Origin: Kudoa neothunni
Taxonomy: Eukaryota; Animalia; Cnidaria
Length of the DNA stretch: 64,000 nucleotides
Assembly: GCA_964304625.1 (NCBI GenBank)
Contig: OZ199839.1
Span: forward strand, 9,637,730-9,701,729
Reading direction: 5' to 3'
A program made the translations under genes and the position numbers. This document shows positions 1 to 64,000 of the stretch, piece after piece (within the stretch, counting starts at the first letter, position 1; every line of letters starts with the position of its first letter). Under the pieces are notes generated by a model. That model saw only the letters and a program-made list of their open reading frames with translations, did no database searches and had not been told where the DNA came from.

Positions 1-197
1 GAGCAACAAAAAACGACTCCAACTAGAATCAGTGCAATGTGAAGAGAAAGCGCGCCAACTCATATCAAACATCAAAGTCAAAAACGTCAAATCATGATAA
101 ATAAAACAAATAATAGTTAGAATGCTATAGTTACTAATTTCTTTCAATTTTACTAATCAATTGTAACCTCCATTTCTCATTTCTGAGTCGTTGCGGA

Positions 198-1202
198 TTA
201 AGCCAAAGCGAGTTTTTTCTCCTCAAGCAATTCCTCGGCTGAAGCCATCATGGCGGCTTTGGTCTCTTCGGAGATAGCCAAATCTTTGACAATAGTGTAT
301 TTACCATCCTTGATAGTCACAGGGAAAGAGAAGAAAATTCCTGCGGGAATTCCATAAGCGCTACCATCGGAGTAGACTCCCATGGATACCCAGTCACCTT
401 CAGCAGTACCGTTGAACCAATCGTACATGTGATTGGCGGCAGCGTAGGCAGCAGAAAGCGCACTTGATCTCTTTCTGAGAGCAATCACAGCAGCGGCTCT
501 TTCTTTCACTTCTGGTACGTACACTTCTTTCAACCACTTGGAGTCGTTGATAGCTTCAAGGGCATTAACTTTTCCTTTACCTTCCAATTCGGCCATGGCA
601 AACGAAGCGTCAGGAACCATGGAAGATGAGTGGTTACCCCACACCAAAGCTCTAGTCACCTGTCTGGGGTTGATGTTCAATTTCTCGGCGATAAACGATT
701 TCGCCCTATTGTGGTCCAATCTGGTGAGACAGGAGAAGTTTTCTTTGGGGATTGTTTTGCTCATTTCAGCAAGTATAGCACAATTTGTATTGGCTGGGTT
801 GGCAATAACAACAACTTTGCAGTTCTTGTTGGCATGCATATCCAAGTACTCAGCCTGTTTTTGATAGATCTCACGGTTGGCTTGGAGAAGATCAGATCTT
901 TTCATACCTTCCTTGAGGTTCAATGCACCAGCAACAAGCACAGCGGCATCAATTCCTTCGAAAGCTTTCTCTTGATCCACAACAACATCTATCTGTCTCA
1001 GCAGAGGGAAAGCGCAATCCAACAGTTCCATTCTAACACCCTTGAGCACATCCTCACAAACTTTAAGATCGCACATGACCAAATGAACTGGCTGGTTGGG
1101 ACCGAAATAACATCCAGATCCAATCATAAAAACTAAACTGTAACCAATTTGGCCAGCAGCTCCGGTAAGAAGCACTTTCAATGTCTTTTTCTCTTCAACC
1201 AT
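198..1202 (-). CDS. Cytosolic malate dehydrogenase-family (MDH1-like) 2-hydroxyacid dehydrogenase, intronless; specificity Arg absent, possibly LDH-like
   Basis: 334-aa ORF with Rossmann motif TGAAGQIGYSL, MELLDCAFPLL, NPANTN, TRLDHNRA, WGNHSS and VSMGVYSDG..YGIP, all typical of cMDH. The substrate loop reads GALNLKEGMKR instead of GSMPRREGMER. Confidence 0.93.
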   Translation of the reverse strand: MVEEKKTLKVLLTGAAGQIGYSLVFMIGSGCYFGPNQPVHLVMCDLKVCEDVLKGVRMELLDCAFPLLRQIDVVVDQEKAFEGIDAAVLVAGALNLKEGMKRSDLLQANREIYQKQAEYLDMHANKNCKVVVIANPANTNCAILAEMSKTIPKENFSCLTRLDHNRAKSFIAEKLNINPRQVTRALVWGNHSSSMVPDASFAMAELEGKGKVNALEAINDSKWLKEVYVPEVKERAAAVIALRKRSSALSAAYAAANHMYDWFNGTAEGDWVSMGVYSDGSAYGIPAGIFFSFPVTIKDGKYTIVKDLAISEETKAAMMASAEELLEEKKLALA

Positions 1203-4200
1203 AACACCCGAATCAGCCAGTTAATTTACAGGACGTGTGAGGTTACCGAACAGACAACTCGGAATATCCCTTAACACTCAATATGAGTTGGATTACAGTT
1301 GGTTCAATTAAATCCGAGTTGTAATCCATAAGAAGTATTGTACACGAGTTTATTCACAAATAAACTCTATCCTATATTGATACATATCGTCTGATTGGAC
1401 TCCTGTAGACTCATTGATAACTGTTTTTGATAATGTTAGCAAAATATTTCCATTATGTTGTTTTCCACCCTAATTATCTGTTATCCAAATCAAACATCCT
1501 CTATTTTGATTTAATAATAGCACTATCTTATTGTTTATCGAAGATAACTGATTTTATTAAGCAGATGAGATTTTAATGCTAATTCATTCTAGAATATTCT
1601 GGTTTGACTTAATTTTAGCAAGTATCAACTGTACGCCCCCTTTGAATCAAGATTTAAAAATCTTTGAGTAATAGATTTCGCTAATATTTCAAATTATAAA
1701 TATTCATTCCTTTATCTGTCCCAGTGTTATCCTATCCCTTGTGGAATACATAAAAAGAGGGTGTTAAAATAGTTCTCACGATACAGCTTAATCCTTGTTA
1801 TACTCCTTCTCGCAAAACACGCTAGGGTTGTTTACATGAAAGCGGATCATTCGTTATCCTTCCGTTGTTTCTTTTTATTTATTTGTTTTATACAACTACG
1901 GTGGGTAACTAATAATACACAATCTCATTAATATGGTGTATCCTAGTTTATGTTAAGTGATACGTTTATAACATGGTAATGTTTATAAGAGGCTAATTGT
2001 CGTTAAAATCTTCTTGAATTAAACTAGGAAATTACCATTTCATTGTGCCACGTGATTACCCAAATAGATTTTATTTTTCCGATTAAGTCACGTATATTTG
2101 ATTTTTATTTATTTACAAATGTGAAACAATTAAATTCGTACGACTTGGTTTTTGAATAAATGTTAAAAATAACGGATAATTAATCCAGTCTACATCTGGA
2201 AACGTAATAATAATCATTAATAAACAGTTTATAATATACGGATGCGTCAAAGTTTACTCAAATGGTAGATTATATAAAATTTTGACACATTTCGTGAACG
2301 AATTCATGAGAACTCTGGATAAGATAATAATTTATCACTTGATCAATGCTTATGTCTGGATGGTTTGATGAAGTAAAAAAATTTAAGTTAATTTCAGTGG
2401 ATAAAATAATTAAACTAAAAAATTAGTTATAAAAATAAGCAATGACTCAAATAATATCTAGGGTGATTTAGGGATACTAAACATTAGTGGGATATGGAGA
2501 GATTATGTTTTATATTTATATTATGCCCACATTATACCAATACAGATAGAAGGAGTTCTTCACACAAGTTGTAACATTTTTGAATGTTTCTCATAAGATT
2601 TTATATTTAATTAAATCAAGTTCATCTAATTTTATTGAAAATATGAATAATTCTAATCCCCAAATAAGTCATTTTGTGGGTAGGAATTTGTTTTATGTTA
2701 ACTTAAATCAAACGGGAAAAATTAAAAAATGCTATTAAGATATAACTAGGTATTTATTAAGCGAACAAAATTTTGAGCTTATGATTAATGTCCAATATAA
2801 AAATCAGTCCTAATATAAGATATTGGCATTCACCCATGTTCATCAGAATGATTTAAGAATTTTTCGATGACAAGAGAATGCCTTTGGACATATCTAGCAA
2901 ATATAATATATTCAATGTATATTAAAATGGAATAAATTAGATTTCTATAGATTGTTAATTTCCAGTTATTAAATAATGTAATACATGCAAAATATAAAAT
3001 ATTTAGATACGAATTATAAGAAATTTAGTTAAATGAGGCGCTAGAAAATAAATAAGAAAAAAATTATTGTTATCATTACCCAAAAATGAACATTTTCTAA
3101 ATATTATCTTAATGTAAATGACAACATTTTTTTTAAATAAAAATTTAACAACCATTCTATTACCCATTCTGAATGTTAACGAAAATACAAAGACAAAATA
3201 ATGCATCATTAAGTGAATTACGTATTATCGATTACATACTGTATACTCTTTTTAGCATTCAATTAATAATGCTGGATATATTATTTCTAAATCAGGTAAC
3301 AACTTTAATACGTTATACATAGATAAAATTGATAGCTTTGATGTGTTTTTAAATTTCCAATTTATATAATATTTTATTAATTATGAAAAATATATGAATA
3401 TGTTATATTCACTATAAATAATGCGTTATTTTATATCAACTTAACTTTTTTAAATTTAAAAATATTTACAATAGGTATTATTAATGAAAAGTGTGTAACG
3501 GAACAATTTATTTGTTTATTTATTCACATATATCCATCTATATTAGCTAAGACATTAATTATATTATCGATAAAAAGTATATCCCAACGTAGAAATAATT
3601 TGGTTGAAATAACACCTCGTTATAGTTAACATATCGTATTCCAATAAACATTTATTAAAATATTTATTTTCTAATTATTAAGCTCATAATAAAAAATTAT
3701 ATAAAGTTTAGAGTTTCCCAATAATTAATATAGTATTTTATAAACTTTTATATTGGATATAACATTGGAAAAATTAAATAATTGTTTGCAATGATTTGTG
3801 TTAAATTTTTTATTTTAATTAGTCAATTATACGCTTTCATATTTTTAGTTTATTAACTGAAAATTATACTATTTCAAGAGTAATAAATTAGTTTTTATTT
3901 CAACGTTAGTATAATGAAAGCTTTTGCATTTATTATATATTTTTGTCTTAATACATTTTACTATTATAATAATAAAAAATATAATATTCATAAGATAATA
4001 ATTTTAATAAATTGGATTATTTTCCATTAATACATTTAATTGTTTTTTTCTATTAAACTCAGAATCTTTTCAAAGAAAATTATGAAACTATGAATTTTGC
4101 AATTCTCTATATCACTTTAAATCTAATAAATTATCAGAAAGTATTATATTGTATGTATTTATCTTATATAAATGAATTTCTATTGCTAACTTGCATATAA

Positions 4201-4955
4201 GACCAAATTATTAGGAAATTCACTCTTAATCAATAATAATACCAACAAAAATATATATCGCGAAAATATATATTACCAAATAAACAACATTAAAAAGTCA
4301 TTATAATTTCATTAAATTAATTTATTTAACCAAAATTTTTATAGAAATAAACTAACTATAAGATGTGCGCACGCGTGCCACTAACAACGTTAAAACGTGT
4401 TTCAATTCTTTATTTTCATAGCTAAACTACATGTGTCTAAAGAAAAACGCCATTATAACCGCATAAAAATATACCATAAAGTCGCCATTTCCGATATATT
4501 CCAGTGATTCTGGCAACTTCGGATAATTAAAATCATTTATAAAATAACGAATTTGTTTGAATCTTGATATAAATGATTATCTCATTTTGTTCTTTAGATA
4601 GAACTATATCAATGAAAAATCTAAAATTAACAAGATATGTATTTTTCATCAAATATTATTATTATTAATGGACCTTAATTACATAATCGTTTTTATTAAT
4701 ATTTTTTAATACACCTAATTTTAATTAAGAAATAATTTTCGAATGATGGCCGTGAGCCCTTTTTTATATTTATTTTTATTGGCGCATGCCACATGGCATG
4801 TCGACTTTGTTGTATTTTTTGGGAAACGCAACCGTGAAAAATTTAAATAATACTAGAATTTTTGCTAAATATCCCCAAATTTATGAATCTCACATTCCAG
4901 AGGAATTTGTTGTAGTTTGATGAGATTCAGTTAGGTAATTCATTAGATTCGATAG

Positions 4956-6387
4956 ATAGAAAAGGTGTACTGTGGTTATTTCCGGACTTTCCTGGTTGGG
5001 CGATCACAGACACCGAGTGATGAAAAAGAGCTAGTTTTGGGTTGCGGAAACAATCTCTACAATCAATTGGGTCTAATCCAGGATGAGTGTGGAGGTGTTA
5101 CCCAAATTTCATCATGGAAACAATTGAGTTTGCCTCCTATCAAGATCAAGATAAGCCAAATTTCAAAGCCTTACAAGTGGAGTATCGCAGGAGGATTGTA
5201 TCACACTTTCGCCTATATTAAAGGTTCTAGAGAGGGTGAGTTATTTTGTTTTTATTTCACATTATTTTACTCTATATTGCCGAATAACACAATTTATTGT
5301 AGCTTTCGTTTGTGGGAACAATAACTATGGTCAATGTGGGTTTCTGAGCAACGTTAAATATATACCCAACTGGAGACTCATTACCTTACCAGATGAGGAA
5401 ATTATTAAAAAGGTATAATATTTTTCTTAGCTGTATATTGAAAAAAATTCACAGATTGTGTGTGGACATGACCATTCGTTCATCTTAACCGAATCAAATA
5501 ATCTATACGCTTGTGGGCTGAATACGGATGCTCAATCTTCGAGAGATGGCCGGCAAACCGACAATGTTAATTGGGGTTGGAGTAAAGTTTCTGTAGATGG
5601 TAGATTATCTCATATCAAAGAAATTGTCGTTGGCGATGACTTTAATTTTTGCAAATCTCGTATTTTCACTTAAATAATAATTTGTAATGTTTAATTAGTT
5701 GATGATAAATGGTACAGTTGGGGTAACAATGAGTTATCGCAACTGGCTTTGAATGGCGCTAAATCCCAGTCGGAAAAATCTCTTTCCGATAAAGTAAATA
5801 ATTATTAACAAATTTAACTTGGACTAAGCTTATTTAGATATATGGTCCAACGTTGTCAAAATTACCCCACTTCAAAAATATTGCTCTTGGAAACAGTTAT
5901 GGCATTGGTTTGGATGGTAATCGCCTTTTAAGTGAATTTATGTTGTTTAAGTAAAATTAGATGATAATAATTTGTGGGGATGGGGTGGCGGATTACCATT
6001 TCAATCGATGAAATATTCCTCTAATTATTCTCCTGTTCAGCTGTCAGGTTCGCTGTTAAAAATTGACGGAAAAATTATTGATTTGAAGGCTTCGACTGGC
6101 GTGTTTGGAATATTTACTGGTAATAATTCTTAGTTACACATATCATTTGAATATTTTTTTAATAGATTTGAATGAATTGACAATGGTTGGAAGAGTTTAT
6201 AATAACATGTATGCTAATAGTTTAAACAACTCAACATATTCACCATACCAAGTTAAGCATGTAAATCAATTATTTTCTTATTCATTTAAATTATTAGCAT
6301 TTTTAGTACACGTTCGAAGGAAGAATAAACAGTTGGAGTTTAAATCGAGACCACGCAGCATTTTTAGTCCAAACAAATATTAATTAA
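4956..6387 (+). CDS. RCC1/BLIP-II repeat beta-propeller protein, multi-exon; 5' end not resolved
   Basis: Successive exons give LGCGNNLYNQLG, IAGGLYHT, VCGNNNYGQCG, CGHDHSFILTESNNLYACGLN, VVGDDFNFC, WYSWGNNELSQLA, IALGNSYG and LWGWGG, separated by short GT-AG introns. The last exon ends ...HAAFLVQTNIN* (TAA 6385-6387). Confidence 0.82.
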
Positions 6388-6663
6388 TGCTGATATAATT
6401 TTGAGTTAATTTCTTTATCATGAATATTTTGAAAAATATTGCCATTATTATTTTATTTGATATAATTAGTTTTGTTGATATTGAGACCACAATTTAAATT
6501 ATATGCAACCGATAATTGATATTTTTGGAGTTTTATGTTATATGGAATACACCTAATAATATATACGTGTATATGTAATTATATAATTATGTAAAATACG
6601 AATTTTAAAATAATTTCAGTTTGAATTGGAATATATTTTAAAATATTTTACTATCTATATTAA

Positions 6664-9610
6664 CCCTCTAACACGTCGCTTACCGATTCATTTTAGTTTC
6701 CGGATCCCCTACCTCTTACGAGGACAACTCCGCCCCCGTTATCGAAAAAGAGATTTAAAATGGATTTATTTTTAGGTGGGGAAAATATATAATTATTAAA
6801 ATAACATTAAAAAGAGCAGAACAGTCTATTTTGACAGGAAAACAAATGTGAATAAAATAAATAAAACTGATAATTAATTTAATATTTGAACTTTTTATGC
6901 AAAATAGCAGATGTGAATGGTTGAGCTTACACGATATTTTGTAGTTTTGTTGTTTAGTTTATTGAATTTTTTAGTGCAAATTGACTTTAATTTAAAGTTA
7001 AAATTGTAGAACAAGGACAGAATTTACCAATTAAATATTATAGTTATACCAATAATTAATCCTACAATTATAAATTAGAATGTTGATATTTATTAAACGA
7101 TTTAAGGTAGGAATGTCTGAATTTCATCCAATAATTTATTTTTGGTAGTAAAGTTAAACATTCTCTACAAGTGAACATCGAAGGGTTGTATAAAATACGA
7201 AATTCTTATTCTTAAAAATTCCTGCATTTAATAATAAATAATCGACAAGGAAAAATTATGACATAACAGAGAAATCAGTTTCCGCAGCTTAACCCAAAAT
7301 TTGTACACTGATAGAATATTATAATAAAATAAGTAATTATAAGAATAACTTTGGAATAATAATTATTTACAGTGAAAACTTAATTTTACTGAAATACCGA
7401 AAAGGGAACAGTATCCCCTCCGTGTGCATAATCTTAATAAAGTAGGTCACATGTTCTTTGAGAAAAAAATGTGAATTTTCATTGAAAGCAAAAGTGAATT
7501 TATTAATTTTGAAAAGAAATAAATAAAACAGGCAGAAAGCTTTACGTGTATGTATGTAAGAAAATTATTGCAATAACGGATGTTTTTCTTGCGTATGGCG
7601 CATATTCTCCGTAGTATGCTCGAAGAGGGTGTTATATTTGGTTTATGACAAATGGAAGCCTTCTGAAAATTGCTCAATACAGTTTTACGACCTACTAGGG
7701 CACTTTTCGTTTTAACTGATATTAGGTTTTTTACAATTAATTGCGTATGTGTAAGCAGGTCAATTTACGAGGAGTTCCCTACATTTATTAGTCTCCAGGA
7801 ATTCATCGGGACAGAGACGGTATGTTGGTAAATCGTAACCGACAATATTTTTTGATCTTGTCATTATTCTATAGCAAACTATTGAATTATCAACAAGATC
7901 AACACTTCCCATATGCTTATTAGACATATACATGTTGTGTGGCTGGTTAATCTGTAACAAATATATTTTAATTTTACAGTATCTATTAACTTTCGGAGTT
8001 GGACGTTGTCCAAAAAATTTAATTATCAATAAAATTGATTTAGTCTCATTCCAATGTGAGAAAAGAATTTGTATGGAATTATCACTGAAATTTTCATTCG
8101 TACCTCAAATCGTTTTCTCCATCAGGCGCTTCGGTGTTATGGTTAATATAGAAAATAAATCATCAAAAAACAATCCAAGTTTCGGTACATCCCTCAAGTC
8201 TTTTACGAACTTTTGACGACATTCATTCTGAGTCTCAGCTGTTGACTTTCCACGGTAAATAGAAAAGCTATATGCGTAATCATTTGAAGATCTTATTATC
8301 CAATTTTTAAACCTAAAGCGTAAAGGTTTGTCTCCATAAACATCATAGAGGAATGATATCCTTAATATCATATTATTTGTACATTTTTGGAGATATTCTT
8401 GTTAAAAATTCCACACTTTTTGAAGTTTACATTCAGTTTTTCAATTAATGTTCTTAATTTAAACAATTTAACACCCTTGTCGATTTTTGCGTTATCATTA
8501 AAATTGAGGTATCCTTTAATGAATTTGTATTGTTTATAGGTCATCGCTATTTTCACTAACATTACTCCGAATCCACATCGCCTTCCAAATACATATATTA
8601 CCAGGAAACGTGCGATAGCAAATAAATAGCAATATACCAATAAATGTATTGAGTTGTTCGGCTGTCAGGTTAAGGATGTGGACATTTTTCTGCTGAATGT
8701 ATAAGTTAGATTGCTTTACAATCATCATTACCTTTTTGTCTAAAAGTTATTGAAAAACATCGTAGGACTCGACTTTTTCTTAAAATTTACTGATTATAAT
8801 CATATTACCCCTCAATCTCTCTGCATATTTCAAGTAAAATTCTTATACCAGTATCCACTGTTAAATTTGACATGAAATTACCCTCTTCATCCAATTAAAG
8901 TCTTAACATTGATTGGGGGAGGAATGATAATATCTTCGAATCATGTCATCTTTATCACAGAATTCCTTAAAAGCGCCTAATAAATTGTTAGAACGAATTA
9001 TTCCAATCAAGAATTTCAACAAACTGTGTAAAGGATTACTTGAAAATTTCAAAGTGGCTGAGTTGCTGTTTCTCTTTCTACGTATGACTATTTTGGTAAT
9101 ATTTTTCTTAATTCCAACTGTATGTCATAGGAAATCATGATATTGAGCTGCACACATATATAATTTCAAATCACAAATTTATGGACGGAAATAAATTAAT
9201 CCCAACTTAATATTTCACTATTCGCACTAAATGAGTGTTTGAGCATGAACAGCACGATATTTTTTTAACCATATAATAGGATTTCTTATTACAATTACTG
9301 TAGGTAATCGATTTTCCACATTTTTTTGCGTGTAAATAATAATTATATATCCTTTTTTTGGAATTGAGAAGAAAAATTGATGTTTTTTTATTGAAATAGT
9401 ATAAACGAGTATAAATTATACAATGAACAAAAAAATCTAGCGATATTTCGTTCAATACTTGGAAAAATCAATGATTTTAGTTTGTGTCATATTTTGAGCC
9501 GCTATGACTAGGCTTCAAAAAATCGAGGAGTTTCGACTCGACCCTCGAAAATTCTCCAAACCAACGAAATTTCGAGTGTATAGGGATTACCCTCTAGTCC
9601 GAAGAGATTA
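6664..9610 (-). mobile_element. Degenerate piggyBac element (transposase pseudogene at about 7760-8730)
   Basis: TTAA-CCCTCT end at 6660-6669. Frameshifted minus-strand fragments resemble piggyBac DDE_Tnp_1_7: LNFNDN..KLFKLRTLIEKLN, DKPLRFRFKNW, LFFDDLFS, NKHMGSVDLVDN. The right boundary (about 9585-9611) is approximate. Confidence 0.75.
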
Positions 9611-10629
9611 AGTCAATGTATTAACAAGATTGTGTGATTCGTTCACAGTGGATTTTTGTAATGAATGTTAAAGAAAATTTTCTTATCAAAATTTAGCAAT
9701 GCATTATTTTTCGGAATAAATTAATTTATTACTCTTAAAATATCAGCTAAACCATAGTATTACAATATCTGTGTAAGAACTTTGAATGGTGTCGCATACA
9801 AAATCGGAAATAAAGTCGTTTCCTACAATTCATACTGTTCATTCATTTCTTTTTCAAAAGTTATTTCATTTTTGTTCGTATCACAAAAAATTACATTATG
9901 TAATTAAATTAAGCTCAAAAAGAATTAACCTATAAACTAGAAATAAATATTAAGTCAAGCAGATTCGGATTTACGTGGAATCTCTATGTTGTTGATAAAT
10001 GCATCGGAAAAATTATTATTTATCTATAATTTTTACAAATTAGAAGTCGTTAATTGTTCACCGATTTTTTTTATTGTATCTGTTAGTAATAAGTTTGTAA
10101 ATGTTCAATTTTGTAACTTCGTATTTTAAAAACAGAACTTTCTGATTTATTCTATTCATAATTAGAATGAAGATATTTCAATTTAACTATGGCGTAACTT
10201 TATGTGATTTTTAGTTTATAAATTTTTTCGGGTAATTTATTCATGATTACAAAAATTTTATAACAATATTTGTTCTACCATTCAAACATGAAAATTTTTA
10301 ATTTATTTTATTAAGTTTTCTTTTAATTAATGTTAACTTTAAAGTAGAGCAATCGTCACAAATCGAAATATACGACTTTTAAGCATTTATAATAAATCAA
10401 CAATGGTATTTACAAGTCTAAAGCATTTATTTATTATTTATCTCAACAAAATAAAAATGATGTAAAAGCTAAAAAAACGGTTTTTACTTATTTTTTGAAG
10501 ATAAAATGAAATATTAGATCATATTCTATAATTTACTTCAATATTTTTGTGTGGTTGAATGTTTCAAGCGTTTAAATATAATATAATTAGTTTACTGAGA
10601 TGTATTGTCCATCAAAATGTTTGTAAAAA

Positions 10630-10993
10630 CTAGAAACAACCACAAAAAGTTGGAATCATGAATTCCCTATCATAATCCTTAATAATCTTCTCTTCAATAC
10701 ATAATCACCTTCGATTTTTTTAGGGCCTAACCACAATTAAACAGCTACGTAAGATACATTATTTAATTTGTTCGCAGTGCCATCTTCTGGATCCCTTATG
10801 GAGCAGCTTCCTGATTCACCTTAATTATAATAAATACTGTTACCACTTTGATTATTTACAGAATCATCGTCAGTAATTCTCTCAATATCGTGGGAAATGA
10901 AATTTTTAGCAAAAACTAATCTTGTAAAATAATTTCAAATAGTATCTTACATTTAAATATGACAGAATTTCTGGATCGTAAATGTGACATCAT
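10630..10993 (-). CDS. Small ~80-aa five-exon protein ending FCGCF (missed by the ORF track)
   Basis: Four canonical 24-35 nt GT-AG introns join one frame: MMSHLRSRNSVIFK|FFAKNFISHDIERITDDDSVNNQS|GESGSCSIRDPEDGTANKLNN|ALKKSK|DYDREFMIPTFCGCF*. Further upstream exons are possible. Confidence 0.55.
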
Positions 10994-11879
10994 GTAAATC
11001 AGGTTGTTCAATCACGCAATTTTCGGCGTTGCTTGAATTTTCTTCCAATTGTGCAAAAAATAACATTGAGATGATTATTTACGTTTTTAATGCTACAAAA
11101 TATTTTCAGGCTTAGTGGTTGAAACATGCTGACCTTATTAACATAGAAAAACAGAGTTAAATGTTAGAAAATGTGAGTGATGTATGTACTACACAGTTGT
11201 CAACAAATAATAAGATCTTTCTGTTAGTACTAAAAAGCATTCAATTTTATTATTTAAGTAAATGGAAAAGGTCGGACTTGTCATACATGCATTTTTATTG
11301 GGTTGATGTTGAAGAGGAAGTTCTATAATTTTTCTGACGCGTCGTGGTTTTTAAAAATTCCCTAGTATCGAGGGAGATCTTATCGCCAATCATTGAGAAA
11401 ATAAGCATTAATACGGTAGTGTATGGGTCGTAGGCAATATGGCTCCAACGCAATCTTTAAAAATTTACTTGTTTACCACTTATTTTGCTTTAATACAAAT
11501 TTAAATTGATAGTTCAATAAAATATAGATAATTTGTAAATAAATAATTGGTTTCCAATGAAATTTTAGGGTTGAAAATTTCCTTTACGGATCTAACACAA
11601 AAATGACCCGAGCGCAGCACATAATCTGAACTATGCAATAAATAATGGATGGAGAGTCAATTTTACGAAACAATTCACTGTAAATTACCAAAAAAACTCG
11701 AAATCATAAAGTTTTACGAGTTCATATCATATAATAAATATGTTAAGTTCCGAGTGATGGAAAAAGTTTCCAATAAAATACCACGATAATAAAAAGGTCT
11801 AAATGACCGATTCTATTTTGGTCTTTTTTTGAAAAATAAAATAGACAACTCATTATTTTTAATAGAAAATTTTTTGATT

Positions 11880-12420
11880 ATTCCTCGACTATTTCATAGC
11901 TCTCACAAACAATATTTGTCTATCGTAACACTGCTACTTTTTTCCGAACACAACCAATGTGCTTCAGTCATTGGATCATGGAATTGTTAGTTTAAAAATG
12001 ATACACAAAAGAAATTTAATGACGTTATTCGTACATCCAGATCGAATTTCAAGATAATGGCCACATTGTAACTAATGTCTTATATGTTATTCATTTGGCA
12101 ACCAAATTATGAGAATATATTAAGACGGAAACCATAGTTAACTGCTTTAAGAAATCATTTTTCCTCCATGAAAATCCATTAAATGATGATTACGATGATG
12201 ATCAATTTAAACATGAAATAATTGAACTGATTGAAGAGGAGTAACCACTAGAACTAACAAATCCTATTGAAGAAATTCTAGAAAGTGACACAGACGACAT
12301 TGCTTATATTGATAAAGTTATTATATTAAACCAAAAGGAATTATAATGATTATCATAAGTTATAAAACTCTTTCTAAATAAAATTTTGTCAATATTTGAA
12401 CAATTTTTTCAGGACAAAAA
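11880..12420 (+). mobile_element. pogo/Tigger-type (DDE_1, CENP-B-like) transposase remnant
   Basis: FPNTTNVLQSLDHGIVSLK at about 11941-12000 matches the LPPNTTxxLQPLDQG motif, and EYIKTETIVNCFKKS follows. Stops and frameshifts present; boundaries approximate. Confidence 0.7.
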
Positions 12421-12960
12421 ATATACAGCGATATTTTAATATGAAAAAGTATACAAGTTAATGTTTGTTTCAAATTAATTTATTATTGACTATATTATCG
12501 ATGAAAACTGTTATTTTTTGCTTAACGCAATCGTTATTCAAATGTGTCCAGCGCAAAAATGGATACAACGCAGTAGTTTTCATCTTCCCAATTTCTGGGT
12601 TAGATCCACACACTATTATATAACTCTCTTTTTTTATTTCTTTATTCCATATTTATTTTCATTTTGAATACATTAAATTAAATCATTAGATTAATTCAAA
12701 TAATGATTTATTCCTTATTTGTTAGGTAGGTAGGATAACCCATTTTCACCATGATTTAATACGCTCTCCGAATTATAAATTTTCAAGGGATAATCAAATG
12801 ATCCATCCACGGAGGAAATTATTGAATTTTCCACACATATATTTTCCGTTTAATTTATTATTTTGGGATTAACTCACAAAACAAACCAACGGAATCATCG
12901 TCAACCAATGATCATAGGAGTGTTATCTTTTGAGTCGTCTTTTATGCCAGAGGCCATTTA

Positions 12961-13146
12961 TTAGCCTATTTTTTTGCCCTCACTCGAGAAAAAAATATTT
13001 CTTTTTCTCAAAAGTTCGATCAATTCTTTTACTGTTGTATCAAGTAGTTTGAATTTCTCCCTTTTAATAATTTTGAGATTTTCACTCAAATCGTTAGAAT
13101 TGAAGTCAATCGATATGCTTTTCTTCAATGATAGATCGGTGTCCAA
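12961..13146 (-). pseudogene. Truncated SAP-motif-like fragment, probably transposon-derived
   Basis: TVKELIELLRKRNIFFSSEGKK resembles the SAP consensus (TVxELKxxLxxRGLxxSGxK) and is followed immediately by stop codons. Confidence 0.4.
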
Positions 13147-14468
13147 TGCGGTGATTATTTACCGAAGTGCTTAACGGTGTTGGCTCCAGAGTAGTGGTTC
13201 TTAATCATTCTTGCTTGCGGATCCCAAATGTGTTTGGCATTCATACTAAGTCGAAACTTTTCACTTTTAAATGAGTTTGGGGTCATTTTTTACCTCAGGA
13301 TTAAAATATTAGTTTTGAATAAGTTACTTCATCAACAACGATAAACATTTAAATTTTTAAAATATAATTATCTATTTATAATTTTAGATGCAAGTTTCCC
13401 ATAATGTTGATAAATGGGTTTACGCATAGGTTTCGTAGAATATCAATAGCAAGCTAACCGTTTTTTATGCTCTCTTAGACAAATGGAGCAGCTTAAGCTT
13501 GAATTTAAATCTCGTTTTCGTGAAATCTAATTTTGCTTAGCTGCATTGTCAATGCCACAATCATTTGGAAATTCTTTAACAAACTTAACATTATATTTTT
13601 TATTGTTCAGTGGTGAGAAATAACATCCCTAAATTAAATGGGCCGGATTATTATGAAGAGAATAAATTTGACCACATAGGTTCAAAATACAATTATCCTA
13701 AAAAAATTCAATATTGAAATAATCTGAACTGCATTTAAAAAAAATTAATTAATAATATAAATTTGATGTTTTGAGTACCGCACAGATATGATAGCTAATT
13801 AGGCAAACAGCTTTGGGCCACTGTATACAAATAAATACACATCAATCAAATCTTTATTAAAAAAGACGTCTGTTATCATCTGTTCGTTTTCCAAAACCCG
13901 CAGAGGTTAAAATTTAACGTTTTGTGAATAAATTACACGTTTAATGGGTTCACCGATTATTTAAGAAGTACAATTGAACGCGATAAAAAAATATTTCGAA
14001 ACTGTTTTTTTGCAAACCAAATTAAAAAATTGAATGAATTATTTTTTAAGGGATTTTTTTGTAGAGATTATTGAATTAGATAGTTTGTTGCGGCGTAATT
14101 TCATTGTTTAAAGTACGGCTGATCTGTTTATAATAAGCGACAATCCAAAAAATTTAAATAATACAGATTCATTCTACAATTTTCATGATTTTTTAGTTTG
14201 CGTAGCTTTTGTGACAACGCATATTCCAGTAAATTCCTATGCTTTATTCCTTCAAATAATCTAAATATTGTTGGCCACGTCTAATAATTATTCGTGTTTC
14301 TAATTATAACTTAACGTACACAGTTATTACACTTAAGTATGTAAAAATATGGCACCTTTATATTTACGTACGAATTAATACCAAGCTGACTGTTAAAATA
14401 TCTTAGAGAGAATCTAGAACCAAACTTTATCAAAAATAGATGAATTTCATAGTAAATTTTCTATTGTT

Positions 14469-14534
14469 CACGATGGCCAAATGAAATATAATGGAGCAAG
14501 ACCCAGCTCGCGAGCCAAATTATGGCCATCTCTG
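14469..14534. mobile_element. Possible tiny hAT-like terminal remnant
   Basis: CACGATGGCCA ... GCTCGCGAGCCAAATTATGGCCATCTCTG forms imperfect inverted ends resembling hAT (Charlie-type) termini. No clear 8-bp TSD. Confidence 0.25.
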
Positions 14535-14909
14535 ATTTATTTATTTTTAGGAAACGTTAGAGAGATTTTTTTATTAAAGATAAAATTTGAATTTTTCCAT
14601 TATGTCGAATTTTTAATGCGTTAATATAATTATTTATTTTTGGATCAAAAATAAACCCAAACTCAATAAAAGATGAATTTACGTCAAAACGTAATTGAAC
14701 ACGCAATGGATTCAAATATAATCTCTTTATTTTACCATTTAAAATAATATATATTTATAAGTGAATTTAAAACAATAAATTACACTTTTTAATGCTGATT
14801 CGTATAGTTTTTAAAAAGTGAACTATTCTCGAAGGTTACTTTCAACCCTAAACCGAATATGGGTGTTAAAATGAAAGATATTTATACATTAAATTTTTTA
14901 GAAAGCAAT

Positions 14910-16647
14910 AATTTAATATCGAGTTTCTAAAAGGTTTTAATCCAAAAACTAGCATCGCATACGGATGAAGCTTTGATGTTTTTAGATATTTTGTCCGTTT
15001 ATCTCTAAAACTAGCGTAAGCTGCAAGCCAGAGAGATGATGTTACGAACAGTGGGATTTTTACTGTATTTCAGCTTTTCAAAATCTTTCACGTTTACTCC
15101 AAATACCTTTTATATAGTCATTGTTACGTTCAAAATTTGGTTCATTTTAAAGAACACACTTTGATGTTTGTGTAATTATTAGAGTGATAAATAATGTCAT
15201 TTTATGTCATAGATTAGTTAACGGCTTTATCAAATATTACTTCCTCTAACTCATCAACTCATATAAATATGGGGTATTTATATTTAGAATAACCAAAAAT
15301 AGATTACTTCCATTTTCTTTGGAGATTCCTTAGTTTTTTCACAAGATAAAACCCCTGGCGCAACTTATTAGGTTGTAGGATTCTGGTCGGTTATGCCTCT
15401 TCCATTAACGCTTTAGGCACCGCAGGACGTAACATGGAATCCTGCCCCTTATCTTTATGCGGTAATGTGGGAATTTAACCCATCAAACATCCTCGTCTCT
15501 GGGCGACCACCACACCAAACCCTATCTCTTTATGGGCGTTAGCTTTGTGGGGACTGCACATTACTTGCCTTTCGATGTGTTCCGGAGATTCAAACTCCTA
15601 TTCACGCTCACCCCACTTCACAGCCAGCATACAATTTAAACACAGTCCTCAAATATGGGATAGAGACCCACCTACACGGAAGCAATAGTCTGACCACCGG
15701 TGGATTCGAACCCATTACCCCATGGTTCTGAGTCCGAGTGTCACACCGATGTGTGATCTGTCCTCGGCTTCTCGAGAATCCTTAGTGAGCCTGCTTCGGA
15801 CTGTACCTGGTTTTATTTCCTTCCGTACAGAAGAGTTAAATTTATGAGAAAAAAAATAAAAGAATTATTTAAGCAAGTATCTAAGAAAAAATTTTGACTG
15901 TTTTAAACGTATTCTTGTTTAAAGGCGAGTCAACAGAATGACACCAGTATCGAAATAAATGAAAACAGTGTTACATAAAAAATTTATAGTTCTTTTTTGA
16001 TATAATACACCATCGGTAAAAAAGTTGGAATACTTTAGAAAACAAATCTTTGTTTACAAGTTTCAGTAATGAATTTGTCATAGACTGAATAAGACATTAT
16101 ACATTAGGATATCCATTCAGCTCGAAAGTGTTAAAGAAAATTCATCCGTAAGCTTCTAAGTGATATTGTTGTGGGTGTCGAAATTCCCGCATCGAATCTA
16201 ATATTTTCGAAATAAAACCAGAGAATTATAAAAAAACTTAAGTAATTTGTATGTAGGTCAATTATTTTAACTACTGCTTACGACATTTTATTTTACCCGA
16301 GACTTGCGTGCACGCCATTAGTTAGCCATAATGGGGAATATAACTCTCATTGTAATAGAATGTATGAACAAGAAATTAATCAGATCTTTCTCAATACTCA
16401 ATACCATGATATCACAGAATGATTATGATTTTGAAGTCCTATTTTTAATCAAGAGTAAAATGAATAAATGAAATAAAGCTTTTTGTAATAGAACTCACAA
16501 TTTTTTAAAATCTTGAACAAATCTTCAATTCAAAATTAATAAGATTTGTTGGTCAATTGATAAATATAGAATGATTGGATATTATATATTACTATCGGGT
16601 TTAAGTGGTTAATATCACTCGTTTAGTTTCTCAATTACGAGGAAAAA
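14910..16647 (+). promoter_or_regulatory. Upstream region co-duplicated with the surface-protein genes (homologous to 37378-38661 reverse and 44149-45392)
   Basis: Non-coding blocks shared with the B/C upstream DNA, for example AATATCGAGTTTCTAAAAGGTTTTAATCCAAAAA, ATAGACTGAATAA, AATCTTGAACAAA and TGGTTAATATCACTCGTT just before the ATG. Confidence 0.55.
15334..15768 (-). mobile_element. tRNA-derived SINE inserted upstream of gene A
   Basis: GC-rich 435-bp island. The minus-strand 5' end is tRNA-like, with B-box GGTTCGAATCC (15702-15712), and the 3' end has an A6 tail. Imperfect TSD GAGATTCCTTAG / GAGAATCCTTAG. Absent from the homologous site upstream of B and C. Confidence 0.75.
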
Positions 16648-19600
16648 ATGATAGGGCGAATCGTTTTGCATATATTAGGCCTCATTTCTATAAGTAATAA
16701 ATGAATTATTACTTTCACAACATTTACATCTCATTAGTTTTACATTCGATTGTTGGTTCTGCAGTTGAAATCGATAATAATATACTGAAATTAAGCTTCT
16801 CGAATCATGCGAATGAATATAGAATATCGTTAACAGGATACAGAATCGAAGACAGCCACCGGAAATGTTCACTTCAGTATTCCGATTCCACGACAGAACC
16901 ATCACTCAAAACTATTCCTAATTGTAATAGTATAACCGGAAAGCAAGATGAATCATCAAAAATGTGCATTTTCGATTGCAAAAAAGTCGATTTACAATTA
17001 GATGGAAACGAATTTAAGAAAATTAAATATGTAAGATGGTGCCAAGGTAAGGGTGAGACAGCTATAAAGACATGTCCTTATAAAAAAGTGTATAAACTCA
17101 AAGGTAATTGACAAATTAAACATTTATTATATAAAGTTAATAAGATATTTATCTAAAAAGCATATTGTCTGCGTTCAAGTTAAATAATGAATTCACTGTA
17201 TCGGTTAAAACAAAAATAAACGGCGAGTTTACGTCCACAATGGACGGTGTTCAGCAAACTACCGCGAGCTTAAATATTAAGTTTTATGAAAAAAATACGA
17301 TTAAGCTTTTGACAACACCTGTCATGACATCTTTCTTTGTGAAATTTACCGATATACTGCCAGAAATCCTCATAAACCCTATGAAACCTAAAGAAGATTG
17401 GTTTATTGCAATTGGATCGGTTGGAACAACTGGTGACAACAATTATTTTTATACAATAAAACTCCAAAACCCTGAACCGTCAAAAATGTGCTATTTTGGA
17501 ATAAAAAAAGTAGACGATTTTCATTTTTCCTCCTACTGCGCAAAAATGAAAACAGCAGGACCATGCCTTCAACCTTGTTATAAAGCCACATTATATTACA
17601 AGTCAAAGTTGGACTTCGCTCAAGTACTTGTAAAACGCCCCAATATGTTGACCACAAAAGAATTTATCCAGACAGTGACATGTATTCATCAACTATTTTA
17701 CAGATTTTAATTTTTGATTAGTTAAAGAGCACCAACCTACAGCTACTTCAGTGAAAAAAACACAAGCTACGTTCAACTTTTCTGATTTAAATAAAAACGA
17801 AGCTACTAACTCTGAAATCAGTGATGCTTTTATTGGGGAAATTAAGCTAATAAAGAAATATCATGGAATAAATTGCACTGGTGACGACGCCGTTTGTACA
17901 GAAAACTCTGATTGCAAACGTTTTTCTTCGAAAACCTTTGATTCACTTCTACCGCTGACAGAATACATATTAAAGGTTAAAATAACTGGAGTTCAAGTCT
18001 TTGACTCATATGAAGTAAATCATTATCATAAATACTTTTACTTCAAAACCAAAGGTATTCTTAATTGTGATAGTTGAACTTAAATTAAGTAGGAGATAAT
18101 TTCGAATCTCAAAAAGAAATTACACCAACGGTTGTCCAAGATCAACCTACCAGATTAAACTTATCTCCAAAAGGACTTTTTTCAGTTGGAACTAATGTGG
18201 ATGCGAAATGTGAACTTTATTACTCGACCTCTGGAAACGAAGAATCGAAATTTCCAGCCACATGCCTAATAAATGATGAAAAAAAATTTTGTTTCGATAC
18301 ATGCACAATTCCCTTTTCCATTATTAACCTTGATCCTAAAACAAGCTACAAAATAACGATCTGCTCGGAAGGTTATACATGCGAAGCAGATAGCAATGCG
18401 GTCGAAAGTAATTTAATATCCATTTAGTAACAATAATTACATTCAACAGCTAGCGGAATTTCTCTCTCGGTTTCTATATTTAATCATGATAATGATAAAT
18501 CTACAGCTACAATATCACCTACAAATGGAAACCTTGGGGATTCATGGGCTTATATTCTCATAGAAAAAACGTCTCTGAGGGAAGTAATTGATTGCTTGAA
18601 TAGTGTTTGCAGTCCTATTGTCACAGAAAGAGAAAGTAAGAAGATATTAGAATTTCCATGGACGATCATTATCGCAGAAGTTACGTACCAATTAGTTGTA
18701 ATAAATACAAATACTGCTAAACCCGTAACTCAATATATGGAAAGTAAAAATTATCAAATTTAATATATATAAAATATCCTAGGAGAGACTAAAGAACTTG
18801 ATGCTAAAATGATTATCAAATATGCTTCAAGCGAAATATATAAAATAAAATTTACAGGTGAGATCATTGGTGTAAGGGAAAAACAATGTACTGTTAAGAA
18901 GTCTGATGACGAATTAACTACTTATGAAAATATAAGCCAAGAGGGTGAAGTTACAAAAAGATGCAGTAATTTAGGGGAAGAGATTAATGCTAACATTAAT
19001 ATTCTAAATAAATATAAATACGTATCAGTCACTTATAATGATGAAAAAACCATAACTAAGAGTAACCCATCTAAATCCCGCATAAATCCTGAAATCTTGA
19101 AAACGTCAGGAGAACCGGACGATGAACATAAAATCGACCATGGACAGGGTGGTACACAGGATCTTACATCCAAAGGGAAAAATCAGCTGCCACAAATTGA
19201 AAAAGTTCTTTTTAAAAGAGGATATGTTTATGCTTATTATTTCGCAGGTAGTTTAATAATTTGGGAACAATCTAACTTTCTCTAGATCATTTTGAAGAAA
19301 TAGGAATGATCGCAACTATAACTGAAGATAAAATAAAAATAGGATCAAGTAAATGTTCAATGAATTGCAAAGCGCATAGAGACAGCCAAGAGCTTGGTGA
19401 TATAATAGAAAATGAGGCGAGATGTACTACATTTGGAAGTTATTCTATTCCAATTAGTGAAAATACTGAAGATTACTTTATCAGTTGTCCTGGATATTTT
19501 GATTTTCATTACTTTTACGATACCACCTTTACGAAAAAATATGCTCCAATATTCAGTAGATTTTATTATGAGCTGACTGTTAATGAAAATGAAAGAAAAC

Positions 19601-22600
19601 TCACCGTGAAATTAGTCAATGAGATGCCATCCGAAATATGCACTTTTGAATGGTTAGATGCAACCGATTCATCTTCAAACACATTCTTTTCAAACAGGTG
19701 TAAAAATAAGGGAAATTGTTTTCACACTATCTGTAGTAATATAACATTTGAAAATATACCAGCAGAAGTAAAGGCAGTTAAAATACGTGTCTTAAAATTA
19801 GGAATGGAACCAGTGATTGGTTACCAATCAAACGTCCACATTCGTAATATTCGTTATTATAAATTTGTTTTTTATTTATTAAATATAGTAAAACATGGAA
19901 GAGATATTCCCTTAAAAACAAAAGATAACAAAATAATAGTCGACCTTAATAATAAGAATAAGAATGAGGATGGTACAGAAGTTAACACACAACCTGTTCC
20001 ATCATGCTCTTTGAAGCACTGGAACGCCTACGCTCCGATTGAATCCATTAGTTTGATGGAATCCTTTACTAATCCACCTGGCTGTGAATTCGGTGAAGTT
20101 GGGCTCACACCTGATCCAACAGATTTACCTTATGTTGTAATGGTAATGATACATAATCTATCAAAATATTTTCCAAGAAAATATTTTTATCATAAATTAG
20201 GTAAACTATTTACTTTATTATGGTTTTTAATTTACTCGTAAGATCAAACGACGAATCTTTCAATTCAAGAAGATTCAGTCTCACCTACCGCAAGTGGATT
20301 CACACTTACTCCTGATACTTCACATTCAGCCATATGCAAAATTTATGTTAAAGAACATAATGCACCACATTTTTATCCTGCTATTTGCAACACGAACAAA
20401 TTATGTGTAGGTGCGTGTAACACAACGTTCACTATTATTGGGCTGTATTCAGGTGTCAACTATGATATAAAAATTGTGCCTAGCGGATCATACAAGGTTA
20501 AAACATTTGAGAACAAGAAAACAAGTAACCTTATTTTTCTATAATTTATTAAATGCTTAATAGTTGGAACTAATATTGAATTTAAAATATCTGAGGAGTC
20601 AAAGAAAAATAACCTGAAAATAACTTACACGAGAGAAATTGCTAATTCTGAAACTATTGATTGTTATTACCAGTTGTATAAACACGAAACCGATGAACGT
20701 AATAATATGGGTTTAATTCTTCTACAATATTTTAGGTTCGCCAACAATTATTCAAAAATCCTGCATTGAATGCAATACAGAGAGTCTTAAAAAGTGCAGT
20801 GATATTCAATTCGATGACAGCTTATATAATAACAAATATAACTACAGGCTGATGATTTATGCGAATGCACAGTCACCACCAGTGAAAATCGCGATTCCAG
20901 GTATAATAGTTATGAATTTTTGTATAAATGCCCTATAGCGTTTTCTCGACACGGAAAACTACAACAAAGTCACTTTAAAAATAATGATGGGGATGTTGAC
21001 AAATTCTCTGTTATACTCAAAGATTTTCCAGTTGAAAACAAATGCGTGATAAAATTATCAAGTTTTGCGGCAACACCTGAATTCAATAAACCAACTTGCA
21101 CGGGTAATACACATGGGAATTATTGCGTTATAGACTGTTCAACTTCTAATGAGGTTGAGATTGAATTATTGAATTCTAAAATTGATCGATATGTATTGGT
21201 TTGTTATGGTGAAGATGAAAATGAAGCAAAAGGATGCAATAAAAAGAATATTTTCCAAATTAAAATGGGTAATTTTATTAAACGCTATTTAATTTGTCCT
21301 TTAATTTTGTAATTATTTTTCTTAATAAATACTTTTGATTATAGAATATAAGCTGGAGAATACGTACAAAGTCACACATAATGATAATAAAGTTAATATT
21401 TCGTACAAGTCGAACTCAAAAACCGAGTGGAGTGTGGCTGCTGATGGAAAAATTGACACGTTTAATAACGATGCAAAAAACAGCTTACGAATTTTGTATT
21501 ATTCGTCAGCTTTGGAAGAAAAATCTGCTTCTTTCTCAGATGATAGGTTCATGAGTTACTATAAAATAGGTTCCACTCTTTTATGGCCTGGATTAATTTA
21601 TTACACTAATAACACGTACTTGATCAAAAACACTCCACTAAAATCTCAAATTATATTCAATATTTCATGCATTGCTGATAAACCTAACCAACTGAGAATA
21701 AACTTCTCGCCTGGACCTTATAATGACGAAATATGTCACATCAAGGTATTTGAGGTAAATTCAAACAATGCAAATGACACAGGCAATGTTCTTAATACAT
21801 GCAGAGATATAAAAGATGGATGCTATCAACTTTGTCAAGACGGTTTTATCAATTTGACGAAAGAATATCAAAAAGTTGGTGTAATTATTAAGCGAAGGTT
21901 CGATACAGACGAATATAAGCAATATCATAAAAGTAATTGAATCATTAATTTATGAAATTTACAATTGTTAGGGGGAGACACTGGTGTTAATTTATCCGCA
22001 GTTACTGCATCTGGAGTAACACTTACTGGACTTAATATCTACGAGAACATAAAAAATAAAGATGAAATTTCAGAATGCACCATTAAAATATCTAGAGCTA
22101 ATTCTGTCTCAAACGAAGAGATACCTATCTGTGATTCTAATAAAACCTCATGTTCTACTAACTGTCAAGCATCACACATGATTACTAATTTGGAAGCTGG
22201 TACAAATTATCTGTTATCGGTGGAGATTACGAATCTTGGTTTTCCTGGTAGTTACCTCAAGAAGATGGTGTTTAGAACCTGTAAATATTATATTATTTAT
22301 TTTATATCTAAAGCTAAATAGCGGAGGGAACTGAATTAACGCTAGCCGATTCAAAAGCTGTCATATCACCCAATACCGCTGCAATCACCCCATTCCGTGA
22401 TAATGATTTTCTTCCAATATGCAGAGTCTATCTTAACAAAGAAGGAGATTCGACTCAAAAATACATGGCAGTATGCAAAGATATGGGAGTCTGTGAGGGC
22501 AGCTGTTCCAACAATTTCGAAATAGTTAACCTAGCGCTAGAACAAAACTATACAGCTTTTGTGGTACCGTCTGATGGCAAGAAAGAAAGAACCTACAATA

Positions 22601-23521
22601 TTGAAGCAGGTATAAGTTATAAGCGGGTTTAATAAAACATATTTTAGTCAAAAGTAAATTAACAATTACATATACATCTAAAGAGGAGAGCGATTTAACA
22701 ATTTCTGTTCAAATTGATGGACAAAAAACTGGTTCAAAATGCCCATTTATGTTACACGAGAAAATGTTAAACGAACAGACAACATCACTAGCTACGTGGT
22801 GTAACGATGACGAGGATTGCTCAGCTAATCAATGTGTGATCAAAATTAACGGTCTTTCAAAGGAAAAAGACTACGTGCTAATGGTAAAAGCAAAGGATGT
22901 TACAACCTACAAACAGCATGAAATTCTATGTAAATTATATTTTTACATTCAAATTAAACGTTCATAAATTAATAATAATACTTATTGATTTATAAAGACA
23001 CTAAAGTTTCCAGGATGAGTGGGTAATTGAAATGAATTAATTTTTGTAAATTAATAATCTTTTAGTAACTTAATTATAATAATAAACTAAAACTAGTTAT
23101 GAATTGAAGAACAACAGATCAGAAGTGAATATACAAATATTGAGGTGGATGACATTGTTGGAAAAGTCATAAGAATGGCTCAAAAGGGGTATTCTATTCC
23201 ATTATAATATACATGTTTATGCTTATTCTAATTTAGTATTTCATTTTAATTACTACACCTTAAATCTTATAACTGGATAGATAGTACAGGTAAAGATAAG
23301 TATATAGTTGGAAAAAGTGAAAAAAAGTAAAAGAAATATAGAATTTCTTTTTAATTTTTTTTAGATACAATAACAGATACATGTAATATATAAATATGAC
23401 GGCGTATGTATCTACTATTTTTAGACTGTATTCGTTAACCACAATAATACTAACATTATTGGTAGTGATATGCTTCGGCATCTATAAAAAATTATCCACG
23501 GATGCTACTTACGACTTATGA
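16648..23521 (+). CDS. Copy A: ~1,930-aa Cys-rich, FN3-like-repeat type I membrane protein (21 predicted exons)
   Basis: Signal peptide MIGRIVLHILGLISI|ILHSIVGSA. A continuous frame can be spliced through 20 GT-AG introns. Repeated C..C..CxxxC plus I/LxxLxPxTxYxI modules. Last exon LYSLTTIILTLLVVICFGIYKKLSTDATYDL*. The last three junctions are less certain. Confidence 0.82.
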
Positions 23522-23755
23522 ATTATAATTACATACTAATTAACAGAATAGATTATGATTAGATGATATTAATTAGGGAAATATATTAGTTTTCGATTCA
23601 TCAATGTTGTGTTATTAGTTCATTTTAGAGTTATTTTATGATGTCAATAGGTAAATTTATCTCCGTAATTTAAAAAATTGGAGAAATAAAGATTTTTCTT
23701 TCGATAAAAGGTAAGGAAATATAAGTATTTTATTGTTTGCAGGTATTTGTCTCCT

Positions 23756-23811
23756 TTAACTCTCTGTATCCCTTCCTTTCGGAAGTGGGGTCCATAAGAG
23801 ACCTCACTTCC
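23756..23811 (+). mobile_element. Orphan piggyBac-like terminus with subterminal hairpin
   Basis: TTAA-CTCTCT followed by the imperfect palindrome GGAAGTGGGGTC..GACCTCACTTCC, which resembles the TGGGGTC..GACCCCA subterminal palindrome at 28081-28099. Confidence 0.45.
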
Positions 23812-24101
23812 ACTATTTATCGTGTTAGTTTGAAAGTAAGGATTGATATTTTGCAGTTCCAGGAACGCCTCTATCAGATGAAAAAGCTTTTATCAAACCT
23901 GTATTTTTCTGTCTAATATATAAAATACGCATAACATATAATAGTTCATTCCACGGGTATTTTTTTCTTATAGAATCTCAAAAAAGTCATTCATTACATA
24001 ATATCATATGAAAAAGTAACTATTTATATCGGATAAATATGATCACCTTCCAAAAACCATTGATATTATTATAAGATATAAGTTATAAATCATAATAATT
24101 A

Positions 24102-26216
24102 TAGGGTTTATCGATCTAACTCGATAATTTTAGTGTCAAAAAATCAATCCTAATTATTTCATAGCACATAATTATTTAGATTAAGAAATTGTCTCAAATT
24201 TTTGATCCATAAAACTGATAGACAAAAATACGTGTGTAGCAAAGAATGACGCCTTCTGTGTTTTAAAATTAAAATTATATCTTGAATAAGTGTTAAATTT
24301 TTAAATAAACATAAAATATGTTTTTAAGATAAAAAAATTAAAGGAAATGTAGTGGTCATGATATTTATTAAATTTTTCGTGGTGAACACACCAATATGAC
24401 AGCATTACATTGTTTTCTTAATAGAATGAAACAAATAAATCCAAGAGTAAATATTGTAACTTAATTTAACAAAGTTTTTATTCTGCACGGAACAATAATT
24501 GTTTAAATCGACACCTTAGGATAAATTTAACACAATTATTTGGTTTATTATAACCTCGTATATTTTATAACAATATATGGATATAATCGAATTAACTCAT
24601 TAATTTTTAATATTAATTATTTAAAAAATGTTATGGATAAGAAATTTCATCTTTGATGTAATATTTGCTACTTCCCAAAAAATAAACGATGAAGCAAACA
24701 ATTAGTAAAATTCAGAATGTTACTTATTTTATTATATAAAGCATAACATTTACAATTTTGATTAAATGCATGAATTTAATGATAAAACATAACATAAACA
24801 TAAAAAGGATGGACCATCATTGGGTATTTCTCAAACATGAAGGATTGGATTAGTTATTTTCCTTTAAAAAATTATCATTTATTTTTCAATAAAAATCCGA
24901 GTTTCTGATTATAATGTTGTATCAAGATTACAATTACCACATTATTTAACAAACTTGCCACGTTATCTGCTTTAAATAATATTAGTTATGGATCGTCACC
25001 ATGGTAATATTGAGAGCTTATCAGATTCAGATTCCTGTGAACATGAAATTTCTCTTGTTCAAATATCAACGCAGGAACAGAACCAATAACTAAGATTTTC
25101 ACGAGTAAAAAGGGGCAAATACATGGGTTTATTCTTTTGGAAATGAGCACTACTACAATTGCCTCCCAAATTAAGTTACCAAGGTCTACCATGACCACAA
25201 TAATTTCGAAGTTCTAAAAGACAGGAGTCATAGAACTGAAACCCAGAGGAGGCGACAAACGTTCTATTTTGTTATTAGACAGAGAGAAAAAATTATTTCA
25301 TGGATAGACGAAAACTCCATGATAAAGCTAAAGGAGCTCAAGCAAAAGGTTTTGGATGAATTAAATTTAAATGTGTCTATTAGCACCATAGATCAAGTGA
25401 TTGGTGAATTTCACTACACATTCGAAACTTTAGTGACCGTGTCTGAAAGGGGAAATTGTGAATCGACCTTGGAAAAAAGGAAAGAATACGCCGAAATTTT
25501 TCGAAATTTGGAAGTGTCGGTACGACATGAGAACATAATCTTTTTATATGAAGTTGGATTTGCAGTTGTTACGAGACCAAAGTGAGGTAGTTCTTAAAAG
25601 GCACATCTGCTTATGCCTTCGTCAGAGCCGCCCGAGCAGAAACATTTCTGTGGTTGCTGCCATTAATAAAAATTCCATGATTTACCACAAGATTCACGAC
25701 GAAGCTGTCACTGGTGACGATTTCAAACATCGTCTCGTCGAATTGAAGAACGTTTGCAGGGAAAAGATGATAGGAGACCTGTTATTCGCTACGAGTAATA
25801 CTAGAATACATCACTACAAAGACCTTGGAACTGTGATTTTGGAAGAAAATCTAAACATTAAATTTTTTCCCTCATAATCACCTTTTTTGAATCCGATTGT
25901 AAATGCATTTTCCGTCTGGGAAAATTTGGTGTTTAGAAGGCAGAGAAAAAATGAAAACGAATTGAAGATGGCAATATCAGAATGTTTTCAACAAATCACT
26001 CCTTCCCACTGCGATAATTTCTTTCGCAAAATGTTAGGATATCTTTCCAGATCGTCTCGGGGGAAGATAATTTTAGAATAAACAATATGTAGAATCATTA
26101 ACGATTTTTTTGAAAAATTTATTGATGTGTTTTTTGGTGGTCTATTTTGTATTGAGTTTGTTTGCAAAGAGGTCGAGTTAGGTTGCAAAAATATCGTACT
26201 AGATAGAAAAACCCTA
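24102..26216 (+). mobile_element. Tc1/IS630-family DNA transposon, inactive
   Basis: TA-flanked imperfect TIRs TAGGGTTTATCGATCTAACTCGATAATTTT / AAAATATCGTACTAGATAGAAAAACCCTA. Transposase fragments 25319-26081 (IIFLYEVGF, ATSNTRIHH, FPS*SPFLNPIV) show all three DDE positions substituted. Confidence 0.88.
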
Positions 26217-26236
26217 TAATATCAGTTTTTGTTTAA

Positions 26237-28145
26237 CCTTCCGTAGCACGTGGTTTTAATATCGCTGTAATAAGTTTTTGGTTTAAGCTAGTGACTCATA
26301 ATTAATTTCATTCGCATATTTTTTTTACAAAAATTATAGATATATCAGATATGAATTTTGAAAATTTTTTACATTGTGATAGCAGTGATACGTTTTCGTC
26401 GGATTCGGAGACATAGCTTTGACCCCTATTTGGATAACATACTATCAGAAAACAGTGATATATCTGATTCTGATATGTCAAAAGACATTAGCGATGATGA
26501 ATTGATTGATGACTGTTCAAACATTAATAATTAATAAGGAAACATTACATGGGAAGAATTATGAATGGTCGCCTAATCCAGTCGGTTTGTTCGGCAAAAA
26601 AAGAAAACATATTATTCAAGAAAAACATCAAATCAATCTTCCTGATAATGTTAATACGGAGTCTGAGATATGGAGCTTATTTATTATAGACGAAATACTG
26701 TAAGACATCCTACATTTTACAAATGACCAACTAAAAAAATACAAACTAATTTCAAACGAAAAAGAGATTGCGTTGAATTTAATTTATGTGAATTAAAAAC
26801 GTTTATAGGTTTACATTATTTTCTTGGCGTAAAAAAAGCTAATTTAACTAATATGAATGAACTCTGGGCAGATGATATCTTTGGATTTCCCATTTGCAAC
26901 AAAGTATTCGGCCAAAATAGATTTAAGTTATTGAAACGTTGTATACGTTTTACGAACGATTTGTCAATATCATTAGAGCCCTCTAATGATAGATCATTTA
27001 AAATTAGAGATGTTATTAGCCGCATAAAATCTAATTTCTTAAAATATTATACTCCAACCGAATATTTAACAATTGACGAAATGCTTTGGGGGTTCAGATG
27101 CAACTGTATTTTTAATCAATACATGCCTCTAAAACCTGAAAAATATGTTATAAACATCGTTAATACGGCTGATGCTAAAACATTTTATACCTTAAATGTT
27201 GAGGTATTCTTAGGGGCTCAAAATGTTGACATTCATAAAATTGACAACTCATCTAATGTTTAGTACTGCGATGGGTAGAATCGATTTTAGGTTCTGGTAG
27301 AAACATTACGGTAGATAAATGGTTTACCTCAGTTCCTCTCTTCGAAGCATTATTGAAACGTGGTATCACTGCATGTGGTACTATTAGAAAAAATAAAAAG
27401 GAGATTCCTTCGGAATTTCTATTTTCGAAGACAAAAGAGCTATATTCATCCATGTTCGACTTTACCAACGATTTTACGTTGCTGTCATACATACACTTCG
27501 AAAAAAACAAACTTGTCATATTATTGAGTTTTTTTCACCATAAACCAATAATAGATTCAAATCATCCCCAGAAACTTCCAGAAATGATTTCATTTTATAA
27601 TTCCATCAAGGGAGGTGGGGACACAATCGACCAAATGTGCGCCAATTATTCTACCTATCGAACTACCAGAAGATGACCAGCAGTAATATTTCATGCGCTC
27701 CTAGATGTAGTTTCAATAAATTCATATGTAATTTATTGATTAAACACGAAGGAAAATATTCGGAGAAAAGAATTCTTAAAATCGTTAGCATTACAATTGC
27801 TAGAGTAACAAATGAATCGCAAAAGTACAAATTAATTTATGTATTAATAATATTAATGTAGATGAGGCAAATATAAAAGAATATGACAAAATACCTACCG
27901 CTACAGATAGAAGACGATGTAAAATATATGTTAGGCAAAATGATCGTAAAACGCAATCAAAATGCAATATTTGTTGGGGAAATATTTGCAAAAAACATTA
28001 TAAAACTATAAGCGATAATTGTTTTGTTAAAAGATAATTATTTTATTGAATAAAACGTATTATTTTCATCATTTTCTTCGTGGGGTCTTTTAGACCCCAT
28101 GTGTGGACTCGCGTAGTAATTTTTGCGCGTACTCCATCCGGAAGG
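26237..28145 (+). mobile_element. piggyBac element, full-length but inactive
   Basis: TTAA TSDs at 26233-26236 and 28146-28149, CCTTCCG/CGGAAGG termini. Fragments LTIDEMLWGFR, YMPLKPEKY, ITVDKWFTS, GTIRKNK, YNSIKGGGDTIDQM and a C-terminal Cys-rich domain. Stops and frameshifts present. Confidence 0.92.
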
Positions 28146-28584
28146 TTAATAATATAAATCTTATGCCTGTACAGTTGGAACGCAATGAGGCACTCTCACT
28201 AATTACATCACTAAGGACTCTATGTACTTTCAAGTAGATTAACTTAATTTAAAAAATAAAATTTGTTTTAAAACTTACTAAAGAAATGCGCTTAAAAATA
28301 TAAACAACGTGAAAGACACAAAAATGTTACGTAGGGTCCACAGTGTGTAAAATCGGATGCCCAATGTATAGATCACCAAAAATTGGAATCATTTAAACAA
28401 ATCCTATTTTCTATTTAATAATTATAAAAACAAAGAATGATAATGTTATATGACCAAGCAAATTAATTTCTGGTGCAAAGTTTTAATTTTATTTAGAGCT
28501 TTTTTAAGTCAATATGTGACATGATATAAAATAATAAACTATGTAAGATTCGGAAAATATAAAAATGTATATTTTTACAAAAAA

Positions 28585-30278
28585 TAGTGCGAACTGCCCA
28601 GCGTTGCTTGGAGAAGATTTCGCATAGAGACGTTTTTTAATAACATTCAAAAAAATATTGTTTCAAATTGATTCATAGAAGCAGTCAAACTAAATTTTTT
28701 TAAGCATCATACGTTGTCGATTTTGATTTCGAAATTTAAGTAATGATCAGTTGTATGCAGGAGTGTATCAATCCCGGCTTTTAATGAACAATTTCTTGTC
28801 CCATGGCACCAACGCTAAATAATTTAAGTTCAGAATCACATTTATTTTCGTTTCCTAATTATTTGAATTCTCTTCAAATGCAATCTGATGCGTTATTTTT
28901 CGGCTGGTGAATTTTTAAAGTCGAATTCTGGCTCAGATTGGAAAATGTGAGCACTACTAACTTCTTAAGGGATAAAAAAAGAGAAAAAATAATTGAGATC
29001 GAAGAAAACGTACGGAAACTAATTGATATTACTCAAATTAATAACCTTTGGTCCGCATAAACTTTGATGCACTTTTTTCAACAAACAACCACAAATCGCG
29101 CCTACGTCAACATAAATAATTAAAATAATAAGATGAAATAAGCATATAAGCATCTGCATTAAATTAAATCACTGAAAGTTCAACATAACGGACGATTTCA
29201 ATGAAATCTATGGACACAATACTTGCGTTATAGTGCTTCAATCTATCTAATTATAACACGCATAACCAACTCAGTAATAATGCGAATATTGACATTTTCT
29301 CATATCTAAACCCATTAATAGAGTTTTCAAAATGTATTTATCAAGTAAATACATTAAACTCCCGACATAAGGAATTTATTTGCGCAAACAATAAAATAAA
29401 CGCGTCAATCTTATATGCAAAGACAGGTGACATCGTTCAACTAACATATGATAGAGAATATAAGGGAGAAAATTAATTTCAACCGATCGTCACAATGGCA
29501 TCAGCACACTCTAATCCTATAGTTGAACTCATGTAATCCCATAAACAAACGTTAAATCAACAAAACCACTATTTTAGAAAAACCTTTGGGAACATTTGGT
29601 GGTGTGAAAACAATTAAAAGATTTTTTGAAGCGTAATGATTTTTAAAAAATTTAAGTCGTACATGTCCACTTACGGGAGCACACTGACAGACAAGGGACT
29701 TAACCCTTAATAGGTGAACTTGAGCTCCACGAGCCCCTCTGAGTCATAAATTGAGCATAAGTATAAGTCATCCAAAAAATGTTTTTTTTTAAATTTTTTT
29801 TATGTAAATTGTTAGTATTTTATATTACACATCGTTTTGAATTTTCAATGAATTCGAGATTTTTTATTTTAAGCCACCAAAATGAAGAGCCGAAGACCAA
29901 AAAAATTGATGTCAACCTGCCCTAATGCGTCCCCTTGAACCAGTTTTGTTTAAATTCAACGAGAATTATTCGACATTTACTGAAAATAACAATATAAATG
30001 ATCAGAAACGATGTAATTTGTGTCCTACATGTATAATGAGTGACAAACAAATATGCGATGTCTGTAACAACAATATATGTAACGAGCATTCAATAAAAAA
30101 ATTGTTTGTTTGAGTGTCCTTCAAAATAAATTATTGATTGTATATCACATTTTTTATCACGCAATAACGTGCTAAACCAGACAAATATAGTTTAAAATTA
30201 ACCCAATAAAGGATAGAAATTAATCCCGACAGGCTCGTCGAGCCCAAGGTTACATATTGAGGGTTAATATATATAGAT
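28585..30278 (+). mobile_element. Probable non-autonomous Helitron/Helentron (DINE-like) element, interrupted near its 3' end by the piggyBac MITE
   Basis: 5' GCCCAGCGTTGCTTGG hairpin-type start. A degenerate PIF1 C-terminal-like stretch (IHRSSQT..., SNDQLYAGVYQSR vs SHGQLYVAxSR) lies at about 28670-28780. Removing the MITE restores ACAGACAAGGGACTTTAATATATATAGAT, a DINE-like end. Confidence 0.45.
29704..30263 (+). mobile_element. Non-autonomous piggyBac derivative (560 bp) carrying only a Cys-rich-domain ORF (29925-30113)
   Basis: TTAA TSDs at 29700-29703 and 30264-30267, and 32-bp TIRs matching at 26/32 positions. The ORF contains KRCNLCPTC..ICDVCNNNICNEH, like the piggyBac C-terminal CRD zinc finger. 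Confidence 0.88.
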
Positions 30279-30530
30279 GATGTCATTTAACTACAGAAAA
30301 ATTGGAGATAGCTGACTTGAAGATATTTTTTATGCTGAGGATGATCGCATTTCGGAATTGAAATACTGTAATATTTCAATACAATAAATTTTAAATTCTT
30401 TTCACGCAAATCGAAGACGTGCATAAAATCAATAACGTGTTGTACCAAAATAGTATTAATAAATCAAAAAATAACATGGTTTTTCACTACTGAATATCAT
30501 CTACTATACTAATTAGTAAGTAACTATCAT

Positions 30531-33500
30531 CTATAATTCGTAAGCAGTATCCTTGGAGAATTTTTTATAGACGGCAAAACACACCATTATCACCAATATG
30601 AGTATAATTGGGATCATCGAATAGAGTCTAATGATAATAATAAGCACACGCTCCACCGTATATATATATATATATATATATTACATGTACATGTTAATGG
30701 ATCTAAATTAAAATTATTAAAGAAAAGCCTATTTTATTTACTTAATTTTATTCTTCTCAACTATATACTTGTCTTTGACTGTATTATCAATCCATGAATT
30801 AGATTAAAAGATAGCAATCAAAAAGAATACTAAATTATAATTAGAATAAGCGTACATAATACAACAGAATACCCTGTTTCAACTATTCTTATGACTTTTC
30901 CAACAATGTCATCCACCTCGATGTTTGTATATTCACTTCTTAGCTGTTGTTCTTCTATTTATAATTAGATTCAGCTTATTATTATAATTAAGTTACTAAA
31001 ATATTATTAATTTACAAAAATTAATTCATTTCAATTACCCAGTCATTCGGGAAACTTTAGAATCTTTTGAAACCGATAAGTATTATTATTAATTTATACA
31101 CTTTTTATTTGAATGTAAAAAAATAATTTACATTGAATTTCATGTTTTTTATAGGTTGTAACATCCTTCACTTTTACCATTAGCACGTAGTCTTTTTCCT
31201 TTGAAAGATCGTTAATTTTGATCACACATTGATTAGCTGAACAATCCTCCTCATCGTTACACCACGTAGTTAGTGACGTTGTCGATTGTCTCAACGTTTT
31301 CTCATGCAACATGAAGGGGCATTTTGAATTAATCGTTTTTCCATTAAAACCAACATGAATTGTTAAATCACTATCTTCTTTAAGTGTATATGTAATTGTT
31401 AACTTAGTTATCACTAAAAAATATGTTTTATTAAATCCGCGTATAACTTATACCTGCTTCAATATTGTAGGTTCTTTCTTTCTTGCCATCAGACGGTACC
31501 ACAAAAGCTGTATAGTTTTGTTCTAGCTCTAGGTTAACTATTTCGAAATTGTTGGAACAGCTGCCCTCACACACTCCCATATCTTTGCATACTGCCATGT
31601 ATTTTTGAGTCGAATCTCCTTCTTTTTTAAGATAGACTCTGCATATTGGAAGAAAATCACCATCATCTTGGAATGGGGTGAATGTAGCGGTACTGGGTGA
31701 TATGACAGCTGGAGTAGTATTTTCTTTTAATTCATCTCCATCCACTATTTTAAAGTAGAAATAAAATAATTATTATAATAATTACAAGTTCTAAATATCA
31801 TCTTCTTAATATAAGTTCCAGAAAAACCAAGATTTGTAATCTTCACTGATAACAGATAATTTGTACCAGCCTCCAAATTAGAAATCATGCTTGACGCTTG
31901 ACAGTTAGTGGAACATGCTTCTCTATTAGGACTACAGGTAGCACTCATTTCGTTTGAGATATAGTTAGCCTTAGATATTTTAATGGTGCATTCTGAAGTT
32001 CCATCTTTATTTTTAATGCTATCATAAATATTAAGTCCATTGAGTGTTACTCCAGATGCAGTGACTGTAGATAAATTAACGCCAAGATCACCCCCTAAAA
32101 ATATAAAGTTTTGAAACTTAATGATTCAATTACTTTTATGATATTGTTTATATGATACTGTATCAAATCTTCGCTTGATAATTACACCTACTTTTTGATA
32201 TTCCCTCGTTAAATTAATAATACTGTCCTGGCAAAGTTTGTAACATCCATCATTTAGACCCTCGCATGCATTTAACACGTTGCTTATGTTATCTGAATCA
32301 TTTGGATTTACTTCAAATACCTTTATATGACACATTTCATCGTTGAAAGGGCCAGGTGGGAAATGTATTTTTAGGTTTTTATGATTGTCGGAAACACTTG
32401 AAACATTGAATATCACTTGAGAATTTAATGGAGCATTTTTGATCAAGTATGTGTTATTAACGTAGTAAATTAATCCAGGCCACATAAGCGTAGAATCAAT
32501 TTTATAATAACTCATAAATCTGTCTAGTGAGAGGGAAACAGATTTTGTCTCTACGGAATTTGAATAATCCGATATGGTCAATGCTTCCTTCTCAGTGATG
32601 CTAAATGTGTCGGTTTTTCCATCAACACCTATATTCCATTCGGTTTTTGAGTTTGACTTGTACGAAAAGATGACTTTATTATCATTGTATGTGACTTTGT
32701 AAGTATTTTTCAGCTTGTACTCTACAATTAACAATTTAAAAAAGAAATTAATACATTAAAGATTTAAAAAAATAAATTATTTATTATGATGGTGATTAAA
32801 ATTTTACCCATTTTAATGATGAAAACATTCACTTTTTTGCACAATTTTGCTTCAGTTTCATCCACACCATAACAAATCGATACATATCGGTCTAATTTAG
32901 AATTCAAGAAACCAACCTCAACCTTATTAGATGTTGGGCAGTTTACTATGCAAGATCCTCCATTTATGTTCCCTATGCATGTCAATTCAGTTAAGTCAGG
33001 TGTTGCCTCAAAGTTTGATAATTTTATCACACAATTATTTCCACTGGGAAATTCTGAAAGTGCAATAGAAAACTTATCGACACCCCCAGCATTATTCTCA
33101 ACGTAACTTTGTTGGAGTTTTCCGTGTCGAGAAAACGCTATAGGTCATTTATACAAATATTCATAATTATTATACCTGGAATCGCGATTTTCACTGGTGG
33201 TGACTTTTCATTCGCATAAATCATTAGCCTGTAGTTATATTTATTGTTATATATGGTGTCACCGAATTGAATGTCATTGCACTTAAGACTCTCCGTAGTG
33301 CATTCAATGCAGGATTTTTGTATAATTGTTGGCGAACCTAAAATATTGTAGAAAAAGTAAACTCATATTATTACGTTCATCGGCTTCGTGTTTATATAAC
33401 TGATAATAACACTCAATATTTCCTGGATTATCCAAATTTCCTGTGTAAGTTATTTTTAGGTTATTTTTCTTCGACTCTCCCGATATTTTGAATTCAATAT

Positions 33501-36500
33501 TAGTTCCGGCTATTAATCATTTAATAAAATATAGAAAAATAAGGTTACTTGTTTTCTTGTTCTCAAATGTTTTAACCTTGTATGATCCACTAGGCACAAT
33601 TTTTATATCATAGTTGACACCTGAATACAGCCCAATAATACTGAACGCTGTGTTACACTCTCCCACACATAATTTGTTCGTATTGCAAATAGCGGGATAA
33701 AAATATTTTGAGCTGTGTTCTTTCACGTAGATAGTGCATTTGGTTGAGGCTGATCCACCAGGAGTAAGTGTGAATCCACTTGCGGTAGATGTGACTGAAT
33801 TTTCTTGAATTGAAAGATTCGTCCTTGGTCTTACAAATAAATTAAAAATCATAATAAAGTATATAGTTTACCTAGTTTATGATAAAAATATTTTGTTGGA
33901 TGATATTTTTTTAGATTAACAACGTTACCATTACAATATTAGGTAAATCTGTTGTACCAGGCGTAAGTTTTATTTCATCAAATACACAATCAGTTGTGGG
34001 TGTAAACGCCTTCATTTGACTTATAGAATTAATTGGAGCATATGCATTCCAGTGCGTCAAAATACATAATATGTCAGACGGGGTGTTCGATTCTGTACCA
34101 TCCTCTTCGTTATTAAAATTTTTAAATTTATTTTGATTTTACCATCATTTGTTTCAGCCGGAATATCGCTTCCATGTTTTACTATATTTAATAAATAAAA
34201 AACAAATTTATATAATGAATATTACGAATGTGGACGTTTGATTGGTAACCAATCACTGGTTCCATTCCTAATTTTAAGACGCGTATTTTAAACTGCCTTT
34301 ACTTCTGCTGGTATATTTTCAAACGTTATTTTACTACAGATCGTGTGAAAACAATTTCCCTTATTTTTACACCTGTTCGAAAAGAATGTGTTTGAAGATG
34401 AATCGGTTGCATCTATCCATTCAAAAGTGCATATTTCGGATGGCATCTCATTGACTAATTTCACGGTGAGTTTTCTTTCATCTTCATTGACAATCAGCTC
34501 ATAATAAAATCTACTGAGTATTGGAGCATATTTTTTCGTAAAGGTGGTATCGTAAAAGTAATGAAAATCAAAATATCTAGGACAACTGATAAAGTAATCT
34601 TCAGTATTTTCACCAAATGGAATGGAATAGCTACCAAATGAATTACAAGAATTCTCATTTTTGGTTATCTCGCTGAGCTTTCGACCATCTTTACGTGCTT
34701 CACAATTTAATGAACATTTATTTGATCCTAATTTTATTTTATCACCATCTAACGTTGCAATCATCGATATTTCTTCGAAATCATCTTAAAAGAATTATAT
34801 TTATATATCAATTATAAATTACCAATGAAGTATGAATAAACTTTTCCTCTCGTAAAAGGGACCTGTTTTAGTTGTTATTGTTTGTTTTGAATCTTTATTA
34901 TCACCATTGCTTCGCTCTTCCCTACCTTCAGGTTTTCCAGGCGTGGAAGATGAAGTATCGGTTGTTTTCTTAGAATCTTGATAAGTATAAGATATGTAGT
35001 TAAAACTTATGTTGATTATTAGGGATGGTGACAGTTTCTGTATAAAGTGTGTTGCAACTTGTTTGAATTTCTGCGCCACTTTCTCCAGCATTTTCGTAAC
35101 CAGATAAATCATTTTTAGACTTTTTTATTTCACATTGTTTGTCACTTTAACGCTAAAAAATCACCTATAAATTTAATTTTATATGTTTTTCCTGTTGAAT
35201 CGTATCTTAGAATCATATTATTAGTAACAATTTCCTCAGCCAACCCTATAAAATATTATTGTATTTGATCATATAATCTTTACTTTGAAGAATTTTGGCG
35301 GTAGGGTTTAGCAGTATTTTTATTTATCACAACTAACTGATACGTCATTTCCGCGATACGTAGTCGTCCATGGAATATCTATTGTCGATGATCCAGACCT
35401 ATCTGTGACAATAGGACTGCAAACACTATTAAAGCAATCAATTATTTCCCTCATAGATGTTTTTTTCATGAGAATATAAGCCCAAGTCCTTCCGAGATTT
35501 CCTACCGTCTTTGACAAAGTAACTGTAGATTTACTATCATTATTAATTATAGAAATATCGAAAGAAGCTCCATCAGCTATTGATTTTTATTATTGAAATT
35601 AAACACATAAAATTACTTTCAGTAGAGTCGGTGCTTGTGACGCAGGTGTATCCTTTCGAGCAGGACCGTTATTTTGTAATTTGTTTTAGGTTCGAGATTT
35701 ACGATGGTAAAGGTGCTTGTACACGCATTAACACAAAATTTATTAGTGCTATCTATATCACAAGTAGCAGGAAATTTTGATGCTTCACTGTCAGCCAATG
35801 AATAATAAAGTTCACATTTTGCATCCGTATTAGTCCCATGGGAAAAGAGTCCGCTTGGAGTTAAATTTAATTTTGTAGGTTGACCTTGAACGGCATTTGG
35901 TCTAATGCTTCTACCGGACTCAAATCCAACTCCTACTTAAATTTAGTTCACTCATAAGTATTAAAGAGTACCTTTTGTTTTGAAATAAAAATATTTATGA
36001 TATTTTACTACATATGAGTTATGAGAATCAAGTCCAATTATCTTAACCTTTAAAATGTATTCAGTGAGCCGTGACAGATTGTTCAAAGTAATTGAAGCAA
36101 AACGTTTGCACCCAGAAGAATCGATGCATTCTGGATCCTTACCAATATTATCTATTCCATCATATTTTCTTATTATTTTTATTTCGCCAATAGAGGCAAA
36201 ATTGATACTAGTCGTGTCAGATTCCGGTATACTTAATTTAGAAAGGTCGAACGTAGCTTGAGTATTAGTAATGTCGGTAGCAGTAGGTTGATTTCTTTCA
36301 ACTAATCACATTATTAAAAACTATAAAATTATTGATGAATACATGTCACTGTCTGGACAAATTCTTTTGAAGTGAATATATTGGGACGGTATACAAGTAC
36401 TTGAGCGTAGTTCAACTGTGACTTGTATAATATGGTGGCTTTGTAACATGGTTGTAAGCATGGTCCGGCTTTATTTACATAGGAGCAGAAGGAAGTAAAA

Positions 36501-37377
36501 TGGGAGTCCTCAACTTTTTTTATCCCAAAATAACACATTTTAGATGGTTCCGGATTCTGGAGGGTTATTGTATAAAAAAAGTTGGTGCCACGTTGATAGT
36601 GCATTGACCCAGTTGAAATAAACCAATCTTCCACAGGCTTGATAGGATTTAAAAACACTTTAGGAGATCTATCAGTAAAACTAATAAAGCAGGATGTCAT
36701 GGTCGGGTTTGTCACAAGTTTAACTGTATTTTTTTTTATAAAAATTACTATCTGCAGTTTTGATAACTTCCGAACTACCATCCATTACGGTAGAGATCCC
36801 ACCGTTTCTTTTTGTTTGAATTGTTACGGTAAATTCGCCGTTTAACTTTGTTGCAGATATTATAGTTTTCAGGTAGATATCTAATTAATTTTGTATAATA
36901 AATGTTCAATTTGTCAATTACCTTTGAGTTTATACACTTTTTTATAAGGACATGTCTTTATAGCTGTCTCACCCTTACCTTGGCACCATCTTACATATTT
37001 AATGTTCTTAAAATCATTCCCATCTAATTGTAATGCGACTTTTTTGCAATCAATCATACACATTTTCGACGGGATATCTTCTCGAGCGCTTGTTGTACTA
37101 GTACAAGCAGGAATAACTTTAAGTGATGATGTTGAGACATCGTAATACTGAAGTGAACATTTTCGGTGACTGTTCTCAATATTGTACCCTGCCAATGATA
37201 ACATATATTTATTCTCATTACTCAAAAAGCTTAATCTCAATATATTATTATCAATATCAACTGTAGAGTAAATATTCGAGTGTAACACTAATGAAAAATA
37301 AACATTATGATTAATATTTTTTATTTATTACTTGTAAAAATTGTGACCAATCTAAGAAAAACATTGCTCGTCATCAT
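30531..37377 (-). pseudogene. Copy B of the Cys-rich FN3-like membrane protein, with several frameshifts (pseudogene or consensus errors)
   Basis: Same exon layout as A and C, ATG at 37377, tail KKFSKDTAYEL*. Single-base indels relative to C at about 36730 (A9 vs A8), 35360, 34288 and 33824. Confidence 0.7.
30659..30681. repeat. (TA)n microsatellite in the last intron of B (shorter counterpart at about 52156-52173)
   Basis: Direct observation. Confidence 0.9.
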
Positions 37378-40300
37378 TTGTTCATTGTTATTGAAGTATT
37401 CAACGAGTTATATTAACCATTTAACACCGAAATTAATAAATAATATATTGTAAACCTCTATTTATTTTCTTATCAGTAACTTTCTGATTAAAAGTTTGTT
37501 CAAGGATTTTACTAATGTAAGTTCTATGACAAAAAGTATTTTTTCATTCATTCCTTTTACATTTGAGTTCAAATGGAACCGATGATTAAAAAAAGAACTT
37601 CGTAATTATAATCAATCTATGGAATTAAGGTAATGCCTATTGAAAAGATTGGATTCATACTTCTTTCATATATTCTATCACAATAGGAGTCACTTTCACT
37701 AAGAAATAACTCATTAGCCAAACATGCATTTACCACATGTAATACAATTGTCAAATAACAGCGTGTCCGTTAGTTCCATGCAAAATAAAATGTCGCAAAT
37801 TATCTTCAAAATAATCTATTTACATATAATTTCATTAAATTTTGTTTTAAGAATGTGCTGATTATAATCCGAATGTATTATATTTAATATGGAAAGTCCG
37901 CAGCCCAAGGAAATATTACTTAAAAATATACGAATGAAAATTTTCCAACGCGTTCGTGCCCAATGTTTGTCTAATATATGTAATCGGTTATTCAGTCTAT
38001 GGAAAATTCACTACAGGAATTTCCAGAACAATTTATTTTGGTTCTGAAATATTTTAATTTTTTTCATTCATTTCGATACTAAAGCCATAATCTGTCTTGC
38101 GGACAATAAAATAATATTTATCGCAAATCAATAAAAATTTTGATAATATAATTGCGTAAATAATTATTTTATAATTTTCTTATTTATTTAACCATCCCTC
38201 TACGGAAGAAATAAAATCAGGTTTAATCTGAACCAAGATCACGATGGTACCTCAGGGGGAGAATGGATTATATCAACTTATTGTTCTCATAAACATAAAT
38301 GTCCTTTAATAATAAAAGTTTATGAGTTGAATAGCAATATTTAATAAAGCTGTCCATTATTCTGTGATTTAAATGACATTATTAATCACTCCAATAATTA
38401 CGCAAATAATGAAGCGTGTCTCCCAAAATGAACCAAATTTTCTCAATAAATATATAAAAGCTATTTGTAATGAAAACAGAAGATATTGAAACGATGGAAT
38501 ACAGTAATAAATGAGCCATTCGCAGTATTACTATCGCTGGCTTCTAACCTATGTTAGGTGTCCGTATAAACAGACTAAATATCGAAAACCTTCAAGGCTT
38601 CGTACGTATGCGATACCAATTTTTTGAATTAAAACCTTGAAAAAACTCAATATTATTTTATTTATTATTTAACCCACTAATGAATTTGAGGTAAATTTTT
38701 ACCCAAAAAAGAAGTCTTTGTTTATATACGTGATTTGTTTTCTCTTCGAAGGGTACGGGTTCTTTTCTTATCTTCCAAAAAGGTAAGAAATATACGATTT
38801 TCAAGTATTATGACTAGAAATATAAAATCAAAAACATTATAGCATGTTTGTGCTCCAATGAATATTTTGGGTAAAAAATTACCTCAGATTTTTTTCTCAC
38901 TGATTGATAGACAAAATAAAAATTATTACGTTAATCAAATTATAGTTTTATCTGATGGATAAATTTCGAGTTATATGGTTATTATCTATTGCATCGATCA
39001 CGTAACTTCGTTTTTTAAGTTTGTCATTGCGATAATGGAGATGGATTTCGACGACAATAATTAAAGTGATAAATCAAATTCCTATAAAGTGATTATGAAT
39101 ACTTTAAAACTGATTTGTCATAAGAATCTGACGAGATTAAAAACTTTGAGAATTCAGGTCAATCCAAAATTAGTAATGGTGGGTTATGGTGGTGTCTTTG
39201 TATTTGACTCTCCCTGTCCGGAACGGGGTCCGCATGAACCCCAAATTCGACAAATTTGAACCAAGTCTTAGGCAGACAAATCAAAGTCATTTGTAAATTT
39301 CGGAATTCCCCTTGAGGTTTAAAACCCTTCGAACAATGTAAAAACATTACACTTGAAAAAATTATTATCGGCTAATTTCAATGATTTTTTTTCCTCTACA
39401 GACAAAAATTTATTTCATTTTTCAAGAAAACACGTATATACCGAATAAATTCATTTTTATCTTATAATTTAGGATCGTAGTTTTCGATGTTAATTATGTG
39501 CGCCAATTCTAATGAACAAGTTTTTAACGTCTTCTACATTATTCTCATTTCATGTGTAAATTACAGCGGAATTATAATAAAAAATTATCACAAACTGATC
39601 TTATATTTTTAAAGTTAGGACATTTTTATCGCAAACTAAAAGGTTACGATATTCGACCCGCATAATAAACGTCGAAAATTGCATTCCTTACTTGTAATCG
39701 TAGATTTAAAAATTTAAGACGTAGCATTCAATTATGTGGGTGATGAATCTCAGCACATTATAGAACTTCACCGCGGATTACCGACTCTTGAACCAAAAAT
39801 AACTAATCTAATTTCCGGATGTACATTTCGTTGCTATAAACTTGTCTCTAGAAGGATGGAAATAGTTCCTCGGGTCAACTTTCAATTTTAATGATTATTA
39901 GAGAGAATCAATATTTAGTTAAAAAATCGTGGAATTTTCGGTCTTTCCACTTAACTTTGTAACTATATAAACCTACTTCTGATATTATTAAATTTATAAG
40001 GAAAATGCTCAGAACAGAAAATAAAGTGAAAATTAAAGATTGCATAACAGAAGTAAGACGATATATCTAGTGTTTTCAAATAACAAATTATGTCTGACAA
40101 GAAAAGACGTATAAATCAAATTTAAAGAGTTAATTTGAATTTTACCTTTCATATATACCATAAAAAATTACGTTAATTTATAAATTAAAGCTAAGGTACC
40201 CATATCCAATTTAGTCTGTTTATTATTAACTAGTTGTTTCCGATTTCATATCTAAACGCTGCCGTCGTTGATGTACGCTAGGAATAATTTAACTTGTAAT

Positions 40301-40674
40301 TTCTTATTTAGAAATGATTTTCATGTTCTAAACTACTTTTTTAGGATGGAATCTGTTTAATTTGGATTTTTGTGCCGCTAGATTCTTTCTTACTTTTAAA
40401 TAGCCGATGTTAATGCATTATGGGATTTTGTTATGAAACCTACTAACGCTTCATAACAAATTAAATTTCCTACACAGAAAGTCTTATAAATAGTTTAAAA
40501 TATGACAAAAAGAAGTTAAAAACCAAGAAAACAGTTATTTTTTTAAGTGAGGGCCGACCCCATCGGAACACGTGAATTTTTTCCGAGAAGTACAAGGAAG
40601 ATTAATAGATTTGTTATTTATACATGTTTTCCACATAAAAAGATATTAGGAGACAATATGGTTAGGAGAAAAAG

Positions 40675-42296
40675 GTAACGGTAAAGTATGTGACTCCAGA
40701 AAAACACCATCTTGCGTCCATTTTTTTCCGTTTTTTACGATTATCAATAATAAATCAAAATAGTACTGAGTGCAAATATTGAGCTCAAATAAATTACCTC
40801 AAAATTTTTGCCTAATTCCTATTCGACTACAGTGGGGTACATGTGTAACCCATATCGTTTTGCAATAAACACAGAAAAATAACTGATTACTTGCTTATTT
40901 CGCAAATTATCTAAAATTTCTATTTTTATTATTTTTAATAAAAATGATATTAAATTTTTCTGTGTTTATTTACCACACGAAAATTGCGATAATAGAGCTT
41001 TTAAGTTTAGAGGAGATTATGACTTATCTGGTTAATTAATGATCATGATAGATTATTTTACAAATTAGTAACAAGGAATTACCTTAAAATTGCGACGAAA
41101 AAATGTGATTTTAATTGTTGGAATTTCGAAACCTTTATTTTAAAAAAGAGAAAACTAAATGTAAGGAGACCAATGACAGAAACTTCTTGCTGTGAGAGAA
41201 ATCACATTGATTATGCCTTCACTTACAGCTCTAAAAATTACTTATCTTTTGCGGAATAACGACTTAAGGTAGTTGAGGTATAAAACTAGCGTTTCCCTTG
41301 AAACCGTATTTTTTCTCTAGTATGGCTTCCGTTAGTTCAGCCAACAAATTAACCATAATAAAATAAATATTCGTCTAGAAAATGTTATATTAAAATTTGT
41401 GAAAAAATTTGAACGAGTAAATCTTCATAAAATTGACCATACGTCCAATACATTGTACAACACTTCAGCTAAGCGTTAACATCATGGTAGTTGTTGTAAA
41501 GAATGATTTTAACGTAACATACATATTAAAATTTAAAATCATTTTGTTTAAATGCTTAATTATATATTATAACCATAATGAAACATTATTTAATTAACAC
41601 GAATATCTTTGTCCCAATAAATAAAATTTGTAATGTGTATTAATTATATATTTTATGTCGTATTTAAAAATAAATAGATAAATATACGATTTATTATTTG
41701 TAAAGGTGTTCTAATGTATTATCTTCAGATGAATAAAATACGTATTGATATATTTTTAATTAATGCCTTTATTCGATTTTATAACCAAAAATATCAATGT
41801 ACGATTAATATAATTATTGTTAGTCTCAATTTCGCAACTAATTGGTGTATAAAAATTAGTTCACTAATAATAATGTACTAATAAAAATATATAAACTACT
41901 ATAAACAATTATAGATGTTACTAAATGGTTTAAAGTTAATTTGACATTTAGAAATAAAGATAGATGACACATTACTTATTAATATTAGACTAGCTTATTT
42001 AGAAGGTTTACTACACTAAATTTAGAATGTAAATATTACGAAAATTTAAATGATTATAATATATTAATTAGGATAAAATAAGAAAATAATCAGCTATTTT
42101 TCTGTGTTTATTGCAAAACGATATGGATTACACGTGTACCTGACTGTAGTCGAATAGAAATTGGGCAACAATTTTGAATTAATTGATTTGAGCTTAATAT
42201 TTGCACTCAGTATTATTTTGATTTATTATTGATAATCGTAAAAGAAAAAACGGACGAAATATGGTGTTTTCTGGAGTCACATATTTTTCCATTACC
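40675..42296. repeat. ~210-bp diverged inverted repeat pair (40675-40889 / 42087-42296) enclosing ~1.2 kb
   Basis: For example CTGAGTGCAAATATT and CCATATCGTTTTGCAATAAACACAGAAAAATA on the left, with reverse complements on the right. Confidence 0.9.
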
Positions 42297-42809
42297 GAAT
42301 CTCTCTTTTATCACGTTTTCGCATTTATTTTCAAAAGTATATTAATAAAAACAATTTGTTTTATAACAATGATGAAATGTTAAATGTGATTAATCTATTC
42401 GATCCTTTATATTAATTTGTAGAAATAAACCATTTAGACAACATGATGATAATATCGATATCTGTCAACAAAAATTAAAAAATAAATAAATGCGAATCAT
42501 TAATACAATTTTATTATAATCAACATTATTTTTTTATATTCATCATGAGGTTTGGACGATTTAAAAAAATACATGCAGAAAACTTTCTTAATGAATTATT
42601 ATATCTTAAAGAAGTGTTGTGTAACAAATAAATTATTTTCTGTTCTCAAAAGATGTAGGAATAAGACTTAGTAATCAAGATAAATTTAATATATATTGAT
42701 ATCCATAAATTTTACAAAATTAATTAACATTCTCAATAAAATAAAACTAAAATTTTTGTATCATACCTATTAGTTGGATTTTACTTTGAAAAAGTATTAA
42801 TATTTTACT

Positions 42810-43203
42810 GGTAAAGCTCTGACTTTCATGAATCATAAATCGTCGTTTTGAGATCTATAACCGTAGATAACATTTTATAATTTTGTTCATTTTGTTCAAA
42901 TAAATTAGAGCATCATTAATAGAAATAGTAAATTTTTTAAATCTTTTTTGGTTATTTGTAATTTTCATTCCATTATGAGACTTTCAAAATGGATTCTTTA
43001 TTATCCAAAATCCTATTTAAAGAGAATAGAGATTTTAAGTTAATATAATTCAGAATTTTAGTTGTTCTATTTTTTCCATTCGATATTCTTTCAAAATATG
43101 TCATTGAATCCATTTTATCTTTCAATGAACGAAGCTGTTTGGTTCTCTTCAAGTGTCCACGACCCATCATTTTAACGACTTTATTCTTAAGCCCAGTGTC
43201 CAT
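42810..43203 (-). pseudogene. Unknown decayed ORF in the palindrome spacer
   Basis: The 76-aa ORF (42973-43203) continues in frame past its TAA for another ~47 codons. No recognisable motif. Confidence 0.25.
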
Positions 43204-45392
43204 GAGCCGTAAATTTGAGCTTATTCTTATTTACAGCGAATTAAAACAAAAAATAAGGTTTTAATAATTCATTATAATTGTTATACTTTTAATCGATTTG
43301 TTTTCATTAGTAACATTAATGTGTAAGTCATTAAATCATGGCAGGTGCCTATGAGTAGTAGAGGGAACGAGCCGTCACCTACTGTATTTGTTTATATAAA
43401 CATTGGAAACATTTAGAGTTATAAATCAATAAATACACAAAAGTGTGCAAAATCGGCTACAGACTGTATTTATTATTACAATGTCACAGGTTCAAAAATA
43501 AGATTATATTTATTTATTCATAACGACATTTATCTATATTAAACTTCTGCAAGTGATTAAGAGTGTGTGCTTAGATCACTTATTATACTAGGACTTTCAA
43601 TATATATGACTTTTTAACAACACTATCAAAGTTCTATAGATGACTTTAGATATAACACATATATGTAAATTTACAAAACTAATGAAGAATTGATGGCGTT
43701 TGTTTATTCAGATAGATTCAAACTCTAAATACTGAAACTGAGTCCTCAAATTTCGTGACATTTAATTTTAAGCGATAAGATTTAATATATAGATTGAAAT
43801 TATACGTTTCTAATTATTTAAAATATTTTTGTTTATATTTAGGGGCTACATAATTGTTTTGAGGAAAGAGTGTATGAAAATGTGACTGATAAAGAGATAT
43901 TAATTTGAGCAACAAAAAATAATCGCCGCAAGTTATCATCGAGTCATACAGTTATTGCTATTTTAATGATCTCAATTTTAACTGCGCTTATCACAGTCTT
44001 TAAAAATATGGATTTAAAAATCAAGGTTAATTTAACTACTTCTCTGAATTAATGGAAAGAATTCATATTTTTCTTTATTCTATATACATGTTCTACGATA
44101 AAATATTTCCAATACCGTGCGAAGCTGGGCAATTCGCGCTGGCAAGAGATAAAATAATATTGAGTTTCTGCAAGGTTTGAAGGTTTTCGATATTTAGTCT
44201 GTTTATACGGACACTCAACATAGGTCACAAGCCAGCGGTAGTAATACTGCGAATAGCTCAATTATTACTGTATTCCATAGTTTCAATATCTTCCGTTTTT
44301 ATTACAAATAGCTTTTATATATTTATTGAGAAAATTTGGCTAATTTTGGGAGACACGCTTCATTATTTGTGTAATTATTGGAGTGATTAATATTGTCATT
44401 TAAATCACAGAATAGTGGACAGCTTTATCAAATATTGCTATTCAACCCATAAACATTATTAATATAGGACATTTGTGTTTAGGAGAACCAAAAGTTGATA
44501 TAATCCATTCTCCCCTGAGGTACCATCGCGATCTTGGTTCAGATTAAACTTGATTTTATTTCTTCCGTAGAGGGATGGTTAAATAAATAAGAAAATTATA
44601 AAATAATTATTTACGCAATTATATTATCAAAATTTTTATTGATTTGCGATAAATATTATTTTATTGTCCGCAAGACAGATTATGGCTTTAGTATCGAAAT
44701 GAATGAAAAAAATTAAAATATTTCAGAACCAAAATAAATTGTTCTGGAAATTCCTGTAGTGAATTTTCCATAGACTGAATAACCGATTACATATATTAGA
44801 CAAACATTGGGCACGAACGCGTTGGAAAATTTTCATTCGTATATTTTTAAGTAATATTTCCTTGGGCTGCGGACTTTCCATATTAAATATAATACATTCG
44901 GATTATAATCAGCACATTCTTAAAACAAAATTTAATGAAATTATATGTAAATAGATTATTTTGAAGATAATTTGCGACATTTTATTTTGCATGGAACTAA
45001 CGGACACGCTGTTATTTGACAATTGTATTACATGTGGTAAATGCATGTTTGGCTAATGAGTTATTTCTTAGTGAAAGTGACTCCTATTGTGATAGAATAT
45101 ATGAAAGAAGTATGAATCCAATCTTTTCAATAGGCATTACCTTAATTCCATAGATTGATTATAATTACGAAGTTCTTTTTTTAATCATCGGTTCCATTTG
45201 AACTCAAATGTAAAAGGAATGAATGAAAAAATACTTTTTGTCATAGAACTTACATTAGTAAAATCCTTGAACAAACTTTTAATCAGAAAGTTACTGATAA
45301 GAAAATAAATAGAGGTTTACAATATATTATTTATTAATTTCGGTGTTAAATGGTTAATATAACTCGTTGAATACTTCAATAACAATGAACAA

Positions 45393-48300
45393 ATGATGAC
45401 GAGCAATGTTTTTCTTAGATTGGTCACAATTTTTACAAGTAATAAATAAAAAATATTAATCATAATGTTTATTTTTCATTAGTGTTACACTCGAATATTT
45501 ACTCTACAGTTGATATTGATAATAATATATTGAGATTAAGCTTTTTGAGTAATGAGAATAAATATATGTTATCATTGGCAGGGTACAATATTGAGAACAG
45601 TCACCTAAAATGTTCACTTCAGTATTACGATGTCTCAACATCATCACTTAAAGTTATTCCTGCTTGTACTAGTACAACAAGCGCTCGAGAAGATATCCCG
45701 TCGAAAATGTGTATGATTGATTGCAAAAAAGTCGAATTACAATTAGATGGGAGTGATTTTAAGAAAATTAAATATGTAAGATGGTGCCAAGGTAAAGGTG
45801 AGACAGCTATAAAGACATGTCCTTATAAAAAAGTGTATAAACTCAAAGGTAATTGACAAATTGAACATTTATTATACAAAATTAATTAGATATCTACCTG
45901 AAAAGTATAATATCTGCAACAAAGTTAAACGGCGAATTTACCGTAACAATTCAAACAAAAAGAAACGGTGGGATCTCTACCGTAATGGATGGTAGTTCGG
46001 AAGTTATCAAAACTGCAGATAGTAATTTTTATAAAAAAAATACAGTTAAACTTGTGACAAACCCGACCATGACATCCTGCTTTATTAGTTTTACTGATAG
46101 ATCTCCTAAAGTGTTTTTAAATCCTATCAAGCCTGTGGAAGATTGGTTTATTTCAACTGGGTCAATGCACTATCAACGTGGCACCAACTTTTTTTATACA
46201 ATAACCCTCCAGAATCCGGAACCATCTAAAATATGTTATTTTGGGATAAAAAAAGTTGATGATTTCCATTTTACTTCCTTCTGCTCCAATGTAAATAAAG
46301 CCGGACCATGCTTACAACCATGTTACAAAGCCACAATATTATACGAGTCAAAGTTGGACTTCGCTCAAGTACTTGTATACCGTCCCAATATATTCACTTC
46401 AAAAGAATTTGTCCAGACAGTGACATGTATTCATCAATAATTTTATAGTTTTTAATAATGTGATTAGTTGAAAGAAATCAACCTACTGCTACCTCTGTAA
46501 CTAATACTCAAGCTACGTTCAACCTTAATAAAATAAGTACACTGGAATCTGACACGATTAATATCAGGTCTGCCTCTATTGGCGAAATAAAAATAATAAG
46601 AAAATATGATGGAATAAATATCGATAAGGATCCAGAATGCATCAATTCTTCTCGGTGCAGAAGTTTTACTTCAATTACTTTGAGCAATCTGTCACAGCTC
46701 ACTGAATACATTTTAAAGGTTAAGATAATTGGATTTGATGATCATGATTCATATGTAGTAAAATATCATAAATATTTATATTTCAAAACAAAAGGTACTC
46801 TTTAATACTTATGAGTGAACTAAATTTAAGTAGGAGCTGGATTTGAATCCGGTAGAAGTATTACACCAAGTACCGCTCAAGATCATCCTACAAAATTAAC
46901 TCTAACTCCGAGCGGACTCTTTTCCGATGGGACTAACACGGATGCAAAATGTGAACTTTATTATTCATTGGCTGACAGTGAAGCATCAAAATTTCCTGCT
47001 ACTTGTGATATAGATGGCATTAATAAATTTTGTGTTAATGCGTGTACAAGCACCTTTACCATCGTAAATCTTGAACCTAAAACAAATTACAAAATAACAA
47101 TCTGCTCGAAAGGATACACCTGCGAAACAACCAATCAATCATTTGAAAGTAGTTTAATATATATTGAAAAGTAATGAATAATTTAATAGCTGGCGGAATT
47201 TCTCTCTCAATTTTTATAAGCAATAACGATACTAATAGAAAAACGACGGCTTCAATATCAGCTACAAATGGAAATCTCGGAAGCAACTGGGCTTATATTC
47301 TCATGGAAAAAACTTCTAAGAATACAATAATTGATTGCTTGAATAATGCTTGCAGTCCTATTGTCACAGAAGGAGAAAATAAGATATTAGAATTTCCATG
47401 GACGACTATAATCGCGGAAATTACATACCAATTAGTTGTAATAAATACAAATACTGCTAAACCCGTAACTCAAGATATAAAAAGTATAGATTTTATGATA
47501 AAATAAAATAATATTTTATAGGGGTGGCTGAGGAAATTGTTACTGATAATATGATTCTAAAATACAATTCAGCAGAAAACACATATAAAATTAAATTTAA
47601 AGGCGATTTAATAGTTTTGGAGGGAAAACAGTGTTCTGTTAAGAAGTCTGATAGCAAATTAACTACTTATGAAAATATAAGCCAAGAGGGTGAAGTTACA
47701 AAAAGATGCACTAATTTAGGAGAAGAGATTAATATTAATATCGGCAATAAATATAAATACATATCAGTCACTTATGATGATAAAAAAACTGTAACTAAAA
47801 ATAACCCATCCAAATCCAGCTCTAATCCTAAAATTTTGGTCAAACCAGATGGTTCAGATACTGAACATTCCAATGGTAGAGAAGAAGGCCACGATGATCA
47901 TTTGCAGAGAAAAATAGCCGGATCACACTCCCGGTCTCTTGAAGAACCACCAGCTTCAATAACAGAGGACGTCCATTTTAAAAGGGGATATGTTTATTCT
48001 TACTCTATGGGTATTTTAATAATTTACTGAAGAGTTTAATATCCTTTAGATAATTTCGAAGAAATATCGATGATTGCAACTTTAGATGGTGATAAAATAA
48101 AATTAGGATCAAATAAATGTTCATTAAATTGTGAAGCAAGTAAAGATGGTCAAAAGCTCAAGGAGATAACCAAAAATGAGGACCCGTGTAATTCATTTGG
48201 TAGCTATTCCATTCCATTTGGTGAAAATACTGAAGATTACTTTATCAGTTGTCCTGGATATTTTGATTTTCATTACTTTTACGATACCACCTTTACGAAA

Positions 48301-51300
48301 AAATATGCTCCAATATTCAGTAGATTTTATTATGAGCTGACTGTCAATGAAAATGATAGAAAACTCACCGTGAAATTAGTCAATGAGATGCCATCCGAAA
48401 TATGCACGTTTGAATGGATAGATGCAACTGATTCATCTTCAGACACATTCTTTTCGAACAGGTGTAAAAATAAGGGAAATTGTTTTCACACGATCTGTAG
48501 TAAAATAACGTTTGAAAATATACCAGCAGAAGTAAAGGCAGTTAAAATACGCGTCTTAAAATTAGGAATGGAACCAGTGATTGGTTACCAATCAAACGTC
48601 CACATTCGTAATATTCGTTATTATAAATTTGTTTTTTATTTATTAAATATAGTAAAACATGGAAGAGATATTCCCTTAAAAACAAAAGATAACAAAATAA
48701 TAGTCGACCTTAATAATAAGAATAAGAATGAGGATGGTACAGAAGTTAACACACAACCTGTTCCATCATGCTCTTTGAAGCACTGGAACGCCTACGCTCC
48801 GATTGAATCCATTAGTTTGATGGAATCCTTTACTAATCCACCTGGCTGTGAATTCAGTGAAGTTGAGCTCACACCTGATCCAACAGATTTACCTTATGTT
48901 GTAATGGTAAGAGTAATAAATTTACCAAAATATTTCCCAAGAAAATATTTTTATCATAAATTAGGTAAATTATTTACTTTATTATGGTTTTTAATTTATT
49001 TGTAAGACCAAGGGACGAATCTTCCAATTCAAGAAGGTTCAGTCTCATCTACCGCAAGTGGATTCGCACTTACTCCTGGTGGATCAGCCTCAACCAAATG
49101 CACTATCTATGTGAAAGAACACAGCTCAAAATATTTTTATCCTGCTATTTGCAATACGAAAAAATTATGTGTAGATGCGTGTAACACAGAGTTCACTATT
49201 ATTGGGCTGTATTCAGGTGTCAACTATGATATAAAAATTGTGTCTAGCGGATCATACAAGGTTAAAACATTTGAGAACAAGAAAACAAGTAACCTTATTT
49301 TTCTATAATTTATTAAATGCTTAATAGTCGGAACTAATATTGAATTTAAAATATCTGAGGAGTCAAAGAAAAATAACCTGAAAATAACTTACACGAGAGA
49401 AATTGCTAATTCTGAAACTATTGATTGTTATTACCAGTTGTATAAACACGAAACCGATGAACGTAATAATATGGGTTTAATTCTTCTACAATATTTTAGG
49501 TTCGCCAACAATTATTCAAAAATCCTGCATTGAATGCAATACAGAGAGTCTTAAAAAGTGCAGTGATATTCAATTCGATGACAGCTTATATAATAACAAA
49601 TATAACTACAGGCTGATGATTTATGCGAATGCACAGTCACCACCAGTGAAAATCGCGATTCCAGGTATAATAGTTATGAATATTTGTATAAATGACCTAT
49701 AGCGTTTTCTCGACACGGAAAACTCCAACAAAGTTACGTTGAGAATAATGCTGGGAGTGTCGATAAGTTTTCTATTGCACTTTCAGAATTTCCCAGTGGA
49801 AATAATTGTGTGATAAAATTATCAAACTTTGAGGCAACACCTGACTTAACTGAATTAACATGCATAGGGAACATAAATGGAGGATCTTGCATAGTAAACT
49901 GCCCAACATCTAATAAGGTTGAGGTTGGTTTCTTGAATTCTAAATTAGACCGATATGTATCGATTTGTTATGGTGTGGATGAAACTGAAGCAAAATTGTG
50001 CAAAAAAGTGAATGTTTTCATCATTAAAATGGGTAAAATTTTAATCACCATCATAATAAATAATTTATTTTTTTAAATCTTTAATGTATTAATTTCTTTT
50101 TTAAATTGTTAATTGTAGAGTACAAGCTGAAAAATACTTACAAAGTCACATACAATGATAATAAAGTCATCTTTTCGTACGAGTCAAACTCAAAAACCGA
50201 ATGGAATATAGGTGTTGATGGAAAAGCCAACACATTTAGCAACACTGAGAAGGATACATTGACCATATCGAAATATTCAAATTCCATAGAGACAAAATCT
50301 GTTTCCCTCTCACTAGACAGATTTATGAGTTATTATAAAATTGATTCTACGCTTATGTGGCCTGGATTAATTTACTACGTTAATAACACATACTTGATCA
50401 AAAATGCTCCATTAAATTCTCAAATGATATTCAATGTTTCAAGTATTTCCAACAACCATAAAAGCCTAAAAATACATTTCCCACCTGGCCCTTCCAACGA
50501 TGAAATGTGTCATATAAAGGTTTTTGAAGTAAATCCAGATGGTTCAGATAACGTAAACGTGTTAAATGCATGCGGGGGTCTAAATGATGGTTGTTATCAA
50601 CTTTGTCAAGACGGTTTTATCAATTTAACGAAAGAATATCAAAAAGTAGGTGTAATTATTAACCGAAGATTTGATGTAGTTGAATACAAACAATATCATA
50701 AAAGTAATTGAATCATTAAGTTTCGAAACTTTATATTTTTAGGGGGTGATCTTGGCGTTAATTTATCTGCAGTCACTGCATCTGGAGTAACACTCACGGG
50801 ACTTAATATTTATGATAGCATTAAAAATAAAGATGGAACTTCAGAATGCACCATTAAAATATCTAAGGCTAACTATATCTCAAACGAAATGAGTGCTACC
50901 TGTAGTCCTAATAGAGAAGCATGTTCCACTAACTGTCAAGCGTCAAGCATGATTTCTAATTTGGAGGCTGGTACAAATTATCTGTTATCAGTGAAGATTA
51001 CAAATCTTGGTTTTTCTGGAACTTATATTAAGAAGATGATATTTAGAACTTGTAATTATTATAATAATTATTTTATTTCTACTTTAAAATAGTGGATGGA
51101 GATGAATTAAAAGAAAATACTACTCCAGCTGTCATATCACCCAGTACCGCTATATTCACCCCATTCCAAGATGATGGTGATTTTCTTCCAATATGCAGAG
51201 TCTACCTTAAAAAAGAAGGAGATTCGACTCAAAAATACATGGCAGTATGCAAAGATATGGGAGTCTGTGAGGGCAGCTGTTCCAACAATTTCGAAGTAGT

Positions 51301-52302
51301 TAACCTAGCGCCAGAACAAAACTATACAGCTTTTGTGGTACCGTCTGATGGCAAGAAAGAAAGAACCTACGATATTGAAGCAGGTATAAGCTTTACACGG
51401 ATTTAATAAAACATATTTTTTAGTGATAACTAAGTTAACAGTTACATATACACTTAAAGAAGATAGTGATTTAACAATTCATGTTGATTTTATTGGGAAA
51501 ACGAATAATTCAAAATGCCCCTTCATGTTGCACGAGAAAACACTGAACGAATCGACAACGTCACTAACTACGTGGTGTAACGATGAGGAGGATTGTTCAG
51601 CTAATCAATGTGTGATCAAAATTAACGATCTTTCAAAGGAAAAAGACTACGTGCTAATGGTAAAAGTGAAGGATGTTACAACCTATAAAAAACATGAAAT
51701 TCAGTGTAAATTATTTTTTTACATTCAAATAAAAAGTGTATGAATTAATAATAATACTTATCGGTTTCAAAAGATTCTAAAGTTTCCCGAATGACTGGGT
51801 AATTGAAATGAATTAATTTTTGTAAATTAATAATATTTTAGTAACTTTATTATAATAATAAGCTGAATCTAATTATAAATAGAAGAACAACAGCTAAGAA
51901 GTGAATATACAAACATTGAGGTGGATGACATTGTTGGAAAAGTCATAAGAATAGTTGAAACAGGGTATTCTGTTGTATTATGTACGCTTATTCTAATTAT
52001 AATTTAGTATTCTTTTTGATTACTATCTTTTAATCTAATTCATGGATTGATAATACAGGCAAAGACAAGTATATAGTTGAGAAGAATAAAATTAAGTAAA
52101 TAAAATAGGCTTTTCTTTAATAATTTTAATTTAGATCCATTAACATGTACATGTAATATATATATATATATATACGGTGGAGCGTGTGCTTATTATTATC
52201 ATTAGACTCTATTCGATAATCCCAATTATGCTCATATTGGTGATAATGGTGTGTTTTGCCGTCTATAAAAAATTCTCCAAGGATACTGCTTACGAATTAT
52301 AG
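45393..52302 (+). CDS. Copy C of the Cys-rich FN3-like type I membrane protein (apparently intact, A/B mosaic)
   Basis: Signal peptide MMTSNVFLRLVTIFT|MLHSNIYS, the same intron positions as A, and last exon LYSIIPIMLILVIMVCFAVYKKFSKDTAYEL* (TAG 52300-52302). Confidence 0.82.
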
Positions 52303-52607
52303 ATTATAGTTACTAATTAGTTTAGTAGATGATATTCAGTAGTGAGAAACCATGTTATTTTTTGATTTATTAATATTATTTTGGTACAATACGTTATCGA
52401 TTTTTTGGAAACTCCTTGCAACCAGGGAAAAGTTGCTGAATATGCATCATTTATCGATTTTACGCACGTCTTCGATTTGCGTGAAAAGAATTTAAAATTT
52501 ATTGTATTGAAATATTACAGTATTTCAATTCCGAAATGCGATCATCCTCAGCATAAAAAATATCTTCAAGTCAGCTATCTCCAATTTTTCTGTAGTTAAA
52601 TGACATC

Positions 52608-54302
52608 ATCTATATATATTAACCCTCAATATGTAACCTTGGGCTCGACGAGCCTGTCGGGATTAATTTCTATCCTTTATTGGGTTAATTTTAAACTATA
52701 TTTGTCTGGTTTAGCACGTTATTGCGTGATAAAAAATGTGATATACAATCAATAATTTATTTTGAAGGACACTCAAACAAACAATTTTTTTATTGAATGC
52801 TCGTTACATATATTGTTGTTACAGACATCGCATATTTGTTTGTCACTCATTATACATGTAGGACACAAATTACATCGTTTCTGATCATTTATATTGTTAT
52901 TTTCAGTAAATGTCGAATAATTCTCGTTGAATTTAAACAAAACTGGTTCAAGGGGACGCATTAGGGCAGGTTGACATCAATTTTTTTGGTCTTCGGCTCT
53001 TCATTTTGGTGGCTTAAAATAAAAAATCTCGAATTCATTGAAAATTCAAAACGATGTGTAATATAAAATACTAACAATTTACATAAAAAAAATTTAAAAA
53101 AAAACATTTTTTGGATGACTTATACTTATGCTCAATTTATGACTCAGAGGGGCTCGTGGAGCTCAAGTTCACCTATTAAGGGTTAAGTCCCTTGTCTGTC
53201 AGTGTGCTCCCGTAAGTGGACATGTACGACTTAAATTTTTTAAAAATCACCACGCTTCAAAAAATCTTTTAATTGTTTTCACACCACCAAATGTTCCCAA
53301 AGGTGTTTCTAAAATAGTGATTTTGTCGATTTAAAGTTTGTTTGTGGGATTACATGAGTTCAACTACAGGGTTAGAGTGTGCTGATGCCATGGTGATGGT
53401 CGGTTGAAATTAATTTTCTCCCTTATATTCTCTATCATATGTTAATTGAACGATGTCACCTGTCTTTGCATATAAGATTGACGCGTTCATTTTATTGTTT
53501 GCGCAAATAAATTCCTTATGTCGGGAGTTTAATGTATTTACTTGATAAATACATTTTGAAAACTCTATTAATGGGTTTAGATATGAGAAAATGTCAATAT
53601 TCGCATTATTACTGAGTTGGTTATGCGTGTTATAATTAGATAGATTGAAGCACTATAACGCAAGTATTGTGTCCATAGATTTCATTGAAATCGTCCGTTA
53701 TGTTGAACTTTCAGTGATTTAATTTAATGCAGATGCTTATATGCTTATTTCATCTTATTATTTTAATTATTTATGTTGACGTAGGCGCGATTTGTGGTTG
53801 TTTGTTGAAAAAAGTGCATCAAAGTTTATGCGGACCAAAGGTTATTAATTTGAGTAATATCAATTAGTTTCCGTACGTTTTCTTCGATCTCAATTATTTT
53901 TTCTCTTTTTTTATCCCTTAAGAAGTTAGTAGTGCTCACATTTTCCAATCTGAGCCAGAATTCGACTTTAAAAATTCACCAGCCGAAAAATAACGCATCA
54001 GATTGCATTTGAAGAGAATTCAAATAATTAGGAAACGAAAATAAATGTGATTCTGAACTTAAATTATTTAGCGTTGGTGCCATGGGACAAGAAATTGTTC
54101 ATTAAAAGCCGGGATTGATACACTCCTGCATACAACTGATCATTACTTAAATTTCGAAATCAAAATCGACAACGTATGATGCTTAAAAAAATTTAGTTTG
54201 ACTGCTTCTATGAATCAATTTGAAACAATATTTTTTTGAATGTTATTAAAAAACGTCTCTATGCGAAATCTTCTCCAAGCAACGCTGGGCAGTTCGCACT
54301 AT
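52608..54302 (-). mobile_element. Mirror copy of the probable Helitron-like element
   Basis: Reverse complement of 28585-30278. Confidence 0.45.
52623..53182 (-). mobile_element. Mirror copy of the CRD-only piggyBac derivative
   Basis: TTAA at 52619-52622 and 53183-53186. ORF 52773-52961 translates identically to 29925-30113. Confidence 0.88.
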
Positions 54303-54740
54303 TTTTTGTAAAAATATACATTTTTATATTTTCCGAATCTTACATAGTTTATTATTTTATATCATGTCACATATTGACTTAAAAAAGCTCTAAATAAAAT
54401 TAAAACTTTGCACCAGAAATTAATTTGCTTGGTCATATAACATTATCATTCTTTGTTTTTATAATTATTAAATAGAAAATAGGATTTGTTTAAATGATTC
54501 CAATTTTTGGTGATCTATACATTGGGCATCCGATTTTACACACTGTGGACCCTACGTAACATTTTTGTGTCTTTCACGTTGTTTATATTTTTAAACGCAT
54601 TTCTTTAGTAAGTTTTAAAACAAATTTTATTTTTTAAATTAAGTTAATCTACTTGAAAGTACGTAGAGTCCTTAGTGATGTAATTAGTGAGAGTGCCTCA
54701 TTGCGTTCCAACTGTACACGCATAAGATTTATATTGTTAA

Positions 54741-56636
54741 CCTTCCGGATGGAGTACGCGCAAAAATTACTACGCGAGTCCACACATGGGGTCTAAAAGA
54801 TCCCACGAAGAAAATGATGAAAATAATACGTTTTATTCAATAAAATAATTATCGTTTAACAAAACAATCATCGCTTATAGTTTTATAATGTTTTTTGCAA
54901 ATATTTCCCCAACAAACATTGCATTTTGATTGCGTTTTACGATCATTTTGCCTAACACATAAATGACATCGTCTTCTATCTGTAGCGGTAGGTATTTTGT
55001 CACATTCTTTTATTTTTGCCTCATCTACATTAATATTATTAATACATAAATTAATTTGTACTTTTGCGATTCATTTGTTACTCTAGCAATTGTAATGCTA
55101 ACGATTTTAAGAATTCTTTTCTCCGAATATTTTGCTTCGTATTTAAACAATAAATTACATATGAATTGATTGAAACTACATTTAGGAGCGCATGAAATAT
55201 TACTGCTGGTCATCTTCTGGTAGTTCGATAGGTAGAATAATTGGCGCACATTTGGTCGATTGTGTCCCCACCTCCCTTGATGGAATTATAAAATGAAATC
55301 ATTTCTGGGGATGATTTGAATCTATTATTGGTTTATGGTGAAAAAAACTCAATAATATGACAAGTTTGTTTTTTTTCGAAGTGTATGACAGCAATGTAAA
55401 ATCGTTGGTAAAATCGAACATGGATGAATATAGCTCTTTTGTCTTCGAAAATAGAAATTCCGAAGGAATCTCCTTTTTACTTTTTCTAATAGTACCACAT
55501 GCAGTGATACCACGTTTCAATAATTCTTCGAAGAGAGGAACTGAGGTAAACCATTTATCTACCGTAATGTTTCTACCAGAACCTAAAATCGGTTCTACCA
55601 ATCGCAGTACTAAACATTAGGTGAGTTGTCAATTTTATGAATGCCAATATTTTGAGCACCTAAGAATACCTCAATATTTAAGGTATAAAATGTTTTAGCA
55701 TCAGCCGTATTAACGATGTTTATGCCATATTTTGCAGGTTTTAGAGGCATGTATTGATTAAAAATACAGTTGCCTCTGAACCCCCAAAGCATTTCGTCAA
55801 TTGTTAAATATTCGGTTGGAGTATAATATTTTAAGAAATTAGATTTTATGCGGCTAATAACATCTCTAATTTTAAATGATCTATCATTAGAGGGCTCTAA
55901 TGATATTGACAAATCGTTCGTAAAACGTATACAACGTTTCAATAACTTAAATCTATTTTGGCCGAATACTTTGTTGCAAATGGGAAATCCAAAGATATCA
56001 TCTGCCCAGAGTTCATTCATATTAGTTAAATTAGCTTTTTTTACGCCAAGAAAATAATGTAAACCTATAAACGTTTTTAATTCACATAAATTAAATTCAA
56101 CGCAATCTCTTTTTCGTTTGAAATTAGTTTGTATTTTTTTAGTTGGTCATTTGTAAAATGTAGGATGTCTTACAGTATTTCGTCTATAATAAATAAGCTC
56201 CATATCTCAGACTCCGTATTAACATTATCAGGAAGATTGATTTGATGTTTTTCTTGAATAATATGTTTTCTTTTTTTGCCGAACAAACCGACTGGATTAG
56301 GCGACCATTCATAATTCTTCCCATGTAATGTTTCCTTATTAATTATTAATGTTTGAACAGTCATCAATCAATTCATCATCGCTAATGTCTTTTGACATAT
56401 CAGAATCAGATATATCACTGTTTTCTGATAGTATGTTATCCAAATAGGGGTCAAAGCTATGTCTCCGAATCCGACGAAAACGTATCACTGCTATCACAAT
56501 GTAAAAAATTTTCAAAATTCATATCTGATATATCTATAATTTTTGTAAAAAAAATATGCGAATGAAATTAATTATGAGTCACTAGCTTAAACCAAAAACT
56601 TATTACAGCGATATTAAAACCACGTGCTACGGAAGG
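54741..56636 (-). mobile_element. Mirror copy of the inactive piggyBac
   Basis: TTAA at 54737-54740 and 56637-56640. Transposase fragments show several substitutions relative to the arm-1 copy. Confidence 0.92.
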
Positions 56637-56656
56637 TTAAACAAAAACTGATATTA

Positions 56657-58772
56657 TAGGGTTTTTCTATCTAGTACGATATTTTTGCAACCTAACTCGA
56701 CCTCTTTGCAAACAAACTCAATACAAAATAGACCACCAAAAAACACATCAATAAATTTTTCAAAAAAATCGTTAATGATTCTACATATTGTTTATTCTAA
56801 AATTATCTTCCCCCGAGACGATCTGGAAAGATATCCTAACATTTTGCGAAAGAAATTATCGCAGTGGGAAGGAGTGATTTGTTGAAAACATTCTGATATT
56901 GCCATCTTCAATTCGTTTTCATTTTTTCTCTGCCTTCTAAACACCAAATTTTCCCAGACGGAAAATGCATTTACAATCGGATTCAAAAAAGGTGATTATG
57001 AGGGAAAAAATTTAATGTTTAGATTTTCTTCCAAAATCACAGTTCCAAGGTCTTTGTAGTGATGTATTCTAGTATTACTCGTAGCGAATAACAGGTCTCC
57101 TATCATCTTTTCCCTGCAAACGTTCTTCAATTCGACGAGACGATGTTTGAAATCGTCACCAGTGACAGCTTCGTCGTGAATCTTGTGGTAAATCATGGAA
57201 TTTTTATTAATGGCAGCAACCACAGAAATGTTTCTGCTCGGGACGACTCTGACGAAGGCATAAGCAGATGTGCCTTTTAAGAACTACCTCACTTTGGTCT
57301 CGTAACAACTGAAAATCCAACTTCATATAAAAAGATTATGTTCTCATGTCGTACCGACACTTCCAAATTTCGAAAAATGTCGGAGTATTCTTTCCTTTTT
57401 TCCAAGGTCGATTCACAATTTCCCCTTTCAGACACGGTCACTAAAGTTGTGAATGTGTAGTGAAATTCACCAATCACTCGATCTTTGATACTAATAGACA
57501 CATTTAAATTTAATTCATCCAAAACCTTTTGCTTGAGCTCCTTTAGCTTTATCATGGAGTTTTCGTCTATCCATGAAATAATTTTTTCTCTCTGTCTAAT
57601 AACAAAATAGAACGTTTGTCACCTCCTCTGGGTTTCAGTTCTATGACTCCTGTCTTTTAGAACTTCGAAATTATTGTGGTCATGGTAGACCTTGGTAACT
57701 TAATTTGGGAGGCAATTGTAGTAGTGCTCATTTCCAAAAGAATAAACCCATGTATTTGCCCCTTTTTACTCGTGAAAATCTTAGTTATTGGTTCTGTTCC
57801 TGCGTTGATATTTGAACAAGAGAAATTTCATGTTCACAGGAATCTGAATCTGATAAGCTCTCAATATTACCATGGTGACGATCCATAACTAATATTATTT
57901 AAAGTAGATAACGTGGCAAGTTTGTTAAATAATGTGGTAATTGTAATCTTGATACAACATTATAATCAGAAACTCGGATTTTTATTGAAAAATAAATGAT
58001 AATTTTTTAAAGGAAAATAACTAATCCAATCCTTCATGTTTGAGAAATACCCAATGATGGTCCATCCTTTTTATGTTTATGTTATGTTTTATCATTAAAT
58101 TCATGCATTTAATCAAAATTGTAAATGTTATGCTTTATATAATAAAATAAGTAACATTCTGAATTTTACTAATTGTTTGCTTCATCGTTTATTTTTTGGG
58201 AAGTAGCAAATATTACATCAAAGATGAAATTTCTTATCCATAACATTTTTTAAATAATTAATATTAAAAATTAATGAGTTAATTCGATTATATCCATATA
58301 TTGTTATAAAATATACGAGGTTATAATAAACCAAATAATTGTGTTAAATTTATCCTAAGGTGTCGATTTAAACAATTATTGTTCCGTGCAGAATAAAAAC
58401 TTTGTTAAATTAAGTTACAATATTTACTCTTGGATTTATTTGTTTCATTCTATTAAGAAAACAATGTAATGCTGTCATATTGGTGTGTTCACCACGAAAA
58501 ATTTAATAAATATCATGACCACTACATTTCCTTTAATTTTTTTATCTTAAAAACATATTTTATGTTTATTTAAAAATTTAACACTTATTCAAGATATAAT
58601 TTTAATTTTAAAACACAGAAGGCGTCATTCTTTGCTACACACGTATTTTTGTCTATTAGTTTTATGGATCAAAAATTTGAGACAATTTCTTAATCTAAAT
58701 AATTATGTGCTATGAAATAATTAGGATTGATTTTTTGACACTAAAATTATCGAGTTAGATCGATAAACCCTA
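56657..58772 (-). mobile_element. Mirror copy of the Tc1/IS630 element
   Basis: Reverse complement of 24102-26216, including TIRs. Confidence 0.88.
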
Positions 58773-59062
58773 TAATTATTATGATTTATAACTTATATCT
58801 TATAATAATATCAATGGTTTTTGGAAGGTGATCATATTTATCCGATATAAATAGTTACTTTTTCATATGATATTATGTAATGAATGACTTTTTTGAGATT
58901 CTATAAGAAAAAAATACCCGTGGAATGAACTATTATATGTTATGCGTATTTTATATATTAGACAGAAAAATACAGGTTTGATAAAAGCTTTTTCATCTGA
59001 TAGAGGCGTTCCTGGAACTGCAAAATATCAATCCTTACTTTCAAACTAACACGATAAATAGT

Positions 59063-59118
59063 GGAAGTGAGGTCTCTTATGGACCCCACTTCCGAAAGGA
59101 AGGGATACAGAGAGTTAA
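59063..59118 (-). mobile_element. Mirror copy of the orphan piggyBac-like terminus
   Basis: Reverse complement of 23756-23811. Confidence 0.45.
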
Positions 59119-59352
59119 AGGAGACAAATACCTGCAAACAATAAAATACTTATATTTCCTTACCTTTTATCGAAAGAAAAATCTTTATTTCTCCAATTTT
59201 TTAAATTACGGAGATAAATTTACCTATTGACATCATAAAATAACTCTAAAATGAACTAATAACACAACATTGATGAATCGAAAACTAATATATTTCCCTA
59301 ATTAATATCATCTAATCATAATCTATTCTGTTAATTAGTATGTAATTATAAT

Positions 59353-62300
59353 TCATAAGTCGTAAGTAGCATCCGTGGATAATTTTTTATAGATGCCGAA
59401 GCATATCACTACCAATAATGTTAGTATTATTGTGGTTAACGAATACAGTCTAAAAATAGTAGATACATACGCCGTCATATTTATATATTACATATATCTA
59501 TTAACGTATCTAAAAAAAATATTACAAATAAATTCTGTATTTCTTTTACTTTTTTTTCACTTTTTCCAACTATATACTTATCTTTACCTGTACTATCTAT
59601 CCAGTTATAAGATTTAAGGTGTAGTAATTAAAATGAAATACTAAATTAGAATAAGCATAAACATGTATATTATAATGGAATAGAATACCCCTTTTGAGCC
59701 ATTCTTATGACTTTTCCAACAATGTCATCCACCTCAATATTTGTATATTCACTTCTGATCTGTTGTTCTTCAATTCATAACTAGTTTTAGTTTATTATTA
59801 TAATTAAGTTACTAAAAGATTATTAATTTACAAAAATTAATTCATTTCAATTACCCACTCATCCTGGAAACTTTAGTGTCTTTATAAATCAATAAGTATT
59901 ATTATTAATTCATACACTTTTTATTTGAATGTAAAAAAATAATTTACACTGAATTTCATGTTTTTTATAGGTTGTAACATCCTTCACTTTTACCATTAGC
60001 ACGTAGTCTTTTTCCTTTGAAAGACCGTTAATTTTGATCACACATTGATTAGCTGAGCAATCCTCGTCATCGTTACACCACGTAGCTAGTGATGTTGTCT
60101 GTTCGTTTAACGTTTTCTCGTGTAACAATAAGGGGCATTTTGAATCATTTTTTTGTCCATCGATTTGAATAGAAATTGTTAGGTCGCTCTTCTCTTTAGA
60201 TGTATATGTAATCGTTAAATTACTTTTCACTAAAATATGTTTTATTAAATCCTAATAAACTTATAACAGCTTCAATATCGTAGGTTTTTTCTCTCTTGCC
60301 ATCAGATGGTACCAAAAAAACTGTATAGTTTTGTTCTAGCGCTAGGTTAACAAGTTCGAAATTGGTGGAACAACTGCCCTCACAGACTCCCATATCTTTG
60401 CACACTGCCATGTATTTCGGATGTGGATCTCCCTCTTTTTTAAGGTAGACCCTATAGATTGGAAGAGAATCATCATCATGGAATGGGGTGATTGTAGCGG
60501 TATTGGGTGATATGACAGCTAGAGTATTGCTCTCAGTCAATTCACTCCCTCCTGCTATTTAATTTTAGATATAAAATAAATATTATATAGTTACAGGTTC
60601 TAAATATCATCTTCTTAATATAAGTTCCAGTAATTCCAAGATTCTTAATTTCCACTGATAACAAATAATTTGTACCGGCTTCTAATTCAGCAATCGTGTA
60701 TGACGCTTGACAGTTAGTAGAGCATTTATTGTTATTAGGACTACAAGTAGCTATCTCTTCGTTTGAGATATAATTAGCCTTAGATATTTTAATAGTGCAT
60801 TCTGGAGCTGTATCTGCATGCTTAATGCTTTCAAAGATATTAAGCCGAGTGAGTGTTATTTCTGACGCAGTAACTGCAGATAAATTAACGCCGGTATCAC
60901 CCACTAAAATATATAAATTTCTAATATTAATTATTTTATTACTTTTATGGTATTGTTTGTATTCTGCTACGTCAAATCTTCGCTTTATAATTACACCAAC
61001 TTTTTGATATTCCTCCGCTAAATTGATAAATCCATCTTGACATAGTTGATAGCAACCATCTTGTATATCCCCACACGCGTTTAGAGCAGTATCTACTTTA
61101 TCTGAGCCATCTGAATTTACTTTAAATACCTTGATGTGACACATTTCATCATTGTAAGGGCCAGGAGAAAAGTTCAATTGAAGTTGGTTTCTTTTATTCG
61201 CGATACTTGAAACTGAATATATAACATGGGATTTTATTGGAATGCTACAGTTGAGGAAAGTAGTATTGGTATAATATATTATTCCAGGCCATATTAATGT
61301 TGAAGTTATTTTGTAATAACTCATGAATTTGTCGATCGAGAAAGCAACGGACTTCGTTTCGACGTTGTTAGAATAATCTGATTTATTCAACGAATTTTTT
61401 TGTGGAACACTTGATGAATCACTTTTCAAGTCAGTACTCACTTCCCATTCAGTTTTGGAGTTCGACTTATACGATAAACTAACCTTATTTCCAGTATGTC
61501 TAATTCTATATGTGTTTTCCAGTCGATAATCTGTGTAAAAATGTATAAATAAAATAATAATTTCCATATTTTTTAAAATATAATGTATGAAAAATACCCA
61601 TTTTAATTGGGAAAACCGACCTATTTTTCCACGATTTTGCATCATCATCATTTGAACCATAACAAACTGATATATATCGGTCAATTTTTGAATTTAAATA
61701 ATCAATCTCAACGGGACCAGACGTCTGACAATTAACAATGCAGTAATCTCTATTTGTGATAGTAAAGCAAACTGGTTTATTGAATATAGGTGTTTCACCA
61801 AAACTTGATAATTTTATCACGCATTTGCTGCTTTCGGGGAAATTTGTAAGTAAAACGGAGAATTTCTCAATATCTTCACCATTTGCGGTAACAAATTTTT
61901 GCTGAAGTTTACCATGCCTGGAAAAAGCTAAAAATATATATTAACTAACGTATGACGAAATTTGTGATACCTGGAATAGGGAGTTTAACGGGTGATGACT
62001 TTCTATCCGCGTATATCATTAGTCTGTAATTGTACTTATTACTATACGAATTTGCATCGAATTGGATATCATTGCAGTTTTTAAGACCATCTACAGTACA
62101 TTCAACGCATGATTTTTGTATATTTGTTGGTGAAACTACATTAAATAAATAATATAACGCGAGATAAAGAATTACATTCATCTGTTTCATGTTTATATAA
62201 CTGATAATAACACTTAGTACTAGCGGCATCCTGAATATCAGATTTAGGAGTTATTATAAGATTATTCTTTGTAGTCTCTCCAGAAATTCCAAAATCAATT

Positions 62301-62656
62301 TTATTGCCATCTATTATAAATGTGTTAAATTTAGATAAATTATATCACTTGTTTGCTTGTTCAGCACTTCTAAAACATTATAATTTCCACTGGGTACAAT
62401 TTTAATATCGTAGCTAACGCCAGAGTAAAGTCCAATAAGGTTAACCGGTGTGTTGCAAGTGTTTACACACAATACATCGTTGGTACATATAGCTGGATAA
62501 TAAACATTCTTTGAATCATTATTTTTTACGTAGATAGTGCAGGTGGCTGAGGACGCGGATGTGCTAGGAGTGAAAGAAAATCCATCTGCAGTCGGTGTAA
62601 CCCCTACTTCTCCAGTTGAAAGTGTTGATGATTGAGCTGTATAAAGTTTATTACAA

Positions 62657-62691
<35 letters not shown>

Positions 62692-64000
62692 TAATGAATA
62701 CTTGTTTTGTGATAAAAAAATTTTCTTGGAGAATAACCTGGTATATTTGTTATTTTTATCATAATATCATTATGTAAATGAGTTGGATTCGGTGCTATAT
62801 CCATCTCAGCGAAAACACAGGATGAAGGGTTAGTAACAGCTTTCCTTTCATCTTCATTTACCAATGGAGCATACACATTCCAATAGGTCAACGAACATGA
62901 CACAACTGGTGTGCCGCTAACTTCTCCACCATCTGCATTTTTATTATTAGCGCTAATATCAATTTTTATGTTGTTGCCTGATGTTATCACAGTTACATCA
63001 TTTCCATGCTTCACTAAATAATAGAATTATGATTTTGTATAAGATTAATATATTACATATGTAGATATTGTTTTGGTAGCCAACAGTAGGTAGCATTCCC
63101 AGCTTTAAGACACGAATTTTGACTGCTTTTACGCTGTCTGAGATATTTTCAAAAGTCACATTATTACACATACTGTATAAACAGTTTCCTTTATTTTCAC
63201 AAGTATTAGAAAAAAAATTATTTGAAGAAGACGCGGTTGCGTCTAACAATTCAAACGTACAAATCTCAGATGGGCTTTTATTTACCAATTTTATTGTAAG
63301 CTTTTTATTTTCAACATTGGATAATTCGTAATAAAATCTACTAAAAACTGGTGCATTGTTCTTAACAAATTCGTTGTCGTAAAAATAATGGAAGTCGAAA
63401 TGTTGTGGGCAGCTGATATAATAATCTTTAACTAATTCATCGAATTGAATTGAGTAGCTGCCAAAATCAGAACATGAATCAACCTCATTTTGTGGTATTC
63501 TGTTCTGTTCTAGATTGTCTTTGTATACTTTGCAATTTAACGAACACTTATTAGATCCCAATTTTATGTTATCTTTATAAAGTGATGCGATGTAAGTTAT
63601 TTCCTCATAATCATCTTTAAAGAATTATATCTATATATCAACTATGAATTACCTATGAAGTACGAATAAACTTTTCCATTTCTGAATTGGACCGTTTGTT
63701 TGGTTGCTCCTGCTGGCTCTGGTGGTTTTTCAACAACGCTTTCGGTTACCTCTTCCCCTTCTGTAGGTTTATGAGGTTCGGATGATGAAGGAACATCGAT
63801 TTCCTTAGAATCTTCGTAAGTATAAGAAATATAATTAAGCTTATGATAATTATAAAGGCTAATGACGGACTCTTCATTTAGTGTGCTGCATTGTTTTTGA
63901 AATACGGAGTTGCTTTCTCCGACATCTTCATAACCTAATAAATCATTTTTGGACCTTTTTATTGTACATTGTTTCTTATTTGCCTCTGAAGGGATATCTT
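59353..64000 (-). CDS. Copy D (most divergent paralog); 5' part lies beyond the window
   Basis: Exon 7 to the end is homologous to A/B/C, with open frames where checked. The terminal exons are nearly identical to A (tail KKLSTDATYDL*). Confidence 0.8.
62661..62688. repeat. (TA)n microsatellite in an intron of D
   Basis: Direct observation. Confidence 0.9.

What the first reader, a model, noticed from the sequence alone, without database searches (positions are those of the whole stretch)
16648..64000. Candidate variant-surface-protein system: four giant Cys-rich FN3-like membrane protein genes in a palindromic locus
Seen: four paralogs (A+, B-, C+, D-) of a ~1,900-aa protein with a signal peptide, about 15 or more Cys-rich modules, one TM helix and an 11-aa tail. 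I do not recognise the family, and it has no cytoplasmic catalytic domain. The copies are mosaics and carry a hypervariable insert. Known: Cys-rich single-TM families with a conserved short tail (Giardia VSP) and segmental gene conversion (trypanosome VSG, Babesia ves, Borrelia vlsE) underlie antigenic variation. Inference: a diversifying surface antigen, adhesin or allorecognition locus in a compact-genome animal, probably a parasite.
Basis: partly seen in the sequence, partly recalled or inferred. Interest (0 to 1): 0.87.

Follow-up and report, generated by a model that had tools for sequence, protein, structure and literature searches.

The report
Giant FN3-array surface-protein gene family
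The four genes are real local members of an undescribed family of about 65 giant membrane proteins in a tuna muscle parasite (Kudoa neothunni); the copies swap segments with one another, but nothing yet shows that the parasite uses them to change its surface and evade immunity.

Summary
The window lies in a 40.26-Mb, 30% GC genome whose statistics match the published Kudoa neothunni assembly. It holds four paralogous genes with 37-45-nt introns. Each encodes a signal peptide, about 18 disulfide-braced FN3-like modules, a stalk, one TM helix and an 11-residue tail.

- **Gene state:** A and C look intact; C gives 1,955 aa under a nested-intron reading of its 3' end, unconfirmed without RNA. B carries frameshifts and is probably a pseudogene. 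D is cut at the window end, where a 200-N run follows.
- **Palindrome:** it is real but narrower than stated, about 22.5-38.6 kb against 60.4-44.2 kb. Non-coding parts are 99-100% identical; B/C coding parts are patchy at 60-100%.
- **Mosaicism:** C carries A-identical tracts (p<0.0005).
- **Family:** about 65 collinear genes on all three chromosomes, median 49% aa identity. About 40% of the 23 sampled look decayed.
- **Homology:** no Pfam hit above threshold, and only 20 fragmentary hits among 1.84 billion proteins.

The antigenic-variation reading is not supported. dN/dS is 0.25-0.38 with no window above 1, the paralogs are old, and no RNA data were usable. I favour a surface coat or adhesion repertoire. 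Other windows of this scan had already noted the family.

The parts
16701..23521 (+). Gene A, apparently intact. 15 large exons (1,892 aa), then small stalk exons and the TM/tail exon at 23425-23521.
   Evidence: Splice-aware model. All 14 introns lie at family-conserved positions and no block is missing. TM exon located.
30531..37374 (-). Gene B, probable pseudogene. Collinear with C but has frame-breaking 1-nt indels in exons 3-9. TM/tail exon at 30531-30627.
   Evidence: Three-frame reading shows repeated frame changes. Indels against C are listed, for example +1 T at 34290 creating a TAA stop, -1 G at 33822, and one at 35663. Five non-conserved pseudo-introns are needed to model it.
45396..52302 (+). 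Gene C, apparently intact. Signal-peptide mini-exon 45396-45438, 15 module exons, stalk exons, TM/tail exon 52206-52302. Under a nested-intron reading of the 3' end the CDS is 5,868 nt (1,955 aa) with no internal stop.
   Evidence: Contigs built from raw reads cover 46500-52400.
59353..64000 (-). Gene D, 3' two thirds only (exon 7 onward). TM/tail exon at 59353-59449. The gene is cut at the window end, where a 200-N run follows.
   Evidence: 1,212 aa partial model. Searches show the N run at G000:C2:9701730-9701929 and no hit to residues 1-662 of C in the 9 kb beyond it.
22500..38599 (.). Palindrome arm 1: the 3' end of A, the transposon-bearing intergenic region, all of B and its 1.2-kb 5' flank.
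   Evidence: Self-BLAST and arm alignment in 300-nt windows. Non-coding parts are 99-100% identical to arm 2; B/C coding parts are 60-100%.
44177..60400 (.). Palindrome arm 2, the reverse complement of arm 1: the 5' flank of C, all of C, the transposon-bearing intergenic region, and the 3' end of D.
38600..44176 (.). Unique 5.6-kb spacer between the head-to-head genes B and C. It holds a 1.6-kb element bounded by 227-nt inverted repeats (40674-40900 and 42076-42296).
48617..48855 (+). A-type conversion tract in C: 65 consecutive informative sites where A equals C and differs from B. A-C identity is 97-99% here, against 68-90% for B-C.
   Evidence: permutation p<0.0005.
49347..49673 (+). Second A-type tract in C: 38 consecutive A=C sites. 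A-C identity is 99-100%.
47786..47996 (+). Hypervariable Cys-free linker at the end of exon 7 of C (about aa 716-786). The counterpart in A lies near 19050-19210. It is unalignable between copies and 32-118 aa long across the family.
26727..27673 (+). Decayed piggyBac-type transposase (DDE_Tnp_1_7) in two broken frames, between the convergent genes A and B. The mirror copy lies at 55302-56146 (-) between C and D.
   Evidence: (E 1.6e-30 and 1.1e-21).

Best explanation
The locus is a local cluster of a Kudoa-lineage multigene family of about 65 collinear genes.

Shown:
- Each gene encodes a giant type-I membrane protein. The order is signal peptide, three copies of a five-exon super-unit (about 18 FN3-like beta-sandwich modules, most braced by four conserved cysteines), a disordered hypervariable hinge after module 7, a roughly 50-aa stalk, one TM helix, and an 11-residue tail with the family consensus [KR][KR]xSx[DE]xxY[DE]L-COOH.
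- The cluster evolves by segmental duplication (here a roughly 16-kb inverted duplication), by short gene-conversion tracts of 240-330 nt between neighbours, and by pseudogenisation (B).

Inferred:
- The proteins are delivered to the parasite plasma membrane by the shared TM and tail.
- They form a rod-like surface coat or adhesion layer at the parasite-host or parasite cell-cell interface.
- The roughly 50%-divergent ectodomains supply different binding or antigenic surfaces, used in different stages or cells.
- Switching of expression between copies has not been shown.
For: Gene structure and protein architecture.

Fold:
- Last module: AF2 pLDDT 80. Nearly all of the top 50 VIA-align matches are FN3 domains, Z 7.9-9.2; the FN3 rows in the top 20 align 81-88 residues at 2.3-3.3 A rmsd.
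- Central 195-aa domain: two tandem beta-sandwiches. The best ESM Atlas match is an IL-17-receptor-like FN3 pair, TM 0.56.

Super-repeat: profile-profile matches are strong for e5/e9/e15 (97-98%), e14/e15 (96%), e2/e12 (91%) and e3/e8a (89%), and weaker for e4/e14 (45%).

Family size and census:
- 127, 70 and 68 genomic matches for central, N-terminal and C-terminal exons. They pair about 6 kb apart at about 62-66 loci on all three chromosomes.
- 16 conserved intron positions. Of the 23 genes modelled, 8 are clean and about 10 are decayed.
- Pairwise identity is 44-73% (median 49%), with conserved exon lengths and about 60 conserved Cys columns.
- The tail is conserved in C1 paralogs.

Evolution:
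- Palindrome and mosaic tracts.
- Local clades in the tree.
- Purifying selection, omega 0.25-0.38.

Lineage restriction:
- No Pfam family above threshold in any C exon; the best is fn3 at 15.7 bits against a cutoff of 25.
- 20 fragmentary unnamed hits in 1.84e9 representatives.
- No PDB sequence relative.
- No paper in the searched library links Kudoa to FN3 or to such a family.
Against: - No transcript, protein or localisation data exist. Splicing of the small 3' exons that lead to the TM exon is unresolved: in-frame GT-AG paths exist, but several are possible.
- Surface location rests only on signal peptide plus TM topology.
- The census covers 23 of about 65 genes, and 'decayed' is judged from model irregularities.
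- The assembly came from low-coverage HiFi data of an infected host (PMC12239612), and 200-N runs flank the cluster. Some copy-level detail could therefore be wrong.
- An FN3 fold says nothing about the ligand.
Confidence: 0.6

Rival explanations
1. A true antigenic-variation system. One or a few family members are expressed at a time on the plasmodium or pre-sporogonic stages. Switching and segmental conversion from silent copies, including pseudogenes such as B, renew the exposed surface and evade fish antibody.
For: - Large collinear family with a conserved anchor and tail and uniformly diverged ectodomains.
- About 40% apparently decayed copies.
- Conversion tracts and a B/C pair whose non-coding DNA is 99-100% identical while coding patches fall to 60-75%.
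- A hypervariable hinge.
- Frequent inverted gene pairs.
- Antigenic change during development has been reported for some myxozoans, with the mechanism unknown (preprint 10.64898/2026.02.11.705288).
Against: - Omega is 0.25-0.38 with no window above 1.
- The paralogs are old (dS about 1).
- No donor above 79% identity exists for the divergent patches.
- The family is only about 2-fold enriched within 1 Mb of chromosome ends, by my count.
- No expression-site-like structure was seen.
- Kudoa plasmodia grow inside muscle fibres, which lowers exposure to antibody (background knowledge).
- No RNA evidence either way.
Confidence: 0.2
2. A self/non-self or cell-cell recognition code. Homophilic or heterophilic FN3-array receptors would be used between parasite cells (primary and secondary cells, fusing plasmodia), analogous to the cnidarian Alr families or to Dscam and protocadherin.
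For: - The organism is a cnidarian.
- Clustered single-pass beta-sandwich receptors with short tails.
- Purifying selection on old, distinct paralogs fits a fixed code.
Against: - No sequence or domain-type link to Alr proteins, which use Ig-like rather than FN3 domains.
- The 11-residue tail has no signalling motif that I can recognise.
- No polymorphism data exist.
- A high pseudogene fraction is unusual for a required code.
Confidence: 0.1
3. The palindrome and the apparent four copies are partly an assembly artefact, for example two haplotypes or reads joined in inverted orientation in a low-coverage HiFi assembly.
For: - The assembly derives from limited parasite coverage in host data, and haplotypic duplication had to be purged (PMC12239612).
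- A 200-N run cuts D right at the window end, and a second lies 4.7 kb further on.
- The arm non-coding parts are 99-100% identical over about 7 kb.
Against: - The window holds no N, and the arms are joined through a unique 5.6-kb spacer.
- A and D differ by 25-45% over most of their length, and B and C by up to 40% in patches. That is too much for alleles.
- Contigs built from raw reads of run X1 include both a C-specific piece (47758-48005, 0 mismatches) and a piece carrying a 3-nt insertion at the place where B has 3 extra nt relative to C (record 6).
- Inverted pairs recur at other family loci.
Confidence: 0.05
4. A diverged orthologue group of a known conserved metazoan FN3 receptor (for example RPTP/CD45-like, cytokine-receptor-like or sidekick/usherin-like) that has lost its cytoplasmic domain.
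For: - Structural matches include CD45 d3-d4, cytokine receptors and integrin beta4 FN3 domains at Z 8-9.
- An IL-17-receptor-like pair matches the central domain.
Against: - These are generic FN3 matches at 6-17% identity, all within about 1 Z unit of each other.
- No Pfam, PDB-sequence or 1.84e9-protein profile hit to any named receptor.
- A 65-fold expansion with an 11-residue tail has no counterpart in those families.
Confidence: 0.05

Closest known systems
Giardia variant-specific surface proteins (VSPs), and the VSP-like genes reported in the myxozoan Sphaerospora molnari
   Same: A large family of type-I proteins with signal peptide, disulfide-rich ectodomain, single TM helix and a very short conserved C-terminal tail. 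The setting is a parasite.
   Different: - VSPs have more than 10% Cys with many CXXC motifs; the S. molnari preprint gives 300-700-aa ectodomains and a [KR]X[KR]XK[KR] C-terminal motif. The CRGKA tail of Giardia VSPs is from background knowledge.
- Here Cys is 3.4% with one CXXC motif.
- Here there are about 18 FN3 modules in about 1,950 aa, and the tail is [KR][KR]xSx[DE]xxY[DE]L.
- No exon scan returned a VSP family.
- Mutually exclusive expression is untested here.
Apicomplexan 6-Cys (s48/45, e.g. 14-domain Pfs230) and Toxoplasma SRS families
   Same: Parasite surface families built from tandem disulfide-braced beta-sandwich modules. Some members are giant, and they are used for adhesion and host interaction rather than classical switching.
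   Different: They use a different fold class (SRS/s48/45 rather than FN3) and are mostly GPI-anchored or secreted. There is no sequence similarity, and none appeared among the structural matches.
Ciliate variable surface antigens (Paramecium and Tetrahymena i-antigens, Ichthyophthirius i-antigens)
   Same: Very large surface proteins with periodic cysteines and internal repeats, encoded by multigene families.
   Different: They are GPI-anchored, have a different repeat type, and show demonstrated mutually exclusive expression. This comparison rests on background knowledge and was not tested here.
Metazoan FN3-array receptors (CD45/RPTPs, cytokine receptors, integrin beta4, sidekick) and cnidarian Alr allorecognition genes
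   Same: FN3 or Ig-type beta-sandwich ectodomains on a single-pass protein. The Alr genes are also clustered multigene families in a cnidarian.
   Different: Here there is no catalytic or signalling cytoplasmic domain and no detectable sequence homology. Nearly every module carries a four-Cys brace, and the family has about 65 near-collinear copies with pseudogenes.

Membership tests
Fibronectin type III (FN3) fold | Seven-strand beta-sandwich of about 90-100 aa with FN3 topology | tested here: met
   AF2 model of the last module: pLDDT 79.9, seven strands. Nearly all of the top 50 VIA-align matches are FN3 domains, Z 7.9-9.2. Foldseek top hits are also FN3 or Ig, at E 4e-3 to 2e-2.
Pfam fn3 (PF00041) sequence family | Score above the gathering threshold (25 bits) | tested here: not met
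   Only exon 5 gives a sub-threshold hit, 15.7 bits at E 0.018. The other 14 exons give nothing relevant.
Giardia-type VSP | At least 5-10% Cys with multiple CXXC motifs | tested here: not met
   Cys is 3.4%, with one CXXC and no CXC in A and in C.
Giardia-type VSP | Conserved CRGKA-type, or basic [KR]x[KR]xK[KR], C-terminal motif | tested here: not met
   The tail is KKLSTDATYDL or KKFSKDTAYEL; the family consensus ends in Y[DE]L.
Giardia-type VSP | Signal peptide, single TM helix and short cytoplasmic tail | tested here: met
Antigenic-variation system (VSG, vlsE, var or VSP type) | Mutually exclusive or switching expression of family members | not testable with these tools
   No parasite reads in three RNA runs. 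The genome paper reports that very few host RNA reads map to the parasite.
Antigenic-variation system (VSG, vlsE, var or VSP type) | Segmental gene conversion creating mosaic genes | tested here: met
   A-type tracts in C of 65 and 38 consecutive informative sites, p<0.0005. Patchy B/C identity within 99-100% identical flanks.
Antigenic-variation system (VSG, vlsE, var or VSP type) | Diversifying selection on exposed parts (dN/dS above 1) | tested here: not met
   Pairwise omega is 0.25-0.38; the maximum in any 60-codon window is 0.81. Site-level tests were not run.
6-Cys / SRS surface families | s48/45 or SRS beta-sandwich fold with its Cys pattern | tested here: not met
   No such structure appears among the listed Foldseek or VIA-align matches for either model.

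The most novel reading that the evidence does not exclude
An animal parasite (a cnidarian) runs a protozoan-style variant-surface system. One of about 65 giant FN3-array coat proteins would be displayed at a time. New mosaics would be made by short conversion tracts from neighbouring copies and pseudogenes, helped by inverted-repeat (palindromic) gene pairs.
Probability: 0.2. Interest if true: 0.9.

Novelty: new variant of a known kind. Interest (0 to 1): 0.6.

Why it matters
**Scale.** Myxozoan genomes are drastically reduced; the K. neothunni annotation predicts about 5,300 proteins. Yet this one keeps about 65 genes of about 1,900 codons each. That is roughly 0.37 Mb of coding sequence, about 1% of the genome. 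As a rough estimate from the published median protein length, it is some 6% of coding capacity. Such an investment points to a central role at the host interface or in parasite cell organisation.

**Not yet described.** The family is absent from the genome paper, which has no mention of 'surface' or 'gene famil', and from every paper I could search.

**Practical uses.**
- It gives concrete candidates for Kudoa surface antigens. This is relevant to fish-muscle disease, post-mortem myoliquefaction and diagnostics.
- It provides a test bed for whether antigenic variation exists in a metazoan parasite.
- It offers a clean example of gene conversion within inverted gene pairs.

Tried and rejected
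**Searches that found nothing useful**
- Pfam on all 15 module exons of C: nothing above threshold.
- The search for homologous proteins with exon 13: no hit.
- ESM Atlas by sequence features for the central domain: best score 0.80, which is chance level.
- PDB sequence profiles for A1 and A2: nothing significant.
- A recent donor for the divergent B patch (34790-35650) and C patch (47140-48040): best matches elsewhere in the genome are only 79%. This argues against very recent import from an extant copy.

**RNA and read evidence**
- RNA runs X10-X12 carry the host's species label and held no parasite reads. This is no test of expression.
- Read-contig depth was too noisy to give copy number.

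**Methods that failed**
- Frameshift counting by tblastn junctions was too noisy because HSPs run into the 40-nt introns. I replaced it with an intron-position conservation census.
- A regex model of the 3' nested introns worked only for C. A relaxed path search found in-frame GT-AG routes to the TM stop for A, B and D. The exon choices it made are not trustworthy; in A the route removes part of the TM helix. For C the search ended at the wrong stop.
The census therefore covers 23 genes.

**Readings rejected**
- The upstream 1.2 kb of C is not a dispersed repeat. It is shared only with the neighbouring family genes: 98% with B's flank, 85% with the flank of the next gene beyond D, and 63-71% with A's flank.
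- An alternative genetic code was rejected. Canonical GT-AG mini-introns explain all frame breaks in A and C.

**Spliced proteins.** Those searches were made exon by exon, by reference. Joined models were used only inside local scripts for alignment, dN/dS and the tree.
Full report
**1. Organism and gene structure**

The window is AT-rich (about 30% GC) and contains no N. Stop-to-stop frames of 70-320 codons follow each other at gaps of 10-40 nt. The gaps are GT-AG mini-introns of 37-45 nt with GTA...TAG ends; 38 of them were collected.

The window is G000:C2:9637730-9701729. The assembly has 40,260,978 bases in 4 contigs, and C2 is 12,040,071 bases long. These figures match the Kudoa neothunni assembly obtained from yellowfin-tuna HiFi and Hi-C data. 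That assembly is 40.2 Mb with N50 12.0 Mb, three chromosomes plus a mitochondrial genome, 30.4% GC, median intron 49 bp and QV 48.5 (PMC12239612). I did not check rRNA or cox1 myself.

**2. The four genes**

A splice-aware dynamic-programming model was trained on the locus's own codons and splice sites. It gives:
- A (+): 15 large exons, 1,892 aa.
- C (+): a 43-nt signal-peptide exon plus 15 exons, 1,891 aa.
- D (-): a 1,212-aa partial model that runs off the window.
- B (-): a model that needs odd introns of 25, 26, 204, 94 and 113 nt.

Downstream of each gene lies a 97-nt exon encoding LYS + TM helix + an 11-residue tail. The tail reads KKLSTDATYDL in A and D, and KKFSKDTAYEL in B and C. The coordinates are 23425-23521, 30531-30627, 52206-52302 and 59353-59449.

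For C, a reading with two nested introns gives a 5,868-nt CDS (1,955 aa) without internal stop. Relaxed searches also find in-frame GT-AG routes for A, B and D, but the small-exon boundaries cannot be fixed without RNA.

Where the first mini-exon is captured, the N-termini are classic signal peptides, with a hydrophobic core of KD 2-3 followed by a conserved (D/E)NIDNN motif.

**3. B and D are not intact copies**

B changes frame repeatedly in exons 5-8. Aligned to C, it has 1-nt indels inside exons in contexts of 92-100% identity. Examples are TT to TTT at 34290, which creates a TAA stop, and GGG to GG at 33822. One further indel at 36729 lies in an A8/A9 run and could be a sequencing error. 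Short-run indels are not typical HiFi errors, so B is most likely a pseudogene.

D ends at the window edge. The next 200 bases of the chromosome are N, and a second 200-N run follows 4.7 kb later. I read these as scaffold gaps, although the tool also shows withheld stretches as N. No match to residues 1-662 of C lies beyond the first run.

**4. The palindrome**

Self-BLAST and a MAFFT alignment of the arms show that about 22.5-38.6 kb is the reverse complement of about 60.4-44.2 kb, around a unique 5.6-kb spacer.

The intergenic parts carry a decayed piggyBac-type transposase and a weak Tc1-like fragment. They are 96-100% identical between the arms, mostly 99-100%. The B and C coding parts range from 60% to 100% in patches.

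A and D resemble each other (90-100%) only from about 22.5 kb onward, that is in their last module, stalk and TM exons. Elsewhere they are 55-75% identical. The locus is therefore a roughly 16-kb inverted duplication, or an inverted homogenisation, that ends inside two older paralogs.

**5. Mosaicism**

In the A/B/C triplet, 1,175 informative sites group B with C, and 349 group A with C. The A=C sites are clustered:
- 65 consecutive sites at 48617-48855.
- 38 consecutive sites at 49347-49673.
- Patchier runs at 47254-47808.

The longest run beats all 2,000 permutations. In the windows covering the two long tracts A and C are 97-100% identical, against 73-88% in the adjacent windows. These are therefore recent A-C conversions.

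The strongly divergent middle of B, and its counterpart in C, have no close donor anywhere in the genome. The best match is 79%, to the next family gene beyond D. Old divergence with partial homogenisation of the flanks is thus at least as likely as recent import.

**6. What the protein is**

No exon of C reaches a Pfam threshold. The best result is fn3 at 15.7 bits for exon 5.

An AF2 model of the last module was built on 23 paralogs (pLDDT 79.9, pTM 0.69). It is a seven-strand sandwich, and nearly all of its top 50 VIA-align matches are FN3 domains, including fibronectin, integrin beta4, CD45 d3-d4 and cytokine receptors. Z is 7.9-9.2; the FN3 rows in the top 20 align 81-88 residues at 2.3-3.3 A rmsd.

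The central 195-aa domain (pLDDT 65.8) folds as two tandem sandwiches. The best PDB matches are tandem sandwich or Ig pairs at E about 3e-4. The best Atlas match is an IL-17-receptor-like FN3 pair, TM 0.56 over 168 residues.

Profile-profile comparison of exon alignments links several exon sets, though support is uneven:
- e5/e9/e15 at 97-98%.
- e14/e15 at 96%.
- e2/e12 at 91%.
- e3/e8a at 89%.
- e4/e14 at 45%.
- e8a/e13 and e6/e10-11 at only 6-8%.

This is consistent with three copies of a five-exon unit.

Cys content is 3.4%, about 60 Cys columns are conserved across the family, and there is one CXXC motif.

At the end of exon 7 sits a Cys-free linker rich in K, S, G, E, T and P. It is 32-118 aa long and cannot be aligned between paralogs.

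**7. The family**

Genome-wide six-frame searches give 127 matches for the central exon, 70 for the N-terminal exon and 68 for the last module. The N- and C-terminal matches pair about 6 kb apart at about 62-66 loci on all three chromosomes. A more distant subfamily of at least 10 loci has 21-27% identity.

I modelled 20 loci from chromosome 1 plus A, B and C:
- 16 intron positions are conserved.
- 8 genes are clean and 4-5 are nearly clean.
- About 10 need several non-conserved pseudo-introns or lack blocks.

Pairwise identity among the good models is 44-73% (median 49%). It is spread evenly over the ectodomain (45-64% per exon), apart from the exon-7 linker at 39%. Exon lengths are almost invariant.

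Paralog tails read, for example, RKNSKEISYDL, KKKSKDYSYEL and RRNSSDDTYEL.

A tree groups genes by location. Inverted pairs, both head-to-head and tail-to-tail, recur at other family loci. Identical scores at regular spacing suggest recent segmental duplications.

**8. Outside this genome**

A profile of the central domain, searched against 1.84 billion representative proteins, finds 20 hits. All are short unnamed ORFs from Logan or ENA assemblies. Two scaffolds from one metagenome are 52-67% identical to D; others are about 30% identical. No named homologue, PDB relative or Atlas cluster was found.

**9. Selection and expression**

Nei-Gojobori dN/dS is 0.38 for A-C, 0.27 for A-D and 0.25 for C-D. 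No 60-codon window exceeds 0.81. dS for A-D and C-D is about 1.

Contigs built from raw reads of the source sample cover all of 46500-52400. They include a C-specific piece, and a piece carrying a 3-nt insertion at the place where B has 3 extra nt relative to C. The three RNA runs tried held no parasite reads. The genome paper also reports almost no parasite RNA.

**10. Interpretation**

The anatomy and evolutionary dynamics are well supported. The function is inferred. The uniform rod-like FN3 architecture, the shared anchor and tail, and purifying selection on old, evenly diverged paralogs fit a repertoire of surface coat or adhesion proteins with differential use. Conversion tracts, pseudogenes and inverted pairs are compatible with a variant-antigen system but do not demonstrate one. 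The Giardia-VSP criteria are not met.

**11. Literature and earlier scan notes**

The literature I could search describes VSP-like, RIFIN/STEVOR-like and ETRAMP-like genes in Sphaerospora molnari. It describes nothing like this family in Kudoa.

Other windows of this scan had already noted members of the same family, its nested introns and its super-repeat. My own tests agree with those notes on family size, super-repeat, mosaic C and the hypervariable linker.

**12. Procedure**

Those searches were made exon by exon, by reference. Joined models were used only in local scripts.

Noticed in passing
window 51706-52205 (C); counterparts in A 22930-23424, B 31131-30628, D 59947-59450: The last FN3 exon is linked to the TM exon through 3-4 tiny exons and introns of 68-150 nt, in a genome whose introns are otherwise 37-45 nt. 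In C, an in-frame product requires, or at least allows, two introns nested in the donor of another intron (inner introns 51799-51841 and 51965-52007). In A and D the first outer acceptor reads TTG instead of TAG, so a plain 103-nt intron must be used there.
   Followed up: partly
window 48608-48652 (C) and the same place in A (~19844-19888): A 45-nt GTAAT...ATAG intron is in frame and free of stops, so it can be read through as 15 extra residues. In most other paralogs the same position is an ordinary intron.
   Followed up: partly
G000:C2:9701730-9701929 and 9706614-9706813 (just beyond the window end; L022 731-930 and 5615-5814): Two 200-N runs lie 4.7 kb apart. The first cuts gene D in its exon 7. 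The piece between them has no family exons.
   Followed up: partly
window 40674-40900 and 42076-42296: A 227-nt inverted repeat pair (88% identical) bounds a 1.6-kb stretch in the palindrome spacer. It may be a foldback or MITE-like element.
   Followed up: no
window 25175-25874 (+) and mirror 56999-57618 (-): Weak Tc1/mariner-like HTH and DDE_3 matches (E about 4e-3) lie next to the decayed piggyBac-type transposase. Another fragment of the piggyBac-type element lies upstream of the next family gene (L022 6079-6582).
   Followed up: partly
window 198-1202 (-): A single-exon cytosolic malate-dehydrogenase-like ORF of 334 aa. Other scan notes flag an unusual substrate-specifying residue.
   Followed up: no
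window 4956-5670 (+): Short exons with RCC1-repeat-like sequences (for example a ...CGxxHSFILT... motif) suggest an RCC1-domain gene upstream of the cluster.
   Followed up: no
L015-L020 (e.g. G000:C3:10508768, C3:8747134, C1:12680454, C3:256002): A second, distant subfamily of at least 10 loci shares the central two-sandwich domain at 21-27% identity, with all nine core cysteines conserved.
   Followed up: partly
G000:C3:9016200/9038509 (N-terminal exons) and 9022124/9044440/9067420 (last modules); C2:6207421/6245351; C1:16173880/16195659: Family members with identical match scores sit at regular spacing of about 22 kb or 38 kb. This suggests very recent tandem segmental duplications, or unpurged haplotypic duplication.
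   Followed up: no
L021 (SRR31175926 contig, 23% GC) and L044 (ERZ28624939 scaffold): Relatives from other samples carry long uninterrupted frames across positions where K. neothunni has conserved introns. This implies intron loss or gain within the family's lineage, or cDNA origin.
   Followed up: partly

Follow-up and report, generated by a model that had tools for sequence, protein, structure and literature searches.

Ectopic gene conversion is well established for multigene families that lie in clusters; it can be recognized where diverged neighbours share short stretches without a difference, even at silent and intronic sites, and where trees change from one segment to the next. The same signature is found in the gene analysed here, termed copy C, from the tuna parasite Kudoa neothunni, with no difference in mechanism; only the lineage (Myxozoa) and the gene family differ, and both are new for this process. 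Indeed, our searches found no earlier account of gene conversion in myxozoan parasites, and no paper covering Myxozoa or the gene family of copy C for ectopic gene conversion.

Several described systems come close to this locus. Human Y palindrome P6 (PMC3723533) likewise has long inverted gene-bearing arms around a unique spacer (arms of 16 kb and a spacer of 5.6 kb in Kudoa). However, arm identity in such palindromes lies above 99.9%, against 94.3% over the whole Kudoa arm. Among parasites, the ves1 genes of Babesia bovis, with segmental conversion tracts of about 109 bp on average (PMC7485966), and the VSG genes of Trypanosoma brucei (PMC3708902) are multigene surface families with mosaic members, in which tracts measure tens or hundreds of bases, as seems to be the case here. 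The Kudoa proteins are nevertheless unrelated to these and the donors are neighbours only. Antigenic variation of the ves1 or VSG kind is characterized by donors from all over the genome, by a single active expression site with mutually exclusive expression, and by new mosaics that arise during a clonal infection.

Closer in taxonomy, conversion was suggested as a source of diversity for the Alr genes of Hydractinia (PMC9546547), which resemble the Kudoa locus in architecture: both are cnidarian clusters whose products span the membrane once and have divergent FN3-like folds (predicted for Kudoa). Yet Alr proteins carry V-set and I-set Ig domains and often ITAM or ITIM tails, whereas in copy C, Cys-bearing FN3-like modules fill approximately 1,900 residues and the tail, of 11 aa, has neither motif. 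Finally, the Giardia-type VSPs of the myxozoan Sphaerospora molnari (10.64898/2026.02.11.705288) are also multi-copy, Cys-containing proteins with a single transmembrane helix and a short basic tail, but possess more than five CXC/CXXC motifs in an ectodomain of 300–700 aa, compared with one CXXC and no CXC in the 1,959 aa of copy C (ectodomain approx. 1,900 aa). Antigenic variation has been reported in myxozoans, its mechanism being unknown (10.64898/2026.02.11.705288).

Material and methods

The window, i.e. the whole stretch of 64,000 nucleotides analysed, lies on chromosome 2 of a diploid assembly built from HiFi reads (approx. 7x), from which haplotigs were purged; short-read polishing is not reported in the genome paper, whose main text apparently does not discuss the gene family (no mention of paralogs or gene families). 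Copies were compared in a seven-copy alignment, and a pairwise conversion scan covered 15 of the approximately 65 copies (105 pairs). The read check relied on contigs from four runs of one sample, the pieces listed being shorter than 800 bases. Structure models were made for two modules of copy C, exons 9 and 10.

Results and discussion

Exact A-type tracts in copy C

Copy C is probably a real mosaic, in which non-allelic gene conversion has acted repeatedly between neighbouring members of a family of large, putatively surface-exposed proteins. At both ends it matches its inverted partner B, as the first-pass annotation had stated (1144/1152 positions at 45100–46250, 524/527 at 49674–50200 and 2031/2108 at 50200–52300, i.e. 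96–99%), and background identity between A and C is about 80% overall. Inside, two tracts are identical to A (table 1), with A-type markers spanning 48617–48898 and 49347–49673. Exon 9 (48653–48964) agrees with A at 301 of 312 positions versus 222 of 312 for B, and the stretch 49300–49675 at 375 of 376 versus 332; the first half of exon 10 (49011–49190) is B-like (166/180, versus 149/180 for A). The reversion to B-type sequence falls in intron 12, where the annotation had placed it, between a last A-type site at 49673 and a first B-type site at 49682.

Table 1. Features of the palindromic cluster and of copy C (positions within the window).
Feature	Position	Strand	Remarks
Copy A	16647–23520 (approximate)	+	direct-orientation paralog, 28,764 bp upstream of C
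Left palindrome arm	22500–38600	.	A 3' end, intergenic DNA with transposon relics, B
Copy B	30531–37377	-	inverted partner of C
Non-palindromic centre	38601–44179	.	5.6 kb, gap-free; C-proximal part homologous to E upstream DNA
Right palindrome arm	44180–60375	.	C, intergenic DNA, D 3' end
Copy C	45393–52302	+	22-exon gene model, open frame of 1,959 aa
E-type patch in C	47121–47330	+	exon 5 end, intron 5, exon 6 start
Exon 7 segment	47622–47810	+	C groups with A; B groups with E and the D/F clade
Older homogenised stretch	48221–48610	+	A, B and C approx. 97% alike; 124-bp exact A=C match at 48221–48344
Tract 1	48553–48855	+	303 bp, exactly A 19789–20091; exon 8 end, intron 8, most of exon 9
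B-type island in exon 10	49011–49190	+	between both A tracts
Tract 2	49330–49681	+	352 bp, exactly A 20566–20917; exon 11, intron 11, exon 12, intron 12 start
A-type to B-type switch	49673–49682	+	within intron 12
C/D exact match	51629–51761	+	133 bp, equal to D 60024–59892; A differs
Copy D	59350–64000	-	3' half only; scaffold gap begins one base beyond the window

These tracts are not owing to chance, as the longest run of A-type informative sites reaches 71, whereas none of 2000 permutations exceeded 9, and the markers form 206 runs versus 578 ± 14 expected. A GENECONV-style test and trees by segment, close to the checks proposed by the annotation, point the same way: the A–C runs cover 183 and 198 polymorphic sites (permutation maximum 40), and tree topology flips at the tract limits, from (B,C) with 100% support outside (exons 2–4, 13, 14 and 15–17) to (A,C) with 99% support and zero branch lengths inside (exon 9 and exons 11–12). 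Introns 8, 10 and 11 are 100% identical between A and C, and synonymous differences are absent from the tracts (0/40, 0/25 and 0/31) compared with a pS of 0.33–0.62 in unconverted exons, which bears out the earlier argument from intron identity for conversion at the DNA level. Identity at silent and intronic sites rules out protein-level selection or convergence, and RNA-templated conversion is rejected because the tracts contain introns.

The more parsimonious direction is from A to C, with A as likely donor of both tracts. As assembled, copy A is not B-type across the tracts (if a different chromatid carried the reciprocal product, it would escape view), and no hidden donor of B-type exon 9 or exons 11–12 was found elsewhere in the assembly, where a search with B-type exon 9 matched only A and C, at 75%. 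However, among the 40 listed read variants, 9 agree with neither of the two copies A and B, so that the assembly lacks donors or alleles and the A-to-C direction is tentative. Identity between A and B at the four tract ends is 1.00, 0.80, 0.88 and 0.92 (median 0.78), the first end only being within the top 3%.

Other patches in the cluster

The claim that part of exon 7 is A-like stands in a weaker form. Copy C is indeed closer to A at 47626–47810 (160/191, versus 101/195 for B), but the match is inferior to the exact tracts and B is the odd copy. A recent A-to-C tract is thus unsupported here; an exact A=C match of 54 bp suggests an older exchange, and the tree groupings (table 1) make B the likely recipient.

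Likewise, the description of C as a patchwork of A-type and B-type segments holds for both types but overlooked an E-type patch, around which the segment tree joins C and E (94%); intron 5 of copy C is 98% identical to E, versus 64% to A and 64% to B. Exchange is accordingly several-way, among A, B, C, D and E. It is also recurrent, to judge from the older, decayed tracts shared by A, B and C in exon 8, by C and E around intron 5, by B and E in exon 7–intron 7, and by C and D near the 3' end.

The palindromic cluster as assembled

The copies follow one another as A (forward) and B (reverse), then C (forward) and D (reverse), with E (forward) outside the window. As assembled, the palindrome has arms of approximately 16 kb, and signs of a sex chromosome were not seen. 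Palindromes with arm-to-arm conversion are characterized by arm identity above 99%; the present arms reach 99.0% in intergenic DNA, and fall to the whole-arm value given above because third copies overwrite gene patches.

The mosaic of copy C is best read as local, DNA-templated ectopic gene conversion among neighbours within this palindrome. As the block that runs from the A 3' end to B is nearly repeated, in inverted orientation, by that from C to the D 3' end, C could pair either with B, in palindromic register, or with A, in direct orientation at 28.8 kb. The first pairing would keep most of the gene 96–99% alike between B and C. A break in C may also have been repaired, presumably by homologous recombination, on A as DNA template, two tracts of approximately 300–350 bp being copied with their introns; as a result, most of the FN3-like module encoded by exon 9, and the exon 11–12 module, would now derive from A.

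Alternatively, the exchange could be real and the labels wrong: B and C (with A and D) would be divergent haplotypes of one A–B unit that a low-coverage assembly placed head to head, or else the haplotype would change within B along the contig, so that differences between B and C would be allelic and the palindrome artefactual. We consider this unlikely, although a diploid, purged assembly of low coverage, the 99.0% identity of intergenic arm DNA, a contig end only 3.6 kb past the right arm and read alleles matching neither B nor C are all consistent with it. So is the state of copy B, whose exons carry about nine indels of a single base; these all fall within 36737–33825, clustered where B and C differ most; at one of these sites a B-type read contig has no gap, and the middle of copy B looks like one uncorrected read. 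Against this stand a centre that is non-palindromic and gap-free (no N gaps from -29,999 to 64,000 in window positions) and upstream DNA of B and C that is unrelated past approximately 1.2 kb, each resembling the upstream DNA of another paralog. Contig depth in X1 and X3 is 31–32 where B and C are identical versus 7–8 in C-unique DNA, indicating about four copies, a pattern absent from X2 and X4. In any case, the tracts identical between A and C would still require conversion.

Read contigs across the junctions

Several C-specific junctions are confirmed in read contigs, whereas the intron-12 junction and long-range phase rest on the assembly; the contigs being short, no single molecule spans a whole tract. 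Across the B-to-A switch, the contig at 47581–47787 shows no substitution and one gap relative to C, against 41 differing sites for A and 92 for B, and the contig at 49046–49233 differs from C once (A 27, B 10). A third, at 48782–48985, was found in all four runs and has an exon 9 whose body is A-type and whose end is C-type, with 5–6 differences in the three records listed (52 sites for B). The left edge of Tract 1 lies within 64 identical bases, beyond phasing by 31-mers.

These contigs bear on the idea that the A-type tracts are a chimera of assembly or read correction, absent from any real molecule of C. Perfect tract identity, low coverage, an A–C signal that alone is the strongest of the 105 pairs and an intron-12 junction not displayed directly in reads could suggest as much. 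This is however very unlikely: no short-read polishing is reported and C-specific junctions occur in the runs, all four of which also hold a C-like allele with A-type exon 9 and private changes; HiFi reads are much longer than either tract, and the types alternate A–B–A inside 1.1 kb; and correction cannot yield decayed tracts at 84–97% identity.

Range of exchange within the family

Copy C is one of approximately 65 close paralogs (at least 150 matches for the family), and the family appears lineage-restricted, with 10 relatives, none named, among 1.84 billion representatives. Six of the 105 pairs gave a significant signal, five of them within the local cluster, and distant paralogs were almost without signal. 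Family-wide shuffling in the manner of VSG or ves1 is therefore not supported among the 15 copies tested.

A role of such conversion against host immunity may be envisaged. That the family forms a variant surface repertoire, in which conversion within palindromic clusters makes new module combinations during a single fish infection, is quite improbable; if true, it would explain how antigens vary in an animal parasite lineage, a mechanism so far missing. Least probable of all are tracts left by regulated antigenic variation, in which an expressed copy receives segments by conversion in the course of a fish infection, as for Babesia ves1 or trypanosome VSG: the size of this family of type I membrane proteins, the intact frame of C, in which Tract 1 brings the A-type residue to 33 of 80 codons where B differs, the additional mosaic alleles in one fish (unphased and not assigned to clones) and the reported myxozoan antigenic variation all fit, but exchange is limited to neighbours and multidirectional rather than toward one copy, many tracts are old and decayed, and the stretch was not found in any RNA run searched.

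The intron-12 switch point alone would hardly surprise a specialist, conversion being a textbook process. At this locus, nonetheless, module swapping can be mapped within a large family of myxozoan membrane proteins that appears restricted to its lineage, and the exact junctions can be assayed across pseudocysts and fish. For this family, any test of orthology or selection has to proceed segment by segment.

Domain architecture of copy C

From its sequence and the structure models, the product of copy C is predicted to be a type I membrane protein with FN3-like modules. The open frame begins with a signal-like stretch, continues with modules on symmetric phase-1 exons and ends with a single transmembrane helix before the tail. 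An exon-by-exon Pfam search gave no match above cut-off, fibronectin type III (PF00041) scoring best at 15.7 bits (exon 5, E = 0.018) against a gathering cut-off of 25. Neither structure model had a match at E = 0.001; the top matches of the exon 9 model (pLDDT 63) are FN3 (E = 0.009), and the exon 10 model (pLDDT 89) has seven strands, with FN3 scaffolds as top PDB matches (TM 0.64, E = 0.015).

Mosaic structure of copy C

Copy C is one of four paralogous putative surface-protein genes (A to D) in the window, with B as its inverted palindromic partner and A as a direct-orientation paralog upstream. The first-pass annotation had described C as a patchwork of A-type and B-type segments, and all of its coordinates hold in our alignment of the copies. 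A and C are 80% identical overall, and both tracts listed in the table match A exactly, at the same constant offset of 28,764 bp. As claimed, the first half of exon 10, between the tracts, is B-type, and the switch back to B-type sequence lies in intron 12.

Coordinates of the features discussed (window-based unless marked C2, for chromosome 2)
Feature	Position	Strand	Remarks
Copy A	in window	+	paralog
Copy B	in window	-	paralog
Copy C	in window	+	paralog
Copy D	3' half only in window	-	cut by scaffold gap at 64001
Tract 1 of C	48553-48855
Tract 2 of C	49330-49681
Switch point	49673, 49682		last A-type and first B-type site
Palindrome arms	22.5-38.6 kb, 44.2-60.4 kb		inverted near-copies; gap-free 5.6-kb centre
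Broken transposase-like frames	25175-27673, 55302-57618		duplicated in both arms
Third transposase-like copy	69085-70358		96%; just beyond second gap
Indel cluster of B	33825-36737		within 2.9 kb
Exon 7 linker	47811-48010		hypervariable
Tail introns	51798-51882, 51964-52058
Inner GT-AG introns	51799-51841, 51965-52007
Malate dehydrogenase gene	201-1220	-	intronless; closest match 74%
Near-identical family pair	C2 9.46-9.49 Mb		20 kb apart
SSU rRNA 3' fragment	C2 5426127-5426748		beside GATA repeat

Along the 1,602 informative sites of C, the longest A-type run spans 71 sites (permutation maximum 9), and the sites fall into 206 runs versus 578 expected. A GENECONV-style test on six copies found two A-C runs, 183 and 198 polymorphic sites long, versus a maximum of 40, and the grouping in segment trees changes from (B,C) to (A,C) and then returns to (B,C), with 99-100% support. 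Tract 1 yields 33 A-type residues in 80 codons, and tract 2 yields 17 in 97.

The proposal of conversion at the DNA level is equally borne out: introns 8, 10 and 11 are fully identical between A and C, as are silent sites (synonymous differences of 0/40, 0/25 and 0/31 within the tracts, versus 33-62% in unconverted exons). This silent and intronic identity rules out both protein-level selection and a spliced (RNA) template. The process in C is most likely ordinary non-allelic gene conversion. In exon 9, B is separated from A and from C by the background distance (pS 0.58), and no further donor for a B-type exon 9 was found in the assembly; a single A-to-C event would therefore be the simplest, though tentative, account of this exon. 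At site 48823, a C-like read allele carries the letter common to B, D, E, F and G, A and C sharing another; the last exchange between A and C is thus dated as recent, whichever way it ran.

Support from sequencing reads

The assembly holding the window comprises 40.26 Mb in four contigs. The published K. neothunni assembly (40.2 Mb, three chromosomes, N50 12.0 Mb; host yellowfin tuna) was built with hifiasm-meta from approximately 7x parasite HiFi reads, with Hi-C scaffolding and purging of haplotigs; the published methods mention no polishing with short reads (Weber et al. 2025, PMC12239612). Our read check used four 2021 runs, all from one sample. Their summed read-contig depth in C-unique DNA, roughly 25, is higher than the HiFi coverage of 7x, and these runs are therefore probably more than just the reads assembled.

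Taken together, we judge it likely that C is a genuine mosaic produced by repeated non-allelic gene conversion among neighbouring paralogs, real in the assembly and probably real in the animal. In a contig family over 48782-48985, the body of exon 9 is A-type and the end of the exon C-type; its members show 5-6 differences, three of which occur in neither A nor C, and variants of the family are present in all four runs. The contig over 49595-49926 shows five differences, two of them named; because B differs at five sites on its A-type side, it cannot be plain B, and it fits the intron 12 junction, the letter at 49673 not being displayed. The left edge of tract 1 is not phasable with short words.

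Mixing of haplotypes is an improbable source of the C/B pattern, favoured by the following observations. Nine of the 40 listed read variants match neither A nor B, and therefore further alleles or copies exist. Moreover, B carries about nine single-base exonic indels, all within one cluster; a B-type read contig is ungapped at one of these sites, so a single uncorrected read may underlie the middle of B. Alternatively, the indels may mark B as a pseudogene. That the A-type tracts are purely chimeric is very unlikely, as read contigs match C over 47581-47787 (no substitutions and one gap, A differing at 41 sites and B at 92) and, with one difference, over 49046-49233. Read contigs also match C across its unique linker region, 47758-48131.

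Palindrome and probable exchange among neighbouring copies

Further copies lie downstream (E, F, H) and upstream (G) of the window. The palindrome arms are 99.0% identical in intergenic DNA and 94.3% across their whole length, and their outer limits lie inside A and D; these two copies show 55-80% similarity upstream of the limit and near identity downstream. By eye, the transposase-like frames in the arms resemble mariner and piggyBac.

More than two copies have exchanged sequence. Intron 5 of C is 98% identical to that of E, with which C groups there; intron 7 of B is 100% identical to that of E; C and D agree over 133 consecutive bases close to the 3' end, and A and B share matches of 96 and 86 bp. 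The A-like patch reported in exon 7 of C is correctly placed, but C does not appear to be the changed copy: in this exon B falls with E and the D/F clade, and a change in B would explain the patch better. Among 15 copies (approx. 50 others, including other clusters, lay outside the scan), six of 105 pairs show a run beyond all 2000 permutations, five of them being A-C, B-C, A-B, C-E and B-E. Among the copies compared, exchange follows proximity.

The geometry resembles that of Y-chromosome palindrome arms (PMC3723533), although the Kudoa arms are broken by third copies. The outcome is similar to segmental conversion in Babesia ves1 (PMC7485966) and trypanosome VSG (PMC3708902); family-wide donors, the sole feature compared, were not found among the 15 Kudoa copies. 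Within the Cnidaria, the closest comparison is with the Alr cluster of Hydractinia (PMC9546547). Our literature search, most subscription papers being outside its scope, returned no paper on myxozoan paralog conversion or on this family. The mechanism is known; the gene family and lineage are unfamiliar. According to the S. molnari genome preprint (10.64898/2026.02.11.705288), how myxozoans vary their antigens is unknown, and the mapped junctions of C make this question testable.

Gene model and protein family

The model of C comprises 22 exons and encodes 1,959 amino acids in an open frame, every intron through exon 17 being in phase 1. Spliced models were joined in local analysis alone, and databases were searched exon by exon. 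The N-terminus is signal-like by eye, and a single strong hydrophobic segment near the C-terminus precedes an 11-residue tail. Pfam gave nothing beyond one sub-threshold fn3 match; AlphaFold predicts beta-sandwiches for the exon 9 (pLDDT 63) and exon 10 (pLDDT 89) modules; their closest matches in the PDB are FN3 domains, none of which reaches E 0.001. The predicted product would thus behave as a modular surface protein of type I, and we do not class it with Pfam FN3, the VSPs or Alr.

A genome search with exon 8 found approximately 65 loci at 50% or greater amino-acid identity, and the total was at least 150 matches (345 candidates). For a genome of 5,316 predicted proteins (PMC12239612), this is a very large superfamily of membrane proteins. 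Beyond this genome, a profile search retrieved 10 unnamed relatives among 1.84 billion proteins; the four contigs inspected are AT-rich, and those spanning two exons keep intron positions matching C.

The exon 7 linker differs in length and sequence in each copy, and read contigs that match it exactly, present in each of the four runs, confirm the form found in C. Both tail introns resemble [D1,2] stwintrons, for which our literature search returned exclusively fungal papers: removal of the inner intron would place the preceding G next to a T, creating a second donor. The frame of C needs this reading of both introns, and the geometry is conserved in A, B, D, E, F and G.

Exon 8 of E contains several in-frame stops (broken copy or assembly error). 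The near-identical pair (99.6% across 6.7 kb, with a scaffold gap in one) is a recent duplicate or a retained haplotig. A strict-filter search for SSU rRNA found the tabulated fragment as its sole match. The closest malate dehydrogenase match and one surface-family relative share source run SRR31175926, which is probably another myxozoan-infected sample.
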